Under the pieces are notes generated by a model. That model saw only the letters and a list, made by a program, of their open reading frames with translations. It had not been told where the DNA came from and searched no databases. A DNA stretch of 64,000 nucleotides. Origin: Candidatus Altimarinota bacterium. GTDB taxonomy: Bacteria > Patescibacteriota > Gracilibacteria > 1-14-2-50-48-13. A program made the translations under genes and the position numbers. The first letter of the stretch is position 1. Every line of letters starts with the position of its first letter. The stretch lies in the NCBI GenBank assembly GCA_046314355.1, contig JBKBWQ010000001.1, forward strand, positions 544,001 to 608,000, in the 5' to 3' direction. This document shows positions 1 to 64,000 of this stretch, piece after piece.

Positions 1-211
1 CAGATGTATCTTCTTTTTTAGGCTCCTTATTTAGTATAGAACTAGGGTGCTCTCCCAGAGATTTTGGCTCCGTATCCCTTGCTTGAGAATGTACAGCATT
101 ATCAAGATTACCAAGCTGGCTTCTCGTTTGTTCTGCAATCTTATCAGTACTTTCATGCTGACCCGCTGCATTCTCTAGATTTTCAGGTGTATAATTTTCA
201 TTCTCACCCAT
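1..211 (-). CDS. hypothetical protein, 5' part (runs off window start)
   Basis: ATG at 211, open to the edge (MGENENYTPENLENAAGQ...); TTGCTC-17-TATACT promoter upstream (267-239). Confidence 0.65.
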   Translation of the reverse strand, partial: MGENENYTPENLENAAGQHESTDKIAEQTRSQLGNLDNAVHSQARDTEPKSLGEHPSSILNKEPKKEDTS

Positions 212-270
212 GTGTGTTTTTATAAAATATATCATATTAGTATAGCACAGAGAAGGATGAGGAGCAAGAA

Positions 271-380
271 AGTCATTGGGTGCACATAATTGGGCTCAAT
301 ATTTAACTAATTGAGCTCAATTACTGCAGCCTAATAATGTGCGCCCAATAATTGAGCCTAAATCATTGATCCCAATTACT
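271..380. repeat. ATTGAGCTCAAT-type palindromic array, copy 1
   Basis: ATTGGGTGCACAT-AATTGGGCTCAAT-..-AATTGAGCTCAATT-..-AATGTGCGCCCAAT-AATTGAGCCTAAAT-CATTGATCCCAATT. Confidence 0.9.
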
Positions 381-454
381 TTCTTACTCATTTACTCTCT
401 TACTTCCCCTCTACTCCCCTTGTTTTTCCTCTAAAAACCCTTATACTTGTTACA

Positions 455-608
455 GCCTAGAGTACACGTGCATGCTTATGCCCAATTTTCTCTACAAAAC
501 TACTTTAAGGGATGCTAATATCTGGTATGGCTGCGGTCATATCATGAGGTAACCCACTTGACTACCAGTCGAGGATAAGTAGCATAAGCCTCCCACGGTA
601 TTTTGGGT
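455..608 (+). ncRNA. rod-like small RNA, 6S RNA candidate
   Basis: Nested end pairing GCCTAGAGTAC/GTATTTTGGGT, CGTG/CACG, GCTTATGC/GCATAAGC around an A-rich centre; TATACT -10 at 442-447. Confidence 0.45.
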
Positions 609-627
609 ATCATTCATTACTATTATT

Positions 628-918
628 ATGCCAATCTCACATACAGTAAAACCAGAAGCAACTCTTGATTTTCACAGAAATCCAGGCGCAAATCCAGCAG
701 TTATAGAGGCGCTTGCAAGTGCTTTCCTAGAAGAATCAATTCATCAGAAAAAAAGCTATCTCCGTATCATTACAGGCAATAGCGCTATTGCTCCCCGTAT
801 CGAAGAGGGACTCCGTAAATATCTCTCAACTCATACAAGAGTCGCGGAGATCACATCAGTGGATCTCGAGAATGGAATGCTTCATGCATTAGATCTCTCA
901 ATTGAAAAAAGCGCCTAG
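628..918 (+). CDS. Smr-domain-like protein
   Basis: LDFH and LRIITG motifs of the Smr domain in a 96-aa ORF. Confidence 0.6.
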   Translation: MPISHTVKPEATLDFHRNPGANPAVIEALASAFLEESIHQKKSYLRIITGNSAIAPRIEEGLRKYLSTHTRVAEITSVDLENGMLHALDLSIEKSA

Positions 919-930
919 GCGCTTTTTTTG
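905..930. terminator. bidirectional intrinsic terminator
   Basis: A-tract-GCGCCTAGGCGC-T-tract between convergent genes. Confidence 0.8.
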
Positions 931-933
931 TGT

Positions 934-1197
934 TTAAAATGCAGATTCCATTCCAAAGGAAGGTGGAAGTCCTTTCAGTGTAGGTGCTGCATACATGCGA
1001 TCATCATCAGGATTGATTACTGATCCTGAGTTACTTTCCTGAAGCATATGAGCAAAGGACTCAGCATTCTGCTGCATAAGAGTCGCTTTTCCTGCTACTC
1101 CTGTCACTATAAATCCTAAGATCAGTGAAGAGCATAATGCCGCAACTCCAATAGCTATCCAAAGTGATGTATTTTGTGGTTTTGTGTAATGTAGCAT
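934..1197 (-). CDS. small membrane-anchored hypothetical protein
   Basis: One N-terminal hydrophobic helix; last gene of a minus-strand cluster. Confidence 0.65.
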   Translation of the reverse strand: MLHYTKPQNTSLWIAIGVAALCSSLILGFIVTGVAGKATLMQQNAESFAHMLQESNSGSVINPDDDRMYAAPTLKGLPPSFGMESAF

Positions 1198-1208
1198 AGG
1201 TATTTCTA

Positions 1209-2861
1209 TTAATTTTTGTTGTTTAAAATCATATATCCCTTATGAGTGGTCTTATCATATTTGTAAATAATGCCTCCAGGTAAACTTCCACTCTCAGCAT
1301 TATATAATTTTTTGACAATTGCGCGCTGAAGCAGTAGTATAGCTTCTCTCTGGCGCATTCGTTCATCATTGGGTTTGCCAGTAGATTGTGCTTCAGGTCC
1401 AGTGACTTTGATCTCACCATTATCCATAAGCACTGCTTTCAGAGGATACTTAGCATCCGAAGAAAGAGTTACTTCTTCAGCTGGTTTCATAGTTTTTGTA
1501 TTTATACTTAAGGATGCCAAAGTAACTTCTTTTATAGCTGGAGAGGCTTCTTTATTATTAGTTTGTTTTGCAAGGACAGGTGGTTTAGAAGCTTCTTTTT
1601 TATTAATTACAACTCCCTTCTCTGCTTCCTTTGCTCCGGTTATTCCTCCTTGTACACTTTCCTTCCCACTCTCCGTTACACCATTGCCAGCACCTATTGT
1701 ACCTGTCATATTCGTTGGAGATTCACTTTTGACAGTTGCTTTCTTCACTCTCACTACTACACTATTCGTCAGCGCAGCAAGATATACTTCATCATCTTTA
1801 GCTAATCCTAGGGCATCTTTGATAACACTCTTATCTTTATTTTTTGCAAGAAAAGCCTGTCCAGATTTTTGATCCTTTGAAGTGAGAGGAATTGTATATG
1901 TCTCCATTCCCGGAGGAATACGCAGATAAGCAACCGTACCATCTTTTAGTTTCATTCCGACTACATTCTTTCCCTGGACAATGAGATCTGTTGCGGAGAT
2001 AGCAGCCACAAGGTCTTTACCTGATTTTGGATCACCTTGTTTCACCGTTCCCTTATAAATTATAAACTCTTTAGCCCCCATCTGCTTCTTTAAATCATCA
2101 ATATTATTGCTCATAGGAATACTTGTTTCCTTTGCCCCACGTAATGTCCCATCTTTTACATCAAATCCTAGAGCTTTAAGTTTATTTGCATCTGCTTTCA
2201 TCTCATTAGGTAGCTCAGAGGCTTGAATTTGCTTAACAGGATTTTCAATTTTATCTTCACTTGTTTTTATATCTTTTTTATCATCTATCTTTTCATCTGG
2301 ATTTGCTTTCTTATCTCCCTCCCCACTCTTCACATCTTTTTTAGGATCATTAGGTACTGTAAGGCTGCTGATTAAACTTTCTAAAGTCTTTTTATTTTTA
2401 TTAATATCTGTCAGATTGTCACGGATTTTCACTGCGTTAGTTTCTACGACTTTCAATGTCTGCTCTCTTATACCCTTTGCATTCAGACCATTTACCGCGC
2501 GTTCAAATACATTTGCATTGTCTGCCAGATAAAGACCTTTCGATGCTGTATCAATATCTCCGATAATCTTTCCGTAAGTTTCAAGCTTCTCACTATAGTT
2601 CTTCAAAAATTCCGCAGCTTTCGTCTGATCACCTATCTCAGCCTTAAATGATGTAGGAAAGTCTTTTGAATTCTTAACCTTTATTTGAGCATCATTAATT
2701 TTCTTCTGCAAGTCTCCAATTGCTGTGGCATTATTCTCTTTTAGTTTTTTAAAAACAGCATCAAAACTCTCCTGCGAATCTATAAGATTCTTTTTCTGTA
2801 CTTTATCGACAGAACCTGAGTCCTTTAATCCTAAATCCTTGATATCTGAAATTTCTGCCAT
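1209..2861 (-). CDS. hypothetical Lys-rich protein
   Basis: 550-aa ORF, coiled-coil-like N-terminus, no recognised domain. Confidence 0.8.
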   Translation of the reverse strand: MAEISDIKDLGLKDSGSVDKVQKKNLIDSQESFDAVFKKLKENNATAIGDLQKKINDAQIKVKNSKDFPTSFKAEIGDQTKAAEFLKNYSEKLETYGKIIGDIDTASKGLYLADNANVFERAVNGLNAKGIREQTLKVVETNAVKIRDNLTDINKNKKTLESLISSLTVPNDPKKDVKSGEGDKKANPDEKIDDKKDIKTSEDKIENPVKQIQASELPNEMKADANKLKALGFDVKDGTLRGAKETSIPMSNNIDDLKKQMGAKEFIIYKGTVKQGDPKSGKDLVAAISATDLIVQGKNVVGMKLKDGTVAYLRIPPGMETYTIPLTSKDQKSGQAFLAKNKDKSVIKDALGLAKDDEVYLAALTNSVVVRVKKATVKSESPTNMTGTIGAGNGVTESGKESVQGGITGAKEAEKGVVINKKEASKPPVLAKQTNNKEASPAIKEVTLASLSINTKTMKPAEEVTLSSDAKYPLKAVLMDNGEIKVTGPEAQSTGKPNDERMRQREAILLLQRAIVKKLYNAESGSLPGGIIYKYDKTTHKGYMILNNKN

Positions 2862-2868
2862 AATGGTA

Positions 2869-3198
2869 TTATTTAAGTATACTTCCTAACATTGCATCAG
2901 CTTCATTTTTAGCAGCATCATCGCTTACTGTCTCGATTTGTTTTACTAAATGCTGCTTTTCTATTGGAATTTCAGAAGCAACTATATTTACTGTATCTTG
3001 AAGTAAGGATGTATTCTGTAGCTCAAATTCTCCATTCTGAACCATTAAGTTTCTGCACTCAGCAAGAATAGGCTCTGCCTCTATAGAATTCAGCTCACCA
3101 GAAAGCTCCCGCTCTCTTAAAATCTGCAGAGTGGCATTGTCTACTACTCCATAACTCTGGATTTCATCTGTAATCGGTGTTTGAGACGCCATGATCAT
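2869..3198 (-). CDS. hypothetical acidic protein
   Basis: 109-aa ORF ending 7 bp before the next gene. Confidence 0.7.
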   Translation of the reverse strand: MIMASQTPITDEIQSYGVVDNATLQILRERELSGELNSIEAEPILAECRNLMVQNGEFELQNTSLLQDTVNIVASEIPIEKQHLVKQIETVSDDAAKNEADAMLGSILK

Positions 3199-3256
3199 AA
3201 AAAATGATATATCATAGAAGTATACCAGATATGAGCCTTTTTTAGCAATAAACCAA

Positions 3257-4315
3257 TTATTTATTCATTGCATCCACCATAAGCTGCTGAGCTATATTTC
3301 CTGCTATTACCTTCATCTTGCTTTTATCTTTCAGCATTATGTCCAAATCCCACTTTACCACATCTTTCATTATTACATCTTTACTCAGGTTAATCCCTGT
3401 TTTCAATCCAGGAACTGCAAATGTACTTTTACTAAGATGCAGTTTCATACTTGGAAGACTTGGCATGAGATAGCCTAAGATCTCACCTACAAATCTTGCA
3501 AAGGGATAAATCTCGTCCTTAGAAAGTGCTGATAAGGACTTATTAAGCGACTTCTTGAGAGTATTAAATAAAACAGGCATTGCCTCACTTAATCCTTCTA
3601 TGACATTTACCATTAAAAGAGGATCCTTCAGCAGTCTTAGGATTTCAATATTATCCTCAAGGTTTTCAGTAAGTCCAAATACAAGTCCCTGAGCATAATC
3701 AGGTAAATGCTTCGTGGGAATGAAACTACTCTCTGTCAGCAGTGATTCCCGCATTAAATTATTTTGTATAATCTCGCTTGCCATGCCTTTCACATAGATA
3801 CTTCTCGTCACTACTCCATCAAGAGATAAGGTAGGAGAATGAATATTAAGTAAAGTGAGTCTTGCATTATTGACTGACCTGTCGTCTGCCGCTGTATCTT
3901 TATAATTTTTTAAGCCGAAGTTCAGCTTTTTTACCAGCACATCACTAAAATAATCTAAAAGACCCTGCTGTATATCTGTCGTGGTTGATTTTCCATTGAG
4001 ATAAGAATTCATCTTTGCAAAGTAGGGATTGGCAGATGAATAGGCAAAGTATGAAGACAGAATCTGTTTTGCATTATTTTTCGCCCCCAAAGCATTGAGA
4101 CTCGTTTTCCCAGTTCTTTTTACAAGCCAAAGTGAAATAGCAGACTCTGTGTAGCCTAATAAAATCTTATCTAAAGCAGTATTTGCTGCCTGAGGATAAT
4201 TTGCCGGCACCTTTCCTGACATATCTATGGGTATATGAGAAGGCAGCAGCTTTTCCTGAGTCTTGTGAGATGAGACCGGAGTATTATAATCAAATTTTTG
4301 ACCTTCAAATCCCAT
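3257..4315 (-). CDS. hypothetical protein
   Basis: Long ORF; start placed at ATG 4315 (MGFEGQ) downstream of the groEL terminator. Confidence 0.75.
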   Translation of the reverse strand: MGFEGQKFDYNTPVSSHKTQEKLLPSHIPIDMSGKVPANYPQAANTALDKILLGYTESAISLWLVKRTGKTSLNALGAKNNAKQILSSYFAYSSANPYFAKMNSYLNGKSTTTDIQQGLLDYFSDVLVKKLNFGLKNYKDTAADDRSVNNARLTLLNIHSPTLSLDGVVTRSIYVKGMASEIIQNNLMRESLLTESSFIPTKHLPDYAQGLVFGLTENLEDNIEILRLLKDPLLMVNVIEGLSEAMPVLFNTLKKSLNKSLSALSKDEIYPFARFVGEILGYLMPSLPSMKLHLSKSTFAVPGLKTGINLSKDVIMKDVVKWDLDIMLKDKSKMKVIAGNIAQQLMVDAMNK

Positions 4316-4366
4316 AGGCAAAGAAAAAGATATCTTTGTATTATAGCATGGGAAGTGTAATTGAGT

Positions 4367-4405
4367 AAATAAGGGAGAGCTCAAGCGCGAGCCTCCCTTA
4401 TTTTT
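4367..4405 (-). terminator. terminator downstream of groEL
   Basis: AAATAAGGGAG..CTCCCTTATTT inverted repeat. Confidence 0.6.
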
Positions 4406-4490
4406 CTAAATTCTCGTCCTTATTTTTGCAAGGATAAGGATGATGATTAGGATAAGAATTGAGGGGGTCTCTCCCCTAATTCATCACCAA

Positions 4491-6152
<1,662 letters not shown>

Positions 6153-6214
6153 TTAGGAATTGAGGTCATTAAATAATTAATTACTAATTACTTAATGACT
6201 TATTTACTAGAGCT

Positions 6215-6505
6215 CTACACCTCCTTTGCAATAATTCCGTCCTGTCTCAAAACAATCAGTTCCTCTCCTTCCATTTTAAAATTATCTCCAGCGTATTTCT
6301 TATAATAAACAATGTCTCCTACGGAAACATGCATTTCGATCACCTTATTGTCTCCTACAACTCCGCCGGGACCAACTGCAACTACTTCTCCTTTATTAGG
6401 CTTTTCCTTTGCAGAATCTGGGATATAGAACCCGCTCTTTGTCATCTCCTCAGCAGCAAGCTGCTTGATAATGACGTAATCGCCAAGTGGCTGAAGCTTT
6501 GCCAT
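6215..6505 (-). CDS. groS: co-chaperonin GroES
   Basis: LQPLGD, AKEKP, GEVVAVGPG; directly upstream of groEL. Confidence 0.98.
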   Translation of the reverse strand: MAKLQPLGDYVIIKQLAAEEMTKSGFYIPDSAKEKPNKGEVVAVGPGGVVGDNKVIEMHVSVGDIVYYKKYAGDNFKMEGEELIVLRQDGIIAKEV

Positions 6506-6567
6506 ACGTATTTATAGTACAAAAATAAATGTAATAAATATTACATAGAATAGCTATTGAGAAACAA

Positions 6568-6594
6568 TTAGCACTCGATGCAATATAGTGCTAA
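6568..6594. promoter_or_regulatory. CIRCE element (HrcA operator)
   Basis: TTAGCACTC-N9-TAGTGCTAA, one mismatch to consensus; adjacent TTGACG-17-TAATAT promoter (6622-6594). Confidence 0.92.
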
Positions 6595-6729
6595 TATTAT
6601 CTGAGTTGGAGTTTACCGTCAAGAAAAATCCTTAAGATTTTATTGATGAATAACTCCTCTTAAATTTGCAGAAAAATTCTATAGATAGATCACTAAACTA
6701 CCTACTACTTTATTATACAAATATTGTAT

Positions 6730-7182
6730 TTACCTTATTCCTAATTCGTCTTTAATCTCCTGATCAATAGTGTCAGTATGCTTCCCTCCATTCTTATATG
6801 ACCTTTTTTTATGCTTTTTCGATAACTCTAGGTGAGTAATGACAGGACTTTGTAATTCACACTTCACTACCTTCCAATCCCGGTAATCTTCAATGAATTG
6901 AAATCTGTATCTCAATTCAAAAACCTTCTCCTCAGATAATAGATTGAATTTTTTTACATATAAAAACAGCTGTTCCACATAGGTTCTCAACTCCAATGTC
7001 TGCTCATGAGTAAATGGCCATGAAGTAGTGTCAATAACTGCTCTTTCACTTAATTCATTAGCTATATCATGCTTAATTTTATGGATCTTTATACTTACTA
7101 TTGTATCCGAATCTGAAAGAATATTTTTCATACTCAGTTCTTCTTCTACAAATGGCACCTCCTTATTTTCTCCTAAATGCAT
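6730..7182 (-). CDS. hypothetical protein
   Basis: ORF; likely start MHLGENKE at 7182. Confidence 0.65.
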   Translation of the reverse strand: MHLGENKEVPFVEEELSMKNILSDSDTIVSIKIHKIKHDIANELSERAVIDTTSWPFTHEQTLELRTYVEQLFLYVKKFNLLSEEKVFELRYRFQFIEDYRDWKVVKCELQSPVITHLELSKKHKKRSYKNGGKHTDTIDQEIKDELGIR

Positions 7183-7263
7183 ATATCTTGAGTTATGATG
7201 CCCATATACTAACAAAAAAACATTGCAGCACAATGTTTTTTTTACATAACAAGTTTTCTAAAG

Positions 7264-8163
7264 TTATACTACTTCTACTCTATAACCTTTCTCTCTTAAA
7301 TCCTCTTCATTTACATCGTAGAGGACAGGTGCAAAATTTTTCACTACAAACTGCGTATCTTTGAGCTTACCTTCTACATATGTATCCTTATAAAGCTCAT
7401 TATATCTAAAAAAATTCTCTCCCCATTTTAAAAACAAATGATTTTCTTCGCGTATTTTATACTTCTCTTTTAAAGGTGACGTAGTCACTAGTTGTCCTTT
7501 TAAGTGACTATCTGTAAGCCAGAGTTTTAGCTGAATAGGCTGATCAGAAGTATTTTTTACAACTAGATCCACATAGTTATAAAATACTGTCGCACCGCTG
7601 CCAAAAGGCAGAACCCGACCTGAATCTGGAAACACATCAAATGAATGATGATATCTTTCTACAATCTCAAAGGGACCATGGAGAAACATCCAGTAAAGAA
7701 GATTGGAAAGCTGGCATAATCCTCCACCTACGCCTTCTACAACATGCCCCCGCGCAAGAAGCATTCCTTTTGCGTACCCTTTCTTCTCAGTGGCTTTTCC
7801 CACAAGATCCCAATAAGAAAATGTCTGTCCAGGCTGTATCACCACACCATCCATAGTACTGCTTGCTACTCTCAAATTTGTAATCTTCTGCCTCTGGAGA
7901 TGCTCATTATTTTCTCCTAATTTTTTCATGAGAAGAGACTGATGTCTTGCTACTACAGATGGCAGGTATTCATTACTCTTTTGATGAGCATGCTGTGAAA
8001 GCAGATTCGTCCAATGACGTTTCGCACGGTAAAACTGAATGGCTGTCGTATAAGCAAGTTTGGATCTATTAGAAAGCTTTCTTGCGAGTGGTGATTCAAA
8101 CATCTTCATGCTTGAGACAAGAAGCGGAGGAAGAGTTGAAGGTATTGTGGAGAGAGTCATCAT
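7264..8163 (-). CDS. VanW family protein
   Basis: IQPGQTFSYW, GVGGGLCQLS, ERYHHS, ATVFYNYVDL motifs. Confidence 0.9.
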   Translation of the reverse strand: MMTLSTIPSTLPPLLVSSMKMFESPLARKLSNRSKLAYTTAIQFYRAKRHWTNLLSQHAHQKSNEYLPSVVARHQSLLMKKLGENNEHLQRQKITNLRVASSTMDGVVIQPGQTFSYWDLVGKATEKKGYAKGMLLARGHVVEGVGGGLCQLSNLLYWMFLHGPFEIVERYHHSFDVFPDSGRVLPFGSGATVFYNYVDLVVKNTSDQPIQLKLWLTDSHLKGQLVTTSPLKEKYKIREENHLFLKWGENFFRYNELYKDTYVEGKLKDTQFVVKNFAPVLYDVNEEDLREKGYRVEVV

Positions 8164-8369
8164 GAGCTTTAAAAAGTTTGTATATAGATATAACGCCGCA
8201 GCGAAAAAAGGTTACATATTTTTTATAGTAAATTTTAAGACTCAACTGTTGACAAATTTATTTTTAATATTTTATAACTAAATATACATTTGTCAATAGC
8301 ATATATACCGTTATAAAATATTGTTGCAATAAAAAAGAGCCCTCAGGGGCTCTAATAATTATATGTATT

Positions 8370-8716
8370 TTAGTAAAATTTTTCTCCTTCTTTCTTAGAT
8401 AGATATTTTATAAATAAATCTTTAAAGAAAGTCATTGATGAATATCCCAAAGGATTATCATGTCTCCAGTTAGAGATTTCAGCAGGATAAAATCTCATTG
8501 GATACTGGATCGTATGTTTTAAAAATGAAAAAGCATACTTAATATCCTCTTCATTCCATCCATTAAAAAAGTCTATAACAGTCTTTTGAATTTCAGGATG
8601 ATGATGAGCAATCTGCTCACACAACAAATCAGATATCTTTTCTAGTGTTGTTCTCTCAGGAACAACCTGTAGAATTGTTTTAGAATTTTTTTTGCTGATG
8701 CATGTACTGTACCCAT
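8370..8716 (-). pseudogene. ORFan frameshifted at an A8 tract
   Basis: SD GAGGAG plus ATG at 8716 is one base out of frame with ORF 8370-8627; A8 at 8686-8693. Confidence 0.55.
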
Positions 8717-8870
8717 TACGAACTCCTCATTGTGTTTTTATAATAATGCGGATGTTTTATACTGTTTTTTAACTATTAGTCAACTACTTTTTATACAACT
8801 CCCATCTTCATCTTGAGTTTCTCGGCTTTTTAGCTTACATTTCAGAGGATTTATTTTCAATATTCAGTAT

Positions 8871-10667
8871 ATGTCATCTATCATTCAAGTCTCAAAGAAA
8901 TACCGCACTCATACCTGCAATGACTTAGGATTGAATGATAATGATTCAACAGTTACACTCTCTGGATGGGTGCATTCACGGAGAGATCATGGAGGACTTA
9001 TTTTTATTGACCTCAGAGACAGATTCGGACTTACACAGGTTGTATTTGATCCTGCAATAAACAAAGAGATTCACAGCGAAGCAGAGCATATCCGATCTGA
9101 ATGGGTACTTCAGATCACAGGAACTGTACGAAAAAGACCTGAGGGGCAAAGCAATGCAAACCTTGCTACAGGTGAGATAGAAGTACTTATCAACGAGCTC
9201 AAAGTTCTCTCTAAGGCAGAGGCGCTTCCCTTTGAGATCGCTGGAGGAGATGAAGTAAACGAGGAGCTTCGTCTTGAATATCGATATCTCGACCTTCGAA
9301 AGAAAAGACTACAGGAAAATCTTATCTTCAGACACAAAGTAATTCAGTGGTCTCGAGACTTCTTCGACCAGGAGCAGTTTATAGACGTAGAGACTCCTAT
9401 GCTTGTAAAAGGAACTCCTGAAGGATCACGAGAATATATCGTCCCTTCCCGTCTCTATAATGGAGAATTCTATGTACTTCCTCAGTCACCTCAGCAGATG
9501 AAACAGCTTCTGATGGTAGCGGGATACGACAGATACATCCAGTTTGCGAGATGTTTCCGGGATGAAGATCAGCGCGGAGACCGGCAGCCGGAGTTCACTC
9601 AGCTCGACATGGAGATGAGTTTTGCCACTCAGGAGGACGTCATGGATATCTTCGAGAGATGGGCACTTGGACTTTCAAAGAAATTTGCATCACAGAAGAG
9701 ACTTCAAAATGAGCCTTTCCCTGTTATTACATGGAAAGAAGCTATGAATTCCTATGGCTCAGATAAGCCGGATGTAAGATTTGAGATGAAAATTGTAGAT
9801 GTCACAGATATTCTAAAGACAGCTGGTATTAACTTCCTTGATACTGTTATAAATGCAGGAGGAGTCGTAAAAGCACTTCCCGTAAAAAACGGAGCAAGCT
9901 TTACACGTGCTCAGATCGACAAATATGTAGAATTTGCTCAGGCAAACAAAGCCAAGGGACTTGCATATATTATGTGGGATAAAGAGACTGGAGAGATCAA
10001 AGGATCCCTCGCAAAACTTCTCTCTCCAGAGAAAGCAGCAGAGCTTAAAGCCTTTGGAAATCTTGAGAATGGAGATCTTATGTTCTTCGTATCAGATCAA
10101 TGGGAACCAGCAGTGAGCTCACTTGGCGCACTTCGACTCTCTCTTGGAGATTATTTCAATCTTCGGGATAAAGACCTCCTCGCATACCTTTGGGTAGTAG
10201 AGTTCCCACTTCTTGAACAGGGAGATGATGGATCCATAGGGGCTGCACATCATCCGTTTACTCGTCCAATGGATGAGGATATGGGACTTATAGATACAGA
10301 CAAGATGGCGATGCGTGCCTATGCATATGACCTTGTAATGAACGGTGTAGAGCTTGGAGGAGGATCAGTCCGTATTCATGAAGCAAGCCTTCAGAAGAAG
10401 ATATTTGAGCTTCTAGATCTCAACGAGGAAGAGATCCAAAGACAGTTTGGACATATCCTCAAAGCCTTCAGCTTCGGAGTACCGCCGCACGCAGGATGTG
10501 CTATGGGAATCGATCGACTTATCATGCTCCTCAGAGATGAGCCAAATATCAGAGAGGTAATCGCCTTCCCAAAGAACCAGAAGGCACGAGACCTTATGTT
10601 CGGAGCACCTAGTCCGCTTCCAGATAATAAATTGAAGGAGGCGAATATTAAGATTAGAGAAGAATAA
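8871..10667 (+). CDS. aspS: aspartate--tRNA(Asp/Asn) ligase
   Basis: RRDHGGLIFIDLRD, LPQSPQ, FRDEDQRGDRQPEFTQ, HHPFT. Confidence 0.99.
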   Translation: MSSIIQVSKKYRTHTCNDLGLNDNDSTVTLSGWVHSRRDHGGLIFIDLRDRFGLTQVVFDPAINKEIHSEAEHIRSEWVLQITGTVRKRPEGQSNANLATGEIEVLINELKVLSKAEALPFEIAGGDEVNEELRLEYRYLDLRKKRLQENLIFRHKVIQWSRDFFDQEQFIDVETPMLVKGTPEGSREYIVPSRLYNGEFYVLPQSPQQMKQLLMVAGYDRYIQFARCFRDEDQRGDRQPEFTQLDMEMSFATQEDVMDIFERWALGLSKKFASQKRLQNEPFPVITWKEAMNSYGSDKPDVRFEMKIVDVTDILKTAGINFLDTVINAGGVVKALPVKNGASFTRAQIDKYVEFAQANKAKGLAYIMWDKETGEIKGSLAKLLSPEKAAELKAFGNLENGDLMFFVSDQWEPAVSSLGALRLSLGDYFNLRDKDLLAYLWVVEFPLLEQGDDGSIGAAHHPFTRPMDEDMGLIDTDKMAMRAYAYDLVMNGVELGGGSVRIHEASLQKKIFELLDLNEEEIQRQFGHILKAFSFGVPPHAGCAMGIDRLIMLLRDEPNIREVIAFPKNQKARDLMFGAPSPLPDNKLKEANIKIREE

Positions 10668-10755
10668 AATTACTCGTCATCCTGCGAGCAATAACTCAAC
10701 TTTAGTAACTAAGAACTGCCCCGTAAGACCCACCACGCGTTCGAGCCAGTACGCA

Positions 10756-10787
10756 AAAAGCCGAGACTAAAATTTAGTCTCGGCTTT
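10756..10787. terminator. bidirectional terminator
   Basis: AAAGCCGAGACTAAA-A-TTTAGTCTCGGCTTT. Confidence 0.8.
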
Positions 10788-10791
10788 ACTA

Positions 10792-11295
10792 TTAACTATA
10801 GTAATCAAACCATCCTACCGGTGCAAGATGAATATCACCCTGTACTTCTAAATCCTGAGGATAATATTCTCCAAGATTTACCACTGCGAGGTCTCCATGG
10901 TATGTAACAACATATCTTTCTTTATCCAGCATCAGAATAAGTGGAAAACGCCGCAGCATTCCACGCATCTGATTTTGCAGCTCTAGAAATACTGATACAT
11001 TCTTTGGATCTTTATTATCATGCGTAAAAACAAGCGGTTCCCTTTTAAAGAGAGGTAATGTATCTGACCAATTGAATAATTCAAAAAAATCATGATCACC
11101 AAGTTCATCATTGATAGAGACAAGTCTTGCCTGTTCTATCAATAAACTTACAGGAATGACCTGAATCTCCTTAGCGTCATTAAACAATTCTGGAAAAATA
11201 ATTTTAAATTTTTCTAACTCTTCTTTAGTTGAAGTAAGAAGAGTATTTCTAAAAAATGAATTCCTTAATTTGGCAACTTTTACTAAATCAAGCAC
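10792..11295 (-). CDS. hypothetical ORFan
   Basis: GTG start with AGGAGG SD (11301-11306), own promoter and terminator. Confidence 0.75.
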   Translation of the reverse strand: MLDLVKVAKLRNSFFRNTLLTSTKEELEKFKIIFPELFNDAKEIQVIPVSLLIEQARLVSINDELGDHDFFELFNWSDTLPLFKREPLVFTHDNKDPKNVSVFLELQNQMRGMLRRFPLILMLDKERYVVTYHGDLAVVNLGEYYPQDLEVQGDIHLAPVGWFDYYS

Positions 11296-11543
11296 AATGA
11301 CCTCCTGCTTTTAAATACATACATTAGTTTGATTTCAATGATCACTTCCGACAAAGTAATCAAAGGAATCTTTATTACTCTAATCTGAATACAACCAATA
11401 TAAGTGTTTTTCGTCAATGTACAAGAAAAAGAGACGCATAACTGCGTCTCTTTTTTTATATAACCTTTATAGTCAATATCTTCATGCTACGCTTATCCCT
11501 AATGCTTGAGTCAAACCTAGGATAAGGATGAGGATAGGGTTTT

Positions 11544-11843
11544 TTACATTCGGCATTCTTCAGCCTCTAATCCCTCCTCTTCATCAGACACATCCTTCCA
11601 TTCTCCATGCCATGCTGGCTGCAGAGGGAGAGTTGCTCTCGCCTTAGCAAGCGCCTCCTGCACATCTTCTGTCTCCGTTTCTAGGATATATTCTAAATAT
11701 TTGCGGAGTACTTCTTCAAAGGCCTCTAAGTTTCCTTCTTCATCTGTACAGTTTGAACAATAGATATTTTTAATATCGCCTGCTCCAAAATCAATATGCT
11801 CTTTCATTTCTCGTCCACAACTTTGACAAACTGGGAATTCCAT
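11544..11843 (-). CDS. putative zinc-ribbon protein
   Basis: CQSCG..YCSNC followed by a helical region ending LPLQPAW. Confidence 0.8.
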   Translation of the reverse strand: MEFPVCQSCGREMKEHIDFGAGDIKNIYCSNCTDEEGNLEAFEEVLRKYLEYILETETEDVQEALAKARATLPLQPAWHGEWKDVSDEEEGLEAEECRM

Positions 11844-11917
11844 ATGAAGGTAAGGGAAAGTGGAAATATATGGATCTAGTATACAGAGTATTATGTGTGC
11901 TGACTAGAGCAAAGAGA

Positions 11918-11995
11918 GTAATTGGGCTCATATCATTAGGCTTCAATGACTGAGCTCAATTATTGGAGCCTAATGATTGCGCCTTTAATTATCAA
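11918..11995. repeat. ATTGAGCTCAAT-type palindromic array, copy 2
   Basis: TCATTAGGCTTCAATGACTGAGCTCAATTATTGGAGCCTAATGA, near-perfect palindrome centred on GAGCTC. Confidence 0.9.
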
Positions 11996-14635
11996 TTACA
12001 ACATTACTTCTCTCTGCTTTTTTCTTCCTCTATAATACCAGACACCCATTCCTGCAGCTGTGAAAAGGAAGAATGCTATTGGTCCTGACTGAACTTTAAG
12101 TGCGTTGCTGTAGTTTTTACTTTCGCTCTCTCCGCAAAGGGCAGTTACTGCAAAGTAATAGTTCTGAACTTTTGTGTCCATTGTTGGTACTTTATATTCT
12201 GTACCCGTTACCTCTACTGCAGGAAGGTTATAATAACCCGGCTCTGTACCAGCATGTATTCTATATTTTTCTGCTTTATAAGCACTATCCCATATGAGAT
12301 ACTTTTCTTTATCTTTAATGACCATTCTGAGATTGAGCACATCACCTGGGATACATGTAGTAGCAGGTGCAGGTTTCCCTATCATTGGCGTAGCTGAGAT
12401 CTCTTCACTTTGAAGCAGAGGTCTGCCGTCTGCGCCAAGTCCCTGTATCACAATATAGTGTGGCTTACCAGATGCTAGTGCATCTATTACTGCAGTTGTC
12501 TTCCCTTCTACAGTTACAGCTTTGATGTACTGTTTAGGTGTTACACCATAGAGTACTTTAAAGCTTGTAATAGGCGTACTGCTTGCTGCCATTTCCCAAA
12601 CCACATTAATTTTATCAATATCGGCAGTGGCAACAGCATTCTTTATTTGAAGAGTATCAGGAGTTGTAATTGCTTTTACATCTCCCTCTTTGATAGGTGC
12701 ATCATTTGGTCCCATCACAGCAAATTTGAAGTAGTATGTGGTATTTGGAGCAAGATTCACAAAGCTGTGTTCCAGTTCAGTAGGCAGCAATGGAATATAA
12801 TTACTCATTGTAGATGCACTTACTGAATAATATATTCTATAGCTGGTAATGCCTGAGATGCTCTGTGGAGCTGTCCAAGTAGCCTTGACAGTAGAATCTC
12901 CATCCAGCGCAAAGTTCACGCTTGAGACATCAAATTCCGGAGCTGTGATAACTAGTGGTGAAGTGGATGGTACGGTACCAGTAATCCCAAGTTTATTTTT
13001 TACCTGAATTTGTGGATCATATGATGCTGGAGTCTGAGGAAGAGTAATAGTTCCTGTATATCTTCCTGGAGTTGTGATCTCTTCTAAGAGAGTATACTTT
13101 ACATTATCAAGGACATAGAGCGCTTCAGTAAGCTCTGGCTCAGACTCAAGTATTACTTTGATAATCTGTCCTCCTGTATATGTAGCCTGTGCTGGATCAT
13201 ATGTCAGAGATTTCACCCATGCTTCAGAGGTTCTAAGCACGATAGACACGGGAGTTGATACTGCTATGACATTTCCTAGTGTATCATATCCCTTTACACT
13301 TAGTATGTGTGTTCCTTCAGTGAGGCTTGTCAGTGTTGCTTGAAAGTTACCTGAAGCATCTGCTACAGCCTGTCCTATTTGATCATTGTTATCAAAGATT
13401 TTAAGGTTCATAGACGGTCCTGCAGTTCCACTAAGAGGTATTTCCTTTGAGGTAATAATTCCATCCTGAGGTGAGAGAATAGTAATACTAGTAGTACTAT
13501 TGCCTCCCGTAGTACTGTTTTTTACAGTAATAACGTCCTTCAGAGTTGAATCCATTTTGTCTTTCACTTCAATAATCTTTGTACCTTCTGTCAAAAACCG
13601 TACAGCTTTTGCAAATATCTTTCTACCTGCAGGCTGCTCTCCTCCTGTAAATGTATAATCACTTGGAAGAATTGCATTCGTATCATCTGACGTAAATGTA
13701 ATCGTTCCTTTATAGTCAAGTGCCGGCTGTCCATCAATAGTCGTGACATCTATGATCACATCAAAGAGTTCTCCAACTTTTACTTCTCCAGTAGGGATCG
13801 TAGTTATCTTTATCTTAGCAGCAGCAAGGCTTCCGTTACTTGTGGAACCAGAGCTTGTAGTATTCTGGGCAAGCAGGCTTGCTCCAAAGTAACTTGTCCG
13901 TTGAGATCCAGCCTGGCTCTCATTTCCACCCATTGCTTTTGTGCCCTGATAGAGTACAGAGACACGTTTATCAAGAATCTCATTTGTAGTGAGATTTAAA
14001 GCACTTATAGTCGCTATTCCCTCTTCCAGTGAAGATACACGGAATATGACCTGTCCGCGATTACTCGTCATATTTCCTCCCGGCTGCGTAATCACATCAC
14101 CACTTCTGCTTGAAATAAGTTTTACCTGGTGATCTTTAATAGGATTTCCATATTGATCTTTAAGAGTCACCGTGATTTCAACCGTATCATTTCCATTTGC
14201 TTCCACTGCATATTTATTTGCAGCAACATCTGAAAGAGCTGCAGAAGGCTTATCTGCAAATACTTCAAAACTAGAATACGTTACCTGTTTTGAATATTGA
14301 GGTAAGTATGAAGCTATTTTATATATACCTGTAGACTGTAGATGAAAACTATTTATTTCTAATTTGCCATACCCAGCCGCGTCCGCTGTGGTAGGTAATT
14401 TTACTACTGTGCCGTTTGGTTTACTAAGCTCTAGCATAATATCTCCATGAGAATCAACCTGGGATGTTTTGATTACCGTCGTACTTCCAGCAACCGTATC
14501 GTTTGCATATGCTGTTACCGATGTAGCATTGGAGTATGCATAAGCAAATGTGGGAGAAAAAATTCCACCTATGAAAACCAGCAATGTAGCCATTGCCAGA
14601 GCCCTGTTACGGATTGTAGAAAGGAATAAGTTCAT
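11996..14635 (-). CDS. secreted surface protein with Ig-like (Big-1) and FN3 domains
   Basis: Signal peptide; ITVTLKDQYGNP (Big-1); FN3 W/Y patterns (NLAPNTTYYF); C-terminal TM plus basic tail. Confidence 0.85.
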   Translation of the reverse strand: MNLFLSTIRNRALAMATLLVFIGGIFSPTFAYAYSNATSVTAYANDTVAGSTTVIKTSQVDSHGDIMLELSKPNGTVVKLPTTADAAGYGKLEINSFHLQSTGIYKIASYLPQYSKQVTYSSFEVFADKPSAALSDVAANKYAVEANGNDTVEITVTLKDQYGNPIKDHQVKLISSRSGDVITQPGGNMTSNRGQVIFRVSSLEEGIATISALNLTTNEILDKRVSVLYQGTKAMGGNESQAGSQRTSYFGASLLAQNTTSSGSTSNGSLAAAKIKITTIPTGEVKVGELFDVIIDVTTIDGQPALDYKGTITFTSDDTNAILPSDYTFTGGEQPAGRKIFAKAVRFLTEGTKIIEVKDKMDSTLKDVITVKNSTTGGNSTTSITILSPQDGIITSKEIPLSGTAGPSMNLKIFDNNDQIGQAVADASGNFQATLTSLTEGTHILSVKGYDTLGNVIAVSTPVSIVLRTSEAWVKSLTYDPAQATYTGGQIIKVILESEPELTEALYVLDNVKYTLLEEITTPGRYTGTITLPQTPASYDPQIQVKNKLGITGTVPSTSPLVITAPEFDVSSVNFALDGDSTVKATWTAPQSISGITSYRIYYSVSASTMSNYIPLLPTELEHSFVNLAPNTTYYFKFAVMGPNDAPIKEGDVKAITTPDTLQIKNAVATADIDKINVVWEMAASSTPITSFKVLYGVTPKQYIKAVTVEGKTTAVIDALASGKPHYIVIQGLGADGRPLLQSEEISATPMIGKPAPATTCIPGDVLNLRMVIKDKEKYLIWDSAYKAEKYRIHAGTEPGYYNLPAVEVTGTEYKVPTMDTKVQNYYFAVTALCGESESKNYSNALKVQSGPIAFFLFTAAGMGVWYYRGRKKQREVML

Positions 14636-14752
14636 CTTTGTATTTTAGAAATTTCTGTTTTTGTTGTGAAAACTTTCTCCTTATTATACTAGAAAAGACC
14701 TGCGAAAGCAAAAGTCCTCTTCTTGCGTTATTCTATTTTTATTATAACTAGA

Positions 14753-15709
14753 CTAATTTGGACGAGCACAGCTTGCACCTTTTTTACATGTGATCACCTT
14801 ATCTTTTATGCGCAAGTCTATATATGAGTACTCTCCTCCAGTAAGTACATCTGCTTTTAGGTCAGTAAGAAAGCTCTTCAGCATATAAAGCTGAGTATCT
14901 AGATCTTTTTCTACAGCGAAATACACCGTTGTTCCGCTTGCAATCTTCAAATGCATCTCTTTTTCAATCGGAAGAAAACTTAAACCCGCAAGTTTTCCAT
15001 CAAAATTTTTCTGATATGTATCTACTACTTTCTGCAGGAACTGCATTTGATCTTTTGTAAAAATCTTTTTGCCGATCTTTAGTTCGATAAACGGCGTAAG
15101 AATTTCTTTAAATTCATCATATACTTTTGCGTATATCGGTATAGTAATCAAAAGCATTGTAGACTGATCAGTCTGCTTTTGATTTGGATCCGGCTGTACT
15201 ATTACACCGTTTGAATTCAAATAGAATTCTGTCTTTAAGCCTTCATTCTTAATGCGGGCAAATACTGGATAAGAACTTACTTTAAGCTGAAGTGCCTGAG
15301 GAAAGAGACGTCTTATTTCTACAGAAGAGAGCATTGGAAAAGTATCCAGCAAATCTTGTCTAAGCTCATCTGTATTTACAAAAAGAATATTCTGTCCCTT
15401 TATTTTTGCCACATACTGCTCTATCTGCTGAGGATTTACATATGCGGAATCCCGTACCACTGAAATACTAGAGATATGAAAGAAACCTGAGACAAATACT
15501 ATTCCCATCACGATACCCATGAAGGTAATGCTCAGACATGCAAGAAAAAACCTGGGAGTGGTAAATTTGGAAATTTTTTTATTAAAACCTGAAGAAAAAG
15601 CCCTAAAAGTTCTTTGGTTTTTTTTCTTCAACTGCGGACGTAGCCTTCTCGGACGTTCAACATGAAGAAGAGTTGAGAGTTTCTTCTTTTGATTACGGAT
15701 ACTCTTCAT
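14753..15709 (-). CDS. ftsQ: FtsQ/DivIB-type POTRA protein
   Basis: Basic N-terminus, TM, POTRA (GQNILF, VEIRRLFP), C-terminal YIDLR. Confidence 0.8.
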   Translation of the reverse strand: MKSIRNQKKKLSTLLHVERPRRLRPQLKKKNQRTFRAFSSGFNKKISKFTTPRFFLACLSITFMGIVMGIVFVSGFFHISSISVVRDSAYVNPQQIEQYVAKIKGQNILFVNTDELRQDLLDTFPMLSSVEIRRLFPQALQLKVSSYPVFARIKNEGLKTEFYLNSNGVIVQPDPNQKQTDQSTMLLITIPIYAKVYDEFKEILTPFIELKIGKKIFTKDQMQFLQKVVDTYQKNFDGKLAGLSFLPIEKEMHLKIASGTTVYFAVEKDLDTQLYMLKSFLTDLKADVLTGGEYSYIDLRIKDKVITCKKGASCARPN

Positions 15710-15715
15710 AGAATA

Positions 15716-17257
15716 TTAATTGGCAGCAAGCAAAGTTCTGTAGTCGTTTCCTACTAAAATGACTATGTCATAATGACTTTGCTGTTCAGCTAGAAAATCA
15801 GATAAAGCAACTTCAGGGAATGCATCCAGCGCATCCTGATTGAATTGAAGTTTTTCTGCGTTAAATAAATTACTTATATGCGGAATATAGGTTTTCATCG
15901 CATTATCGTTCATTGCTACAATCGTCGAAGTTGTAAGCGAAGTCTGGTCAGGTGCATTTACTGACTCTTCAATATTAATTCCGTAAGGCACAAAAGTACT
16001 GCTTATGGATTGTCCGATACCGCTTATTCTCTTGGTACCGGATTTTGTAGCATTCACTACAAGAATTTTAGGATTGCCGCTGTAAAATGCCTGAGAGAAT
16101 AAGAACATCTCAGCAAACTGCTGAAGCTGTTTATAGTATGAAAGATTTCCTGCTGTTGCTCCGCTTGGCAGTAGGACAGAAGCTCCGCCGAAGAGTGCAC
16201 GCTGCGGCACATAAAGGAATCCTCCTTCTTTAGTATAATCATCATGAAAACCAGCAGAAAGAATATGATCTCCCTTTAAATCCTTTGCAAATCCTGCTCC
16301 ACGAAGAATTTCCCGAAGATCCATGTTGGTCACAATATTCTCGCTTACAGCATAGTAAAGACGTTTCAGCTGATTTGGATCTGTCAGATATTGCTTCTCC
16401 ATCACCTTATCTAATACCGCTTTCATGATAGTATGCTGTCTTTCAGAACGATCAAAGTCGGAAGTTGAATGACGGCTTCTCGCATATTTAAGTGCAGTAG
16501 CACCATCAAAATGCCGCATACCTTTTCTTACGGCAAAGGTCTCATATCCATAGGATTCATTTGGATACTCGCGGTCAATAAGATCTCTCGGAACATCTAC
16601 ATCCACTCCTCCAAGTAGATCAACTACTTGAATGAATCCCTGAAAATCAGCTTTCACAAAATACTGGATACTTACACCAGTAATATTTTCAACAATATCC
16701 TGAAGTCCCTGCATACCTTCCTGAACCTCGTTAAAGGTAGGAGGAGTATTAGTTTTTGCAGCATTCGAAGCTCCATCAGCCTTTGTAATCTGACGAAGGT
16801 TAAAGTCATACGCGGCATTAATCTTTGTAGGTCCCATCTGCGGAACATTAATATAGAGGTCTCTTGGGATAGATAAAAGTGCAACCGAATGATTTTGACT
16901 ATCAATACTTGCAACCATAAGTGTATCTGTAAGGTTGGCACCATCATGCTCAGCTCCGCCGATACCTACGATAAGTATATTTGTATGACCATTCGGATCT
17001 TTCTTAAGGTCTTTACCGAAGACTTCTGAAATCCCGGAAATAACCTGAGAAGGAAAATTTACAGAGAATCCCTTAAAAAGACCAAATACATTGATTGTAA
17101 GAATAAGCACAAATACTACACCTAGAAGTGCAACAAGTAATGGAAAGGACTTATATGATTTCTTTTTTTTGCTTGTGTCAGAAACGTTATTTGCGGGTTG
17201 TTGTTCATTATCTACTACACTTTGAGTACGCTCAATATCGCGTTTTATAAATGTCAT
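15716..17257 (-). CDS. LCP (LytR-CpsA-Psr) family protein with LytR_C domain
   Basis: NILIVG, TDTLMV, LSIPRDL, KINAAY, YARSRH, DFDRSERQ. Confidence 0.95.
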   Translation of the reverse strand: MTFIKRDIERTQSVVDNEQQPANNVSDTSKKKKSYKSFPLLVALLGVVFVLILTINVFGLFKGFSVNFPSQVISGISEVFGKDLKKDPNGHTNILIVGIGGAEHDGANLTDTLMVASIDSQNHSVALLSIPRDLYINVPQMGPTKINAAYDFNLRQITKADGASNAAKTNTPPTFNEVQEGMQGLQDIVENITGVSIQYFVKADFQGFIQVVDLLGGVDVDVPRDLIDREYPNESYGYETFAVRKGMRHFDGATALKYARSRHSTSDFDRSERQHTIMKAVLDKVMEKQYLTDPNQLKRLYYAVSENIVTNMDLREILRGAGFAKDLKGDHILSAGFHDDYTKEGGFLYVPQRALFGGASVLLPSGATAGNLSYYKQLQQFAEMFLFSQAFYSGNPKILVVNATKSGTKRISGIGQSISSTFVPYGINIEESVNAPDQTSLTTSTIVAMNDNAMKTYIPHISNLFNAEKLQFNQDALDAFPEVALSDFLAEQQSHYDIVILVGNDYRTLLAAN

Positions 17258-17313
17258 TATATACTTCTCTAAAACATAAAATGCAGTATTTATGATATGA
17301 ATTTTAAAGGAAA

Positions 17314-18825
17314 ATGAAAGATCAAATCCAAATATCCTATAGACAAAGACTCATAGCATTACTTTTAAGTTTCTTATGCGGCGAGGCTCTTCTTTTTGTC
17401 TTTCCTCCCATATCCGTGTCTATATTTATTCTTACTCTAGTCAGCCTACTATTACTATATTTCAGACGTCTTCTATTCTATTCTCTGCTTATATGTCTTA
17501 TATTTTTTGCACTGGGAGGGCTGCGTACATACCATACACTTGAGTCGAATCAGAAACTTAGTATCACTGCACATCAGATGATCTACGAAGCTGAGAAACT
17601 CAAGTCAATCTCAGGCACCATTATTTCACTTCCCATCTACGACGGTACTCAGTATACCTTTACGCTGAGCAGCCGTAAGGATGAGCATCCGCCCTTCATT
17701 CAGGTAAAAACAATGACTTCCAAAAAGCTCAGAATTGGAGATAAAGTAAGTCTTAAAGGCAAATTAGAATTTCCAAAAAATAGCGATGGAAGTACCTTTG
17801 ACTATATAAATTATCTTAAAAAGGACGGGATATTCCTAATAATGAATCGGGCTTCTCTTCTCTCAACAATTCCAAGGTCTCATCTCTCTTTCACACAGCA
17901 GATCAGCGAATATAACCAATATCTCCAAGGCAAGATTAAAAATCTCTGGCACGGAGACGTAGGTGCACTTATCGCAGGTATACTTATTGGTTCACGGGAG
18001 AGTATGTCCGAGGATCTAAAAAATGCTTTTCAGAGAACCGGATTATCTCACATCGTTGCCATCTCCGGCTCCAACATTACAATTATCATTATATTTATAT
18101 TCAGCATCTTGGGATTTCTATCAAAAACCATCCGCATAAGTACTGCGGTGTTGCTCATCATATTATTTACTATTCTTGTCGGTGGCAGCAGTGCAGTTAT
18201 ACGTGCAAGCATTATGGGAATTACAGGATTATTCGCACTACTCTTTGAAAGGAAAACAACTGCGCTGATTTCACTCCTGCTCTCTGCGGTGATAATGTGT
18301 GCAATAAATCCCATGACACTTCTCTATGATATCGGCTTTGCACTCTCTTTTCTCGCAGTACTGGGACTGCTTTACGGAGAAGTGTTTTTTAAAAAGCCGC
18401 TTTCTTATGTCCCGGAAATATTTGCTATTCGGGAATCTCTCCTTATGACTTTGAGCGCCCAAATATTTACAACTCCAATTATGCTTTATTACTTTCAATC
18501 CTTCTCTATTATCGCACCAATCGCAAATCTGTTTATTACTCCGTGGATTCCTCTCCTCATGCTCGTAAGTTTTATTACTCTTGTCCTCTCCTATATTCCC
18601 TTTGCAGGACCATTTGTTTTTTTAGGTGCTGAAGCTGCCAACCTTCTTACAAAATTCCTTATCACTCTTACCCACTTGTTTGCCTCTATACCTTATGCAT
18701 CTGTAACAATTGATTTTCTGCAGAGTATATGGATGTGCGTTCTTATTTATATACTTCTCGGAGTTCTCATCTGGTATCTTAGAACCCGTCATTTCAAGGA
18801 TAATACAGATAGTGTAAAAAAATAA
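17314..18825 (+). CDS. comEC: ComEC/Rec2 competence protein (no metallo-beta-lactamase domain)
   Basis: FDYINYL, GLSHIVAISGSN, AVIRASIMG, GFALSF. Confidence 0.93.
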   Translation: MKDQIQISYRQRLIALLLSFLCGEALLFVFPPISVSIFILTLVSLLLLYFRRLLFYSLLICLIFFALGGLRTYHTLESNQKLSITAHQMIYEAEKLKSISGTIISLPIYDGTQYTFTLSSRKDEHPPFIQVKTMTSKKLRIGDKVSLKGKLEFPKNSDGSTFDYINYLKKDGIFLIMNRASLLSTIPRSHLSFTQQISEYNQYLQGKIKNLWHGDVGALIAGILIGSRESMSEDLKNAFQRTGLSHIVAISGSNITIIIIFIFSILGFLSKTIRISTAVLLIILFTILVGGSSAVIRASIMGITGLFALLFERKTTALISLLLSAVIMCAINPMTLLYDIGFALSFLAVLGLLYGEVFFKKPLSYVPEIFAIRESLLMTLSAQIFTTPIMLYYFQSFSIIAPIANLFITPWIPLLMLVSFITLVLSYIPFAGPFVFLGAEAANLLTKFLITLTHLFASIPYASVTIDFLQSIWMCVLIYILLGVLIWYLRTRHFKDNTDSVKK

Positions 18826-18918
18826 CTTACCTCCCGTGCACGCTTAATTCAGACCTAAGTGGTTTTCAATTCACAAGTATCTGCTATACTCCTTTTGTTT
18901 TATTGCTAACTTATCTGT

Positions 18919-19326
18919 ATGAATCTTCCATTTAGCCCAATGCTCGCGATTACTTTCGTACGTATTGTCGTTGGACTTACAGTACTCTCTGCAGGATTGA
19001 ACAAAATCCTTGTTGCAGGATTTACTCATCCAAATCCATTTATTTCTGCAGTCCTTCCATGGGCAGAAATAGTTGGAGGACTTGGACTTACTTTTGGTGT
19101 CCTCACATTCTGGGCAGCACTTGGTACTTCTATCATGTTCCTTCTCATTACAATAACTATGGGATTCTTTGCAAAACCTGGAGCACTTCAGTTTGCATAC
19201 CATACTTTTATTCTTCTCGCGACAATCCCTCTTACTCTTATCGGAAAAGAGCCTACAAAATGGTCCTTTGATGATTGGTATAAGAAGACTCAGAAAGCGA
19301 AGAATGTGAAGAAGATAAAGGTGTAG
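18919..19326 (+). CDS. DoxX family membrane protein
   Basis: VRIVVG..AGLNK, EIVGGLGL..G, WSFD. Confidence 0.85.
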   Translation: MNLPFSPMLAITFVRIVVGLTVLSAGLNKILVAGFTHPNPFISAVLPWAEIVGGLGLTFGVLTFWAALGTSIMFLLITITMGFFAKPGALQFAYHTFILLATIPLTLIGKEPTKWSFDDWYKKTQKAKNVKKIKV

Positions 19327-19404
19327 GGAAAGTAATTGAGTAAATGAGTAATTAAGTAATAAGGGAGGCTCAAGGTTGAGTCTCTCTTTTTTTGCAAGAT
19401 ACGA

Positions 19405-20145
19405 TTATTTCTTTTCCCACACCAATTCAAATATCTGTCTCATTACATAGGCAATATCAGGATTTTCAATGACGATTCCTTGCAAATATCTATGTGACAA
19501 AATCTGAGTAAATCTGTCATAAATCTCTATTGAGATAGAGCTATCATATTTATCCTTTGGCAGCATTTTTACGAGTACATTTTTTATGGCTCTTGGTCCT
19601 TTTTTATAAAATGTTGCACTTACCTTAGGATCATCCACTGTAAGGATTTTTCTAGAAATTCCAAGTTGCTCATGTTGCCTATTCACTTCTTCAAATAATT
19701 TAAATAGTTCCGATGGAGTGTGATCAATATGGGCATAAAAAGCATGGTATTCCTTCCCTTTAGATACTTTCATAAGCTGCTGAAACATTTCACGAATGCC
19801 ATTTATTCCTTCATAGTATTGAGCTTTTACCTGATGCGAGTTGTTATTGTACAGTGCTTGAAATTCAGGCAATGCTTCTTTAATAAGATTTGCCTTTTCC
19901 TGCATGCGCTCTGAGAGTAACTCTGGAGACAAAGCTGAATATTTCAAGATCTTCCCTTTCGGTTCTTTTCGCACTAATCCTTTTTCAACTAAAAGATCCA
20001 GAATCACATAAACAGTAGATTTTTTTAATCCTGAATGCTTTGCAACTGTATATGCCGTTGCTTTTCCCGCCTGAAGAAGTGCAAGATATATTTTTGCTTC
20101 TTTCTCAGAAAGACCAGTTTGCTTGAGAATGTATTCGAGATTCAT
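19405..20145 (-). CDS. TrmB-family HTH transcriptional regulator
   Basis: GLSEKEAKIYLALL, VYVILDLLVEKGLV, YEGINGI, FELVW. Confidence 0.9.
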   Translation of the reverse strand: MNLEYILKQTGLSEKEAKIYLALLQAGKATAYTVAKHSGLKKSTVYVILDLLVEKGLVRKEPKGKILKYSALSPELLSERMQEKANLIKEALPEFQALYNNNSHQVKAQYYEGINGIREMFQQLMKVSKGKEYHAFYAHIDHTPSELFKLFEEVNRQHEQLGISRKILTVDDPKVSATFYKKGPRAIKNVLVKMLPKDKYDSSISIEIYDRFTQILSHRYLQGIVIENPDIAYVMRQIFELVWEKK

Positions 20146-20183
20146 AAATAGAAAGTGAGTGTTTTTTAAAGTATAGCATAAAT

Positions 20184-20273
20184 AGTCATTAATTTTGATG
20201 ATAATTTAGAAAACACATAAAATACATTTGCAGTAATAGCTTTAGCTAACTTCACTAAAGTTATTAATTTTGA
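20184..20273. promoter_or_regulatory. paired operator-like sites AGTYATTAATTTTGA
   Basis: Copies at 20184-20198 and 20259-20273; the second overlaps the TTGACA of the HAD gene promoter. Confidence 0.5.
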
Positions 20274-20359
20274 CAATTTACAAAATAACCTTATAGATGC
20301 ATTACTTCTTTTGTGAACAGAAAACGAAAGAAAATTGATATAGCTATGGAGGTAAACAC

Positions 20360-21040
20360 ATGGCAATGGTACATCTAGCAGTGAATGGAAAAAGATTCCC
20401 GGGTATTAAGGGGATCGCTTGGGACAAGGACGGAGTGATCGATAACTCCCAGAGGAATCATGCAACAGTCGAAGCAGCTTTATGTAAAGAGCTGGGAGTG
20501 ATGATCAATCCTACAGAGATCTCTCGTAGATTCTCAGGGATGAACACCAAAGAAGTGTTCAGAATCATCTTAGCGGAAGGAGAAGTACATCTTACTTCTT
20601 CAGAACTTGATGATTTATTGGAAAGGAAATGGGCACAGATTCTCACTTCATCAGAACCAATTGTTCAAATTCCCGGTTCAGTAGAATTGATTCAGTTGTT
20701 TTATTCCAATGGTATTTTGCAAACAGTCGCATCAAGCAGCAGAAGAGCTTTCATTGAGAAGTGTTTAAAAGCTCTTGAAGTGGAAAGGTATTTTGTAGCA
20801 ACAGTAGCGGGAGAAGAAGTTTCAAAAGGTAAACCAGCCCCTGACATATTTCTCAAAGCTTCCAAGCTGATGAATGTACACCCTGAAAACTGTCTTGTAA
20901 TTGAAGACGGAGTCTCAGGTGTCATCGCAGCTCAGGCAGCAGGGATGAGAGTCATATTTCTCGGAACCCCTCGTGACGATATTAGACCTGATGCATTCAT
21001 AAGTTCCTTAGATCAAATTACAATTGAGGAAATTGAATGA
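20360..21040 (+). CDS. HAD family phosphatase (beta-PGM-like)
   Basis: WDKDGV, ASSS, KPAPDIF, IEDGVSG; GGAGG SD. Confidence 0.92.
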   Translation: MAMVHLAVNGKRFPGIKGIAWDKDGVIDNSQRNHATVEAALCKELGVMINPTEISRRFSGMNTKEVFRIILAEGEVHLTSSELDDLLERKWAQILTSSEPIVQIPGSVELIQLFYSNGILQTVASSSRRAFIEKCLKALEVERYFVATVAGEEVSKGKPAPDIFLKASKLMNVHPENCLVIEDGVSGVIAAQAAGMRVIFLGTPRDDIRPDAFISSLDQITIEEIE

Positions 21041-21297
21041 GGTTACTCTCATATATACTCATGATAATCATGCTCTGCAGCTGGGGATGGATGCAAAGTC
21101 GTGGAGGACAACTTTCCGATAAAGAGTACTACGTATTTAATACAGGTATGATTTGTGGGCAGATCGGAGTAACTTTGGAAGGACTAATGACTGGAGCATG
21201 GGGAACTATTGCAGTACAAGGTTATTTTTTTATCTTTACCGTCTATGGTATGTATCAGCGTTCAAAACAAAATAAAGAAAATAAAAAGGAGGAATAA
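21037..21297 (+). CDS. small multi-TM membrane protein
   Basis: ATGA overlap with the HAD gene; three hydrophobic segments. Confidence 0.75.
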   Translation: MRLLSYILMIIMLCSWGWMQSRGGQLSDKEYYVFNTGMICGQIGVTLEGLMTGAWGTIAVQGYFFIFTVYGMYQRSKQNKENKKEE

Positions 21298-21389
21298 AAA
21301 ACTTAAAAAGAGTCTCAACTGAGACTCTTTTTCATTATATTTCTAATTTGCTCAATTACTTTCCTCCCATCGCGTTTGACGCGACGAGC

Positions 21390-21944
21390 CTAAAAGCTCA
21401 CCTTCACATTCTTTCTCTCCTCTTCACTATCAAGTTCAAAGAAATCTCTCTTTGCAAATCCAAACATACCAGCAAAGATATTTCCAGGGAAAGAGTCTTG
21501 AGCGATATTTAGACTTCTTACTGCTGCGTTATACTCAACTCTTGATGCATTTACATCATTTTCCACAGACTGAAGTGTATTCTGAAGTTGTAGAAAATTC
21601 TCATTAGCCTTGAGATCAGGATAGCTCTCTGCAACTGCAAAAAGTGATTTTAATGCTCCTGAGAGCATATTCTCAGTCTCTGCATGCTCAGCAGGAGTAT
21701 TTGCCTGCATTGCCTGAGACCGTGCCTCTGTTACTTTTTGAAAGACTTCAGATTCATGCTTAGCATATCCTTTTACAGTCTCCACAAGATTTGGAATAAG
21801 ATCATACCTCTTCTTAAGCTGAGTATCGATAGTGCTCCAAGCCTCTTCAGCACGCACTTTAAGCTGCACAAGATTATTATATATCCCTATCATCACCATG
21901 GCGACGACAGCAATTACGATGAGTAGAATGATTACAGCAGTCAT
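21390..21944 (-). CDS. lemA: LemA family protein
   Basis: YNNLV, RYDLIPNLV, ESYPDLKAN, FPGN. Confidence 0.97.
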   Translation of the reverse strand: MTAVIILLIVIAVVAMVMIGIYNNLVQLKVRAEEAWSTIDTQLKKRYDLIPNLVETVKGYAKHESEVFQKVTEARSQAMQANTPAEHAETENMLSGALKSLFAVAESYPDLKANENFLQLQNTLQSVENDVNASRVEYNAAVRSLNIAQDSFPGNIFAGMFGFAKRDFFELDSEEERKNVKVSF

Positions 21945-22039
21945 AAAAATATATTAGAAAAACAGATAGTTTTAGGGTACTGCTATTTAGGACTCTTTGC
22001 AAGAAAAGTAATAGAGTAAGAAAGTAATTTAGTAAGAGA

Positions 22040-22128
22040 GGAATTGGCATATATTGTTAGAGGTGCAATAATTGAGCTAAATTACTTAATTATTGTGCCC
22101 AATTATTCGAGTCCCAATTACTTGAGCC
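22040..22128. repeat. ATTGAGCTCAAT-type palindromic array, copy 3
   Basis: AATAATTGAGCTAAATTACTTAATTATTGTGCCCAATTATTCGAGTCCCAATTAC. Confidence 0.8.
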
Positions 22129-22815
22129 TTAATACTTCTCAATCTTTATAGACTCCATCTTTACATCCTCAAGAGGCTTGTCAGATGCATTTGTCTTTAC
22201 CTTTGTAATCTTATCGATTACCTCTAGACCTTCAAATACCTGACCAAATGCAGTGTAACTTCCATCAAGAAATGGAGCATTCTGTACTACAAAGAACTGG
22301 CTTGAAGCAGAGTTCGGTGCTGCTGTCTTTGCCATAGAAAGCGTTCCTTTAAGATGCTTGATACCTCGAGAGAACTCATCTACTAATACCTCACCATTAA
22401 ATGTCTCACCGCCTATTCCAACACCTTTAGGATCTCCTCCCTGTATCATAAATCCATCAATTACTCTATGGAAGATAAGTCCGTCGTAGAATCCTTTCTT
22501 TGCAAGCTCTCTAAAGTTTTCAACAGTCTTTGGAGTATTACACTCGAAAAGCCGTGCTTTCATTACTCCATAAGTAGTAGTAATTACTGCTATCTCTTCT
22601 CCCTTTTCAGGAAGCGCCATCTGATCTGTATTACAATCTGTAGCTGGATTCATCATTGTAGGTGTGTTAGAAATTAAGTTAGTATTCTTATTCTGAGAGT
22701 AAGAATACGCATCCGTAGTAGAATTTGTATTCATATTTATATCCTCAGGAGCATTTGCTGTACTACATGAAGCAAGAGACAGCATAAGAGCAGAAAGGAC
22801 AATAAACTTTTTCAT
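22129..22815 (-). CDS. cyclophilin-type peptidyl-prolyl isomerase lipoprotein
   Basis: Lipobox LASC; FYDGLIFHRVIDGFMIQGGDP. Confidence 0.96.
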   Translation of the reverse strand: MKKFIVLSALMLSLASCSTANAPEDINMNTNSTTDAYSYSQNKNTNLISNTPTMMNPATDCNTDQMALPEKGEEIAVITTTYGVMKARLFECNTPKTVENFRELAKKGFYDGLIFHRVIDGFMIQGGDPKGVGIGGETFNGEVLVDEFSRGIKHLKGTLSMAKTAAPNSASSQFFVVQNAPFLDGSYTAFGQVFEGLEVIDKITKVKTNASDKPLEDVKMESIKIEKY

Positions 22816-22839
22816 AGTGAGGAACAATAAGAGAATAAA

Positions 22840-24198
22840 TTATTTTTCAAGGAGCTCCCCAAGGAGCATCCACTGAATGCCATGTTTGATTTTGACAGGT
22901 ACAATCATACCTGGAATAAGATTTTTCTTTGCAGTAAACTGCACTCTTTTCCAAGATCTTGTAGTCCCTTCAAATCTACCATCTCCTAGTTTCTTTTCAA
23001 TAAGAATTTGTTCAAGTCTTCCTTCATATGTCTTATTTTTTTCTGCTGAAATGCCTTTCAATAGATCATTCAGTCTATGCCATCTTGATGCTTTCTCAGC
23101 TGCAGAAACATCATCCGGCACTCTTCTGGCAGAATATGTTCCCTTTCGAGGAGAGTATCTGGAAGTAAATGACATATCAAAGCCCACTTCTTCAAAAAGT
23201 TTATAGGTATTCATAAATTCCTCCTCTGTCTCTCCGCAGAATCCAACAATGACGTCCGTAGTAATGCATATATCAGGCATGGCTTCTTTCAGTTTTCTGA
23301 CGATTTCCACAAACTGTTCTCTCGTGTATTTTCTATTCATTCTTTTCAGCACCTTGTCATCCCCGCTTTGAGCCGGAAGATGTACATGAGGACACATTGT
23401 CTTCAATTCTACATGTGCGCGGATCAGTTCATCTTTCATATCCATAGGATGCGGAGATGTATATCTCAAACGATCAAGTCCAGGAATCTTATTGAGCTGA
23501 TAGAGTAGCTCTACAAAATTATTCTCAGAATACTCTTTTGTGGAAGATTCATGCTTGTATGAATTTACAGTTTGTCCTAGAAGTGTGACTTCCTTTGCTC
23601 CTCTTGCCACAAGATCCTTTACCTCTTCAATGATCTCCTGCATCGGACGACTAATCTCTCTCTTTCGAGTGAATGGCACAATACAATATGTACAAAATTT
23701 ATCACATCCAGTCTGTACTGGTACGTACACCTGGAATGCAGAAGTATACTCAGGTTTTACCTGAAAGTATGATTCAAGTTCATCTGAATAGTCTTGTCCT
23801 AACTCCTCTTCATAAATCGCTGAGAGAAATTTTGGAACACTTGGAAGATCTTCAATTCGGAAAACAAAATCAAGATCCTCAGATTGCGGAAGTAAATGAT
23901 CCTTACTCACTAATTCCTCAGCAGTATACTTTTTAGCAATACCTGATTCACGCACCATACAGCCAGTCAAACCAATACGAGCTTTAGGATTTTTCTTCTT
24001 CATCTCTGCAAGCTTTCCTACATGTCCCCATACCTTATCTTCAGCTTTCTGCTTCACTGAACATGTGTTCATAATGACAAGATCTGCAGTGACAGGATCT
24101 TCTTCATACTCAAACCCCGCACTTTTCAGCATCGTATTGATACGCTCAGAGTCAGAGACATTCATCTGACATCCAAAGGTCATGACGGCAAATTTCAT
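22840..24198 (-). CDS. miaB: tRNA methylthiotransferase MiaB
   Basis: TFGCQMN, NTCSV, GCDKFCTYC radical-SAM motif, TRAM C-terminus. Confidence 0.95.
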   Translation of the reverse strand: MKFAVMTFGCQMNVSDSERINTMLKSAGFEYEEDPVTADLVIMNTCSVKQKAEDKVWGHVGKLAEMKKKNPKARIGLTGCMVRESGIAKKYTAEELVSKDHLLPQSEDLDFVFRIEDLPSVPKFLSAIYEEELGQDYSDELESYFQVKPEYTSAFQVYVPVQTGCDKFCTYCIVPFTRKREISRPMQEIIEEVKDLVARGAKEVTLLGQTVNSYKHESSTKEYSENNFVELLYQLNKIPGLDRLRYTSPHPMDMKDELIRAHVELKTMCPHVHLPAQSGDDKVLKRMNRKYTREQFVEIVRKLKEAMPDICITTDVIVGFCGETEEEFMNTYKLFEEVGFDMSFTSRYSPRKGTYSARRVPDDVSAAEKASRWHRLNDLLKGISAEKNKTYEGRLEQILIEKKLGDGRFEGTTRSWKRVQFTAKKNLIPGMIVPVKIKHGIQWMLLGELLEK

Positions 24199-24353
24199 AG
24201 ATTCTTGTAAGTCATAGTGGAAATATATTAGGGAAAGTTTTAAAAATGGCAAGAGAGGGATACAGAGAATAAACTACTGAATATTGACATCTATTTGATT
24301 TTGCGTATTTTTCATCTGGTTATTATTATGAGTTCTAAAAAAGGAGAACCGAG

Positions 24354-24704
24354 ATGAGTAGCCAGGAAAATAAAAAATTTGAAAGTATTATGGTATTAGA
24401 TGATGCAAGTGCATTATCTCCAAGTGAAATCTGGAAAAAGGTAAATGTCGAGCGCAGTGATGACTTATTGGTGTCACTTCTGACAATTATGCCAGATAAT
24501 GAAAGGGATTTGCAAAGAGAACATGCTAATAGAATATATGATAGAAAATATTTAAAAGCTGTCTCTCATGCAGAGTGTCCTTTCTCTGTAAAATCTAATC
24601 AAATTGTTGTCAGATGTACCAAGAAAAAAGACATCGCTGAATTCAGACGTTTGCTTAGTTTGCAGGAGATAAAGCAATTTGAAATAATTGCAATCACGAA
24701 ATAA
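24354..24704 (+). CDS. hypothetical ORFan
   Basis: AGGAG SD (24342-24346), TTGACA upstream, terminator at 24714-24739. Confidence 0.75.
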   Translation: MSSQENKKFESIMVLDDASALSPSEIWKKVNVERSDDLLVSLLTIMPDNERDLQREHANRIYDRKYLKAVSHAECPFSVKSNQIVVRCTKKKDIAEFRRLLSLQEIKQFEIIAITK

Positions 24705-24851
24705 CACTTTCTTAAAAGGAAGCTAAAAGCTTCCTTTTATTTTTGCACCACACTTAAAATAAAATCAACACTTGTCAATACTTCATTACACACAGAATTC
24801 CAAAATGTAAAAAAATCTTTATACTAGCTAATGTTTTTAATAACTACGTAT

Positions 24852-25160
24852 ATGTCTCTCACCACCGAACAAATCAAGAAAATCGCGAAACTTGCAAAGC
24901 TTCCTATCAAGAGTGATGAAGAGGCTGAAAAATATGTAAAGGAACTCTCCCCTATCGTAGACTATTTTACTGTACTTCAAGAAGTAGATGTTACAGATGT
25001 TGCCCCTACAGCTCAAGTAACAGGTCTTCAAAATATTACTCATCTTGATACTCCTTCAGATCGTATTGAGACTTTTTCAGAGGATATTTCTGAAAAGACT
25101 ATTAAGGTTAGTCAGCAGTCAAAGACCCTCATGCAGATTAAAGTGCCGAATGTACTTTAG
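24852..25160 (+). CDS. gatC: Asp/Glu-tRNA amidotransferase subunit C
   Basis: IKKIAKLAKL, LQEVDV..PT, IKVPNVL; upstream of gatA. Confidence 0.9.
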   Translation: MSLTTEQIKKIAKLAKLPIKSDEEAEKYVKELSPIVDYFTVLQEVDVTDVAPTAQVTGLQNITHLDTPSDRIETFSEDISEKTIKVSQQSKTLMQIKVPNVL

Positions 25161-25177
25161 TTTCGTTATCCATAATG

Positions 25178-25259
25178 TGTCATTCCGGGCCTGACCCGGA
25201 ATCTAAAAATATAGATAGCAATCCAAGCTTTAAGATACCGGATCAAGTCCGGCATGACA
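25178..25259. repeat. REP-like doublet (GTCATTCCGG family)
   Basis: TGTCATTCCGGGCCTGACCCGGAATCT ... AGATACCGGATCAAGTCCGGCATGACA as an inverted pair. Confidence 0.8.
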
Positions 25260-25289
25260 TACTCCATCGCACTCATTACAACTCACTAT

Positions 25290-26717
25290 ATGCCATCCAG
25301 AATCAAAGCCCTTCACGCCCAACTCACTTCAAAAGCAATTTCAGCAAAGGAATTAGCTACAGAATATTTAAATAGAGCAAAAGAGCAGAATCCCACACTA
25401 AATGCTTTTATTACAATATCTGAAGAGAGAGCTCTTGCTCAAGCAGAAGCCATAGATGTAAAAATTGCAAAAGGAGAAAATATCTCACTTCTTGCTGGTA
25501 TTCCTGGATCCATTAAAGATGTCCTAAATACGGAGGGCGTTCAGTCCACAGGAGCATCTAAAATCCTTGATGGTTACATACCTCCTTTTTCTGCTACAGT
25601 AGTAAAGAAACTTGAGGACCAGGGGCTCGTTATGATCGGGAAAAATAACTGTGATGAATTCGCCATGGGAGGTTCAAATGAGAATTCTGCATATGGAGTC
25701 GTCAAAAATCCAAAGGATATAGAAAGAGTCCCAGGAGGATCATCAGGAGGTTCAGCGGCGGCGGTTGCGGCAGATATGTCTGTATACTCTATTGGTACAG
25801 ACACAGGAGGATCTATCCGCCAGCCAGCAGCATTTACTGGTACTGTAGGTATGAAAGTCACTTACGGACGAGTCTCTCGTTTTGGAGCTATGGCTATGGC
25901 ATCTTCCTTTGATACTATTGGACCAATCACACAGGGTGTCGAAGATGCAGCAATAGTACTTGAAAGTATCGCAGGCAGAGATAGCAATGACTCTACAACT
26001 CTCCAGGCACCAGTAGAAAAGTATACTTCCCTCCTTCAAAATGATATCTCTGGACTCCGCATTGGTCTTCCAAAAGAGTACTTTGCAGAGGGACTTGATC
26101 CTATTATAAAAGAGAAGGTACTTGCAGCAGTAGAACTATTAAAAAAGAAAGGAGCCGTAGTCAAAGAAGTAAGCCTTCCGCTTACTAAATATGCTGTAGC
26201 GCTTTACTATATTGTTGTACCAGCGGAGGTAAGCTCAAATATGTCCCGTTATGACGGTATACGTTTTGGACCAACTATTTCAAATCCAAAAGACCTTGAA
26301 GAGCTCTATCTTGAAAATAGATATAATGGCTTTGGAAAAGAAGTAAAACGAAGAATAATGATGGGAAGCTATGTGCTCTCTCACGGATACTATGATGCAT
26401 ATTACAAGAGAGCTCAACAGGTAAGAACAAAGATTATTGCAGAGTTCAATGACATCTTTAAAGAAGTAGATATTCTAGCTACTCCAGTAACTCCTACCCT
26501 TCCTTACAAATTTGGTGAGCATTCTGATCCGCTCAGCATGTATCTAGAAGACGTGTATACAATTCCAGCTTCTGCGGCAGGAATTCCAGGATTAGTATTA
26601 CCAGTAGGATATGAGGGGCATTTGCCTATTGGAATACAGTTACTTGCGCCTCAACTTCAGGAAGGGAGACTGCTCAATGCAGGATGGTGGATGGAGCAGG
26701 AACTTTCTCTTAAGTAA
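25290..26717 (+). CDS. gatA: Asp/Glu-tRNA amidotransferase subunit A
   Basis: PGGSSGGSAAAVA, GTDTGGSIRQPA, RYDGIRFG, EVKRRI. Confidence 0.98.
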   Translation: MPSRIKALHAQLTSKAISAKELATEYLNRAKEQNPTLNAFITISEERALAQAEAIDVKIAKGENISLLAGIPGSIKDVLNTEGVQSTGASKILDGYIPPFSATVVKKLEDQGLVMIGKNNCDEFAMGGSNENSAYGVVKNPKDIERVPGGSSGGSAAAVAADMSVYSIGTDTGGSIRQPAAFTGTVGMKVTYGRVSRFGAMAMASSFDTIGPITQGVEDAAIVLESIAGRDSNDSTTLQAPVEKYTSLLQNDISGLRIGLPKEYFAEGLDPIIKEKVLAAVELLKKKGAVVKEVSLPLTKYAVALYYIVVPAEVSSNMSRYDGIRFGPTISNPKDLEELYLENRYNGFGKEVKRRIMMGSYVLSHGYYDAYYKRAQQVRTKIIAEFNDIFKEVDILATPVTPTLPYKFGEHSDPLSMYLEDVYTIPASAAGIPGLVLPVGYEGHLPIGIQLLAPQLQEGRLLNAGWWMEQELSLK

Positions 26718-26722
26718 GGTTC

Positions 26723-26962
26723 ATGGTATTCAAAATAATATTAGGAATACTTATTATAGGAATTGTAGGTTTAGCAGGATATATCATTTTGATGCAGCAA
26801 TTATCCTCACCTTTAATACTAGATTCTCAAGAAATAGCTCATCCTGCCGATCAAACTACATGGGAAGAATTGCAAACTATAAATAAGAGCAATATTGAAG
26901 CTATGAAAGGCAAGTTGGAAGATCCTCTAAAGAGAGATTTTTTTCAGAGGGATGACATTTGA
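26723..26962 (+). CDS. membrane-anchored ORF, possibly the N-terminal fragment of a DUF4375 gene
   Basis: N-terminal TM; frame stays open after the TGA at 26960-26962. Confidence 0.6.
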   Translation: MVFKIILGILIIGIVGLAGYIILMQQLSSPLILDSQEIAHPADQTTWEELQTINKSNIEAMKGKLEDPLKRDFFQRDDI

Positions 26963-27054
26963 GATTTGCATGGATTAAGAAAAGAAAATATTTTATCTGC
27001 TTCACCTCCTGATACTCTCTCGTTACTTTTTGATTATTCTTACTATTTAAATGA

Positions 27055-27435
27055 GAAGAGAGTACCTTCACTGCCATTAGAAAGCAACCGCTTCCACTAC
27101 AAATCGCCTTCACAGTCTGGGACTTGCAAGGGGAAGTAAACAACGGAGGATACCAGCAGTATTTCGATAATTCATCTGGTCAATATAAGCATCTTATTGT
27201 GAATAATCTGAAAACTATTGGCGCATTTCAGACAGCACAGCTAACAGAAGAGGCAATAAAACTATATGAATCTTTTAGCGCTATTGATAGTGATTTATCT
27301 GACTCTGAAAAAATAAGAGATAGTTATTCGGAAGCATCTTATGAGCTTAGTAAAAAATTCTATGCCTCAACTGAGCATTTAGACGAATTAGTAAAAAACT
27401 ATGTAGTGAAGCATATAGATGAAATCGCACTATAA
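27055..27435 (+). pseudogene. DUF4375 (DMP19-like) domain fragment
   Basis: VWDLQGEVNNGGYQQYFDNS motif; frame opens at 27055 without a good start. Confidence 0.65.
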
Positions 27436-27446
27436 TTACATATAAA

Positions 27447-28235
27447 CTAGTTTTTTATACTAGTTATACATTCGTTTTGGTAATCTTTTTCTTTTATTTC
27501 CCCATAACTAAAAGAAGTGCTGAGCCCCTCACAAAGCTTTTTATCCTTCTTCTCCACTGCATTTATCATCCCCATTTCCTGACTACAAAGCTGCCGTAGA
27601 TCCATATCCAAGATAGTTCCACAGTCTACTTTCTTCCTATCCTTCACTAACTCCATCACAGCACTATACTGATTTTTAGTTATTAAACATCTATCCTTGT
27701 CTATTGTGCTTGCAAACTGGTTACAGTCAGCATCCTTTTGTATTACTGCCATACAGCCGTTTTTTAGATCACTACTTTGAATTTTTTCACAGAAAGTACT
27801 ATCCTGTTTTTTTTCTGCTAATAGATGATGGATGCTATCTTCGCACGCAATTATTAGTTGTTGTGAAGGTAGTTCTTTACAAGTTTCAATATTCTCATCC
27901 TTCTGAGATTTTGAAAGCACTACACTATTGATACAACTTTCTCTATTTTGAGTCTCAAGTACATCACATAAAAGCTTATCCCCCTCTTCCCTAGCCTGAA
28001 GAGAGATAAAATCTCTTTTACAATCCTCTTGTAGAGTTTTGGTAGAAGCTTTTTTACATTCATCCACATTCCCTGCTATCACAGCAGCTTGAAAATCCTT
28101 CTGTGATATGGGGGTTTGGTTTTCTATTAACACACCTGAGGAATTTAAATTTTGTGAAATACTCTGCTCTACAGTCCCGCAAGATGCAAGCAGAGCAAGA
28201 CTAAGACATAGAATAAGTGAAGAAGAAAATCGCAT
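27447..28235 (-). CDS. Cys-repeat lipoprotein
   Basis: Lipobox LASC; repeated C-x(9-10)-C units. Confidence 0.8.
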   Translation of the reverse strand: MRFSSSLILCLSLALLASCGTVEQSISQNLNSSGVLIENQTPISQKDFQAAVIAGNVDECKKASTKTLQEDCKRDFISLQAREEGDKLLCDVLETQNRESCINSVVLSKSQKDENIETCKELPSQQLIIACEDSIHHLLAEKKQDSTFCEKIQSSDLKNGCMAVIQKDADCNQFASTIDKDRCLITKNQYSAVMELVKDRKKVDCGTILDMDLRQLCSQEMGMINAVEKKDKKLCEGLSTSFSYGEIKEKDYQNECITSIKN

Positions 28236-28295
28236 GAAATTTAGTGAGAAATACATGGAGAGCTTAGAGTATTTTTAAGAAAAGCTCAAGGTGAG

Positions 28296-28322
28296 TGTCA
28301 TTCCGGGCGTGATCCGGAATCT
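28296..28322. repeat. single REP-like unit (GTCATTCCGG family)
   Basis: TGTCATTCCGGGCGTGATCCGGAATCT, near-identical to 25178-25204. Confidence 0.8.
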
Positions 28323-28343
28323 TAAAGGATGGTTAAGCATACT

Positions 28344-28421
28344 GGGCTCGAAGGATAAGGATGAGGATAAGGGATAAGAATCAAGGAGACATCCCTATCC
28401 TTAATTCTTATCCTAATCCTT
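28344..28421. repeat. GGATAA simple-repeat inverted array
   Basis: AGGATAAGGATGAGGATAAGGGATAAG...CCCTATCC..CTTATCCTAATCCT; related tracts at 4431-4460 and 11491-11540. Confidence 0.7.
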
Positions 28422-28898
28422 TTAGTGGTGGTACCCCGTCCCCTTAATAATAGAAAACCCTCTATACAACTGTTCCAAAAATAGCAGCCTCACTAGCTGA
28501 TGAGTAAACGTCATCTTCGAAAGACTAATCCTCATCTTAATCATCCCATCCAAAACTTCCTCATCAATACCATAAGCACCTCCGATTAGGAATATCATTG
28601 GAATTCCCTCATACAAATAATTCTCTAATGTAACAGCAAAATCCTCTGAGGACACAGGTTTTCCAAAAATATCCAGATACACAAGCACACCTTCTTTACC
28701 GTTTACCGCCTGCTTAATACGTATAGTCTCTTCTTTACGTTCCCTCTCCATCATCCCCTCAATCAGAAACTTTCCCTCAGGGATAGTAATAGTCTCAAGA
28801 TCAGCGAATCTAGATATTCTTTTCTCAAATTCAGAGATCCCCTCCTGAAGATAACTATCCTTTGTCTTTCCAACTTGTACTAGTGTGACTTTATACAT
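28422..28898 (-). CDS. rlmH: 23S rRNA pseudouridine-1915 N3-methyltransferase
   Basis: VGK, FLIGGAYG, SLSKMTFTHQLVRL, EQLYR, GYHH. Confidence 0.96.
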   Translation of the reverse strand: MYKVTLVQVGKTKDSYLQEGISEFEKRISRFADLETITIPEGKFLIEGMMERERKEETIRIKQAVNGKEGVLVYLDIFGKPVSSEDFAVTLENYLYEGIPMIFLIGGAYGIDEEVLDGMIKMRISLSKMTFTHQLVRLLFLEQLYRGFSIIKGTGYHH

Positions 28899-28930
28899 AA
28901 AAATATTGAGCCAAAAATAGAAACCACCGT

Positions 28931-29046
28931 CCTTGGGGGTTTGGGGGGAGAGAAGCGTCTGATTACTTATAAAAAGCAATATTATTCCGAGACGCTTTTC
29001 TCTCCCCCCAAGACTTTTGGTTACTTTTGGTCACAAAAGTAACAAA
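28931..29046. repeat. GC-rich palindromic intergenic element (MITE/REP-like)
   Basis: TTGGGGGGAGAGAAGCGTCT/AGACGCTTTTCTCTCCCCCCAA stem followed by GTTACTTTTG-GTCA-CAAAAGTAAC hairpin. Confidence 0.65.
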
Positions 29047-29068
29047 GCTTTTGATTCTTTCAAAAGAA

Positions 29069-30250
29069 TTACAACGCCGCTATCCCCGGCAGCGTCCCCT
29101 TCTCTACATACTCTATCATCGCTCCCCCAGCAGTAGAAACATGTGTAAATTCACTAAAATCAATACCTAGTTTCTTCAGTGCATCTACCGTATCACCCCC
29201 GCCAATAAGTGTCTGAGCATCTTTCCTTTTGGCGATAGCCTCAGCTATAAGCTTTGTAGCACCAGCAAATTTCTTTATCTCAAAATACCCAACAGGACCG
29301 TTCCAGATAATAGTCTTTGACTGATTAATTACATTTATAAACTGCTCAACTGTTTCCTTACCAATATCCAGGATCTTCATATTTCCTTCTATGCTATCTA
29401 CTTTCAAGTCAGCACAGAAAGCATTCTCATGTGCTTCATCACATACTATAGCATCTACGGGTATGAGTATTTTCTCTTTCTCTTTTTCAATAGCTAGCAT
29501 AGTCTCTTGTGCAAGTTCTACTTTATCTTTCTCAGATTTTGATAAACCAATATCATAACCACTTGCTTCAAGAAAGGTATTTGCAAGAGCTCCTCCTATA
29601 AGAAAATTATCACATTTCCCAATAAATCTCTTAATAAGTCCTGCCTTTGTATCAATCTTTGCTCCACCTAAGATCAGAGTCATGGGAGTTTTATTCTTAT
29701 CTATCACACTTTTTATTGCCTTTATTTCCTTTGCAAAAAGAAGCCCTATACAGGTTTCATTTACTAATTTTGGTATACCTACAATAGAAGCATGTGCACG
29801 ATGAGAGGCAGAGAAAGCTTCGTTTACATAGACATCAGCAAATTCTGCAAAAAACTTTGCGAAATCAGGATCGTTTTTTTCCTCCCCAGGAAAGAATCTT
29901 AGATTTTCAAAAAGTACAATTTGTCCTTCAGTTTTAGCATTTTCAATAGCAGCTTCTAATAGCTCAGGATCAGTATCTTCTACATACAGTACCTCTTTTT
30001 CCAATGACTTTTCAAGATAGTCCGCAATCGCATCAAGAGCATCCTCCTTCGTTCTCTTTCCTCCAGGTCGACCAAAATGTGTAATAATGACCGGAGTTCC
30101 TCCATGTTCAATAATATAGTTTATGGTTGGCAGACTCAAATCAATACGCGTACTATCAGCTACTTTTCCTTTTGACGTTAAAGACACATTAAAGTCCACA
30201 CGGATCAGTGCAACTTTATCCTTAAAATTAATTTGAGAGAGAGAGTTCAT
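29069..30250 (-). CDS. pgk: phosphoglycerate kinase
   Basis: RVDFNV, THFGRP, ENLRF, HRAHAS, WNGP, GGGDT, STAGGA. Confidence 0.98.
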   Translation of the reverse strand: MNSLSQINFKDKVALIRVDFNVSLTSKGKVADSTRIDLSLPTINYIIEHGGTPVIITHFGRPGGKRTKEDALDAIADYLEKSLEKEVLYVEDTDPELLEAAIENAKTEGQIVLFENLRFFPGEEKNDPDFAKFFAEFADVYVNEAFSASHRAHASIVGIPKLVNETCIGLLFAKEIKAIKSVIDKNKTPMTLILGGAKIDTKAGLIKRFIGKCDNFLIGGALANTFLEASGYDIGLSKSEKDKVELAQETMLAIEKEKEKILIPVDAIVCDEAHENAFCADLKVDSIEGNMKILDIGKETVEQFINVINQSKTIIWNGPVGYFEIKKFAGATKLIAEAIAKRKDAQTLIGGGDTVDALKKLGIDFSEFTHVSTAGGAMIEYVEKGTLPGIAAL

Positions 30251-30358
30251 GAAATTTTTGGCAGAAATAAACAGAAAAAGTATAACATAGCGTCTTTATA
30301 TAATCCAAGCATCTTTAAGAAAAGCCCTGATCCGCAGTCGCGGACAGGGTTTAACGGT

Positions 30359-30904
30359 TTATTGTAAATGCTGGTATATAGTAATTGTGTTTTTGTTCTT
30401 TTCAAAAATAAAACCTCCTTCGTCTTTAGGCAAGCTGTGATCTAAAAGTTCCCAGTAGTCTCTGATAACTGTAAGTGCGTATGCAATGATAATAATCATA
30501 GGTGCATAGACAATTGTTATGCTTTCGTTTCTACAGGTACTCAGATACTCATTTAAAGTATCTTTCACAACTCTACCGACTCGTTTGCATTGTAATACAT
30601 CTTTTTTAGAAAACTTCTCTGGAAACTCTGTGAATGTTTTCACTTCTGAAAGCAGTTCAATCATTCTACCACTTCCCACATTATCGTCTTCGATAAGTTT
30701 GGGAGATAGTTTTCTTTTATGAAAATAAAAGAATAATTGATCATCCACTTTCTCCGCAAATGAACTAGGATATAAAATAATTTGGACATCTTCAGGATGA
30801 AGATGTTTACTTTCATGATTTTTCCTATTCCAAAGAGCATCTAAGATCTTTTCAGAATCCTCACTACTTGTCTGTGGGCAAAAAAATACAAGAATCTTCG
30901 ACAT
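30359..30904 (-). CDS. hypothetical ORFan
   Basis: AGGAGG SD (30910-30915) before ATG 30904 (MSKILVFF). Confidence 0.7.
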   Translation of the reverse strand: MSKILVFFCPQTSSEDSEKILDALWNRKNHESKHLHPEDVQIILYPSSFAEKVDDQLFFYFHKRKLSPKLIEDDNVGSGRMIELLSEVKTFTEFPEKFSKKDVLQCKRVGRVVKDTLNEYLSTCRNESITIVYAPMIIIIAYALTVIRDYWELLDHSLPKDEGGFIFEKNKNTITIYQHLQ

Positions 30905-31114
30905 TTTGTCCTCCTTTCTAACAAAAATTGTGTTTTGGTCAGCCGTGCCCACTCATCTAGTATTTTTGTATGACATTGAAAATTCAAACGCACAGAAATA
31001 TCCTCTGTGATTTTTGTGTAATCCAGCATTGTCAACGAACAAACCTGTAAGGAATTGTAGCTGTACCAGAGTCTACAGTCAAAAGATTCGCAGACTCTGG
31101 TACAGGAGCTATAT

Positions 31115-33007
31115 TTATATGATCTTCAGATCTTTTAACACAAGATGTACCTCTTCTTCTGAGACATCACCCATCTGGGCAGCAAGAAGATCTTTCATCT
31201 GAATAGTTACAAGTCTCTTATATTGAATACAGTTTTTCATCAACTCTTTATGAGTTCCTTCTCCGGCAATTTTACCTTTATCCAGTACTACAATTTTGTC
31301 GGCATGAATAATTGTAGACAATCTGTGAGCAATAATGATTGTAGTTCTCCCCTTTGAGACATCTTTAATCGCTTTTTGGATTAACTTTTCATTCTCAGAA
31401 TCAAGAGAGCTCGTAGCTTCATCAAAAATAAGTATGGTTGGATCTTTCAGAAGAGCACGAGCAATTCCCACTCTTTGTTTTTCTCCTCCTGAGAGCCTGA
31501 TACCATTCTCACCTATTTGACTCTCAAGACCATTTGGAAGTCGTTCTAAAAATTTATCAATACATGCCATTTTAATTATCTTCTCTAGTTCTTTTTCACT
31601 TACTTCTTTAGAATTAGAAACCCCATACAATAGATTTTCTTTTAGACTGCCATCAAATAGCCTAACATCCTGAGGCACTATACCGATGTGTTTTCTAAGA
31701 AATGTTAAGGGTAAATCTCTAATATCAATATTATCAAAGGCGATATGGCCTCCCGTAACGTCATAATATCTTTGAAGAAGTTTCATCAAAGTGCTTTTGC
31801 CACTACCAGAATGTCCTACTAGTGCAGTCGTTTTACCTGCAGGAATCTCAAGATCAAAATCTGTAAAAAGCGGAAGTGAGATATCTACCTTAGTCGCTGT
31901 AGCATTTTCATCCTTCATCTTTTCTAATGCCTCTTTATAAAAAAAATTCATCTTTGAAAAAACAATATGTCCTTGAATCTTATCAGGTACACTTGTTAAA
32001 ACATTGTCTGAAACCACAGGCTCCTTTCTCAACATCTCAAGAAGCTTCTCTGCATTTACGAGATTATCAATAAAGTCCCTCTCAAAGTTTGTAAGATCTC
32101 TTACAGCACCTACCACCATTCCACCCCAGGAAGTAAAAAGAAGAATATATCCAGGTGTAAATCTGCCTGTAAAAATAAAATATGCACCTAGAAATAAAAT
32201 ACTATAATAAAATACTTGAAATAAAAACTGTCTTATATTCTGCATCTTCATTGAAGGTATCCATATTGAATTGCTCAGATCTCTGAGAAATTTAAATTTA
32301 TTATGCAGCCAAGTAGCTTCAGCCTCTTCTCTTCCAAATTGCTTTACTGTCTCAATTTCCCTCGTAACCTCTTTCATATGTGACCAGCGCTTATTCATAT
32401 GATCTATCATATTCTTCATAGGTTTTTTTACATATTTATTTGTGTATCTGATATCTGCCCAAAGTCTCGCGATCACAGCAACAGTGAGTAGCAAACCTAG
32501 CTCCCATGATATAAAGAAAAGTACAGTCATCGTGATCACAAGTGTAAAGACTGCTGGGAAGACATCATACAAAAGCTGCTGTATCATATTTGTAAATCCT
32601 GATACACCATTTTGATAGATGGCAAATTTTATGCCGCTTCCTTGTTCTATGTGTTGCCCAATAGAGAACTGAAGCATTTTTTCAAAACCATACTGTTCTA
32701 GCAAAAGACGTCCCTTCCATCTAAAACGGTGAGCCTGTGACTGTCTTAGATAATTTAATATACTCTGCACAAGTGCCAGCCCTATTAAGATCTCAAATAT
32801 AATGACTAATGAATCCAAAGACTGCTTCTGAACAATAGCATCTATCATTTGCTTCCAGAAAACCGGCTGGATGATAGAGGCCCCTTGAGCCAAAAATATT
32901 AGACCAACAGCATAATACATATCCCCTCTCATTGGCTTTGTAAACTGCCAGAGATCTTTTAGTATAGATAGCGTTGATGATTTCTTTTTCTTTTGTTCAA
33001 AAAGCAT
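31115..33007 (-). CDS. ABC exporter, fused TMD and ATPase
   Basis: Multi-TM N-terminus; GHSGSGKST, LSGGEKQR, IFDEATSSLD, IAHRLST. Confidence 0.96.
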   Translation of the reverse strand: MLFEQKKKKSSTLSILKDLWQFTKPMRGDMYYAVGLIFLAQGASIIQPVFWKQMIDAIVQKQSLDSLVIIFEILIGLALVQSILNYLRQSQAHRFRWKGRLLLEQYGFEKMLQFSIGQHIEQGSGIKFAIYQNGVSGFTNMIQQLLYDVFPAVFTLVITMTVLFFISWELGLLLTVAVIARLWADIRYTNKYVKKPMKNMIDHMNKRWSHMKEVTREIETVKQFGREEAEATWLHNKFKFLRDLSNSIWIPSMKMQNIRQFLFQVFYYSILFLGAYFIFTGRFTPGYILLFTSWGGMVVGAVRDLTNFERDFIDNLVNAEKLLEMLRKEPVVSDNVLTSVPDKIQGHIVFSKMNFFYKEALEKMKDENATATKVDISLPLFTDFDLEIPAGKTTALVGHSGSGKSTLMKLLQRYYDVTGGHIAFDNIDIRDLPLTFLRKHIGIVPQDVRLFDGSLKENLLYGVSNSKEVSEKELEKIIKMACIDKFLERLPNGLESQIGENGIRLSGGEKQRVGIARALLKDPTILIFDEATSSLDSENEKLIQKAIKDVSKGRTTIIIAHRLSTIIHADKIVVLDKGKIAGEGTHKELMKNCIQYKRLVTIQMKDLLAAQMGDVSEEEVHLVLKDLKII

Positions 33008-33120
33008 AGTAGCTAGCTAATAGATAAACATTCTGGAGCATACGTTTAGTGTTGTTTCAAAAAAAGTTTTTTTATATTTTATTGTGAGTATACTATATAT
33101 GTAAGCAATAAGAGCACAGA

Positions 33121-33190
33121 AGTAATTAGACTCAATCATTAAGTAATTGAGCTCAATTATTGTAGCCCAATTATTCCATTACTTAATTCC
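33121..33190. repeat. ATTGAGCTCAAT-type palindromic array, copy 4
   Basis: GTAATTAGACTCAATCATTAAGTAATTGAGCTCAATTATTGTAGCCCAATTA. Confidence 0.88.
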
Positions 33191-33202
33191 TCCCTTATTT
33201 CT

Positions 33203-33750
33203 AAAAAAAGAACCCCATGCTTTGGTAAGCTCTGGGATTCTATTCATCTCATAGGCAAGAAAAATAGAATCTTTCCTTTGTGATGTGTGTTTTTGTTTGA
33301 GTGACAACTGCTCAAAAGTGTAATTCATGCTGTGCTTCGGTCATATACCTCTCCTAATGCCGAGGAGTGACTGATCCCTCGAAGGGATCTGAACCCCGCC
33401 TCGTCTCATATACGAAGTGGAAGAAAATCCAGGTGTAATGATCGGAAGCAAAGCTCGTCAGAATTAATGAGAAGAGGGATGTCATCTCCCTTCTCTTTTT
33501 CGCAAAGCAGTGAAAAATGAATATTCCTTAAATACTTAAGAACTACTCGTTACTCACTACTTACATCTTATTGTAAAGGATCAAATGTAGGACTCCGGCC
33601 GGAAGTCTTTTGCTTTCCTTACTTCTTGTAGGACTTCGCTCTCCGTGGCAGGAAGGAAATCTAAATGGTAAGAATTGCTTTTTTGTTTTTTAAAATTTGT
33701 TTTGGTTTAGTCTTCTTTTTGTTTTGTTTGAAGCTGTTGTATTTTTAAGC
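33203..33750 (-). ncRNA. candidate long structured RNA, locus A
   Basis: No ORF of 60 aa or more; many hairpins; promoter TTGCTT/TAAGAT (33786-33759); terminator 33203-33241. Confidence 0.45.
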
Positions 33751-33874
33751 TTCATAGGATCTTAATCTTTTTAAAAAATAAAGCAAGAAGAAGATGAGTG
33801 ACAAAGTATGTTTATTGTTTTAAAACATGATTATTTATTATAAAATGTATTTACTGTAAACAGATTACGTGAAA

Positions 33875-33955
33875 GTAATTATATCATTGGACTCAATAAT
33901 TTGGCGCACATTATTAGGCTCAATCATTAAGGCTACAATTATTGAGCCCAATTGC
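33875..33955. repeat. ATTGAGCTCAAT-type palindromic array, copy 5
   Basis: ATTGGACTCAATAATTTGGCGCACATTATTAGGCTCAATCATTAAGGCTACAATTATTGAGCCCAATT. Confidence 0.88.
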
Positions 33956-34059
33956 TCTCCTACTTAATTACTCTCCTACTAAATTACTTCTTTCCTTTAT
34001 TACTTTTCTTTTTTCTGATATTCTTGAGTCACTGTATTTTTAGATTTTCATGTCATTCC

Positions 34060-34731
34060 ATGGATTCGCAAGATCAAAAAAATCCCCTTCCAGAAACGCA
34101 GCAAGAATTTTTTTCTCAAGCAACATATCAGCAGCCATCTCAGACTCCTGACGGATCAGAGAAAAAGAGAAGATTAGATACGAGGGCTATTCGTTCCAAA
34201 ATCAGTCAAAGCTTTGCGCAGACAGTGCAAAACTTCTTTTATCAGACCACAATGACCGAAAAGGTAGTCATTGTCTCAAGCATACTGGTCATAGTCTTTA
34301 CTCTTACAAAATGGGGAGCTATAGAAAAAGAGACAGTTACTGGGATTTCAAATCTTGTCTACTTTATTGGATGGTTATTGATAGCATCTGCTCTCTTAAG
34401 TATCGGTTCATTAGTCTGGTTTCTTGCAGGAAAATCATTTCCAAAGTCTTTCCCTTCACTTCCTGTTATTCAGATGATCTTAGGCATCGAGATCGTACAA
34501 TTAGCAATTATAGGCTACACAGTACTTACAGCTTTCAAAACAACGATTTCATTTAATGCAGAAGATGTAACTCTTAGTCCCGCACTCATTGTGCTCTTTG
34601 GAATACTGATATTTGCGTCAGGGTTATTTGAAGAGCGCATCCACCAAAAGAAATCAAATCCTACCAAGCTGCCTAGTAATATGTACGCTCGTCCTGAAGA
34701 GCATGATCTTGACCGTATCCTTTCAGAATAA
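34060..34731 (+). CDS. multi-TM membrane protein
   Basis: Start MDSQDQK at 34060; four hydrophobic segments. Confidence 0.8.
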   Translation: MDSQDQKNPLPETQQEFFSQATYQQPSQTPDGSEKKRRLDTRAIRSKISQSFAQTVQNFFYQTTMTEKVVIVSSILVIVFTLTKWGAIEKETVTGISNLVYFIGWLLIASALLSIGSLVWFLAGKSFPKSFPSLPVIQMILGIEIVQLAIIGYTVLTAFKTTISFNAEDVTLSPALIVLFGILIFASGLFEERIHQKKSNPTKLPSNMYARPEEHDLDRILSE

Positions 34732-34739
34732 TCCTTCCT

Positions 34740-35273
34740 ATGCATACTTTTCTTCTTACTATTCTTTGTTTCATACTCTTCTTGAATGTATTACTAATGC
34801 TTGCACTAGTAATAGGTTTCTTTTACAAAGTACCTTATGTTCCTTCCACTAAGGCACAAATCAGAAAAATGATTGAAGCGGCTGACATCAAAGCAGGTGA
34901 ACATATTGCAGATCTTGGCTGCGGTGACGGAAAGATCTTATTTATGGCAGAAAAATATTCTAAGGGCGTAAGCTTTACTGGATACGAGATCGCACCAATG
35001 CCGATACTTTTCTTCTATATGAAAAAAATCTTCAATAGATCTAAAGCGTCTCTCAAGACTATGGATTTCATGAAAGAAGATTATTCTAAATATTCTGTGA
35101 TATTTCTCTACCTTCTTCCTGAGGCAATGGATAAACTCCTTCCCAAATTTGAAAAAGAGCTCCCTAAAGGCGCCCGTGTGATTTCTAATGTATTTACCTT
35201 CAAAAATAAGAAACCATCTATGGTCATTGATGCAGACAAAAAGATGCATTCAGTAAACTTATATACGTTCTAA
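34740..35273 (+). CDS. class I SAM-dependent methyltransferase (membrane-anchored)
   Basis: PYVPS, DLGCGDG, FLYLLP, GARVISN. Confidence 0.9.
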   Translation: MHTFLLTILCFILFLNVLLMLALVIGFFYKVPYVPSTKAQIRKMIEAADIKAGEHIADLGCGDGKILFMAEKYSKGVSFTGYEIAPMPILFFYMKKIFNRSKASLKTMDFMKEDYSKYSVIFLYLLPEAMDKLLPKFEKELPKGARVISNVFTFKNKKPSMVIDADKKMHSVNLYTF

Positions 35274-35340
35274 ATTTGAAAGCATAATAAAATAAAACCC
35301 CGGAGAATACATTCTTCGGGGTTTTATTTTAAGCATAGGA

Positions 35341-36417
35341 TTAAACCATATTTTCCATAGCAAGTTTTTTTGCCTGATCCTCAACACGGAGAGATTCTAT
35401 GATATCTCCCATCTTTCCATCCATGATTCCTGGAATATTACTCCAGCTCTTTTTTATACGATGATCAGTAATTCTATCCTGAGGAAAATTGTATGTACGG
35501 ATTTTTTCTGATCTATCTCCAGATCCAATCTGTGAAGAACGTATATCTCCTCTCTCCTTTGCTCTCTTACTCTCTTCTAGATCATAGAGACGGGCTCGGA
35601 GTACCTGAAGTGCCTTTTCCCTATTTTTATGCTGAGAACGCTCATCCTGACACTCTACTACGAGACCTGTCGGGATATGTACCATTCGTACCGCACTATC
35701 TGTCTTATTTACTTTCTGACCTCCTGCTCCAGAAGCTCTACATGTAGTAATTTCAAGATCTTCAGAACGTATTTCGATGTCTACTTCTTCTACTTCAGGC
35801 AGTACTGCTACTGAAGCTGCAGATGTATGGATTCTTCCCTGGCTTTCTGTGGCCGGAATACGTTGCACACGATGCACTCCGCTCTCATATTTGAGCTTTC
35901 CATATACTTCTTCACCAGTGAGGCGCAGTACCATTTCTTTTACACCTGCACCAGTTGTACTCTCACTCATGCTCATTACTTCCGCAGTCCAACCGCGCTC
36001 TTCAGCAAACCGTGTATACATACGTCCGAGCTCAGCAGCAAAGAGAGCAGCTTCTTCTCCACCAGTACCCGCTCGAAGCTCGAGAATGACGTTCTTAGAG
36101 TCATTTGGATCTCTCGGCAGGAGTGAGATTTTTACTTTTTGAAGCAAATCTTCTTCTTTTGATTTTGCATCATTGAGCTGCTCTTGTGCTAGATCAAGCA
36201 TCTCGGGATCACTTTCCGCCTCAATAATCTCCTCTGCTTCTTTTTTAGCGGCAAGTACCTGTTTATATGCTCTATAAATCTCAACAATAGGCTTGAGAGC
36301 CGCATGCCGCTTCATTACCTTCACATATCCCCCCTGATCATTCATCAAATCAGGATCCATCATCTTCTCTTCCATCTCAAGAAATTCTTTTTCTATATTT
36401 TCTAGTTTCTCAAACAT
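35341..36417 (-). CDS. prfA: peptide chain release factor 1
   Basis: [16 protein letters not shown] specificity motif, [16 protein letters not shown]. Confidence 0.98.
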
Positions 36418-36514
36418 AGGGATAATAAGTAGTACAAAACGACGAAATCTTACATGGGGCCATTGCAATTGTCAAACTGTTACCGTATACTTAACCTAAA
36501 CTAATGTACTGTCT

Positions 36515-37030
36515 ATGAGCGACCTCAATACCCTAAATAATACCCCCTCCTCAACTCCTGCCAAAAGTCAGAAGCAAGCTCCTGATGCTTTAAAAGGAAC
36601 GATTGGAAAGATTGGTGAGAGTATTGATAATATCGCATCCACAGCAGAAGTAATTGAATACAATCAAGAAAAGCCAAGTAGCCCTGCACAATCAGGAGGA
36701 CAAACAAAGTCTGGGCAAAAGGCAAAACAAGACGATGGACAAACGCCTATCGTGACTCAAAAAGTAATTCCACAGACTGCTCAAGCCATAAGGAAAGAAC
36801 TTACGATTGAAATTAAACGTAAAATCAATATTTTAATAAAGGAAGCGCGGGAACTGGAAAAGAAACCTGGTGCTTCATTTGCATACTCCCTGCAAAGAGC
36901 ATTGAAGGACATAAGAAAATTGAATCTTCAACTCTCAACAATGCTGCACCTTACCTTTGAAAAACTCAGAGAAGTATACATGTCATTTTTTCCAAATGCT
37001 GTTGAAAGAAAAGACGAATCTGCTGAGTAA
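36515..37030 (+). CDS. hypothetical protein
   Basis: 171-aa ORF with coiled-coil C-terminus. Confidence 0.75.
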   Translation: MSDLNTLNNTPSSTPAKSQKQAPDALKGTIGKIGESIDNIASTAEVIEYNQEKPSSPAQSGGQTKSGQKAKQDDGQTPIVTQKVIPQTAQAIRKELTIEIKRKINILIKEARELEKKPGASFAYSLQRALKDIRKLNLQLSTMLHLTFEKLREVYMSFFPNAVERKDESAE

Positions 37031-37056
37031 AAATAAGTGTATCTATACCTAGAGCG

Positions 37057-39309
37057 TTACCCTCTTGGCATAAAAAATAGGTATGAGATTAGTTCTCTTG
37101 AAGTAAGAAGAACTTTTTTTGCAGGTATCAGCAGTGAGGTATCCAGATCATTCTGCGTAATACTATGTTCATCGTTAGCAGCAACTACCCATGAACTGTC
37201 TGAAGATACGGTATGCTGCACTTCTATATTTTTTCCTCCCGGCTGCTTCTCCAGTACTAGATAATATGGAATAAACTCCTTACTGCCCTCTTTTGCAGAA
37301 AGAGTATCTGGAAGCTTATATTTAATAGTTACATGTTTCTCCTCACCAGGTACAACATTCATAACAAAGGCAAAAACTGTTTTTCCCAAATCCTGATATG
37401 TTTCAATATCTTCTCTTTTTATTGCATCCACTGCCTGGATCTCTGATCCTTCCGGGACATAGATACGAATATAGTCTGCATTATTTCCTTTACCTAAAAT
37501 AAACGCGACACTATTATCAACCTTTTTGCCTGTCACTTTCTCTAGAAAAGAAAACAACTTTTCTTCTAGCGCGTCATTCCAAAGATGTCTGCGTGATATC
37601 ACAACATGGTCCATAATCTCTCCTGCATCTGTTACCTGTGTCTCATGTGAAATTTTTTCCTCTATATATTGATCACTCTTATTCGCTCCTATCGCCGTGT
37701 GTGCTACAAGCAAATAATCCTGTATACCATTTATTGGGCTAGTTGCGGCATCATACATCGTCCCATCTACACCGAAGTAAGAGAAAAGCGATTGAATATC
37801 ATCATGAAATGAGAAAGCAAGAATTTGTCTTTCCTTCATATTTTTCAAAATAAGATTCACGCCTTTATGTTCTAGTACCACAGGTTTTACCTTCTTTAAA
37901 AATTCATCTGCAAAAGCAAAGAGGACCGATTTAGGCTGTGCTTTATCTACTTTACTCTCCACTAAGAATGAAATAAGTTGGGAAAAATTATCTTTTGATA
38001 CCGGCACACCAACATCAGGGAGTGAAATTGGTCCAGTAAGTTCTAGAAGATCTTTTATAAAAGTATCTGTCACAGCGAAGACACCATCTACGCCTGGTCC
38101 TTTTTCTTTATCCAGGAACCACGCAATCTGCTTGGCTGATGTTGGAAAATCTGGCCAATAATTTGCATCTCTTAGACGAAACTGCGCTGAGATTTTTTCT
38201 ATGCCAGGAGGAGGTGGAACATCTTGGAAGAATTGTCCATCAAATTCATATACATCCTTAAACGTAATATTCTTGATCCATCCATCATTAAAAGAAACAA
38301 AGGCAAGGCTACCAATAAATCCTCCTGTAGCACGAGCCTCCGAAGAGTTTTGAAGAAGCACTACATAGGTTCGAGGATAATCTTCACCGATAAGGGAAAG
38401 GAACTTAGGAAAAAGATACTCAGCCTCATCTATCAAACCTATTACTTGAGCTATAGCTTTTTTAAGCTCTGTAAGCTGTGAAGCAACATCTGATGGAAAT
38501 AGATCTGCCTGTATCTTTTGCAAATTGACATTTGCCTCTCTAAGTTTATCAAAAGTATTTATTTCCAAGTATCTCCATTGAAATAAAAGAAAAGTACTGA
38601 GATTCTTATACCGGTTCTTTAGATCTACATCATTCAGAATTTTCATATCTTGTAAGAAGCTGCTTACATTATCCATTACATCACTTGCACCATCTCCAGC
38701 TTCAGCAATCAATTCCGCGCCTTTAAGTGCATTATTTAGAGTACCTACATATGAATTTCCAACTCCAAGTGCTGTATTTTCCGGAGGTATATAACTTTGC
38801 AGCTTTTGGAATATCTCTCGTGCACGAAGTAGATTAAGAGAAAGTCTCACAAAATCCTGACGAGTTATAGACTGTAGCGAGTACGAAGCAATAGGTCCTG
38901 TAAGCTCATTTTTATAAAGTGAAATCTCCTGCTTTGCTCTCACAAGGTGCATTCCAAATGCGATACCAATAAGACTTACACAAGTGAAGCCCCCTAGCCA
39001 CAGAAATATTCCTAGAGAAGAAATATTCATATGAAAACTCTCAGGAAGAATCGGGCGTACGGAAAAATGTATTTTTTTAAGATTTTTTACCTTTTCAAAA
39101 GCTTGAGATAGCGGGCTAACTACAAGCCCAGGATCTTCTTTTTTTATCGTAGGTTTTTCGTCCTTTTCTCTTAAGTCGATAGTATGCTCTGCTTTACTAT
39201 TACTGGGCTCAGTAATAGCCTTCTGCTTTTTATCAGAAAGGATAACAACATGAATATTCTCTGGAGTATTCAAATCTATACTTTTAACCGAAGGTATTTT
39301 TTTCTTCAT
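37057..39309 (-). CDS. DUF4012 domain membrane protein
   Basis: YVVLLQNSSEARATGGFIGS, RDANYWPDFPTSA, NKSDQY, YIRIYVPEGS. Confidence 0.9.
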   Translation of the reverse strand: MKKKIPSVKSIDLNTPENIHVVILSDKKQKAITEPSNSKAEHTIDLREKDEKPTIKKEDPGLVVSPLSQAFEKVKNLKKIHFSVRPILPESFHMNISSLGIFLWLGGFTCVSLIGIAFGMHLVRAKQEISLYKNELTGPIASYSLQSITRQDFVRLSLNLLRAREIFQKLQSYIPPENTALGVGNSYVGTLNNALKGAELIAEAGDGASDVMDNVSSFLQDMKILNDVDLKNRYKNLSTFLLFQWRYLEINTFDKLREANVNLQKIQADLFPSDVASQLTELKKAIAQVIGLIDEAEYLFPKFLSLIGEDYPRTYVVLLQNSSEARATGGFIGSLAFVSFNDGWIKNITFKDVYEFDGQFFQDVPPPPGIEKISAQFRLRDANYWPDFPTSAKQIAWFLDKEKGPGVDGVFAVTDTFIKDLLELTGPISLPDVGVPVSKDNFSQLISFLVESKVDKAQPKSVLFAFADEFLKKVKPVVLEHKGVNLILKNMKERQILAFSFHDDIQSLFSYFGVDGTMYDAATSPINGIQDYLLVAHTAIGANKSDQYIEEKISHETQVTDAGEIMDHVVISRRHLWNDALEEKLFSFLEKVTGKKVDNSVAFILGKGNNADYIRIYVPEGSEIQAVDAIKREDIETYQDLGKTVFAFVMNVVPGEEKHVTIKYKLPDTLSAKEGSKEFIPYYLVLEKQPGGKNIEVQHTVSSDSSWVVAANDEHSITQNDLDTSLLIPAKKVLLTSRELISYLFFMPRG

Positions 39310-39324
39310 GAAATGTAAGTAGTA

Positions 39325-40830
39325 CTATTGCTGCGTTGAAACAAAAAGAATCCTATAGGAAATACCGTCTGTGAATGTTGAGAGAGAAATATGTAAACTT
39401 CCATTATTCTTCTCTGCTCTAAGTGCATCTGAGAAATACGGCACAGATTGTGTTGGTAATAAGTACTGAGTTTTCACATACCATTGTGATGGTTCTTTAA
39501 AGTATTTCTCGATCGTCGTATACTGAATGGGATCTTTAGATACAGCAGTTTTGCCATCGCTTATTACATAATTTTTCTGGCTACCTGCAATTTTTACAAG
39601 AGAGATGTCATTGAATTTTATCTCTTTCAAGAAATTCCCTGAACTGCTTTGATCATTCAAAGACACTTTTTCAGGATGTCTTTCCAGCATTATTGCTTTT
39701 GTCTTGTCTGGCAAAGTAGTCGTGATTTCTTCATAAGCCATATTTTTTTCCACTCCATTCTTTAGAATCTCAGAGATTTTAGCTGCTTTCTGTTCATCAA
39801 TCCCGATAATACTTCCGATCACAGAACCTGATGAAGTAATACCAACTGCAAGCGAACTTTTTTCTATCTGAGTCAAAAATTCACGAGGCTGATCTATGAC
39901 CTTTAATTTTTCCACAAGAGCCTCAGTAAGATACTGCCATGATAAAGCAATAGCTTCACTTTTCTCTTCTTTAAAGTACTGGACAAATGTATCGATCAGG
40001 TTTGGTTCTACTACAAAAGCAAGTATTGTAGAAATATTTGCAGGCATTTCAGAAAGCACTGATAAATCTAATTTCTCTCTTTGAACGAAGTACTTTAATT
40101 CTTCTTTCGGCACTTTTATCTTCCCCGTCATAGTCAGATAACCTTCATCTGTGACAAAGAAGTTGCCTGTCGGACTTGTCATCGTAGAAAGAATATCACG
40201 TACAAATACCTGATATGTTGGTTCATTTATTTTCGGGGTCAAGATATCTCCCACTATATCTAAAGCAACTTCATTTGCTGCTGCAAATGACATCGCAGCA
40301 CTCGTATCAAAAGTAGATCTTGAAATAACATCAGCTATTTTACCTCCCTCCATGTCCTTTGTATACACATGAGATTTTATGTTCTCTGCTGATGTATTTC
40401 CTGCTATAACAAATCCTTCCTGAGTTACAACGGTAAAATTATTCTTTAAAGCATCAATGAGTTTTTTTTGAGTAAGATTATTTTCTTCAGCAAATATAAA
40501 GACACTACTATCTTTGTACTGTATTAGATAAGATCTCTCAGGAAGAGAAGCAATAAGAGTATTCCCTTCAGCTTCAGCTGTTCCAAGTAAAGATTGAGTA
40601 CCCGTTGGAGATAGATATTTTTCAGCAAACTTTTTCCACTGCAAAGCACTTTCCTCATTATTATGAATTTCCATAACAGCAAGAAAATCACGATTGCTCA
40701 TATATTTAAGAGGATCCTTTGCCTGGACTTTAGCTGCAATGAACCATGATATAACTCCAAGAAGAATAGCAACAATGATCAGAAGAAAGATAACTGCTAT
40801 TTTTTTAGAAGATATTGGGAAGGAGAACAT
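39325..40830 (-). CDS. membrane-anchored hypothetical protein
   Basis: N-terminal TM; 501 aa; co-oriented with the DUF4012 gene. Confidence 0.8.
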   Translation of the reverse strand: MFSFPISSKKIAVIFLLIIVAILLGVISWFIAAKVQAKDPLKYMSNRDFLAVMEIHNNEESALQWKKFAEKYLSPTGTQSLLGTAEAEGNTLIASLPERSYLIQYKDSSVFIFAEENNLTQKKLIDALKNNFTVVTQEGFVIAGNTSAENIKSHVYTKDMEGGKIADVISRSTFDTSAAMSFAAANEVALDIVGDILTPKINEPTYQVFVRDILSTMTSPTGNFFVTDEGYLTMTGKIKVPKEELKYFVQREKLDLSVLSEMPANISTILAFVVEPNLIDTFVQYFKEEKSEAIALSWQYLTEALVEKLKVIDQPREFLTQIEKSSLAVGITSSGSVIGSIIGIDEQKAAKISEILKNGVEKNMAYEEITTTLPDKTKAIMLERHPEKVSLNDQSSSGNFLKEIKFNDISLVKIAGSQKNYVISDGKTAVSKDPIQYTTIEKYFKEPSQWYVKTQYLLPTQSVPYFSDALRAEKNNGSLHISLSTFTDGISYRILFVSTQQ

Positions 40831-40981
40831 TATATAAATTTATTAAGATAACGTAAGATTTGTACCCCTAATTCTTATGAAATTAAGGGGATGAAGTCAA
40901 GCAAACCCAGTTGTAGTGATGAACATTTCTTTTCTCTTCACTAAAGCTTATTTGAAGAGTCAGGCAGGGGCTATTCTACTC

Positions 40982-42016
40982 TTAACCTTTAGGTAAAAAT
41001 TCTCCAATCCAATGTTTTTTGAAAAACTGCCATTCTTTATCATCTGTAGTCCATTCTGCATAGATAGCTACACCTATCTCTCGCTTAAGTATTCCACTTT
41101 TTGACATGTCCTGTAGTGCCTTTCGGATACCAAATAGTGCTGAGTAAATATTCTCAGCATTTGGATGAAAATTATCTCTTTTATCCTCATAGGTAGGAAC
41201 TCCCATAAATACCACTGTATTTTGCGGCAAAAGATTTATAAGATTCTTCGTCTGTATATATACATAATTTGCGTATAAATAATCCTCAGATAAGGTAGTG
41301 TCATAACTCATCATTGCAATCTGATCCACGTTTTCAGCTACTTTTTTATAATATTCTTTACTCCAGAAGCTAATATTTTTTGAAAATATCTTTAAAAACT
41401 TTTCCGCTCCCCAGAAAGGTTCAAGGTCGTCTGTGGCCACAGACAATACTTTACCATTCATCCTGGTAATCTTATGAGCTTCCTCAAGAAGAGTAATCCA
41501 TGTAATGCTTCCATCCTCAATAGGTTCGATGTTATAGTGAATTCCATCAAAACCAAGATTCATAAGATATTGGGATTCTTCCAGAATATTCTTAATGACT
41601 GTTGGTTCAGACATATCCAAGGGTCCACCCCACATTTTTTCTACCTGCCCCATCCAAGCCTGTACCCGAAGCTCAGGGTAATATCTGTGCATAGCATCTA
41701 CAAGGTCTTTAGCGTACACATACTTATCATCAGTAATAGTACCGTCTCCTTCCAGCGGTCCAACATGAAAAAATGCATCCGAAACACGAAACTCCTTTAA
41801 CTGATTTGCAAGCAGCCTATATGCATCTTCACTCTGCTTGTCCCCAACCCAGCTATGCTTAAGCCAAAGCGCATTTGTAGAGGTATGAGAATTAATAACA
41901 GAAGGTAAAGGCTGCTGATACCAATTATGCATATAAATAAGTCCTCCTCCAAAGCAAAGCACTATAAAAGTGAGGAAAATCAATATGCCGCTAATTGAAT
42001 GTTTTGCGAGACGCAC
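40982..42016 (-). CDS. GH18-like TIM-barrel protein, membrane-anchored
   Basis: FDGIHYNIEP, VDQIAMMSYDT, FMGVPTY, GVAIYAEW. Confidence 0.7.
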   Translation of the reverse strand: MRLAKHSISGILIFLTFIVLCFGGGLIYMHNWYQQPLPSVINSHTSTNALWLKHSWVGDKQSEDAYRLLANQLKEFRVSDAFFHVGPLEGDGTITDDKYVYAKDLVDAMHRYYPELRVQAWMGQVEKMWGGPLDMSEPTVIKNILEESQYLMNLGFDGIHYNIEPIEDGSITWITLLEEAHKITRMNGKVLSVATDDLEPFWGAEKFLKIFSKNISFWSKEYYKKVAENVDQIAMMSYDTTLSEDYLYANYVYIQTKNLINLLPQNTVVFMGVPTYEDKRDNFHPNAENIYSALFGIRKALQDMSKSGILKREIGVAIYAEWTTDDKEWQFFKKHWIGEFLPKG

Positions 42017-42031
42017 AAGAAAAGTTGGAAA

Positions 42032-42409
42032 TTAGGATAAGAATTCTCCATGAAACACAGCCTCAATATTATGACCATCTGGATCTAAAACAAAAGCTCC
42101 ATAATAATTTTCATGATACTCTGGACGAGCACCAGGAGCACCATTATCTTTTCCGCCAGCACCTAGTGCCGCTTTATAAAAAGCATCTACTTCATCTTTA
42201 CTCCCCGCACGGAATGCCACATGAAAATTTTTTGGAATAAGATCAGAAGATCGGCATGCAATCCAAAAATCAGGTTTTCCCGCTACGCCTAATCCACCAA
42301 ATACATCCCATTCCATAATAAGTTCATATTTGAGAGGAGAAAGGGCAGCAAGATAGAACTGTTTACTTTTATGATAATCACTCACTGCCAGAGTAATATG
42401 ATCAAGCAT
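42032..42409 (-). CDS. VOC/glyoxalase family protein
   Basis: MLDHITLAVSD, HVAF, YYGAFVLDPDGHNIEAV. Confidence 0.93.
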   Translation of the reverse strand: MLDHITLAVSDYHKSKQFYLAALSPLKYELIMEWDVFGGLGVAGKPDFWIACRSSDLIPKNFHVAFRAGSKDEVDAFYKAALGAGGKDNGAPGARPEYHENYYGAFVLDPDGHNIEAVFHGEFLS

Positions 42410-42552
42410 CGGAAAATGTAAATAATAGTATTTACATGGTAAAAGTTTAGAGAGTAAAAGCAAGACTTTTACCATTTAGGATAAATTTCTAGACAAGAAT
42501 AAAACTTTCAGTATACTTCAGACCGTACTTTGATCTTCAAAACAAGTTACAT

Positions 42553-42642
42553 GGAGAGATGGCTGAGTGGTCGATAGCGGCGGTCTTGAAAACCGTTAGG
42601 TCCGCGAGGATCTCTAGGGTTCGAATCCCTATCTCTCCGCCA
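42553..42642 (+). tRNA. tRNA-Ser(UGA)
   Basis: Cloverleaf, anticodon loop CTTGAAA, long variable arm, GGTTCGAATCC, encoded CCA. Confidence 0.97.
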
Positions 42643-42822
42643 CACGCGTTTGACGCGGTAGAATCTAATGTAAAGACTAGTTATTAGGTTCTAGAAGAAA
42701 AGTATATTAGGTTCTGCCACTAGTTCCTGATTATATACTAGTCACCGTAGAAAGAATAAAAGAGTACGTATGAGCTACTAGTCTCTAGTAACTTGCACCA
42801 GGCTCTAGTCCCTACGAAGTCC

Positions 42823-42913
42823 GGAGGGGTACTCAAGTGGCTGAAGAGGCGGGTTTGCTAAACCTGTAGGGGGCGAAAGCCTCGCGAGGGTTCGAATCCC
42901 TCCCCCTCCGCCA
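42823..42913 (+). tRNA. tRNA-Ser(GCU)
   Basis: Anticodon loop TTGCTAA, long variable arm, encoded CCA. Confidence 0.97.
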
Positions 42914-43109
42914 TAAATTTTTTTCAAAAATTTGAGTAGTTAGTAATTAGTACTTCGTAATTAGAAGGCTATTTTTTTGTCTTAAGACGTAAAAAAATTT
43001 ATCCCTCACTACTAAGTACTCCAACTATCACTCTCACTCCGAGCCTTATTCCCCTCATTCAGATTCACTTAATTAAACCAATTGACTATTTTATTTATTT
43101 CATATATAC

Positions 43110-43121
43110 TTGATATATCAA
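43110..43121. promoter_or_regulatory. probable MarR autoregulatory operator
   Basis: Perfect palindrome TTGATATATCAA abutting the -10 TATACT upstream of the marR-family gene. Confidence 0.6.
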
Positions 43122-43141
43122 CAATTAATCAAACACATATC

Positions 43142-43564
43142 ATGAAAGATTTAACCGCACTTACAAAGTTTTTTCTAACCTTAGCAAAGACCCAGACAAT
43201 TCTCACACGTAAATTTGACGGAAAGTTGGGCGGATTAAGTATGAGTGAGTTTATGATACTTTCTCATCTGCACGAAGCATCGGGTGAAAAGCTACGTCGA
43301 GTCGACCTTGCTGACAAAGTAGGTCTCACAGCTTCAGGGATCACCCGCATTCTTTTGCCCATGGAAAAGATAGGTCTTATAAAAAAAGAAACTAATGAGC
43401 GTGATGCAAGATCCAGCTATGTATTGCTAGCCTCTGGAGGCAAAGGAATGCTCACGGAAGCCATTGAAAGAGCTGAATTATTTTCACAGGACATCTTGCC
43501 AAACATTCCAGAAAAGAAACTTGAAGAAATGTCAGACATTCTCAATAAATTAAGCAGAATCTAA
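43142..43564 (+). CDS. MarR family transcriptional regulator
   Basis: LSMSEF.IL, DLADKVGLTASGITR, ERDAR. Confidence 0.92.
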   Translation: MKDLTALTKFFLTLAKTQTILTRKFDGKLGGLSMSEFMILSHLHEASGEKLRRVDLADKVGLTASGITRILLPMEKIGLIKKETNERDARSSYVLLASGGKGMLTEAIERAELFSQDILPNIPEKKLEEMSDILNKLSRI

Positions 43565-43565
43565 A

Positions 43566-44084
43566 TTAGGTTTGTTTTAGATATTCCTTCAATGGAACAG
43601 TAAAAAGCAGTTCTCCTTCACTCTGAAAATCTAGAGTAGATTCTTTTCCAGTAAATATAAATCCATGCTTTTCATAAAATTTTTGGGCATGAATATTATA
43701 TGACGCAACATCACAATATATTTCCTCTCCTTTATACAGAGTAAATACTTTTTCAATCAGCAGCCCTCCTATTCCTCGTCCAATATACTCAGGATCTATA
43801 TAGATAGCACCTACTCTTCTTTTTCCTTCCATAACTGCTGGAGCAACAAATCCAACAATAATATTACTATTCTCAGCAACCCAAACTCCGTTTTCGATCC
43901 AGTCATATGTCCTAATTCTTTTCCTCCATCTCTCGGCACGCTCATCAAAATTAGAGAAAACTCTCTCTATTTTCTCTAATGTAATCCCACTCTCAGGATT
44001 TGGGTATGTAGCAAGCCAACTCTTCTTATGTACAGAAACGACACCAACCGCATCTTGCTCTTGTGCCTTTCTAACAACAACCAT
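43566..44084 (-). CDS. GNAT family N-acetyltransferase
   Basis: AIYIDPEYIGRGIG, N..AQKFYEKHGF. Confidence 0.92.
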   Translation of the reverse strand: MVVVRKAQEQDAVGVVSVHKKSWLATYPNPESGITLEKIERVFSNFDERAERWRKRIRTYDWIENGVWVAENSNIIVGFVAPAVMEGKRRVGAIYIDPEYIGRGIGGLLIEKVFTLYKGEEIYCDVASYNIHAQKFYEKHGFIFTGKESTLDFQSEGELLFTVPLKEYLKQT

Positions 44085-44204
44085 AAATGAAGAAGAAGAT
44101 ATTTTTTGAATTATACAAAGTGTGTGATTTAAAATCAATAAGACTCATCTTCACAAGAAGTATATTTTTCATTATACTATCTGCAACTATCTTTACTCTC
44201 ATTT

Positions 44205-44468
44205 ATGTATTCTAGACTTCGTATTCTCTACCTCATTCTTCTAATTATAATAATACTAACATTTGTAGTATTCTTTTTTCAGAACCTGAACCTTACATCA
44301 ATGAGTTTTTTTCAGTGGAAAAATTTTATCCCATTGGGACTAGGTCTAGCATTTGCATTTCTTCTTGGTCTATTAACAGCCATTTTTGCAAATCTATTTA
44401 TCTCGGCAAATAGAGAATCTATGTTCGGAGAGGGTAACGACAGCCGTTTCCGGGACGAAGATTTATAA
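44205..44468 (+). CDS. LapA-like small membrane protein
   Basis: TM, FQN, FFQW, PLGL, second TM. Confidence 0.7.
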   Translation: MYSRLRILYLILLIIIILTFVVFFFQNLNLTSMSFFQWKNFIPLGLGLAFAFLLGLLTAIFANLFISANRESMFGEGNDSRFRDEDL

Positions 44469-44543
44469 AAATTTTCTGCTTGCAAAAAAGCCCCCCTTAT
44501 CTAGTATAAAAGTGCCTTAATTCTGCATACCTATTGTATACAC

Positions 44544-45119
44544 ATGCTCAAAGCACTTTTCAGTTCCAAGACACGTATAAAGCTTTTAAAGACTTTCCTT
44601 CTCAATCCTGATGAAGAATACTATGTCCGTGAACTAACACGAAATCTCGATGATCAGATCAATGGAATACGCAGAGAACTTGAAAATCTCAAGAAAATAG
44701 GATTACTCAAATTTAGAAATAAGGATAGAAAAAAGCATTATTTTGCCAATAAGGATTTTTTACTTTATCCAGAGCTCAGAAGTATATTTTTAAAAACCCT
44801 CACCGATAAAAAAGATATTGCAAGCTCTATTGCAGGACTTGGCAAAGTAGACTTTTTACTTCTCTCCGGTATTTTCGTAGGTAATGCAGAAGATGCTCAA
44901 GTTGACATGCTTATCGTTGGTGATATTGACCGGGATGCCTTATCAGATCTTGTAGAAGTACTTTCTGAAAACAATGAAGAAATAAGATATTCACTTATGA
45001 CTACAGAAAATTTCCAATACCGCATCCAGTACAAAGATTCCTTCGTTTTATCACTATTAAATGATAAGAAGAATACAGTTGCTATCAATAAACTGAAAAA
45101 GTTTTTGAAAAGCTCTTGA
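44544..45119 (+). CDS. wHTH plus nucleotidyltransferase-like domain protein
   Basis: LFSSKTRIKLL, YVRELTR, RRELENL; SGIF..VDMLIVG. Confidence 0.8.
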   Translation: MLKALFSSKTRIKLLKTFLLNPDEEYYVRELTRNLDDQINGIRRELENLKKIGLLKFRNKDRKKHYFANKDFLLYPELRSIFLKTLTDKKDIASSIAGLGKVDFLLLSGIFVGNAEDAQVDMLIVGDIDRDALSDLVEVLSENNEEIRYSLMTTENFQYRIQYKDSFVLSLLNDKKNTVAINKLKKFLKSS

Positions 45120-45241
45120 TTTTAGTTTGTATTTTGAATAAAGTGTTCTTCGTATGTTCGTAGGTATTCATTACTTACACCAGAGGGACACACAACCATA
45201 GCGCACATTAATTATAGTTCTAACTTCGTAAAGCACCTGCC

Positions 45242-45706
45242 ATGACACACACGCTTGTACAAGAGTACCAGAAAAAGTACCAGAAAAAGAGCATCCCTGA
45301 GATCCGATCAGGTATGACAGTAAAAATCACTCAGAAATTTTTAGATGGTTCTAAGGAACGTCAGCAGGTGTTCCAGGGAGTTGTTATCAAGACTCATGAG
45401 AAGACATCTCTTCAGGCTACATTTACAGTTCGAAAGATTGTAGATGGAATCGGAGTAGAAAAGATCTTCCCTATTCATTCAGATATGATTGAAATAGAAG
45501 TTGTGAAGTTTGGTAAGGTAAGAAAAGCTCAGCTTCATTATCTTCGAGAAAGAGCAGGAAAATCAGCTCGACTTAAGGACAAGAACAAAGAGTTTGCAGA
45601 ATTGGTTGTACTCCCAGAAGACAAGAAAGCAGTATCTATGAAAAAAGAGGAAGCAGTAGTAGAAGCTCCTGCAGAAGAGGCGAAGACTGAGAAGACAGCT
45701 GAATAA
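45242..45706 (+). CDS. rplS: 50S ribosomal protein L19
   Basis: KERQQVFQG, TFTVRKI, GVEKIFP, GKVRKAQLHYLR. Confidence 0.98.
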   Translation: MTHTLVQEYQKKYQKKSIPEIRSGMTVKITQKFLDGSKERQQVFQGVVIKTHEKTSLQATFTVRKIVDGIGVEKIFPIHSDMIEIEVVKFGKVRKAQLHYLRERAGKSARLKDKNKEFAELVVLPEDKKAVSMKKEEAVVEAPAEEAKTEKTAE

Positions 45707-45819
45707 TAGACTTCTGAAAAGTAAAAAGATCATTCATCTAAAAGTGAATGATCTTTTTTTATGAATTAACAATAAAAGTATTTTCCTTATAATAGGTATA
45801 CATATTTTTGATACACGAA

Positions 45820-46974
45820 ATGTCTGTAAAACATATAACACTTGTAGGAAGTTTTGGAGCAAGCAACATAGGTGATGAAGCAATCTTGGAAAGTACCCTT
45901 CAGATGCTTCATACCCATTCAGAATCATTAGGCATACATGTTCTTTCCCCAACACCAGAAGATACACAGGAGTTCTATCACGCTTATAGCGTGACCTCTT
46001 CCGTTCCCATACCCTTTGGTGTGCGGAGTATCATCAAAAAAAGCCCGGCATTTATCAAATCACTGAAAATACTGCGCTCAACAGATATAGTATTCTTTCC
46101 AGGAGGTGGTCTTTTCACAGACAATGAAAGCATCTACGCTGTACTACTTTGGGCATTGCATTTTTTCTTTTTTAAATTTTTACTAGGAAAAAAAGTAGTT
46201 TTTGGAGGTCAGAGTATCGGTCCATTAAAATCATTCCTGGCAAAAAATATTACACGGTGGGTACTTGCATCTAGTGACGGTTTTTTTGTCCGAGATGAAG
46301 AATCTCTACTCTGTATCAAGAAAGAATTTCCAAAGTATGTAAGTAAAGTATCTCTATTACTCGATCCGGTATGCTTTATTGATACTAGTGTAGAGCATAA
46401 AGGAGTTTTCACCACTACCAAGAAACCTCTTCAGATTGCACTCTCGCTTCGTCCGTGGCACGGATCAGAACATAAGCTCATACATGCATTAGGAAAAATA
46501 TTTAAGAAGATATCAGAGACGCAGCCTATACATCTACATTTGATACCAATGCAGTATAAAGGCAGTGAAGATATAACTCCCCTGCAGCATATGTCTTATG
46601 TCCTGCATGAAATGAACATTCCTTCCACCTTACATGCACCTAGATCTTATACAGAGGTATTACAGATTCTTTCAGACTGTCAGGCATCTATCGGAATGCG
46701 GCTCCATTTTCTGATACTTAGTGCCTTAAGTCATACACCACTACTTGCGCTATCATATAGTACAAAAGTGGAAGGATTTTTAAAAAGAATCAATCTGCAT
46801 TCTTCATTCAATATAGCTTCTTTACATACAGCAGAGCTTGAAGCTACGGTGGAGCATTTTATTAAATCATATTCAGATCAGCAGACTTATCTGGATGTAT
46901 TTATAGCACAAACAAAAGCTAAAAAAGACATAGAAGCTAACACCTTGCTATCTGCATTAGGATTAGTAAGATAA
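45820..46974 (+). CDS. polysaccharide pyruvyl transferase (CsaB-like)
   Basis: GSFGASNIGDEAI, GGGLF, QSIGP, VRDEES, GMRLH, YSTKV. Confidence 0.9.
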   Translation: MSVKHITLVGSFGASNIGDEAILESTLQMLHTHSESLGIHVLSPTPEDTQEFYHAYSVTSSVPIPFGVRSIIKKSPAFIKSLKILRSTDIVFFPGGGLFTDNESIYAVLLWALHFFFFKFLLGKKVVFGGQSIGPLKSFLAKNITRWVLASSDGFFVRDEESLLCIKKEFPKYVSKVSLLLDPVCFIDTSVEHKGVFTTTKKPLQIALSLRPWHGSEHKLIHALGKIFKKISETQPIHLHLIPMQYKGSEDITPLQHMSYVLHEMNIPSTLHAPRSYTEVLQILSDCQASIGMRLHFLILSALSHTPLLALSYSTKVEGFLKRINLHSSFNIASLHTAELEATVEHFIKSYSDQQTYLDVFIAQTKAKKDIEANTLLSALGLVR

Positions 46975-47043
46975 CCGATACAATTCCTATTATAAAAATA
47001 CCTCTCTTAAAAGAGAAAAGATTATCTTAGTTTTATACAAAAA

Positions 47044-47733
47044 TTACAGCCACTTCTTGGCAACAAGACCATTAAAAGCTGCATCTTCTTCAGCTTTTCT
47101 TTTGCTTGTTCCAGTCCCCTCTGACACTTTCTCATGCTGCAGAAATAGTCCCATAATAAATTTCTTATCATGATCAGGTCCTTCGTTAGCAATCATGGAA
47201 TAGTGCGGCGTAATACCTAAAACATCCTGAGCAATCTCCTGAAATTTTGATTTACTGTCCACATACAGTTTTTGTCCTACTATATCTTCAACATCATGAA
47301 GCAAGTATTTATTAATAAATACTTCAGCTGCTTTCATCCCCTGATCAAGATATATAGCACCTATTAGCGCCTCTACAGTGTTTGCAAGAATATAATCCTT
47401 TTGACTTCCCCCTGAAAGCGCCTCTCCCCTACTCAGAAGCAGTCTAGAGCCAAGATCAAGTTCCTTAGCAGCAGCAGCAAGATGCTCTCTTCGCACTAGT
47501 GCAGACCTCACAGCAGTAAGCTCTCCCTCTGTCATCTGTCTGTATTTTTTATACAAAAATTCTGTAGCAACTAGTTCCAGTACGGCATCTCCTAAAAACT
47601 CAAGACGCTCATTGGATTCTGGAGCTTCATTATATTCATTCAGGAAAGAACGGTGAATAAACACCTTTTCTAAAAGGTGTTTATCCTTAAAAACTATTTC
47701 TATTGCCTGCTCTACTGTAGAAAAGTCCCTCAT
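47044..47733 (-). CDS. rnc: ribonuclease III
   Basis: NERLEFLGDAVL, EALIGAIYLD, dsRBD. Confidence 0.98.
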   Translation of the reverse strand: MRDFSTVEQAIEIVFKDKHLLEKVFIHRSFLNEYNEAPESNERLEFLGDAVLELVATEFLYKKYRQMTEGELTAVRSALVRREHLAAAAKELDLGSRLLLSRGEALSGGSQKDYILANTVEALIGAIYLDQGMKAAEVFINKYLLHDVEDIVGQKLYVDSKSKFQEIAQDVLGITPHYSMIANEGPDHDKKFIMGLFLQHEKVSEGTGTSKRKAEEDAAFNGLVAKKWL

Positions 47734-47757
47734 AAAAAGAAAAAATAATACACCTAC

Positions 47758-48192
47758 TTAGTCCTGTTTATCAGAGGTTTTAATCTTCTGAAAAATTGTA
47801 TTAAGAACGCCATTCACAAATTTTGAGCTTGTCTCACTGCCGTAGTTTTTTGCAAGCTCGACTGCCTCATTGATAGCAACAACCTCTGGTACTTCTTTAT
47901 TGAAAAGTATCTCAAAGATACCGATATATAAAATACATCGGTCTATGAGTGCAATTTTTTCCAATGGCCATTCAGGAGCAAAGTCTCTGATATGCTGTTC
48001 AATAGTTTCTAGATTTTTATCTATACCTTCCAATATTAGCTGTGTGAATTCCAGCTTCTTATCTTGATACTCATAAAAATGTCTATTGTTTTCTGTAAGA
48101 ACATCCAGCAAGGGCTTATTTCTTTCACGAAACTCCCACGTATAAAGAGTTTTGAGCGCAAATTCACGACCCACATGTCTATTAATCTTCAT
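47758..48192 (-). CDS. nusB: transcription antitermination factor NusB
   Basis: IDRCIL, VAINEAVELAK, FVNGVL. Confidence 0.97.
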   Translation of the reverse strand: MKINRHVGREFALKTLYTWEFRERNKPLLDVLTENNRHFYEYQDKKLEFTQLILEGIDKNLETIEQHIRDFAPEWPLEKIALIDRCILYIGIFEILFNKEVPEVVAINEAVELAKNYGSETSSKFVNGVLNTIFQKIKTSDKQD

Positions 48193-48246
48193 GCCTTCTG
48201 GATAAAAGAAATTTCAAAGAATCAATACATTGTACTATACTTAAGC

Positions 48247-48477
48247 TTATGCTTCAATAGTAGTTACTTTACTAGTCTTATCTTTCATGATGAGTACCTG
48301 ACGTCCGCGGTAGAATCCGCAAGCCTTACAAGCATTGTGAAGCATTCTCTTCTCTCCACAATTCTTACAATCAACAAGTCTAAGAGCGTTTGTAAGCTTC
48401 TTACTTCTCATTCGTACATATGCTCCGTATCGCTGTCTTGATCGTACTTTCGATAACTTTTTCTTTGGTGCTGCCAT
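48247..48477 (-). CDS. rpmF: 50S ribosomal protein L32
   Basis: MAAPKKK, CKNC..HNACKACGFYRG. Confidence 0.95.
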   Translation of the reverse strand: MAAPKKKLSKVRSRQRYGAYVRMRSKKLTNALRLVDCKNCGEKRMLHNACKACGFYRGRQVLIMKDKTSKVTTIEA

Positions 48478-48788
48478 GGTGTATTATTACGTAGAAAACA
48501 AAAAATATACGGACGAATGGTACTTGAAATAGTGGGAGAATGCAAGAGAATGTGAGGGGCTCGAGTAATTAAGTAATTAGTAATTAAAACATATATAATA
48601 ATTACTTTATTTATCAGTGCCTATTCGGTGAAATTATGAGTATGAGAGTTAAATTTTGTATCACCAAAAGGCATCTTTTTCGCTCTTATTTGTGTACAAT
48701 ATAAGTATATTCAGTCTATTTTTACGCTCAAGCTGAAAATATTTTTATAAAAATTATAGTACACTGTATATACATTAACTCCACCTGC

Positions 48789-49706
48789 ATGAATTTTTTA
48801 GAAGCGAGTAAAGATATTGAGCAAATTATTTCCTGTACAGAAGTCCGTCTTACTGATGATCTAAAAAAAGCATATCAAGATGAACCAGGCACATGGGAGA
48901 TGTTTGAGAAAAATGACGCTCAGGCAAATATTTACAAGATACGTTATAGGTCTCAAATGCATGAAGTCGTCGGATATATAGTGGAACCGAAAAATATACA
49001 AAATCCCCTTCCTTGTATTGTTTATAATAGAGGTGGTTCAAGAGAGTTTGGGATGATCAAACGAGGACATTTGTTTGGATCCATAGCAGAAATGGCAAAT
49101 TGGGGCTATATCGTCATTGCATCACAATATTCAGGAAACGATGGTGGTGAAGGAAAAGATGAATTTGGAGGAAACGATATTAAAGATGTTGAAAATCTTT
49201 ACTTAATACTTGAGCAATATAGAAATGCCGATACTTTAAGGATAGGCATGTATGGAGGTAGTCGCGGAGGTATGATGACTTATCAGATGCTCACGAGAGT
49301 AGACTGGATCAAGGCAGCTGTTACTAGAGCAGGAACCGCAAATATATTTAGAAATCAGAGAGAACGTCCTATAGGGATGAAAAAAACACAGGAGGAAATG
49401 TTTGGCCCTTCCCGCGAGGAAAAAATTAAGCGTTCTGCACTCTACTGGCCTGAAAAATTTCCGAAGGATGTACCAATACTAATGATGCATGGAACAGCAG
49501 ACTGGAGAGTAAACCCTTTAGACAGTATAGATCTATCAAAGAAATTTCTAAAATTAAAGATTCCGCATCGGCTTGCTCTTTTTGAAGGGGCAGATCATGG
49601 AATTACAGAGTTTAGAGAAGAAACATTGCGAATGACGAAAGACTGGTTTCATAAGTATGTGAGAGATCTTGCCTCATTGCCAAATATGGAACTACATGGG
49701 AATTGA
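48789..49706 (+). CDS. S9/prolyl oligopeptidase-family alpha/beta hydrolase
   Basis: GGSRGG nucleophile, HGTADWRV, ADHG. Confidence 0.9.
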   Translation: MNFLEASKDIEQIISCTEVRLTDDLKKAYQDEPGTWEMFEKNDAQANIYKIRYRSQMHEVVGYIVEPKNIQNPLPCIVYNRGGSREFGMIKRGHLFGSIAEMANWGYIVIASQYSGNDGGEGKDEFGGNDIKDVENLYLILEQYRNADTLRIGMYGGSRGGMMTYQMLTRVDWIKAAVTRAGTANIFRNQRERPIGMKKTQEEMFGPSREEKIKRSALYWPEKFPKDVPILMMHGTADWRVNPLDSIDLSKKFLKLKIPHRLALFEGADHGITEFREETLRMTKDWFHKYVRDLASLPNMELHGN

Positions 49707-49802
49707 GGAGAAATAGGAAATAGGTTGCACCTAATTCTTATTTCCTATTTCCTCTAATTCTCTTTACACTTCCTATATTTCCAGTACAATTCTCCTGTGT
49801 TT

Positions 49803-49935
49803 GTCACAGACAGTAGGTTTACCTCACCCGAGGTAAGTAAGTCCTACCGAGATAAAACAGTAGTATTAAAGTACAATTTGTATCTTTCATATATCTGTAA
49901 AACGTCTCGTATCAAGCACGACGTTATTTTTTTAT
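49803..49935 (+). promoter_or_regulatory. ribosomal protein L10 leader
   Basis: AGACAGTAGG...CCTACCGAG core upstream of rplJ, followed by a hairpin and T-tract. Confidence 0.75.
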
Positions 49936-49954
49936 TTACTAGCAGGATTGCACT

Positions 49955-50479
49955 ATGGCAGTTACACGGTCCAAAAAGGAATCAATCCTCGCTGATTTGA
50001 ATGACAAATTTGCAAAAGCAGTTTTAACTGTTTTCGTGAAGAATAATGGCCTTTCAATGAAAGAGATCAATGAGCTTAGAGCTCTCCTCCGACAGGAAGA
50101 TGCTACATTCAAAATTGCAAAGAAGACGCTTATGAAGCTTGCCATCGCGGAGAACAAACTCCCTGAGGTAGCTGATGAGATCTTCGATGGTCCTGTAGGA
50201 GTCACTTTCGGCTTCAAAGATCAGGTATCAGCGGCAAAAATCATTGCAAACTATGCAAAGACTCATGACAAACTTGAACTCGTAGGAGGAATCCTCGAAG
50301 GAAAAGTTCTCAGTCGTGATGATGTTGCAGCACTTGCAAAACTTCCAGGAAGACAAGAGCTTCTCGGAATGCTCGTGGGAACTATGCAAGCACCTATTCA
50401 GGGATTTGCTTCAGTACTCGCTGGCAACATGCGCAACTTTGTATCAGTTCTTGATCAGGTTGCAAAGCAGAAGGCGTAA
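49955..50479 (+). CDS. rplJ: 50S ribosomal protein L10
   Basis: GLSMKEINELR, KKTLM, LAKLPGRQEL. Confidence 0.97.
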   Translation: MAVTRSKKESILADLNDKFAKAVLTVFVKNNGLSMKEINELRALLRQEDATFKIAKKTLMKLAIAENKLPEVADEIFDGPVGVTFGFKDQVSAAKIIANYAKTHDKLELVGGILEGKVLSRDDVAALAKLPGRQELLGMLVGTMQAPIQGFASVLAGNMRNFVSVLDQVAKQKA

Positions 50480-50553
50480 TACGCCAACCATGAACCACTC
50501 CCTATCGGTCGGGTACATGGTAAAATTTTATCTCACAATTAATAAGTACCAAC

Positions 50554-50946
50554 ATGGCAGACTTATCAGCAAATTCACAGAAAATTTTAGATCTTGTTAA
50601 GGACCTTTCAGTTCTTGAGCTTTCTCAGCTTGTAAAAGCTATGGAAGAAGAGTTCGGAGTAACTGCAGCAGCACCTATGATGATGGGAGCTATGCCAGCA
50701 GCTGGAGGAGATGCAGGAGCAGCAGCTGAGGAGAAGACAGCATTCGATGTTATCCTTACAGCAGCAGGAGCACAGAAGATCGGAGTAATTAAGGTAGTAC
50801 GAGAGCTTACTGCTCTTGGACTTAAAGAGGCTAAGGACCTTGTAGACGGAGCACCTAAGGCAGTTAAAGAAGGTGTGAAGAAAGAAGAGGCTGAGTCTAT
50901 CAAAGCTAAGCTTGAAGAGGCTGGAGCATCTGTAGAGATCAAATAA
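50554..50946 (+). CDS. rplL: 50S ribosomal protein L7/L12
   Basis: [27 protein letters not shown]. Confidence 0.99.
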
Positions 50947-50959
50947 TTGAACTCTTAGA

Positions 50960-50993
50960 GAAAAAGCACTTCCAGAAATGGAGGTGCTTTTTT
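50960..50993. terminator. bidirectional terminator after rplL
   Basis: AAAAAGCACTTCCA..TGGAGGTGCTTTTTT. Confidence 0.85.
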
Positions 50994-51020
50994 AGTATAC
51001 AATTCTTTTTGTTTGTATTA

Positions 51021-51530
51021 CTACTTTATAATTTTTATCCTATCCCCTACATAAGGAGATTTTGATAAGTTTTTAATCACTTCGTTATTATAGATTGATT
51101 TTTCTACAATTAATTCAGCAATTTCTAACCCAACTTTAAATTTTTTTGTCCTTTCATCAAAAATATTCAGAGTGCTTTCAGATTTTTCCAACAATTCAAT
51201 CTCTTTCTTTTTAAAATACTCATCATACCTTTGAAAGATATTCATTAATCTTTCAGAGATACCTATCAATATCTTAAGATATGAGACGCAGGAGTGATTA
51301 GCAATAATTACTAAAACATCCTCAGCTTCACACTCTTTATGCTCCAAAGCTGCTATAAGCACCTTTGTGTCAGCATGATAATTTCTTAAGGCAGACTTTA
51401 AACCTTCCTTCGTATGCGTGAGTAGAAGAAGAGTAACAATTTCATCTCCAGTCTGTACCTTAGAGAACACCTCTCTTTCTTTTCTTTCGATTTCCTTCTC
51501 TAACTCTGATTTAATATCAGTTTGTCCCAT
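51021..51530 (-). CDS. hypothetical helical ORFan
   Basis: AGGAG SD (51537-51541); long leader with TTGACA promoter. Confidence 0.75.
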   Translation of the reverse strand: MGQTDIKSELEKEIERKEREVFSKVQTGDEIVTLLLLTHTKEGLKSALRNYHADTKVLIAALEHKECEAEDVLVIIANHSCVSYLKILIGISERLMNIFQRYDEYFKKKEIELLEKSESTLNIFDERTKKFKVGLEIAELIVEKSIYNNEVIKNLSKSPYVGDRIKIIK

Positions 51531-51852
51531 ATTGATCTCCTTTTTTCATAATGTAGCAGATATATACCGCTCCTAGACAAAATAATATGTTAATTTACCC
51601 AGAAGCAATATATAGAACACTACATCCAAACTATAAAAGATCTGTCTTTTTGTTTTAACAGAGGATATTCAGAAAATAGAACATGTCAATATATATACAT
51701 AAACACATTATATTTTTTTATATTACATTAAAAAATAACAATAGTACTATATAAATTATATTTCATAATAGTATATTTAAAATCAGCAATAGACAAATAT
51801 ATTTTTATTGTTCTTTATTTAATACAAAGTCCACAATATCTAAAATTTATTA

Positions 51853-52461
51853 TTATATTATTTTACTATTTAAAAGCATTTGAAACTTTTCAACTAATCC
51901 CGCATCTCTTCGCTTTCTTTCTTCATTATCAAGCTTAGACCACACTTTATTAAACCCCTCTGGTACAAATACATTTCCTATCGGATAACCCTTATCAAAG
52001 TCCTTATTTTCAAAGTATTTCATATGGATAATTCCATGAATTTCTTCTGTAATTACCTGTATATTTCCATTGATTTCAGCAAGTGCAATTGCCCATTTAA
52101 AGTATGCGTGGATCTCTTCTTTTTCTAGAGACGTAATTTGAGAATAAAAATACTCCATCCAGTCTTCATCAGATACAGTATCTGGAAGCTCTCCTCCCCA
52201 CCTTCGTACTGCAACTCCAGGCAAACTATTTAGATCTGGTATATAAAATCCTACGTCATTGCTAAAACTCAAAATGCCTGATCTTTCCATATAAAAGCGG
52301 GCTTTATGTTTGGCATTCTCTATAAGAGACATCATCCCTTCTTCTGGTACATCATTAATCCCAAACATATCAGGAGAAAATAATTCAAAGTCACTTAAGT
52401 GCTCTTCCCAGTGCTTTTTCTTACCAGGATTATTGGTCCCTATTAGTAACTGTCTTTTCAT
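51853..52461 (-). CDS. Ham1/ITPase-family NTP pyrophosphatase (divergent)
   Basis: GTNNPGK, ENAKHKA, LPGV, FVPEG. Confidence 0.8.
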   Translation of the reverse strand: MKRQLLIGTNNPGKKKHWEEHLSDFELFSPDMFGINDVPEEGMMSLIENAKHKARFYMERSGILSFSNDVGFYIPDLNSLPGVAVRRWGGELPDTVSDEDWMEYFYSQITSLEKEEIHAYFKWAIALAEINGNIQVITEEIHGIIHMKYFENKDFDKGYPIGNVFVPEGFNKVWSKLDNEERKRRDAGLVEKFQMLLNSKII

Positions 52462-52514
52462 AAAAATTTATATAAAAAAATACCTCATTTCTGAGGTATT
52501 TTTACTTGTATGAC

Positions 52515-52832
52515 TTATGCTACGATATCAACAATCTGAAGTCGAGTCTGATAGCTTCGATGTCCAAATGCTCTTCGCTGTCTTTTCTTTGACTTCATCT
52601 TGAATACTCGGATCTTCTCTCCTCTCTGATGATTGAGAACCTTTACCTTTATCTTTACTCCATCAACAAACGGAGCACCTACAGAAACTGCATCTTTTCC
52701 GTCCTTATTAAAAAGAACAACATTTCCAAGCTCCATCTCGGATCCTTCATCTGCAGATAGCTGATCTACAATAATCGTCTTCCCTTTCTCAACCATGAAT
52801 TGTTTTCCGGCAATTTCAAGTACAGCAAACAT
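52515..52832 (-). CDS. rplU: 50S ribosomal protein L21
   Basis: MFAVLEIAGKQF, VGAPFV, GHRSYQT. Confidence 0.97.
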   Translation of the reverse strand: MFAVLEIAGKQFMVEKGKTIIVDQLSADEGSEMELGNVVLFNKDGKDAVSVGAPFVDGVKIKVKVLNHQRGEKIRVFKMKSKKRQRRAFGHRSYQTRLQIVDIVA

Positions 52833-52956
52833 AAGTAATTCATACAAAATAAGCCCTCACACTATATTGGTTTAAAGGCAGTAGGTCAAGTTTTTCTTGT
52901 GAAAATTAAGGAGTTTTCTGGTATAATAAAAAGAAGGTTTATTTCTACCTCAATGT

Positions 52957-53442
52957 ATGCAGTTTAAGATTCCTCAAAATATAGATATTGAAGAGAAAAT
53001 TCTTCCTTTTCTGACAATCAAACAGCTGTTTATTTTGCTGGGTGGGGGTGCGGTTGCGTATCTCATTTATATTGCGTCAGTAGGGCGTTATGATCCAAGT
53101 ATTTACCTTATTCCAGTCATACTCATAGTTGTTGTAACGGTGCTTATCGCATTTTTTAAAATGGAGAATATCACCTTTATCAAGCTCGTACTGCTTATGA
53201 TGGAGTCTCTTATAAATCCTCGTACAAGAGTTTGGTTCCACTATGCTGAGCCACTTTCTCCTTTAGATGAGTATGATATTCTTCTGCAGCTAGAGCAAGA
53301 AGGTACTAAGAAATCTCCTCAACCTGTCCAAAATCAGAATGATCTTTTACATAATCTCGAAAATCTTACTCAAGTCGTTGATACATCTCAAAATTTTCTT
53401 TCAGAAAAACCTACTTATCAGGATGAACGTCCTTCATCATAA
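52957..53442 (+). CDS. PrgI family protein
   Basis: FKIPQNIDIEEKILPFLTIKQL, two TMs, PRTRVW. Confidence 0.8.
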   Translation: MQFKIPQNIDIEEKILPFLTIKQLFILLGGGAVAYLIYIASVGRYDPSIYLIPVILIVVVTVLIAFFKMENITFIKLVLLMMESLINPRTRVWFHYAEPLSPLDEYDILLQLEQEGTKKSPQPVQNQNDLLHNLENLTQVVDTSQNFLSEKPTYQDERPSS

Positions 53443-53453
53443 TTTTCACTACT

Positions 53454-54155
53454 ATGGCTGATTCAGTCAAAAAAAATACATCCTCTTCAGCAAATTCTAC
53501 TATACGGTATCTTCCCTTTTCGGAGATTCACGATGATACACTTATTTTAAAAGATGGAAGTCTTCGAGGTGTAGTAGAGGTTGGCAGTGTAAACTTCAGC
53601 TTAAAATCAGAGGAGGAGCAAAATGCCATTATTTACTCATATCAGAATTTCCTAAATTCTCTAGAATTTCCTGTACAAATTCTTATTAAATCCAAAAAGC
53701 TCGATCTTGATGATTATTTAGATAAGTTGAGAGTAGTAGCCGAACAGCAGACAAATCCTCTCTTAAAAAAACAGACAATCGACTATATTCAGTTTATTGG
53801 AAAGCTTATTGAATATGCAGATATCATGGAGAAGAAATTTTATATCGTGATTCCTTACGATACGCTCACAGGTGGTCAGAAGAAAAATATGTTTCAGCTC
53901 TTTCTCTCTAGTATCAATCCTGATGATTCAATCTCAAAATATAAATCCCGAAAGAAAGAATTCGTGGATTACAAAAAAGGTCTCTTACAGAGAATGAGTA
54001 TTATACAATCAGCTTTAGAGAGCTGCGGGCTGACTACAAAGATACTAACAACCAAAGATCTTATTCAGCTCTTCTACGGTATCTATAACCCTCTTACAGC
54101 GATGGATCAGAAACTGAAGGAGATAAATATCTTGGAGCCCCAGGCGGCAAAATAG
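53454..54155 (+). CDS. TraC/VirB4 N-terminal-like protein (no ATPase)
   Basis: SVNFSLKSEEEQNAI, FLNSLEFPVQI, KFYIVIPY, FYGIYNP. Confidence 0.7.
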   Translation: MADSVKKNTSSSANSTIRYLPFSEIHDDTLILKDGSLRGVVEVGSVNFSLKSEEEQNAIIYSYQNFLNSLEFPVQILIKSKKLDLDDYLDKLRVVAEQQTNPLLKKQTIDYIQFIGKLIEYADIMEKKFYIVIPYDTLTGGQKKNMFQLFLSSINPDDSISKYKSRKKEFVDYKKGLLQRMSIIQSALESCGLTTKILTTKDLIQLFYGIYNPLTAMDQKLKEINILEPQAAK

Positions 54156-54160
54156 GACTC

Positions 54161-54225
54161 ATGTAATTGGATTCAATAATTGAGCTCAATTACTTAATTA
54201 TTGAGCCCAATTACTAAATTACTCT
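54161..54225. repeat. ATTGAGCTCAAT-type palindromic array, copy 6
   Basis: GTAATTGGATTCAATAATTGAGCTCAATTACTTAATTATTGAGCCCAATTAC. Confidence 0.9.
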
Positions 54226-54291
54226 TCAAAAAAAGCACCTCTTATTTCTAAGAAGTGCTTTTTATTGAACGCAATATTCTTCCTTTCAGAA

Positions 54292-54993
54292 TTATTTTGC
54301 GCTTACCGCATCGCTGATATCTACACCGATTGCAGGTCCCATAGTAGTAGTCAATGAAAGAGTCTTCATATAAACACCCTTGATACCTGTTGGCTTAGCT
54401 GCGCTTACTGCCTTGATAAAGGCAATAACGTTCTCGAGAAGCTTCTCTTTTCCAAAAGAAACCTTTCCAAAACTTGCGTGGATAATACCGAATTTATCAG
54501 TCTTAAACTCAACTTTACCTGCCTGGAGCTCCTGGATTGTTTTAGCAATCTCGGTAGTAACTGTTCCAGACTTTGGATTTGGCATCATACCCTTTGGTCC
54601 AAGTACCTTAGCAACTTTTGCAAGGTCTCTCATCATATCAGGTGTTGCAATAGCAATATCGAATTCAAGAAATCCTTTATTGATCTCTTCGATCAAATCC
54701 TGATTTCCTGCTCTAACTGCTCCAGCTTTTGTAGCTTCTTCAATTTTATCATCACCAACGATGGCAACAACTCGAACCTTTTTACCAGTTCCATGAGGAA
54801 GTGCTACAGTGCTTCGTACAATCTGATCTGCATATTTAGGATCAGCATTCAAGTTGAAATGAATTTCAGATGAAGCATCAAATTTTACAGTAGAAGTCTC
54901 TGTAAGAAGCGCAATTGCTTCTGCAAGAGGATAGAGTTTCCCCTTCTCTACTTTTTTCTGTGCTTCAACATACTTTTTACCTCTTTTTTTCAT
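54292..54993 (-). CDS. rplA: 50S ribosomal protein L1
   Basis: LPHGTGK, LGPKGMMPNPKSGTVT, TTMGP. Confidence 0.99.
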   Translation of the reverse strand: MKKRGKKYVEAQKKVEKGKLYPLAEAIALLTETSTVKFDASSEIHFNLNADPKYADQIVRSTVALPHGTGKKVRVVAIVGDDKIEEATKAGAVRAGNQDLIEEINKGFLEFDIAIATPDMMRDLAKVAKVLGPKGMMPNPKSGTVTTEIAKTIQELQAGKVEFKTDKFGIIHASFGKVSFGKEKLLENVIAFIKAVSAAKPTGIKGVYMKTLSLTTTMGPAIGVDISDAVSAK

Positions 54994-55007
54994 AAGATTT
55001 GTAGTTT

Positions 55008-55037
55008 CGTGGTACGAGCGGCGGAAGGCCTCCCACG
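55008..55037 (-). promoter_or_regulatory. L1-binding leader before rplA
   Basis: CGTGGGAG...TACCACG. Confidence 0.75.
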
Positions 55038-55048
55038 TTAAATAAAAA

Positions 55049-55543
55049 TTACAATTTCTTTCTTAGCACAAAGAAATGGAGGATATATATAGGCAAGAAG
55101 ACGATAGTGAGTACCAAGGCAAGCAAGTTACTCTTTTCGAAATCAATGGCTTTCTGCTCTTCGATCTGTACTTTACGTGAATTCTTACAATTTTCAGTGA
55201 CACTTGTCTTTTCTTGAGGTGAAAGGGTTGCACCGCTTGCAGTCGTCATATCCTTTGAGGGACCATTTCCGTAAGCGTATGGATTGTATTCACAATCATT
55301 CAGCATATACATATATGAAGAATCAAGGGCCTTAGGAAAAAAATATCTACCGAGTATATTATATGCTCCTGTTGCAAGTCCTATAAGGAAAACTCCAAGA
55401 CTTAAAAGTGATACTACATAAATGTAGAGCCCTTTCAGTACATGCATTTTATCTTCCTTTATATGAACCATGGCAGCAGATATAAATATAATTATAATAA
55501 GAACTATAAGCAAAGCCATTCCGATTGAGAAAAGCCCTCCCAT
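55049..55543 (-). CDS. membrane protein inserted between rplK and rplA (DUF5671-like)
   Basis: LYIYVVSL, two Cys, LPIYILHF. Confidence 0.7.
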   Translation of the reverse strand: MGGLFSIGMALLIVLIIIIFISAAMVHIKEDKMHVLKGLYIYVVSLLSLGVFLIGLATGAYNILGRYFFPKALDSSYMYMLNDCEYNPYAYGNGPSKDMTTASGATLSPQEKTSVTENCKNSRKVQIEEQKAIDFEKSNLLALVLTIVFLPIYILHFFVLRKKL

Positions 55544-55544
55544 A

Positions 55545-55982
55545 TTATTCAGGCTGACCTGTAACAGTCACTCCCATACTTCTTGCAGTACCTGCAATGA
55601 TAAGAGCTCGCGCTTCATCATCATGGGCACTAAGATCAGAAGCTTTCTCCTGTCCAATTTCTTTACACTGATCCCAAGTGATAGTACCTACCTTTGTCTT
55701 GTTTGGTACACCTGATCCTTTTGGAATATTAATCTTCTGACAGATCAATACTGCCGCAGGAGGAGTCTTGAGGATAAATGAAAAAGTTCGGTCTTCATAG
55801 ATAGAAATCTCTACCGGAATAACCGTGTCTCCTTTCTCTCGAGTCTTGTCGTTAAACTGACTACAGAACTCTTGAATGTTGATACCTGTTGGTCCTAGGG
55901 CAGTACCCACCGGAGGTGCAGGGTTGGCCTTTCCAGCTTTAAGCTGAATCTTGACCATTTTCGTGACCTTTTTAGCAGCCAT
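55545..55982 (-). CDS. rplK: 50S ribosomal protein L11
   Basis: [29 protein letters not shown]. Confidence 0.99.
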
Positions 55983-55998
55983 AGAAAATAGATGTTAT

Positions 55999-56035
55999 GT
56001 GGTTCAAGCAATCCGCAATGATACGAATCTCCCAC
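55999..56035 (-). promoter_or_regulatory. L1-binding leader before rplK
   Basis: GTGGGAG...ACCAC. Confidence 0.75.
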
Positions 56036-56047
56036 TAATAAAGTATA

Positions 56048-56830
56048 TTATAACGATCGGAAAAACTCATTAAAGTCCTCTTTTAGGCTAGATACTACGT
56101 CCACTGCGTAGTTAGCTCCTGTTTTGGACTCTACTACTATACGCAATAATTCTGGTTTATCAATATTATTATAATAAAACCCTCTTCTGCCAAATGCAGC
56201 ATCGGAGACCGTTATCTTTGGATTTTGAAGTACTCTTTGTGCTAGATCTCTCAAGAATAAGTTTACATTTCTTATAGTAGGGTCGACTTTCTTGATCTCA
56301 TAGAGAAATCCTACCTGATTACCATTTTTCTGCAGAATATATCTTTCTACTTTTACTGCTGTAGCATATGGGGTCAATGTTTCATAAAGTCTATTCTCTT
56401 TATATTCTGTCTTCACTACCAGATAATTTTTTCCTAATGTTGTCTGAGCGTATGCCTGCAAAGAAGCCTGTGAGACTGGATTTGTCGTTGTACCATTATT
56501 AGTACTTGTGGGAACTACAGCATTTGCATTTTGATTAGCTACCATGGCAGCATTCTGATTTGCCTGCGGTTTTGTAGTATTTAAATTTTCCTGTACTGGG
56601 ATGCTAGTTACAACATTTTGATTAACAACAGCAGGAACTATGTTTTCATTTACTGGCACCTGTAGGGCTACATTCTCATTTCTTGTACTTTCTTCACCGC
56701 CAAAAGCCAACTGAATTGCAGCTGGCTTTTCTTTATGTAGGCTCAAATATATTCCTCCAGATATGATACAGAGAAAAAATAACACAATTGTGAGTACTTC
56801 TCTAGCTAGACTTCCGGAGCGTGAAGACAT
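56048..56830 (-). CDS. membrane-anchored protein with Asn/Thr-rich linker
   Basis: N-terminal TM, NQN repeats; lies between nusG and rplK. Confidence 0.8.
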   Translation of the reverse strand: MSSRSGSLAREVLTIVLFFLCIISGGIYLSLHKEKPAAIQLAFGGEESTRNENVALQVPVNENIVPAVVNQNVVTSIPVQENLNTTKPQANQNAAMVANQNANAVVPTSTNNGTTTNPVSQASLQAYAQTTLGKNYLVVKTEYKENRLYETLTPYATAVKVERYILQKNGNQVGFLYEIKKVDPTIRNVNLFLRDLAQRVLQNPKITVSDAAFGRRGFYYNNIDKPELLRIVVESKTGANYAVDVVSSLKEDFNEFFRSL

Positions 56831-56846
56831 ATGAAACGGCTTAAAA

Positions 56847-57392
56847 TTATTTCTTCTTTATCTGCGTAAAATCAAGTTCTACTGGTGTTTCTCTTCCGAA
56901 CATACTTACAAGTACCTCAACTTTACCCTTATTATCATCAATTTCACTAATCGTTCCTTCATATGTATTAAATGGTCCTTCTGTAATAATAACCATTTCA
57001 CCCATCTCAAAGTCAATTTTGAATGAATTATCCTTATCTCCCATTCGTCTCTTGATCATCTTGAATTCTTCAAGAGACACAGGAACTGGAATATTTCCAG
57101 AACCTACGAATCCAGTAACATTTGGAGTGTTTCGTACAACATACCAAGATTCATCAGTTACATTCATTTCCACAAGTACGTATCCTGGAAAAATTCTTTT
57201 TTTCTCAGATTTTTTTTCTCCTTTTTTAATCACGATCTGTGTCTCCTCAGGGACAACTACATCGAAAATAAAATCCTGCATATTGTAAGTCTCGATTCTT
57301 TGTCTGATCGCTCTTTCTACAGCGTATTCGTATCCTGCGTAAGTATGTATCGCATACCAGTTGCGTCCTGTATTTTGTAATTGCTTAGCCAC
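56847..57392 (-). CDS. nusG: transcription termination/antitermination factor NusG
   Basis: WYAIHTYAGYE, FPGYVLV, TPNVTGFVG, KOW motif, FGRETPVEL. Confidence 0.99.
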   Translation of the reverse strand: MAKQLQNTGRNWYAIHTYAGYEYAVERAIRQRIETYNMQDFIFDVVVPEETQIVIKKGEKKSEKKRIFPGYVLVEMNVTDESWYVVRNTPNVTGFVGSGNIPVPVSLEEFKMIKRRMGDKDNSFKIDFEMGEMVIITEGPFNTYEGTISEIDDNKGKVEVLVSMFGRETPVELDFTQIKKK

Positions 57393-57421
57393 TTTTTTAA
57401 ATGGGTAGGTATATAAAAGAC

Positions 57422-57736
57422 CTAGTTACTAGGTGTAGTAGTCGGTGTCGTAGTCGGAGTGATCTCTACATTAGATGTCCCTTCTCCTGTTGCCGTAGTC
57501 TGTACGTCTGTAGGAAGAATCGGAGTAGTGTTCTGTGTAGTTGGAAGTGAGTTTGAAGCTGGAAGAGCGCTATAGATTGACTTCATTCCATAGTCTACAA
57601 GAGTAGCTATTGCTGAGAAGATCAAAACAAAGACAACTACATTCACAGTATGCTTGATAAGCTCATCTGTTTTTGGCCATGAAACTTTGCGTATTTCACT
57701 CCAAGAATCTTTAAAGAACTGAATTAGTGTACCCAC
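57422..57736 (-). CDS. secE: preprotein translocase SecE with Thr/Pro-rich tail
   Basis: EIRKVSWP plus TM; upstream of nusG. Confidence 0.93.
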   Translation of the reverse strand: MGTLIQFFKDSWSEIRKVSWPKTDELIKHTVNVVVFVLIFSAIATLVDYGMKSIYSALPASNSLPTTQNTTPILPTDVQTTATGEGTSNVEITPTTTPTTTPSN

Positions 57737-57848
57737 GGCGTAAGGATAAATTACAAGTTAAATTGAAAAAGCGTAAAAGTGCTTTACATGCAGTGTCTAT
57801 TATAGAGAAGTGGGATAAGACTGCAAGGGGAAATTAGGAATGGAACTC

Positions 57849-57966
57849 GGTAATTTGGCACACATAATTGGACTCAATAATTAAGTAATTGAACTCAATT
57901 ACCGTAGCCCTAATTATAAGAGTCCAATTATGAGCCCTGAATATTGAGCCAAAATTACTAATTACT
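57849..57966. repeat. ATTGAGCTCAAT-type palindromic array, copy 7
   Basis: AATTTGGCACACATAATTGGACTCAATAATTAAGTAATTGAACTCAATT...GAGTCCAATT..ATTGAGCCAAAATT. Confidence 0.88.
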
Positions 57967-58029
57967 TCCTCACTTCTCTTGCCTAAACCTTATCTCTCGC
58001 TATAATTCATCATGCATCTAAATCTGCAT

Positions 58030-58115
58030 GCCGAAATGGCGGAATTGGTAGACGCGCACGACTCAAAATCGTGTACATTCTATGTGTGAGGGTTCGATTC
58101 CCTCTTTCGGCACCA
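58030..58115 (+). tRNA. tRNA-Leu(CAA)
   Basis: Anticodon loop CTCAAAA, variable arm, GGTTCGATTCC, encoded CCA. Confidence 0.97.
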
Positions 58116-58362
58116 TTCTTCGCTGCTAGACGCAGCTACGAATGGCACAGCCAGAATGGAATGATACTTCGTAAACGAAGTATTTTATTGTATAGCGAAG
58201 AATGTCCCTCGTAGCCTACACCTGAATGGTAAGCTGCTTGTTCATCATGGCGAAGAGGGGCTCTAAAAATTAAGTAGAACTATGTTCGATACTTAACCTC
58301 ATACTTTTTTTGATAACTCACCATATCAGCTCACTTGCCACTCACACTCCTGAGCCTTGCAT

Positions 58363-58881
58363 CTATTTGCCATAATACCAAAACTCTAGCTTATCACCGG
58401 TTTCTTCTGTATCTCTTATATGTATCTGCTTCGTGAAGTGCTCAGGAATGTCAGGAAAAAATAGGTCACAGTCATAATTTTTTTGAATCCTAGTAAGATA
58501 GACTCCATCTATGTCCGGCAACTCCATCACCGTATGATAGAGTTGAGCTCCGCCAATAATAAAGATTTTTTCTACAGTCTGGTATTCTCTGTATAAAACA
58601 TGTTCAAGAGAATCTACTACAGTTGCACCCAAGAGGTGCAGATTCTTGTTTGATGATAAAACAATATTCTCTCTACCTGGAAGAGGTCTGAACTGATCTG
58701 GTATCGTTTCCCAAGTCTTTCTACCCATGATAACAATATTATGCTTAGCCGGATCAAGCGTCTCAGAAGTAATTTGCTTAAAAAACTTCATATCACTTGG
58801 ATAATGCCATGGAATTCCCCCTTCTTTTGCGAGACCGCCTATTTTATCTACGGCGGCGATTACGTATATCTTTGGTTTCAT
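58363..58881 (-). CDS. folA: dihydrofolate reductase
   Basis: IPWH.PSDMKFF, IMGRKTWE, RPLPGR, IIGG, CDLFFP. Confidence 0.97.
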   Translation of the reverse strand: MKPKIYVIAAVDKIGGLAKEGGIPWHYPSDMKFFKQITSETLDPAKHNIVIMGRKTWETIPDQFRPLPGRENIVLSSNKNLHLLGATVVDSLEHVLYREYQTVEKIFIIGGAQLYHTVMELPDIDGVYLTRIQKNYDCDLFFPDIPEHFTKQIHIRDTEETGDKLEFWYYGK

Positions 58882-58882
58882 T

Positions 58883-59698
58883 TTAAACGGCTATTGGAAA
58901 TTTGATAAAAGGTTCATGTGTATATCCCTCTAGTGAAAAATCCTCAAATTTTAATTCCCAGAAAGGTTTATTTGCAATTTTGAGAGTAGGCAGACTATGA
59001 GGCTTTCTTTCAAGCTGGGTTTTAATACCCTCAACCTGATTAATATAAATGTGTGCATCTCCAAGTGTATGTGTAAATATACCTGGAGTCAAACCACATT
59101 CCTGCGCAATCATGCTCATCAAGAGTGCATAGCTCGCAATGTTATATGGAACCCCCAGAGGAATATCTGCACTTCGTTGATAAAGCTGGCAATCCAGTCT
59201 TCCCTTCACTACATAAAACTGAAAGAATGCATGGCATGGGGGAAGAGCCATTCTATCAATATCAGCTACATTCCATGCACTTACAATAATCCTTCTGCTA
59301 TTTGGATTCTTTTTAATAGTATCTATCACTTCCTGAATCTGATTAATATGAGATTTTGTATACTGTCCCGTTTTATCATCCGGAGTAAATTTATCCCATT
59401 TAGTCCACTGGTATCCATAGATTGGACCAAGATTTCCCTCTTTATCTGCCCAGTCATCCCAAATCTTTGTGTATTCATGCAGTCCCTCATGAATGTTTGT
59501 TGAACCTTTCAGAAACCAAAGCAACTCTCTAAGAATAGCATCAAAGCTTACTTTCTTCGTAGTCACTATAGGAAATCCTTGCCGTAGATCATATTTACTC
59601 TGCGTTCCAAAGATAGAAATGGTACCTGTGCCAGTACGATCCCCTTTCTCTTCGCCAAACTTCAATACTTCGCGGACAAGATCGAGATACTGTTTCAT
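58883..59698 (-). CDS. thyA: thymidylate synthase
   Basis: DRTGTGT, LPPCH, YQRSAD, DAHIY. Confidence 0.99.
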
Positions 59699-60109
59699 AA
59701 ATATGGGTAGTGAATAATTAATTAATATTAACTACATTTTTTGATCAAAGGCAAAGAATTCTGGTATTTTCTAAAATCTCTGTTTAAAGCCCTAAGAGCC
59801 AAGGTCCGATGCCTATATTTACAAAGTGTTTACTAAAGCCAAGTTTTAATAGTACTTTCTCTAGGTTTAGAGATTCGTATCTGTTTCTTACAGCTTATAT
59901 CCAGTAATATTGACATTTTTATATAGAAGTATATAAGTCTTTAGTTCTTTGAAATCTAGAAATTGCAGTAAGTTTTGAATGGTTCTTTGAAAGGTGTAGA
60001 GATACGACTTTAAGAAGGAATGTTCATGCCCTTGCTGCAATGAAAAGCAGTATAGTACTTATTATTATATTAAAATTTGCCAGATCGAACTGGAGAAAGA
60101 AGGAAAAGT

Positions 60110-60763
60110 ATGAGTAATTTGAAGAAAGTCATCGTTACAACTATTGGTTTGGGAATTGTTTTTATTGGCGGTTGTACACAGCCACCAATTACTGCTAAGC
60201 AAGCTACTAGTGAAATCTCTTCACAGAAAAGCACAGATAAACCAAAGGAAGGAGGCATAATTGTCAGCTTTCCTTTCGAGAAATTTCAAAAGGAATATGA
60301 TAAAAAAATAGCAGAGGATGAGGTTGAGAGAGAGAAAAAGGCAAAGTCTAATGGAGATAAGATAGTTTTTATGATGAGTCCTGATTCTGCAAAGAATACT
60401 ACCATTATAAAAATTAAGAATGTTGGCGACGAGAATGTGTATTTAGAGGATGTTACATTCCTTTTTTATGCAGAAAAAACCACATTTTTAAAAAAAATTG
60501 AAATTCTTGATAAAGAAAAGATAGTTCTGGCATACGAAAATATTGCATTAGGTGAGAAAGGAACTCTAATAGAAATGCGTCCACACCATCTCATCCCAAA
60601 AGATGAGGTAAAGGAACTTACTCTTAGATATACAAGAAACAGCGATAGTGATACTGAAGTGATTGTGCTCTACCAGTCTGACTATTCAGTTATCGGTAAT
60701 AGCACTGGAATACTTTCACGTAAAAAAGAAAGTGAATACATATATGTAGGTAATTCACTATAA
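60110..60763 (+). CDS. hypothetical lipoprotein
   Basis: MSNLKK..IGGC lipobox; long leader with two GTTCTTTGAAA sites. Confidence 0.75.
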   Translation: MSNLKKVIVTTIGLGIVFIGGCTQPPITAKQATSEISSQKSTDKPKEGGIIVSFPFEKFQKEYDKKIAEDEVEREKKAKSNGDKIVFMMSPDSAKNTTIIKIKNVGDENVYLEDVTFLFYAEKTTFLKKIEILDKEKIVLAYENIALGEKGTLIEMRPHHLIPKDEVKELTLRYTRNSDSDTEVIVLYQSDYSVIGNSTGILSRKKESEYIYVGNSL

Positions 60764-60839
60764 AAATTGACCGCAAGGGTATTACAAACTGGCCATAATT
60801 AATTTTATGGTCTTTTTCTCTATTCCTCCCTAAACACAT

Positions 60840-61305
60840 AAAAGTCGCCATTTGGTAATGGCGAACTTTTTATTTTTGTTTCGTTTGGAGTGCGAGTTTT
60901 GGCGCCCCAAGAAACGTATAGAAGTCGACGGAACCTCTCTGTTGTAGATCTCAACCTTACTTCGGTAATACAATGTCCCGCATCCCAAGGGTCGCTATAG
61001 CGAGATTTGATGAGCCGATTTTAGACTTGCTCCAAAGAGGAAGACCAGCCGCACCGCATCTCAGCAGTGGTGGAGGAGCAATTGGGAGTCACCCAAACGT
61101 CCAGTTTCATAAAGTAGAGACAAATGAGAGCAAGATGGAATCCCTACGGGAGAGAGCCTACATCTCTGGCTCAGAAAGTTTAGTGCCTCTCAGTGAACCT
61201 TGGTAGATTATGAGTGGTACGCTTCCGTGAGACACGATGAGATGAATAGGCCATCTATCTTTCATTTATCCCTGCTTGTGTTGTTAAAGATCTTTTTTGT
61301 TTTGA
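60840..61305 (-). ncRNA. candidate long structured RNA, locus B
   Basis: GC-richer than flanks, many hairpins; TTGATT-17-TAAGAT promoter; boxA-like GATCTTTAACAA; terminator 60840-60870. Confidence 0.45.
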
Positions 61306-61387
61306 TTTTCATAGTATCTTAATCGATTTAAATAAATTAATCAAATAAGAATCATTTACACATACTGAAATTTATTTTAAAAGAACA

Positions 61388-62401
61388 TCAGCCTGCATTT
61401 TCCCAAATACTGCGCATGCGAATACTACGCTTAAAATCTCTTTCAAAAAGCTGTTCCTTCACGGTATTTACAATTTGCATGTCGTTTGTACCTAGATTGA
61501 ATTCTTTGTTTCGTTTCATGCTTCTATATGTTGCATTTGCAGAACCAAGAGAAACATATTCATTATCAATCAGATATACCTTTAAGTGATTGAGTGTTTT
61601 TCCATAAATAAATATATCTATATCAAAATATCTCATCCACTTCACAGTAACAGCATGCTGAAGCCTAGTAATAAGATGATTACTAACCTTTGGGACTATG
61701 ACTTTCACATCTATCCCTCGTTTTTTAGCATCGATCAGTGCCCTTATCAGCCTTATATCAGTAATATACGGTACTTCGATAAAAATGTTTTTCTTTGCGG
61801 ACCTAATCCGCTTATTGAGATCTTCTTCAATGTCGTTTTGCTTAAAATCAGTCACGAGCATGTCATAATGATTATTCCCCCATTCGAGTTTATATGAAGA
61901 AACCTCGCCATCCACCCACTCGGCGAGAAAAATACGTTCAAATCCAGCAGCAATGAGAGGTTCTCGTATATGAATAAAAATATCATGCCATTCAAATTGG
62001 TAATGGTCCCCGATATTCATTCCTCCAGTAAATGCTTCCTTTGAGTCTATTACAATAATCTTTCTATGATCAAGCTGGAAGTGGAAAGGATTTGGTTCTC
62101 CCGCATGTACGATCTGCACTCCTTGAGTTTTCAAAAAACGCAGCAGCGCCATTCGTCCAGTGATTGCTCTCCAGTTGAATAAGGAAAAGTAATATGTACC
62201 AATTTGATCATACATTACCTTCACATCTAAACCTTCTCTTGCCTTTTTTGCGAGAATCAAAGCCATATCCCATCCAGTCTTGTCATCAGCAAAGATAAAC
62301 ATTTCAATATAAATAGAATGCTCTGCCTGCTCCAGCCGTTCAAAAAGGGTCCTGAATGCAGAAATGCCGTCCACCAAAAGCGTAAAATGTACAGGAAGCA
62401 T
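61388..62401 (-). CDS. phospholipase D / cardiolipin synthase-like (no N-terminal TM)
   Basis: Two HKD motifs, HRKIIVID and HLKVYLID; GGMNIG, GSAN. Confidence 0.92.
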   Translation of the reverse strand: MLPVHFTLLVDGISAFRTLFERLEQAEHSIYIEMFIFADDKTGWDMALILAKKAREGLDVKVMYDQIGTYYFSLFNWRAITGRMALLRFLKTQGVQIVHAGEPNPFHFQLDHRKIIVIDSKEAFTGGMNIGDHYQFEWHDIFIHIREPLIAAGFERIFLAEWVDGEVSSYKLEWGNNHYDMLVTDFKQNDIEEDLNKRIRSAKKNIFIEVPYITDIRLIRALIDAKKRGIDVKVIVPKVSNHLITRLQHAVTVKWMRYFDIDIFIYGKTLNHLKVYLIDNEYVSLGSANATYRSMKRNKEFNLGTNDMQIVNTVKEQLFERDFKRSIRMRSIWENAG

Positions 62402-62481
62402 GCATGAATTTAGGAATAGTATGGTGAGTATAGCGAAGATGAATGATATTGGAAAGAAGGAATAAAGGAGGACGTGGACTC

Positions 62482-62610
62482 GGTAATTGGGCGCACATCA
62501 TTGAGTAATTGAGCTCAATGATGTGCGCCCAATGATAGGAGCCAAATTATAAGAGCCCGCCAATGAGCTCCAAATTATTGAGCCCAAATTACTAATTACT
62601 CAATTACTTT
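62482..62610. repeat. ATTGAGCTCAAT-type palindromic array, copy 8
   Basis: AATTGGGCGCACATCATTGAGTAATTGAGCTCAATGATGTGCGCCCAAT...ATTGAGCCCAAATT. Confidence 0.9.
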
Positions 62611-62673
62611 CCTTCCTCCCCTTGACTTCCCATTTTAAATTTATATTGTAAATTCATATAACAACTATTTACA

Positions 62674-63291
62674 ATGAATAAATTGAATCGGTATGTTTAT
62701 GTAGGAGTAATTCTATGCACTTTTACAAGCTGTAGTCTTCCTTGGCAGGCTCCTGCGGCTCCCACTCCAACTGGGCCCGATAATATTGAACGTGCATTCC
62801 CAGATGATCTCGCTTGGGTAGAAAATTATGGCAGACCTGAATATATTGCCGCTACTCCTACTATCAAGACACCCACAGGACCTTCCAATACCCCAGATCC
62901 AAATTTTCCTAGGCAATGGAAAATATACAGACATTCTACTCTTCCAATAAGTTTTGCCTATCCGGCGGACGCAGTTGTTACAAAACGAGAAATAGATCTT
63001 GATAATGGAGATAACGCCATTGATGTAGAAATAAGGGAGCCAAGATACAATTTAATCACCCTTACATTTCAAAGAGATATCCCGCAACTTAGTCACATAG
63101 CCACTTCACAGAAATCTCCGATGACTTTTGGAGGACTTACAGGTATGTACTATAATGCAAGAAATTTTGGAAATGGTAATCCATCTTTAGAAAAATTTAT
63201 TGCAAATTTACCTAATAGCAGGTATGGAATTCATGTAGCAGGACAAGGACCTTTATTTCAAACACTCCTAAGCAGCATTCAGTTGTATTAA
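62674..63291 (+). CDS. lipoprotein with Pro/Thr linker
   Basis: FTSC lipobox; WKIY...ISFAYP motif. Confidence 0.8.
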   Translation: MNKLNRYVYVGVILCTFTSCSLPWQAPAAPTPTGPDNIERAFPDDLAWVENYGRPEYIAATPTIKTPTGPSNTPDPNFPRQWKIYRHSTLPISFAYPADAVVTKREIDLDNGDNAIDVEIREPRYNLITLTFQRDIPQLSHIATSQKSPMTFGGLTGMYYNARNFGNGNPSLEKFIANLPNSRYGIHVAGQGPLFQTLLSSIQLY

Positions 63292-63322
63292 AAAGTATTT
63301 TATTCACTCTTCTCACTTACTC

Positions 63323-63661
63323 ATGGTATATCAGCTAAAAGTCATATTTAATTCAAAGAATATTGAGGAATATCAGGAATTTACTAACTTCACAAAAGTG
63401 ATTAGTGACCTTAATGAAGAGGAAGGTGTAAATACCTATAACGTAGAAAGCTTGGACATAGCAGATATGGACCAGGAAGATATTGAGCATCTTGAGGATG
63501 AGTATGATCCAATTAATGGACCAAAGACTATTATTGAAAAAGATGACGACTTCTGGATACATGAATTTATCCCAAGTAGTGAAGATGATCTTATGAATAT
63601 GATTGAAGAGAATACAACAGAAAGTGATGAATTTGAAGACGATGAAGATGATTACAGATAG
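63323..63661 (+). CDS. very acidic small protein
   Basis: About one third Asp/Glu; followed by terminator 63666-63702. Confidence 0.75.
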   Translation: MVYQLKVIFNSKNIEEYQEFTNFTKVISDLNEEEGVNTYNVESLDIADMDQEDIEHLEDEYDPINGPKTIIEKDDDFWIHEFIPSSEDDLMNMIEENTTESDEFEDDEDDYR

Positions 63662-63716
63662 AGTATAAAAAAAACTCTTTGCCAGTGGCAGAGAGTTTTT
63701 TTTATTGTAGAACTTT

Positions 63717-64000
63717 TTAAGTACTTATTACGCGGGTTACCTGCTTCAAGATCTTTGTAAGCATTGCTTCATCCCCAGCAAGATCAAGCAATAGATTCGC
63801 AAGTCCCATAGGAGTGATATCCTGCTGATTCTTCAATTTACCTGTATCATCTATAACATTTATTACCTCATCCGGGCAAATAAATGCAATCTGCGGAGTA
63901 CGTGCAAAACGCAGTTTCTGGTGCCACACACCTGAAGAGAGAGCTCCTGAGAGCTCCGGAAGAAGGGATCCTCCTCCACAGAGAAGAATACGTGAAGGAA
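63717..64000 (-). CDS. ftsA: FtsA-like protein, C-terminal part (runs off window end)
   Basis: Frame open to the edge: PSRILLCGGGSLLP..W..DITPMGLA, actin-fold GGGS. Confidence 0.7.
   Translation of the reverse strand, partial: PSRILLCGGGSLLPELSGALSSGVWHQKLRFARTPQIAFICPDEVINVIDDTGKLKNQQDITPMGLANLLLDLAGDEAMLTKILKQVTRVIST

Follow-up and report, generated by a model that had tools for sequence, protein, structure and literature searches.

Short palindromic arrays recur between genes in this stretch of a Peregrinibacteria-like candidate phyla radiation (CPR) genome. They raise the question of whether they are a new kind of array or a dispersed repeat of a familiar sort. We analyzed the whole stretch of 64 kb (the window), which belongs to a host contig of 1,619,055 bp. 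The Peregrinibacteria-like CPR assignment of the host comes from its GroEL. A preliminary description had listed eight intergenic palindromic arrays here, and all eight were found in place, each an imperfect palindrome. A further trace at ~21344 is also real, but it amounts to a single GCTCAATTACT half-unit.

A shared polar core

We numbered the arrays a1 to a8. Once three of them are flipped, all eight align on one polar core of ~60 bp with the consensus GTAATTGGGCTCA-ATAATTA-AGTAATTGAGCTCAATTATTGnAGCCyAATTAT..GAGyCC, which places five copies on the plus strand and three on the minus strand. The alignment contains 26 invariant columns, and pairwise identity in the core averages 79% (range 0.64-0.88, 28 pairs). 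The core is made up of a GTAA-tagged module, an ATTAAGT linker, the central palindrome AGTAATTGAGCTCAATTA and a GNAGCCYAAT module; its central 14-bp perfect palindrome is AATTGAGCTCAATT. GTAA is conserved ahead of each hairpin-forming module, and the conserved junction is GCTCAATTAC. Optional outer modules, such as ATTGGGCGCACAT and its complement, lengthen the palindrome, and module number and order vary freely outside the core. Copies differ mainly by the gain or loss of whole 13-14-bp modules, and alignment gaps are mostly module-sized. The copies end in terminal inverted repeats (GTAATTGG...CCAATTAC) and contain no ORF.

A 61-position profile of the core matches all eight arrays (E 5e-18 to 3e-13), each in one preferred orientation. 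Because the profile was built from these same eight copies, its E-values are circular as evidence of membership, but they remain informative on polarity and on the absence of further copies: nothing else in the window matches at E < 1. Pairwise local alignment scores between arrays range from 20 to 59, compared with 9.0 +/- 1.7 (maximum 14) for shuffled arrays. The term "combinatorial" used in the preliminary description was therefore too strong. Its statement that no two arrays share a unit order is literally true, yet the order of the core modules is common to all eight once they are oriented. It had also described variable GC cores set between conserved AT junctions. Counting changed cells at GC-consensus and AT-consensus positions, we found 27/158 (17.1%) and 48/335 (14.3%), respectively, which does not bear out a marked distinction.

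The reported self-complementarity was confirmed by inverted repeats in 8/8 arrays and by negative RNA fold z-scores on both strands (-1.95 to -6.79 on the plus strand and -1.32 to -6.70 on the minus strand). Complementarity within an array (21-40) does not exceed complementarity to other arrays (20-42), as expected if copies of a palindromic master decayed independently rather than through co-evolution of their arms. The copies share common descent, polarity and palindromy, occur in both orientations and are restricted to intergenic DNA. Diverged copies of one dispersed element are a hallmark of REP, BIME and MITE families and do not point to a repeat-writing mechanism, the origin that had been proposed as one possibility.

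Genomic setting of the arrays

Intergenic DNA makes up 13.9% of the window, so the placement of all eight arrays there has a chance probability of 0.139^8 = 1.4e-7. At up to two mismatches, ATTGAGCTCAAT has 20 matches compared with 7.07 +/- 2.59 in 100 shuffles, none of which reached 20. The half-site ATTGRGC has 40 matches compared with 19.34 +/- 3.78, and again 0/100 shuffles reached the observed count. Of these 40, 26 lie in the arrays (740 bp), 12 in crudely called coding DNA (54,848 bp) and 2 in other intergenic DNA, and all six matches to CAATNATTG fall within arrays. The motif is thus far denser in arrays than in coding sequence and exceeds shuffled expectation, which were the comparisons proposed in the preliminary description.

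Three copies lie close to stop codons. The short-form a2 (11918..11995, core 11918-11983, plus strand, E 2.6e-15) begins immediately past the stop codon of a minus-strand gene for an 879-aa Ig-domain protein and precedes the next gene's promoter-like site, TAGTCA-17-TATACT; the profile fits this copy almost equally well in reverse (E 2.5e-12). On the minus strand, a3 (22040..22128, core 22046-22105, E 6.2e-14) adjoins the stop codon of a peptidyl-prolyl isomerase gene (22129, minus strand). The compact a6 (54155..54225, minus strand, E 1.5e-16) is set between a stop codon at 54153-54155 and a canonical bidirectional terminator hairpin at 54230-54263.

The remaining copies lie near promoter-like sites or in divergent spacers. 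The long-form a1 (271..380, core 287-346, plus strand, E 4.6e-18) is flanked by a leftward site, TTGCTC-17-TATACT (267-239), and by that of a 6S-like RNA, TTGTTT-16-TATACT (420-447). A single 944-bp divergent spacer holds the short-form a4 (33121..33190, core 33122-33174, plus strand, E 4.7e-15) at its left end and, inverted relative to it, a5 (33875..33955, core 33889-33955, minus strand, E 2.6e-13) at its right end. An ORF overlapping a5 starts at a TTG within the array, and its true start is likely the ATG at ~34060. The long-form a7 (57849..57966, core 57865-57925, plus strand, E 6.7e-16) separates the upstream region of the secE-nusG operon, with TTGCAG-16-TATAAT at 57826-57799, from the tRNA-Leu site TTGCCT-16-TATAAT (57979-58006). 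The third long form, a8 (62482..62610, core 62483-62543, plus strand, E 1.5e-16), occupies a divergent spacer and holds a perfect 20-bp stem (62486-62505 paired with 62514-62533).

The preliminary description had placed a1 and a7 directly between divergent -35 boxes. The right-hand site of a7 does exceed our scan threshold, as do the left-hand promoter-like sites of a2 and a8, but both sites of a1 and the left site of a7 were read by eye and fall below it. Promoter-like sites overall are not enriched over shuffles in the scan of the window. By our own classification of spacer orientation, the seven array-bearing spacers comprise four divergent, two tandem and one convergent, a small sample. 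Arrays occur in 4/11 divergent and 3/34 other spacers (one-sided Fisher p = 0.05), a marginal excess that comes from seven spacers and for which spacer length is a confounder.

Flanking the arrays are AGTAA/TTACT runs that repeat every 7-8 nt and were absent from the preliminary description. Examples are a TTACT run to the right of a1 (376..404), an AGTAA run to the left of a3 (22007-22035) and an equivalent run to the right of a8 (62589-62608). The flank motif AGTAATT has 51 matches compared with 18.57 +/- 4.18 in shuffles and reads on the plus strand to the left of arrays and on the minus strand to the right. Another AGTAA run of this sort, at 19331-19359, lies ahead of a canonical terminator. 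Two other palindromes carry the flank motif. The first, a possible degenerate relative, is an AT-rich palindrome in the groES-groEL spacer (6135..6214) that ends in AGTAATT/AATTACT and includes a single AATTGAGGTCATT unit; it goes undetected by the core profile. The second is a mini-palindrome, (AGTAATT)x3 ... AATTACT, at 48564..48606, which lacks GC-core modules and could be a flank-only or proto form.

Comparison with known repeat systems

We searched for described families and for enzymes that could mobilize the arrays. In Rfam, only three tRNAs in the window reached the gathering score; at E <= 1 the sole match to an array was a plant microRNA model at 29.9 bits (gathering score 85), a chance hit. 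Phage and plasmid collections gave no match to the arrays, and a scan of genome contigs returned only 23 unrelated single matches. A literature search for the 12-mer string matched no described family, and literature searches turned up no dispersed palindromic repeat family for CPR/Patescibacteria. Together with a survey of GTAG/CGTC-tagged REPs (PMC3733652), these searches agree with the earlier view that the arrays match no already described family. A scan of 86 ORF translations from the window found no transposase, RAYT, RT, IS, Nop/Tas or Cas gene. This answers the proposed search for HUH/RAYT or RT genes as far as the window extends.

The arrays share several features with REP, BIME and REPIN elements. 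They are short imperfect palindromes, extragenic in 8/8 cases, present in both orientations and dense (8 copies in the 64-kb window, ~1 per 8 kb). As in BIMEs, neighboring units in opposite orientation fold into larger hairpins, and unit content is mosaic. A conserved tetranucleotide precedes the hairpin module in the same tag-plus-palindrome layout, with GTAA paralleling the REP tag GTAG. However, PMC3733652 describes GTAG and CGTC tags and no GTAA-tagged family. It also places classical REPs mainly between unidirectional and convergent genes, whereas four of the seven array spacers, a small sample, are divergent. The array modules are AT-rich and 13-14 bp long, while REPs are G+C-rich and 20-40 bp, and the arrays share a ~60-bp polar core. 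No RAYT was seen in the window, and the host phylum lies outside those surveyed for REPs. The arrays thus resemble REPs but are not canonical members, in line with the preliminary description.

A comparison with IS200/IS605 elements offers a lead. The two cleavage tetranucleotides of the IS608 TnpA are TCAA and TTAC (PMC3201880). Both occur in the junction GCTCAATTAC and recur across it and the TTACT flanks of these likewise hairpin-based elements, possibly by coincidence in AT-rich DNA. IS608 ends differ from each other (left versus right) and flank tnpA/tnpB, whereas each array is a single gene-free palindrome.

MITEs with internal modularity include the pneumococcal BOX and neisserial Correia elements. 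Like MITEs, the arrays are non-coding, ~65-130 bp long (below ~300 bp), bounded by inverted repeats in all eight copies, intergenic and dispersed in both orientations; their ends are conserved while the number of modules inside varies, and they can adjoin promoters. They differ in that the window has no parent IS with matching ends, and the phage and plasmid collections supplied none. The arrays also have no definable target-site duplication, because their ends are palindromic and their flanks are periodic AGTAA/TTACT repeats in which no unambiguous direct duplication can be read. At 79% identity they are more diverged than typical recently active families.

Guide-RNA arrays, whether CRISPR or TIGR-Tas, were a further candidate, the host being CPR-like. 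PMC12045711 reports TIGR-Tas systems from CPR and describes the stem-loop kind of TIGR array as palindromic. Like them, the arrays here have short-period, partly palindromic repeats of a kind that standard CRISPR finders would miss. A TIGR unit, however, spans ~36 nt, in which two repeats of 8-12 nt alternate and the spacers are 9 nt long, compared with a period of 13-14 bp here. The cores described as "variable" measure 6-8 nt, come in few kinds and are homologous from copy to copy (79%), which leaves no diverse spacers. Pairs of boxC-N9-boxD intervals, following the TIGRFinder definition, and RUGAUGA motifs each occur in 0/8 arrays. No Nop-domain gene is adjacent: a Pfam scan found no such domain in the 56 window proteins that NCBIfam had left without a name or that were not submitted to it; NCBIfam named all the others. 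The eight copies are also scattered singly across 62 kb rather than gathered at one locus. CRISPR can be rejected, as proposed earlier, since the sequences contain no identical 25-36-nt direct repeats with unique spacers of similar size and the copies are homologous along their whole length. We consider the guide-RNA interpretation effectively refuted.

Origin and possible roles

We conclude that the arrays are not a new kind of array. We consider it somewhat probable that they are a lineage-specific, non-autonomous, non-coding palindromic dispersed repeat of the REP/BIME/BOX/MITE-like kind in this Peregrinibacteria-like CPR genome. Its mobility, the enzyme involved and any effect on the host are what we infer. 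A trans-acting enzyme, with its gene elsewhere in the genome, would carry copies to new intergenic sites, and the most attractive candidate would be an HUH/Y1 transposase (RAYT or IS200/IS605-type) acting on tetranucleotide-tagged hairpins. Copies would survive at harmless positions, either separating divergent promoters or lying past a stop codon and ahead of the following promoter or terminator. Point mutation would explain some of the differences between copies; others would stem from slippage or deletion of entire 13-14-bp modules, events favored by the recurring AAT-N-ATT junctions. The copies are fairly diverged, so any mobility may be ancient.

The proportion of divergent spacers, unlike that of classical REPs, is explained by a role in promoter regions no less well than by neutral survival. 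The arrays might then serve as cis-elements at the DNA level, either multimeric binding platforms for a nucleoid-associated or regulatory protein or supercoil-absorbing cruciform insulators between strong divergent promoters. Consistent with this, a1, a7 and a8 lie 4-39 bp from outward-facing promoter-like hexamers, their neighbors include a tRNA gene, the secE-nusG-rplK-rplA cluster and the 6S-like RNA, and AATTGAGCTCAATT is operator-like in form. Arrays between divergent promoters are probably untranscribed, so any role there would need to be at the DNA level. However, modules with a 13-14-bp period do not keep phase with the DNA helix, conservation of the AT junctions does not clearly exceed that of the GC cores, modules outside the core vary freely, and we identified no candidate binding protein. 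With the divergent-spacer excess marginal and promoter-like sites no more frequent than in shuffles, we regard a cis-element as possible but unlikely.

A long hairpin acting at the RNA level, in 3' UTRs or operon spacers, could be a stabilizer, an RNase III site, a U-tract-less terminator or a small-RNA precursor. Both strands fold strongly, a2, a3 and a6 start 0-6 nt from a stop codon (the usual site of REP-type RNA hairpins), TTACT runs, rich in pyrimidines, come after the hairpin whichever strand is read, and the window encodes RNase III. Against this, none of 15 consensus pairs shows compensatory changes, the covariation term is positive (unfavorable), and folding energy has no strand preference. 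At least four copies (a1, a4, a7 and a8) are located upstream of promoter-like sites that face outward, and these copies are probably not transcribed. Terminators of the canonical hairpin-plus-T-run form occur elsewhere in the window, and the one directly beside a6 means that a6 is not needed as a terminator. Given also that the only Rfam match to an array was the chance microRNA-type hairpin, an RNA-level role seems quite improbable.

A dispersed repeat could also combine with a DNA-level function. We give a rather low probability to the proposal that the arrays are more than selfish and represent a CPR-specific, modular DNA-level palindrome of promoter-proximal spacers, either a cruciform-forming supercoil buffer/insulator or a multimeric platform for an architectural protein. 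An HUH enzyme recognizing GTAA/TTAC-tagged AT-rich hairpins would write or move them, and they would constitute a third REP tag superfamily, in a phylum for which no such superfamily is known. The insulator variant would sit between the divergent, highly expressed promoters of 6S-like RNA, tRNA-Leu and secE-nusG-rplKA.

CPR/Patescibacteria genomes are small and streamlined, and at ~1 copy per 8 kb the family would make up a substantial element of a genome of 1.6 Mb. Through it, mobile-DNA activity and the architecture of promoters and terminators could be approached in a lineage that has not been cultivated. Should a matching HUH enzyme exist, the REP/RAYT system would gain a new tag and reach a new phylum. 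If the arrays are merely a decaying MITE-like family, they represent an ordinary genomic feature, though one that would still help annotation and could serve as a marker for strain typing or as an assembly caveat.

Eight diverged copies of one polar element

Reading all eight intervals in which palindromic arrays had been reported bore out each of them: a1 (271-380), a2 (11918-11995), a3 (22040-22128), a4 (33121-33190), a5 (33875-33955), a6 (54161-54225), a7 (57849-57966), and a8 (62482-62610). The "trace" reported near 21344 is also present, but it amounts to a single half-unit, GCTCAATTACT. The motifs are clearly more frequent than chance would give. The unit ATTGAGCTCAAT, with up to two mismatches allowed, occurs 20 times, compared with 7.07 ± 2.59 times in 100 dinucleotide-preserving shuffles, none of which reached 20. 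The half-site ATTGRGC occurs 40 times in the window and 19.34 ± 3.78 times in the shuffles (0 of 100 reached 40). Of these 40 half-sites, the 740 bp of arrays hold 26, the 54,848 bp classed as coding hold 12, and the rest of the intergenic DNA holds 2; coding DNA was taken from a crude ORF-based gene set made for this analysis. The junction CAATNATTG was found six times in the window, always within an array. All eight arrays are intergenic, as described, and intergenic DNA makes up 13.9% of the window. One ORF appears to overlap a5, with a TTG start inside the array; its true start is likely an ATG near 34060. The reported self-complementarity also held, with inverted repeats in every array and folds that gave z-scores of -1.95 to -6.79 (plus strand) and -1.32 to -6.70 (minus strand) against shuffles. 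These results confirm the original observation.

The preliminary description had interpreted the arrays as "combinatorial", with 13-14-bp units in varying order. In window orientation, their alignment is ragged. Local alignment scores for every array pair ranged from 20 to 59, whereas shuffled arrays scored 9.0 ± 1.7 and at most 14. Several pairs aligned much better in opposite orientation (a4/a6, 40 vs 33; a1/a3, 42 vs 29), and others in the same orientation (a1/a7, 59 vs 31; a7/a8, 50 vs 25). Flipping a3, a5, and a6 allowed all eight copies to be aligned on a core of about 60 bp with 26 invariant columns, GTAATTGGGCTCA-ATAATTA-AGTAATTGAGCTCAATTATTGnAGCCyAATTAT..GAGyCC. Mean pairwise identity across this core is 0.79 (range 0.64-0.88; 28 pairs, 52-59 positions common to each pair). 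A profile HMM of the core, trained on the same eight copies, recovered each array in the orientation it prefers, at E-values of 5e-18 to 3e-13. Scores in the reverse orientation were lower for all copies, by 27-36 bits for seven of them and by 10 bits for a2, and no further copies were found in the window at E < 1. Since this profile was built from its own copies, it demonstrates polarity and the absence of additional copies rather than independent proof of membership. Together, the relatedness of all pairs, the single consensus obtained after flipping, and the polarity of the profile indicate that units were not combined freely in the arrays. All eight are copies of a single polar element that have since diverged; five lie in one orientation, three in the opposite one.

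The copies differ by point changes, by gain or loss of entire 13-14-bp modules, and by the presence or absence of outer modules. For example, ATTGGGCGCACAT and its complement are present in a1, a5, a7, and a8. A variable GC core next to a conserved AT junction had been proposed, but the two differ little: changes affect 17.1% of cells where the consensus is G or C and 14.3% where it is A or T. Among the GC-consensus changes, 24 of 27 are toward A or T. Co-evolution of the two arms within an array was rejected, as self-complementarity scores (21-40) are not above the scores for complementarity to other arrays (20-42). These scores fit independent decay of a palindromic master copy.

The flanks of the arrays contain a feature that was absent from the preliminary description. 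AGTAATT occurs 51 times in the window (18.57 ± 4.18 expected); on the left side of arrays it is in plus orientation, and on the right side in minus orientation. The motif frequently forms runs with a 7-8-nt period, as at 376-404, 22007-22035, and 62589-62608. The orientation of these flanks and their runs indicate that the element reaches outward, its left arm rich in purines and its right arm in pyrimidines. Runs lacking GC modules are found at 48564-48606, at 19331-19359 ahead of a canonical terminator, and at 6135-6214 in the groES-groEL spacer. These three runs may be degenerate or precursor versions of the element; none is detected by the core profile.

Placement relative to genes and promoter-like sites

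Arrays occupy 4 of 11 divergent spacers (a1; a4 together with a5; a7; a8), 2 of 24 tandem spacers (a2, a3), and 1 of 10 convergent spacers (a6). With spacer classes assigned by hand, a one-sided Fisher test of divergent against all other spacers gave p = 0.05. The first base of both a2 and a3 directly follows a stop codon. The core of a6 (54155) lies directly against a stop codon (54153-54155), with the array start as first described (54161) 6 nt past that codon, and this copy directly adjoins a canonical terminator hairpin.

Copies a1 and a7 had been placed directly between the -35 boxes of divergent promoters. This stands for one site, TTGCCT-16-TATAAT, which was recovered by a promoter scan; it precedes tRNA-Leu, and its -35 box lies 12 nt from a7. 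Other flanking promoter-like hexamers, identified by eye, score under the scan threshold. They include TTGTTT-16-TATACT at 420-447, with a1 upstream of it. Directly downstream of this site, the 6S RNA model RF00013 matches 451-613 (+) over its full length (model positions 1-187) with an E-value of 8.1e-06 in a 261-nt search, its 35 bits falling short of the 46.4 gathering score; the match was not listed in Rfam searches of the whole window. We consider 451-613 probably a divergent 6S RNA gene, and the 420-447 site would start a transcript at this match. Over the window as a whole, promoter-like sites are not enriched relative to shuffles. The element may act at the DNA level in divergent promoter regions, and this is the most interesting alternative to a dispersed mobile repeat.

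Other repeats and spacers were noted in passing. Long, imperfect palindromes of another family are built from purine-rich repeats of the GGATAAG/CTTATCC type (4430-4490, 11516-11543, 28340-28421, 49707-49760, and approximately 40855-40895). Their 5' arms are rich in purines and their 3' arms in pyrimidines, and most of them lie shortly downstream of stop codons; 10 of 13 GGATAAG/CTTATCC matches are intergenic in the crude gene set. A 22-nt hairpin, CATTCCGGGCnTGAnCCGGAAT, occurs in two separate spacers (25181-25202 and 28299-28320). The identical 13-mer CGCGTTTGACGCG is found at 21371-21383 and 42645-42657, one copy being 3 nt past the 3' end of tRNA-Ser(tga) and the other in the spacer with the "trace" half-unit. 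The inverted copies a4 (+) and a5 (-) flank 680 bp of ORF-free DNA (33190-33875) in which no stop-free frame exceeds 57 codons. This stretch includes a terminator-like hairpin at 33474-33492 (+) and may encode an unrecognized RNA; Rfam searches of it returned nothing convincing.

Alternative readings and known repeat families

We considered whether the arrays are structured or guide RNAs. In the consensus RNA fold, the first module pairs with the central palindrome. Compensatory changes were found in 0 of 15 pairs and the covariation term was unfavorable, which argues against a structured RNA, and neither strand folds consistently better than the other across the arrays. At the gathering score, Rfam identified three tRNAs in the window and nothing on the arrays; the lone array match at E ≤ 1 is a chance microRNA hairpin. 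An SRP RNA considered at 33330-33500 found no Rfam support. A TIGR unit spans about 36 nt, in which two repeats alternate and the spacers are 9 nt long, or consists of stems around two boxC-N9-boxD intervals; a Nop-domain gene lies alongside (PMC12045711; TIGRFinder rules, 2026 preprint). In contrast, the arrays described here have a 13-14-bp period and are homologous throughout. Paired boxC-N9-boxD intervals and the RUGAUGA motif are each present in 0 of 8 arrays, and no Nop gene was found among 86 ORF translations from the window. We therefore reject TIGR-type guide arrays. A restriction-site reading, suggested by cores that fit GRGCYC, was also rejected: GAGCTC is the SacI site, but 18 of its 27 occurrences, and 26 of 47 GRGCYC sites, fall within coding DNA, well outside the arrays. 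DNA uptake sequences are common within genes too; the half-site here is rare in coding DNA (12 in 54.8 kb), and this reading was set aside. A RAYT remnant between a4 and a5 was set aside on frame length, as the longest stop-free frame in 33190-33875 is at most 57 codons.

The remaining comparison is with small mobile repeats. REPs are 20-40-bp palindromes with a GTAG or CGTC tag, frequently arranged as oppositely oriented pairs. They are found chiefly between unidirectional or convergent genes, and RAYTs are believed to mobilize them (PMC3733652). The element resembles REPs in its tag-plus-palindrome layout (GTAA), paired adjacent modules, density, and extragenic location, but differs in its tag, module size, base composition, longer polar core, and spacer preference. 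The cleavage tetranucleotides of IS608 are TTAC and TCAA (PMC3201880), and both occur in the element's conserved junction GCTCAATTAC and flanks. This match is a lead toward a possible HUH/Y1 enzyme. Comparison with MITEs is mixed: the element has terminal inverted repeats, small size, and no coding capacity, but its palindromic ends and repetitive flanks would mask any target-site duplication.

Host, distribution, and proposed origin

Housekeeping genes in the window include groES/EL, aspS, miaB, gatCA, pgk, prfA, secE-nusG-rplKA, rplJL, and thyA-folA. LCP, ComEC, DUF4012, LemA, PrgI, and VirB4-like proteins are also encoded, along with many proteins that have no family assignment. The otherwise conserved secE-nusG-rplK-rplA cluster is interrupted by intercalated ORFs at 55049-55543 and 56048-56830 (-), of 164 and 260 aa, neither with a family match. 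At 52957-54155 (+), a PrgI-family protein is followed by a 233-aa ORF weakly similar to VirB4/TrsD conjugative ATPases and far shorter than full VirB4; this ORF may be a piece of a type IV secretion or competence-related system. Every 4-kb bin of 1-64000 has a negative GC skew (-0.003 to -0.192), and the minus strand carries most of the genes, placing the window within one replichore, without origin or terminus. The GroEL of the window is encoded on a 1,619,055-bp contig. Its best relatives share up to 85% identity, with homologues on other contigs in the 75-85% range, and the nearest Candidatus Peregrinibacteria share 67-69%, indicating that the host is a sparsely sampled CPR bacterium.

Among species-representative genomes, the 20-base gapped pattern AATTGAGCTCAATN{5,35}GCCCAAT, which fits 4 of 8 window arrays and which diverged relatives would escape, gave 23 single matches in 23 unrelated taxa. 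None of the 23 is surrounded by a cluster of units, and most resemble ordinary coding sequence. These isolated matches indicate that no species representative is a close relative carrying the exact pattern. A blastn search of phage and plasmid collections with a7 alone as query returned no match. A 12-mer unit string queried against the literature brought up no work on bacterial repeats among the matches listed, judged by title, and the literature on Peregrinibacteria and CPR yielded no account of such palindromic intergenic repeats. Passages on repeats in the Peribacteria genome paper mention only a single direct-repeat region and, close to the replication origin, short repeats.

A scan of 86 ORF translations from the window identified no transposase, RAYT, reverse transcriptase, Cas, or Nop-domain protein. 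On balance, we lean toward a non-autonomous element that would have spread in trans, with copies that would have been kept in permissive spacers and diversified by slippage of modules. We conclude that the family is real and lineage-specific, has apparently not been described before, and belongs to the familiar class of small palindromic repeats dispersed between genes.

Follow-up and report, generated by a model that had tools for sequence, protein, structure and literature searches.

The interval at 33203..33790 of the window (the whole 64,000-nucleotide stretch of DNA analysed here) raises the question of what a bacterium encodes in a region that is poor in open reading frames, rich in hairpins and matched by a sister locus near 61 kb. 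We refer to the two as locus A and locus B. Our answer is that A (~550 nt) and B (~470 nt) are very probably stand-alone genes, diverged paralogues within one family of large structured non-coding RNAs. As far as we have searched, the family appears restricted to members of the candidate phyla radiation that are of the Peregrinibacteria/Peribacteria type. An undescribed family of structured RNAs of ~0.5 kb had been proposed in the first-pass annotation of this DNA, and that proposal is borne out by the absence of an Rfam 15 match, strong covariation, relatives in other genomes and the lack of a coding signal. The elements of locus A, with coordinates read by hand off sequence rulers here and for locus B, are as follows in the 5' to 3' direction of the RNA.

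33781..33786, minus strand: -35 hexamer, read from the sequence, with a 16-base spacer to the -10 hexamer
33759..33764, minus strand: -10 hexamer, 4/6 consensus positions, within the 17-base motif at 33767-33751
33203..33752, minus strand: inferred transcript, ~550 nt, based on the promoter and the terminator
33730..33753, minus strand: 5'-terminal hairpin, from the minimum-free-energy fold
33729-33678, minus strand: A/C-rich unpaired leader, 3' of the 5'-terminal hairpin, from the same fold
33674-33615 and 33607-33591, minus strand: two leader hairpins, from the same fold
33571..33583, minus strand: boxA-like 13-mer, 10 bases 5' of helix P1
33507..33560, minus strand: long hairpin P1, directly 5' of the core, from folds
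33502..33508, minus strand: 5' strand of the closing helix P2, pairing with 33335-33329, from the model alignment
33469..33495, minus strand: hairpin P3, 8 bp, 27 nt, with a 7-base loop
33368..33461, minus strand: variable domain P4, a closing helix of 4-5 bp around a long hairpin and a 6-bp hairpin (33389-33373)
33337..33367, minus strand: candidate H-type pseudoknot, stem 1 of 4 bp and stem 2 of 7 bp with a bulge
33341-33335, minus strand: conserved ACCRAAG junction at the 3' end of the candidate pseudoknot
33329..33335, minus strand: 3' strand of P2, from the model alignment and pair table
33296..33316, minus strand: hairpin P6, the third hairpin named in the first-pass annotation, from the model alignment
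33271..33295, minus strand: 3' A/C-rich tract, read from the sequence
33203..33240, minus strand: predicted intrinsic terminator, with an 8-base loop at 33228-33221 and 7 T

The corresponding elements of locus B are these.

60840..61344, minus strand: sister gene, with an RNA of ~470 nt from ~61309 to 60840
61344-61339 and 61321-61316, minus strand: promoter, -35 and -10 hexamers
61293-61281, minus strand: boxA-like element
61273-61116, minus strand: P1
61119-61109 with 60960-60950, minus strand: P2
61102-61075, minus strand: P3
61065-60994, minus strand: P4
60991-60962, minus strand: pseudoknot
60938-60920, minus strand: P6
60915-60878, minus strand: P7
60865-60840, minus strand: terminator

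Both loci begin with the same promoter element. The motif GATTAAGATNCTATGAA lies on the minus strand at 33767-33751 and 61324-61308, and the two sites are identical at 16/17 positions, just as had been reported. The motif consists of a sigma-70-type -10 hexamer and the transcript start, which we place ~7 bases past the -10 hexamer; the end of the transcript is taken as the T run of the terminator. The three sequencing runs listed for 31000-36000 are all DNA metagenomes, and one of them contains this stretch. When up to 2 mismatches are allowed, the window contains 3 matches, as compared to a mean of 0.19 in shuffled sequence, and 0/100 shuffles reach 3. The whole genome (1,688,208 bases in 28 contigs) yields 5 matches if up to 2 substitutions are tolerated, and the exact motif is found at A and B and at no further promoter. 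Locus B and the 16S rRNA promoter of the same genome have the same -10 hexamer as locus A. The register of the locus A promoter is supported by the alignment of B-type promoters, in which the corresponding position of a sister genus reads TATAAT, the consensus sequence. These B-type sequences include locus B itself and its homologues in sister genera (two copies in genome G002 and one in G001; 70-73% identity); a metagenome scan with a B-type pattern found one contig, identical to the first G002 copy (G002a).

Downstream of the promoter, the 13-mer at 33583-33571 is located where the first-pass annotation had placed a boxA-like sequence, an assignment that we presume from comparison with the boxA consensus. 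The element is conserved in position in four B-type RNAs, with varying flanks, and by eye we recognise one in 17/20 members of the wider family described below, while the other three (G311, L074 and L078) begin at P2 without a leader or boxA. The motif is degenerate, and a loose version has 49 matches in the genome, mostly inside genes. NusB is encoded within the window (47794-48168). No Rho RNA-binding domain was found in the genome, and the boxA-like element may thus serve for something other than protection from Rho. Hfq, a possible protein partner, was likewise not found in the genome.

The remainder of the transcript is predicted to be highly folded. The 550-nt sense strand of locus A has a fold z of -5.19, with 0/100 shuffles as stable, as compared to -3.38 for the antisense strand; the fold z of locus B is -4.31. 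The hairpins previously named at locus A are found at 33389-33373, 33495-33469 and 33316-33296, and the A/C-rich tracts are present as described. A 5'-terminal hairpin like that of locus A can be seen by eye in both G002 copies, and an equivalent of P1, which in locus A has a purine-rich 5' strand and a pyrimidine-rich 3' strand, is seen by eye 5' of the core in all 8 sequences folded. At the 3' end, a G+C-rich hairpin followed by a T run predicts an intrinsic terminator at both loci (33240-33203 with 7 T; 60865-60840 with 4 T). The terminator loops of A (33228-33221) and B (60858-60851) are identical, in agreement with the earlier claim, and fit the loop consensus UACCMA. When the genome was scanned for TACCNA loops closed by a hairpin stem and followed by a T run, 12/2939 occurrences qualified, of which only locus B is convincing; locus A is missed because its stem is bulged. 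In homologues the B-type terminator hairpin is kept with compensatory changes (pairs 463-470 with 475-482). Lastly, the P6 and P3 loops of locus A are candidates for a mutual contact, as 5 bases of the former could pair with 33484-33480 in the latter; this complementarity is only suggestive given that 103/1000 shuffles reach it. A contact of at least 5 bp with the P3 loop occurs in 11/20 members, with the observed value reached by 22 to 1000/1000 shuffles; in this automated test some loops were mis-picked and no single sequence is significant.

Covariation across homologues is strong in the B-type RNAs. RNAalifold predicts 87 pairs for the four sequences, 32 of them with compensatory changes. 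In a MAFFT alignment of the core, 93.9% of the cells are paired and 23/58 pairs have changed on both sides, a result reached in 0/500 shuffles, whereas slid controls on the same alignment give 41-47% paired and 3-5 pairs with two-sided changes. When A, G015 and one of the two G017 copies (G017a) are added (7 sequences, model-fitted alignment), 92.6% are paired and 35/58 pairs have changed on both sides (0/500 shuffles). The sequences behind these statistics are few and related to one another, and the alignment used for the test had also supplied the structure.

The membership of locus A rests on its shared frame and on one match to a covariance model, R1, that was built from B-type sequences only, with A excluded and the alignment shortened for the build. 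R1 scores A (33288-33517) at 24.2 bits across model positions 1-237, its full length, and the next-best match in the 64 kb window (both strands, filters off) scores 8.2 bits. Given a full-length match so far above this background, we conclude that A is a diverged paralogue of B and not merely a locus with the same frame. The first-pass annotation had spoken of a shared frame with a variable interior. Variability holds for P4, which in A is an 84-base insertion relative to the B-type model and cannot be aligned with B; the interior also contains, however, a homologous core, comprising the closing helix, the first hairpin (the P3 hairpin of A aligns with that of the B-type model) and a pseudoknot adjoining the conserved ACCRAAG junction. 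No orthologue of locus A was found among 41 genomes or among 401 genomes. DNA similarity searches with the locus A core and with G017a against 401 class genomes gave short chance-level matches besides the known paralogue. When the genome itself was searched with R1 behind a first-look filter, A was missed, which shows that this filter loses weak members.

The wider family extends to ~20 sequences in 17 genomes and 8 families, as judged by a signature pattern and manual reading, and all members are in Peregrinibacteria, Peribacteria or Gracilibacteria assemblies. In a search of 151 class genomes R1 itself recovers both G017 copies and the G015 sequence, and a search of 40 relatives adds G023. 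The signature, a two-part IUPAC pattern that locus A misses at one position, has 16 matches in 14/401 class genomes, as compared to 1 for the pattern written backwards; a stricter pattern run on species genomes returned 8 records, 4 of them new, with titles of Peregrinibacteria, Peribacteria, Gracilibacteria or Patescibacteria. With R1, the eight new pattern matches do not rise above background (5-10 bits). The distant members are assigned by the pattern, the complementarity of P2 and the pseudoknot, and promoters, boxA-like elements and terminators recognised by manual reading. Of these eight matches, G109 was dropped as a likely false one, as it resembles coding sequence and its P2 fails; we likewise discarded L054, L055 and L056 (10.6-11.4 bits), which look like coding sequence.

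Common to the family are its own promoter, a boxA-like leader element (by eye), the closing helix, a hairpin, the H-type pseudoknot, A/C-rich tracts and a terminator. The A/C-rich tracts are present in every member read, with varying placement; together with variable domains, such single-stranded tracts separate the core elements from one another. In P2, 6/7 of the inner pairs form in A and 7/7 in B. The seventh pair, which lies outside the constraint of the pattern, is Watson-Crick in 16/16 members (10 A-U and 6 G-C), and RNAalifold on nine distant members independently predicts P2 and stem 2 of the pseudoknot. A search restricted to the pseudoknot topology finds the pseudoknot in 13/16 and 4/4 members, or 17/20, but not in G001, G038 or G364, and at least 9 different sequences of stem 1 keep complementarity. 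Taken one sequence at a time the pseudoknot is weak, with that of A matched by 36/500 shuffles and that of B by 118/500. Among the natural variants are minimal RNAs beginning with the closing helix, RNAs with long leaders, and paralogue pairs; three lineages have two paralogues per genome. There is no conserved gene neighbour, the neighbours differing in almost every genome compared.

We considered four other explanations for these loci, none of which we regard as probable. The first is that they supply, in strongly diverged form, a known housekeeping RNA that the genome otherwise appears to lack, namely 6S RNA or the RNA of the signal recognition particle (SRP). The models for 6S RNA (RF00013) and for small and large bacterial SRP RNA (RF00169, RF01854) indeed find nothing in the genome, and the presence of two paralogues per genome in three lineages is also in line with this idea. 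Nevertheless, neither RNA is listed at either locus when all Rfam families are searched with E up to 10. With Rfam 15 (4227 models), only three tRNAs pass the gathering threshold in the whole window, and the best matches with E up to 10 are, for locus A, sraA (29.4 bits; threshold 56) and, for locus B, a match of 21.2 bits (threshold 102.3). Further, the predicted fold is multi-branched with a pseudoknot, and not a rod with a central bubble. As for SRP RNA, the genome has no SRP54-type GTPase or M domain (SRP_SPB, SRP54), and 0/31 relatives have one above the cut-off; since the proteins are missing too, no SRP RNA is to be expected. In addition, RF00169 is undetected in 31/31 relatives, whereas the signature pattern is absent from most of the class. 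A diverged 6S or SRP RNA therefore seems very unlikely to us.

The second explanation, that the transcript of locus A is an mRNA from which one or several small proteins are made, is slightly less credible still. The translated product would be either a leaderless mini-ORF beginning at the ATG of the motif or one of the interior ORFs of 36-49 aa. An ATG does follow 4 bases after the -10 hexamer in A, B and both G002 copies, opening a frame of ~15-21 codons (by eye), and the sense strand of A has ORFs of 49, 43 and 36 aa. However, this ATG is too near the -10 hexamer for the usual start site, and it is missing in G001 and in distant members, so the 5' mini-ORF is not conserved. There is no long frame at locus A under code 11, where the longest ORF has 49 aa, or under code 25 (90 aa sense; 117 aa antisense), and none of 8 small ORFs has a Pfam match. 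Across the homologues no frame is open throughout and there is no three-base periodicity, with variable columns by codon position numbering 66, 63 and 67 of 107, 106 and 108 (p = 0.97); the changes that are present are compensatory in helices. The sORF-bearing RNA that had been offered as an alternative in the first-pass annotation thus finds no support in these comparisons.

We give about as little credence to the third explanation, that locus A is a decayed protein gene or the remnant of a mobile element in which the hairpins are accidental. It would account for the lack of an orthologue of A in the genomes searched and for A being the more diverged of the two copies, and locus A is flanked by dispersed repeats.

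33121..33191, strand not assigned: dispersed repeat, downstream copy, outside the locus A unit
33871-34010: dispersed repeat, upstream copy, outside the locus A unit

These are the arrays that had been reported to bracket the unit. The repeat is dispersed genome-wide, matching at least 59 other 300-base bins, and it does not flank locus B; the arrays therefore do not belong to the RNA unit. Within the unit the promoter and the terminator are intact, the helices are perfect or compensated and not eroded, and the R1 match is full length, colinear and 16 bits over background. Neither genetic code reveals a long frame, and the interior (33203-33790) has no second copy in the genome. Finally, it is very unlikely that locus A is a long cis-acting leader (riboswitch or attenuator) of the downstream ABC transporter gene (33007-31115, minus strand), which lies on the same strand 195 bases past the terminator, given the strong terminator and the repeat array between the two, the convergent genes after B and both G002 copies, and neighbours that differ in almost every genome.

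Returning to a family of structured non-coding RNAs, we propose how these genes may work. That the -10 hexamer is the same as that of the 16S rRNA promoter suggests an abundant transcript that is stable and is not translated. Located 5' of the first long helix, the boxA-like element might recruit NusB/NusE-type factors, as in rRNA operons, which would keep RNA polymerase processive and aid folding of the RNA. The pseudoknot, the possible loop-loop contact and the UACCMA hairpin loops could then produce a compact tertiary fold that acts in trans. Our preference is for a stable RNA that works in trans, as a catalyst or as the scaffold of an RNA-protein particle. If the RNA is real, the role that we tentatively put first, at somewhat short of an even chance, is in an RNA-protein particle, where it would bind one or several proteins or serve as their scaffold. 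A regulator that uses its A/C-rich tracts for base pairing or sequestering is possible yet rather unlikely, a catalytic RNA is more doubtful, and what is left of our expectation goes to something else. The most far-reaching reading is a long shot: Peregrinibacteria would possess a new ribozyme of their own, or a new ribonucleoprotein machine with this RNA at its core. It draws on the size of the RNA, a pseudoknotted core beside an invariant single-stranded junction, rRNA-like expression signals and persistence in genomes of 1-2 Mb that lack even a signal recognition particle, all of which would fit a housekeeping role yet to be described.

Large, intricately folded bacterial RNAs are rare and have historically proved to be ribozymes or the cores of essential particles. 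To our knowledge, the RNA biology of the candidate phyla radiation is almost unexplored. Because the host genomes are small, a non-coding gene of 0.5 kb, often in two copies, is unlikely to be idle. The natural variants delimit a functional core, and the RNA is directly testable. If our reading of the boxA-like element is true, non-ribosomal targets would be added to the NusB/NusE system in this group.

How does this RNA compare with known systems? A literature search, with subscription journals and supplements outside its coverage, found no published description of such an RNA. RNase P RNA and tmRNA are encoded elsewhere in the same genome (C1:1260698-1261138, 149 bits; C1:790733-791154, 105.3 bits), and neither model is listed at locus A or B. 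They resemble the new RNA in size class, in having their own promoter and in their pseudoknotted folds, and the tmRNA gene has a boxA-like element in its short leader as well, between the -10 hexamer and the mature 5' end. In contrast to these two RNAs with their strong Rfam scores, the new RNA matches neither model. The abundant regulator 6S RNA, which has two paralogues in some Firmicutes, is also a stand-alone RNA; it folds as a rod with a large central bubble, whereas the new RNA is predicted to be branched and pseudoknotted, and RF00013 has no match in the genome or at loci A and B. The leaders of rRNA operons carry boxA, which is bound by the NusB/NusE antitermination complex. Like them, the new genes have a boxA-like 13-mer a short way downstream of a strong promoter and just before a long helix, share a -10 hexamer with the 16S promoter and belong to a genome that encodes NusB. 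Unlike them, the transcript is not rRNA (16S is encoded elsewhere), three members have no boxA-like element, and the genome has no detected Rho domain.

Closest in kind are the orphan large structured bacterial RNAs OLE, GOLLD, ROOL, raiA and HEARO, all of them in Rfam and several (OLE, ROOL, GOLLD and raiA) active research topics. As in those families, we find stand-alone genes of several hundred nt, covarying helices, pseudoknot-type contacts, a narrow phylogenetic range and a sequence that reveals no function. None of the five is matched at loci A or B even with E up to 10, and no associated protein gene lies near the new RNA, which differs from them in its candidate phyla radiation host, its boxA-like leader, its A/C-rich tracts and its two diverged paralogues in many of the genomes that carry it.

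We next asked what kind of gene lies at locus A (minus strand, 33752-33203) and at its sister, locus B (minus strand, about 61309-60840). We rate the two as a new RNA class and consider it highly probable that they belong to a real structured RNA family, A included. Locus B has homologs in two sister genera, with two copies in genome G002 and one in G001, and for these four B-type sequences RNAalifold predicts 87 pairs; in 32 of them both partners change and pairing is preserved. The covariation across homologs that the first-pass annotation had named as a check is clear once the 240-nt core is aligned with MAFFT: standard pairs fill 93.9% of cells, and double changes occur at 23 of 58 pairs, a result that none of 500 shuffles reached. 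The alignment contains only four related sequences, and it also supplied the structure tested. As a control, sliding the partners by 1-3 columns left 41-47% paired and 3-5 double-change pairs. Judged from the alignment, locus B is a probable structured RNA.

Tests for a coding signal were negative. The variable columns of the B-type sequences have no three-base periodicity (66, 63, and 67 of 107, 106, and 108; p = 0.97), none of the frames stays open across the four sequences, and eight small ORFs lack Pfam matches. Because the class contains lineages that recode TGA, genetic codes 11 and 25 were both checked. Code 11 suits the genome (55 ORFs of 150 aa or longer span 50.7 of the 64 kb; TGA is the stop in 8 of the 55), and neither locus gains a long frame under code 25. 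An ATG 4 bases past the -10 hexamer opens mini-ORFs of about 21 codons in A (33755-33690, minus strand) and about 16 in B (61312-61262, minus strand); comparable mini-ORFs occur in both G002 copies, and G001 and the distant members are without that ATG.

To place locus A we used R1, a covariance model whose only input was the four B-type cores, run unfiltered on both strands of the whole window. B scores 231.6 bits. The match to A (33288-33517) covers model positions 1-237 at 24.2 bits, and the next-best match in the window reaches 8.2 bits. The alignment of A to R1 is colinear: the closing helix (P2), the first hairpin (P3), a large insertion replacing the long B-type hairpin, and then a hairpin before the conserved ACCRAAG junction, after which come the 3′ strand of P2 and a further hairpin. 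Fold z-scores are -5.19 for A sense, -3.38 for A antisense, and -4.31 for B. DNA similarity gave no ortholog of A in 41 relatives or 401 class genomes, a set in which this genome is the only one of its genus. On the R1 match, locus A is best described as a probable diverged paralog of B. The earlier proposal of an undescribed structured-RNA family with A as a member is supported by the negative Rfam result, the B-type covariation, the relatives in other genomes, and the absence of a coding signal.

R1 itself is too narrow to define the family, as a whole-genome search of the source genome (G000) did not return A. Weak full-length matches were found among 151 class genomes in G017 (two copies; 29.4 and 18.7 bits) and G015 (26.8 bits), and among 40 relatives there was one match (G023; 13.9 bits); three matches below it were dropped since their sequence reads as coding. 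We also defined a two-part signature, TYTNTRCTKTDYG, 110-200 bases, ACCRAAGNANRG, which has 16 matches in 14 of 401 class genomes compared to 1 match for the backwards control pattern. The members already known, A excepted, make up half of these (8/16). Of the eight new matches, seven read with a -10 hexamer, A/C-rich tracts, and a terminator, usually with a boxA-like element; the other, in G109, was rejected because it looks like coding sequence and its seventh P2 pair fails. A stricter pattern, applied to one genome per species, returned 8 records, four of them new and all titled Candidatus Peregrinibacteria, Peribacteria, Gracilibacteria, or Patescibacteria assemblies. The family totals about 20 sequences in 17 genomes of 8 families, a small set that is partly hand-curated. 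In large families of the class the signature matched 0/64, 0/43, 0/31, 0/64, 0/31, and 0/28 genomes, counts from a strict pattern that cannot show absence. The new signature members score 5-10 bits with R1, which is background level, and their assignment rests on P2, the pseudoknot, and other features of the shared core.

In P2, the seven inner pairs form nearly always across 16 members. At the seventh pair, which has its 3′ partner beyond the signature, all 16 members are Watson-Crick (10 A-U, 6 G-C), the second occurs as four pair types, and a U-C mismatch at the fourth recurs in six members, including A. Run on nine distant members, RNAalifold independently predicted P2, with 11 pairs, as well as a 5-bp helix that runs up to and includes the junction's ACC. 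This helix is stem 2 of a predicted H-type pseudoknot, in which stem 1 joins the bases just 5′ of stem 2 to the stem-2 loop. A topology-restricted search found the pseudoknot in 13/16 members and in 4/4 later ones, and not in G001, G038, or G364. For 8 of 17 members no shuffle of 500 was as good, and at least nine different stem 1 sequences retain complementarity; the pseudoknot is weak in A (36/500 shuffles as good) and B (118/500). By eye, the first-hairpin loop is complementary to a loop of the 3′ domain, with the pair varying by lineage. In an automated test, 5 bp or more appeared in only 11/20 members and significance was reached in no single sequence, and we treat this candidate tertiary contact as a lead only.

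The observation in the first-pass annotation is confirmed. Its 17-base motif is present on the minus strand at 33767-33751 and 61324-61308 (16/17 positions identical). With up to two mismatches there are 3 matches in the window (shuffle mean 0.19), and a scan of the whole 1.69 Mb assembly gives 5 at up to two substitutions, with exact copies only at A and B. The third window match (15705-15721, minus strand, 2 mismatches) has surroundings that look like ordinary sequence. Because the middle of the motif aligns with consensus TATAAT in G002 and TACAAT in G001 in the B-homolog alignment, the motif probably combines a -10 hexamer with the start of the transcript. A -35 hexamer precedes it, with a spacer of 16 bases in A and 17 in B. 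The -10 hexamer is shared with the promoter of the genome's one 16S rRNA gene, where the -35 is near consensus and the spacer is 17 bases. The three named hairpins and A/C-rich tracts of A, the boxA-like 13-mer (33583-33571), and the terminator (33240-33203) are likewise present, and the terminator loop is identical to that of B. The B-type RNAs, locus A, and the two G017 copies have the terminator-loop consensus UACCMA in common, and it is found again in B, G002a, and G364, in the loop of an internal hairpin. Directly 5′ of the A terminator (33240-33268, minus strand), a 7-base stretch has by eye an alternative pairing partner; this pairing overlaps the 5′ strand of the terminator stem and would exclude the terminator. 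The arrays said to bracket A do lie on both sides (33871-34010 and 33121-33191) but belong to a dispersed repeat that turns up in 59 or more other 300-base bins genome-wide. The interior (33203-33790) has no second copy in the genome, and locus B has no flanking arrays. The repeat is intergenic, has sub-repeats of about 13-14 bases, and also lies close to many other loci, the RNase P RNA gene among them; it could be a protein-binding array or a miniature mobile element.

The genes next to the RNA differ almost everywhere (ABC transporter, phospholipase D-like protein, P-type ATPases, DUF2339, FtsW, enolase). Of 14 loci scanned, 3 (G015, G311, G320) have a divergent guanylate kinase gene just upstream, possibly the place where the RNA gene originally lay. 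In three distant members this arrangement is found at L021 707-1357, L069 801-1469, and L070 603-1232. It was also seen by eye in G316, L074, and L078. In G002 (contig C3, 26453-30383; L006 and L009), two B-type copies 3.7 kb apart in the same orientation flank a DUF2339 membrane-protein gene, with a P-type ATPase gene on each outer side. A cis-regulatory leader is excluded because the genes downstream of B and both G002 copies are convergent. G311, L074, and L078 start at P2, a few bases past the -10 hexamer and without a leader, suggesting that the leader, boxA, and helix P1 are dispensable for core function.

Promoter-like and terminator-like signals accompany a conserved pseudoknotted core, and a coding signal is absent. 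We propose that the product would be a stable trans-acting RNA made from a strong promoter, and that the boxA-like element may engage NusB/NusE by analogy to rRNA operons. Where present, the element is always directly ahead of the first long helix, and NusB is encoded at 47794-48168 (minus strand). Outside the window, the tmRNA gene (C1:790733-791154) has a boxA-like 13-mer at C1:791157-791169, downstream of its -10 hexamer and ahead of the mature 5′ end, which suggests that untranslated stable RNAs of G000 generally carry the element; none was found at the RNase P RNA gene. The boxA reading should be weighed cautiously, as the motif is degenerate (49 loose matches in the genome) and a Rho RNA-binding domain was not detected in G000 (98% complete). 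Hfq and 6S RNA were not detected in this genome either. As to function, we tentatively favor a protein-binding scaffold; a base-pairing or sequestering regulator is unlikely, and a ribozyme more doubtful still.

The Rfam search proposed in the first-pass annotation matched no family to A or B: Rfam 15 gave nothing at gathering thresholds and nothing close at either locus at E ≤10. RNase P RNA and tmRNA are located elsewhere in G000. The new RNA is not an SRP RNA, because SRP RNA (small model, 0/31 genomes, G000 plus 30 relatives; large model, none in G000) and SRP54-type GTPases (0/31 above the Pfam cut-off; no SRP_SPB domain in G000) are undetectable here and in relatives. One paper notes that many CPR bacteria lack two SRP subunits (PMC8080830), so the loss seems already known; its class-wide extent is striking. 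A full-text literature search found no published description of an RNA like that of loci A and B. OLE, ROOL, GOLLD, and raiA are orphan large RNAs; the new RNA is a member of none of them and resembles them in its orphan status.

Follow-up and report, generated by a model that had tools for sequence, protein, structure and literature searches.

In bacteria, large structured RNAs rich in conserved helices are uncommon. The ones of known function do central jobs, in the ribosome, as RNase P RNA, tmRNA and SRP RNA, and as group I and group II introns, and each new class of large RNA has so far led to new biochemistry. The described RNAs that come closest to the locus analysed here are OLE, ROOL, GOLLD and raiA, all of which are, we assume, included in Rfam 15. 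As generally described, these RNAs are several hundred nucleotides long, contain many conserved helices and conserved unpaired nucleotides, have their own promoter and terminator, occur in a narrow range of organisms and are G+C-rich in A+T-rich genomes, while their function is not evident from their genomic context.

Locus B, which occupies positions 60840-61344 on the minus strand of the window (the whole stretch of 64,000 nucleotides that was analysed), is similar to OLE, ROOL, GOLLD and raiA in all of these respects. Unlike them, it matches no Rfam family, its hosts are Peribacteria/Gracilibacteria-like bacteria, two diverged paralogs are present per genome in three of the five genomes that carry the family, and no associated protein genes are found nearby. 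Locus B is very probably a stand-alone gene of a ~470-nt structured non-coding RNA that represents a new family. The novelty resides in the lack of a detectable relation to any catalogued RNA family; the category of large bacterial function-orphan RNAs already exists.

Overall architecture of locus B

In the 5' to 3' direction locus B consists of a promoter, a boxA-like 12-mer, a variable 5' domain, a conserved core of ~290 nt and an intrinsic terminator. Its features, including the numbers of base pairs that change on both sides among the copies of the family, are the following:

61339..61344, minus strand: -35-like hexamer TTGATT, read in the sequence, with a 17-nt spacer to the -10
61316..61321, minus strand: -10-like hexamer TAAGAT, followed by AC, read in the sequence
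61281..61292, minus strand: boxA-like word GATCTTTAACAA in the A-rich 5' leader, at about +20 (exact match)
61122..61267, minus strand: domain I, the variable 5' domain, with a closing helix of 61267-61251 with 61138-61122, read by eye
61108..61119, minus strand: P1 5' strand CUCUACUUUAUG, which closes the conserved core junction and pairs with 60960-60950
61075..61102, minus strand: P2 hairpin with conserved UGAC in its loop (helices 2 and 3; 6 of 8 pairs change on both sides)
60994..61065, minus strand: P3, a long irregular hairpin (helices 4-6; in helix 5, 13 of 14 pairs change on both sides)
60962..60993, minus strand: junction GACCC, P4 hairpin with loop GGGACAUU, then ACCGA (helix 7; both-side changes in 4 of 9 pairs)
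60950..60960, minus strand: P1 3' strand GUAAGGUUGAG, partner of 61119-61108
60920..60938, minus strand: P5 hairpin with loop GUCG, which is GUCA in most copies (helix 8; both-side changes in 6 of 6 pairs)
60877..60915, minus strand: P6 hairpin with outer stem GUUUC...GAAAC (helices 9 and 10; both-side changes in 7 of 13 pairs)
60840..60876, minus strand: A-rich linker and terminator hairpin 60864-60845 with an ACCA loop, and U run 60843-60840, from a terminator scan

The locus stands out as an island of ~50% G+C in a ~32% G+C environment, with values of 0.50-0.515 at 60900-61199 versus 0.30-0.345 in the flanks, and its predicted fold beats 100 of 100 shuffles (z = -4.73). A preliminary description of this DNA had placed ~400 nt of GC-richer DNA after the boxA-like word; the length is ~440 nt, and the measured G+C island agrees with that description.

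Promoter, leader and terminator

The proposed promoter TTGATT-17-TAAGAT is found at 61344-61339 and 61321-61316. The -10 element of locus B, TAAGATAC, occurs in identical form upstream of the organism's own 16S rRNA gene, where it follows TTGACT and a 17-nt spacer, and TAAGATCC is found upstream of locus A, the second copy of the family in this genome. We infer that locus B and the 16S rRNA gene share a promoter type and that transcription of locus B starts near 61310. The first bases, AUGAARAUCAAAAC, are kept in three copies. A consensus promoter scan does not call the locus B promoter, which has 8 of 12 matches. The genome contains 13 instances of TTGNNN-16..18-TAAGAT[AC]C, and the motif is therefore not confined to genes of stable RNAs.

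Both words reported for the leader are present, the A-rich CAAAACAAAAAA and the boxA-like GATCTTTAACAA at 61292-61281. The latter shows one mismatch to the canonical 12-mer and is the sole site with ≤1 mismatch in the 64-kb window, in which boxA-like 12-mers are not enriched (17 sites with ≤2 mismatches versus 14.45 expected). When the 45-nt leader of locus B is shuffled, 0 of 3000 sequences match boxA as well. In each of the eight copies the core is preceded by a boxA-like word, which is individually significant in locus B only; in the other seven leaders the best word has 3-4 mismatches, with shuffle p values of 0.06-0.48 each. The combined p value of 2.6e-4 over the eight leaders is driven by locus B and ignores relatedness. 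Related words are observed in the aligned leaders of three orthologous copies. The organism's own 16S and 23S leaders contain boxA-like words that are related to but different from GATCTTTAACAA, the 16S-leader word having 8 of 12 positions in common with it (counted by eye), and in two relatives the boxA-like word does not co-vary with the rrn words.

The 5' region of locus B resembles the leader of an rRNA operon in having a boxA-like word early in an untranslated transcript and the -10 element of the 16S promoter, in an organism that encodes both NusB (inside the window, 107 bits) and NusG. It differs from such a leader in that the word is not that of the organism's own rrn leaders, that no boxB/boxC context is recognised and that a Rho RNA-binding domain was not found in the genome, and the latter makes it less compelling that an untranslated RNA should require antitermination. 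Antitermination through boxA and NusB-NusE has also been reported for other untranslated or special transcripts (PMC4807359, PMC3177189). The preliminary description had proposed an rrn-like boxA with antitermination; the word match holds, being significant in locus B, whereas antitermination is only plausible, with the weak words elsewhere and no Rho found. That the boxA-like word works through Nus factors, as its sequence may indicate, is a tentative and rather doubtful reading.

At the 3' end, an 8-bp stem that includes four G-C pairs and is followed by CUUUU qualifies as an intrinsic terminator. The terminator described earlier is thus present, but its loop is the 4-nt ACCA; the word TTACCAAA given for the loop includes two closing U-A pairs. 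Five of the eight pairs of the terminator stem (helix 11) change on both sides, while the loop-proximal CAUU-ACCN-AAUG is fixed. The terminator loop word is present in 19 hairpins genome-wide, and a T run follows only that of locus B.

Structure of the conserved core

The core is a multi-helix junction, which is closed by the long-range helix P1 and holds P2, P3 and P4; it is followed by P5, P6 and the terminator. The consensus fold comprises 11 helices and 74 base pairs. Changes on both sides of a pair are observed for 26 of the 74 pairs with four sequences (MAFFT), for 37 with six and for 47 with eight, the six- and eight-copy alignments having been fitted to the structure of the model, which favours that structure. 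In the eight copies, which are related sequences from five genomes, 92% of the cells are paired, versus 39.5-45% when the partners are slid by 1-3 columns, and none of 500 shuffles reaches any of the measures (0/500). Helix P1 shows both-side changes in 4 of its 10 pairs over the eight copies, with 97.5% of the cells paired, and was also recovered independently by MAFFT/RNAalifold on the eight divergent copies, which yielded no helices other than P1 and two short ones. Conservation within the family is highest at 60962-60993, which contains GACCC, P4 and ACCGA. In domain I, 14 of the 17 positions of the closing helix pair (by eye) and a similar helix is present in one relative; in two other copies domain I is short or has given way to other sequence.

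Five hairpins had been listed in the preliminary description. TTGGG/CCCAA corresponds to P2 and is supported by covariation, whereas TTGCTCC/GGAGCAA and the palindrome TCGCTATAGCGA are absent in relatives, clash with the consensus fold and are not retained. For TCCC/GGGA, a two-sequence comparison by eye shows CCCC/GGGG in one relative, with both strands altered, and GAGCC/GGCTC is situated in the variable domain.

A multi-helix junction with strongly conserved unpaired nucleotides would also be expected for a large ribozyme, or for a structural RNA that assembles with itself in the manner of ROOL and GOLLD. In such an RNA a kissing contact between the UGAC loop of P2, which is read in six copies, and the GUCA loop of P5 would build a compact or multimeric fold, and these loops are indeed complementary in six copies and invariant there. 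However, no covariation between the P2 and P5 loops is found, their pairing is not evident in the two copies of genome G017, the sequence suggests no cleavage site, substrate or partner, and no ribozyme family of Rfam matches. A ribozyme or self-assembling RNA is accordingly considered rather improbable.

Members and distribution of the family

The covariance model of the core identifies eight copies in five genomes, which belong to three families of one class. Core model R1 gives four full-length copies in three of the four genomes of the order and, with lower scores (34 and 24.4 bits), full-length copies from two further families of the class. A second copy in one of those other-family genomes scores 18.5 bits with R1 and shows 74% identity over 376 nt by BLAST. 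Two diverged copies are present in each of three of the five carrier genomes. In the source genome these are locus B and the following feature:

33210..33790, minus strand: locus A, paralogous copy, with its core at 33210-33522 and a long leader to a promoter near 33790

A structural comparison with locus A, which had been named as a check, gives a match of the locus A core to the locus B model of 34.7 bits over all 287 positions (filters off), and the two loci are therefore regarded as paralogs. In addition, the promoter and first bases of locus A show 75.7% identity to those of locus B over 70 nt, and its terminator has the same loop, UUACCAAA. A BLAST search with locus A found nothing in the other three genomes of the order.

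As controls, 19 other G+C-rich, ORF-poor regions of the source genome (15.6 kb, filters off) were scored with R1 and none matches at E <= 0.01; the same holds for 80 viral loci (94 kb, default filters), which were scored from at least 120 matches of a viral contig scan with a pattern that was too loose. A pattern scan of metagenomes yielded three stretches, one of which scored identically to a known copy; the other two are located in coding sequence, do not match the model and were rejected. A similar scan of a genome collection yielded 24 stretches, 21 of them from unrelated phyla; model scoring covered the remaining three, from Candidatus Gracilibacteria / Candidatus Peribacteria, all of which matched. 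Two genomes of the class with weak matches (G144 and G119) are not counted as members, since these align to the 3' hairpins only. A descriptor search for further paralogs gave 16 matches, mostly noise, missed locus A and was discarded.

The family is without a match in one of the four genomes of the order, which is 81% complete, in 144 of 151 sampled genomes of the class and in 150 other sampled genomes of the phylum, figures that rest on a model from four close copies and, for the 150-genome samples, on strict filters. With such a distribution the family cannot be a universal housekeeping RNA. As found, it is restricted to a few families of one Peribacteria/Gracilibacteria-like class with small genomes.

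Genomic neighbourhood

In three genera the RNA gene precedes secE-nusG by 0.4-3 kb on the same strand. A Pfam scan of 25 neighbour proteins at five of the eight copies (locus B, both G002 copies, G001 and the first G017 copy, leaving out locus A, the second G017 copy and G015) reveals no nuclease, transposase or recombinase domain. These observations bear on the possibility that the locus B RNA serves a mobile or RNA-guided system as its guide or scaffold, like the IscB/TnpB omega RNA or the IS110 bridge RNA; the 3' scaffold would then bind a protein encoded elsewhere, and the specificity would come from the variable 5' part. The variable leader and domain I ahead of a conserved 3' core, the pairs of diverged copies in three genomes and the variation of neighbour genes between genera agree with such a system. 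The lack of the above domains, the absence of an Rfam match to HEARO or other guide families and the 0 of 80 scored viral loci that matched do not, and the place upstream of secE-nusG looks like vertical inheritance. A guide RNA is thus judged unlikely.

Comparison with known RNA families

A search of the window with the 4227 models of Rfam 15 finds only three tRNAs at the gathering threshold, none of which is in 60840-61345. A local scan of 901 nt at E <= 10 gives six matches, all far below gathering, with a best E value of 1.6 and a highest score of 21.2 bits versus a gathering score of 102.3. The seven homologous loci contain only two tRNAs at gathering. The Rfam check, which had been recommended for the exclusion of RNase P RNA, tmRNA and known large non-coding RNAs, thus leaves locus B without a matching family. 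RNase P RNA and tmRNA resemble the locus B RNA in size (~400 nt) and G+C enrichment, but the genes of both are found elsewhere in the genome with scores above gathering, RNase P RNA (RF00010) at G000:C1:1260698-1261138 with 149 bits and tmRNA (RF00023) at C1:790733-791154 with 105.3 bits. A literature search, with most subscription journals outside its scope, found no report of such an RNA.

6S RNA (RF00013) has no match in the genome, nor do the small and large SRP RNAs (RF00169, RF01854), and the local 901-nt scan gives no match to either kind of RNA at E <= 10. Since both are undetected, it is conceivable that the locus B RNA replaces them. A related possibility is that locus B is itself a very divergent 6S or SRP RNA missed by the Rfam models; like 6S and SRP (4.5S) RNA, it would be a stable small RNA from a strong promoter, and the promoter resembles that of rRNA. 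The structure argues against this, having a branched junction, a free, unpaired A-rich 5' end and a terminator at the 3' end, and the fold is neither the end-to-end rod of 6S RNA nor the helix 8 hairpin of SRP RNA. The length is different as well, and the RNA occurs in few families of the class only. Moreover, the SRP proteins are missing too: the Ffh M domain (PF02978) was not found in the genome, and the SRP54-type GTPase domain (PF00448) is below the family cut-off in 9 of 9 genomes of the class. Such loss has been reported for a relative and for many CPR bacteria (PMC8080830). A divergent 6S or SRP RNA is therefore highly improbable.

Locus B was also compared with the pre-rRNAs, RNase P RNA and tmRNA for complementarity. 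With pre-23S, 12 exact matches of ≥9 nt are found versus 5.0 in mononucleotide shuffles, and these are mostly A-rich or palindromic words; pre-16S, RNase P RNA and tmRNA were included in the same comparison.

Transcription unit and coding capacity

The gene for a PLD-like protein (61388-62401) is situated on the same strand, 44 nt upstream of locus B, and no terminator was found between the two in the scan. Locus B could on this basis be a cis-acting part of a neighbour mRNA, either the 3' UTR of the PLD-like gene or a leader or riboswitch. Yet the upstream genes differ in every genus, being an FtsA-like gene in one, P-type ATPase and DUF2339 genes in another and a gene for an S-layer-type protein in a third; the locus has its own promoter-like site and terminator, and the downstream gene is convergent. 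In addition, a ~94% identical relative (DNA runs X3 and X4) resembles the window over 60837-61360 only, its similarity ending beyond 61360, ~15 nt upstream of the -35 hexamer. There is very little room left for a cis-acting element.

RNA runs from two metatranscriptome studies contain contigs that map to 60878-61109, four in X15 and five in X17. The contigs are 151-263 nt long and ~85-93% identical, and the short ones share 60949-60996. They come from relatives, carry no strand information and may be DNA carry-over in RNA libraries, so that they are only suggestive of expression of the core.

The minus strand had been described as carrying short ORFs only, opposite a plus-strand ORF at 60973-61206, and the ORF list bears out both statements. 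Conservation of this 77-aa ORF had been named as the result that would speak against an RNA gene; its frame is interrupted by a stop in one relative, tblastn finds nothing in two others, and Pfam gives no match. A protein gene, be it this ORF or a small minus-strand ORF from the conserved AUGAA, where a leaderless ORF could start in three copies, can practically be dismissed, because the 5' ORFs have 16, 15, 81, 11, 21 and 2 codons (by eye) and are unrelated after the first five residues, no ORF is common to the homologs in any frame, indels among the copies are not multiples of three and substitutions track the base pairing. The central proposal of the preliminary description, a gene for a structured RNA that is not translated and is related to locus A, is in agreement with the covariation, the lack of a conserved frame, the absence of Rfam matches and the score of locus A with the locus B model.

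Proposed mode of action

The explanation that best accounts for the data as a whole is that locus B is an independent gene of a structured non-coding RNA, of which the transcription may be aided by boxA and the product may be a trans-acting scaffold RNA; we assign the explanation as a whole a probability of roughly 0.6. The gene would be transcribed from the 16S-type promoter, and the boxA-like word in the A-rich leader may recruit NusB/NusE, together with NusG, to the RNA polymerase, as happens on rRNA operons. Such recruitment would help the polymerase to finish and fold a long untranslated transcript, which would end at the intrinsic terminator. The mature RNA is expected to be stable and abundant, and, like other large bacterial RNAs such as OLE, would provide one or more proteins with a folded scaffold that acts in trans. 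The unpaired GACCC, GGGAYAU and ACCGAAG, the UGAC and GUCA loops and the ACCN loop may then represent contact or tertiary-interaction sites.

The best guess for the job of the RNA is thus that of an abundant trans-acting scaffold. The narrower assignment as a protein scaffold, in preference to ribozyme, guide or base-pairing regulator, is tentative and, judged from the analysis, falls somewhat short of an even chance. A still more specific reading takes the RNA as the founder of an abundant class with rRNA-like transcription, which would reside in an RNP at the cell envelope of Peribacteria-like CPR bacteria. Genes with envelope functions are found near the copies, including those for SecE, an FtsA-like protein, FtsW/MurG, P-type ATPases, an ABC exporter, a cardiolipin-synthase-like PLD and an S-layer-type protein, and this reading is based on these neighbours together with the lack of a detectable SRP in the lineage. 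A similar envelope role has been proposed for OLE RNA in other bacteria. For the locus B family we regard the envelope reading as speculative and unlikely to hold in full; if true, it would give the RNA a part in the handling of membrane proteins or in homeostasis of the envelope.

To our knowledge, almost no non-coding RNA biology has been described for the candidate phyla radiation. The locus B family comes from this radiation, in hosts without detectable SRP, Rho and 6S RNA. With a defined gene, a consensus fold of 11 helices, eight examples and a working covariance model, the RNA is directly testable.

A conserved non-coding gene with a putative promoter and a terminator

Locus B (window 60840-61344, minus strand) is an independent, conserved, highly structured and non-coding gene with diverged paralogs. 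The elements at its two ends are:

61344-61339, minus strand: -35-like hexamer TTGATT, read in the sequence
61321-61316, minus strand: -10-like hexamer TAAGAT, 17-nt spacer after TTGATT
between the -10 hexamer and the boxA-like word, minus strand: A-rich start AUGAAAAUCAAAACAAAAAA, read in the sequence
61292-61281, minus strand: boxA-like word GATCTTTAACAA, exact match
60864-60845, minus strand: hairpin followed by CUUUU, from a terminator scan

The G+C content is 0.50-0.515 over 60900-61199, compared to 0.30-0.345 on both sides, and the G+C-richer part measures ~440 nt. The 471 nt of the locus fold with an energy of -140.9 kcal/mol (z = -4.73), surpassing 100 out of 100 dinucleotide shuffles. 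The promoter is not called by a consensus promoter scan, because the hexamers match just 8 of 12 positions. Upstream of this genome's 16S rRNA gene are TTGACT, a 17-nt spacer and TAAGATAC; this promoter and that of locus B have an identical -10 element and two identical bases after it. In locus A, a second candidate gene (33210-33790, minus strand), the corresponding elements are TTGCTT and TAAGATCC, again with a spacer of 17 nt. The motif occurs at 13 sites across the genome and is not unique to these three genes. The 16S (G000:C1:1206759-1208242) and 23S (C1:1366156-1369178) rRNA genes lie ~158 kb apart with a promoter-like site each; on visual inspection, a hairpin with a T run and next an apparent coding sequence come after the 16S gene.

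The terminator-loop word is found in 19 hairpins of the genome, only one of which, that of locus B, precedes a T run; the conserved loop is thus a trait of the family and not a general terminator trait. The hairpin at 60845-60864 has T runs on both strands and may also terminate the convergent plus-strand gene 60077-60763, which has an additional terminator-like site at 60791-60812.

Known RNAs and coding potential

Rfam 15 at gathering thresholds identifies three tRNAs and nothing else in the whole window. A permissive scan of 60600-61500 yields six matches, every one far under gathering, and on seven homologous loci Rfam finds just two nearby tRNAs. RNase P RNA and tmRNA, both above threshold elsewhere in the genome, were rejected as identities of locus B. 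No match to the known large RNAs that the preliminary description wished to see excluded reaches its Rfam threshold at locus B. The plus-strand ORF 60973-61206, whose conservation would have spoken against an ncRNA, has no Pfam match; in one relative its counterpart is a 43-residue match broken by a stop after 16 residues, and tblastn at E <= 10 detects nothing in two other relatives. Among the eight known copies, the longest ORFs differ in frame, strand and place.

Consensus fold

The RNAalifold consensus from a MAFFT alignment of four sequences contains 74 base pairs, and compensatory changes are seen in 26. In a six-sequence alignment 37 of the 74 pairs change on both sides and 93.2% of the cells are paired, and in the alignment of eight copies to R1, a covariance model of the ~290-nt core, both-sided changes are seen in 47 of the 74 pairs, with 92% of the cells pairing compared to 39.5-45% for slid partners and none of 500 shuffles reaching any measure; both alignments were fitted to the model and are biased toward its structure. 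Helix P1 is also present in the MAFFT-based results, where A-U is exchanged for G-C, and U-A for G-C or G-U. Together with the poor conservation of the ORF, the covariation bears out the initial reading of locus B as an ncRNA. The anatomy is as follows:

leader, minus strand: A-rich, carrying the boxA-like word
61267-61122, minus strand: variable domain I with a long closing helix; in two copies the domain is short or replaced
61119-61108 with 60960-60950, minus strand: P1, closing the core junction
inside the core junction: P2, loop UGAC
inside the core junction: P3, long
inside the core junction: P4, loop GGGAYAU, flanks GACCC and ACCGAAG
after the core junction: P5, loop with GUCA or GUCG
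after P5: P6
between P6 and the terminator: A/C-rich linker
terminator: co-varying outer stem, fixed top CAUU-ACCN-AAUG

The loops of P2 and P5 are complementary, with no co-variation between them; we infer a possible kissing contact.

Members of the family and their genomic context

BLAST with locus B in 41 related genomes hits two sister genera within its family, including one genome with two copies 3.65 kb apart; an additional 26-nt match was discounted as low-complexity. The two copies on contig C3 of relative G002 (G002:C3:26453-26742 and 30103-30388; L046) are on the same strand, with a DUF2339 membrane-protein gene between them and two P-type ATPase genes flanking the pair. R1 detects four copies at 256-301 bits in three of the four genomes of the order (the fourth is 81% complete) and, over 151 sampled genomes of the class, weaker full-length matches in two other families (G017, 34 bits; G015, 24.4 bits). 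Two further weak matches in this sample comprise 3' hairpins only and were left out of the family. A second copy in G017 shows 74% identity to the first over 376 nt.

With filters off, the core of locus A (33210-33522, minus strand) matches all 287 positions of R1 at 34.7 bits. Loci A and B are 75.7% identical across the promoter and first bases and have a common terminator loop, UUACCAAA. Judged from the full-length match, the two loci are paralogs. The leader of locus A is ~270 nt long, and BLAST with this locus in the three other genomes of the order gives no match. As a control, R1 was applied to 19 further G+C-rich stretches of the genome (15.6 kb in all) and has no match there at E <= 0.01. 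These regions, on G000:C1 (e.g. 1344643-1345391, 1395576-1396254, 34711-35248 and window 11296-11995), measure at least 250 nt, peak at a G+C content of 0.47-0.61 over 200 nt where the genome averages 0.38, and contain neither a tRNA nor an ORF of 110 aa or more; Rfam gives no match in them either, and they may encode small proteins or further RNAs.

A pattern scan of a named genome collection yields family members from records under the titles Candidatus Gracilibacteria bacterium and uncultured Candidatus Peribacteria bacterium. The family has no match in 150 other sampled genomes of the phylum (strict filters) or in 80 viral loci, a BLAST search of 401 genomes of the class, starting from the G017 copy, reveals no further copies, and a metagenome pattern scan adds nothing to one already known copy.

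In three genera, secE-nusG-rplK follows the RNA gene on the same strand at a distance of 0.4-3 kb, with differing intervening genes; in G017 the RNA gene has an S-layer-type giant gene on one side and ftsW-murG on the other. No neighbouring protein is common to the copies. Besides both RNA copies, the window contains nusB (47794-48168) and a secE-nusG-ribosomal protein cluster (54292-57736).

Traces in sequencing runs

A word search finds parts of locus B in 20 runs from 15 studies, including six RNA runs. Contigs of four runs, two metatranscriptomes and two DNA runs, were aligned to the locus. The metatranscriptomes, from separate studies, provide 4 and 5 contigs of 151-263 nt over the core (60878-61109) with ~85-93% identity; several match 60949-60996 only and then diverge into still family-like sequence, and their loose ends contain a stretch of the GUUUCAAAC type. 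These contigs hint at transcription and at many uncollected relatives, and fall short of proof: contigs do not show strand, ends or level, and RNA libraries can contain DNA. The DNA runs contain a ~94% identical relative over 60837-61360, with the resemblance ending 15 nt upstream of the -35 element. This variant carries identical differences in X3 and X4, one run from soil and the other from a biofilm, of different years.

The boxA-like word

According to extracts from PMC3177189 and PMC4807359, NusB-NusE recognise boxA and Nus factors act on rRNA. NusB and NusG are encoded in the genome; the Rho RNA-binding domain (PF07497) is not detected in this genome, rated 98% complete. The word in locus B has one mismatch to the canonical 12-mer and is the sole such site in the 64 kb, and none of 3000 shuffles of the 45-nt leader matches boxA as well. 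The boxA of the preliminary description stands as a near-canonical word in this leader. In every other copy the best word upstream of the core is unremarkable (3-4 mismatches, p = 0.06-0.48 each), and the combined p of 2.6e-4 over the copies owes its strength to locus B and takes no account of relatedness. The genome's own rRNA genes have GGACCTTTGATA-like and GATTTTTGAAA-like words in their 16S and 23S leaders; the rrn words of two relatives differ again and do not track those of the ncRNA leaders. Loading of Nus factors by the word of locus B is a tentative proposal, against which the odds lean; should it occur, it would more probably help a long structured transcript to be elongated and folded than shield it from Rho.

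Possible function

The branched fold, in which many unpaired nucleotides are invariant, is compatible with three roles. The preferred one is that of a protein scaffold, with a probability of about 0.4; a catalytic (ribozyme) or self-assembling RNA is considered unlikely, and a guide-type RNA slightly more so. A general replacement for SRP RNA is ruled out, since the RNA occurs in just three families whereas SRP proteins are undetected in all nine genomes of the class tested. SRP RNA (RF00169, RF01854) and the Ffh M domain (PF02978) are not found in the genome of locus B, and the SRP54-type GTPase domain (PF00448) stays under cut-off in this genome and eight relatives; an excerpt of PMC8080830 reports loss of SRP subunits for a relative and many CPR bacteria. 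6S RNA (RF00013) is not detected in the 98% complete genome either.

No literature on such an RNA was found, including a preprint on prokaryotic non-coding sequence space searched by lineage names; most subscription journals were outside the scope, and a prior description is possible. The RNA is rated a new family with no detectable relation to known families; as a large bacterial RNA of unknown function it falls into a familiar category. In the proposed mechanism, the gene would be transcribed strongly, in an rRNA-like manner, and its product would be stable and act in trans, possibly as a protein scaffold.
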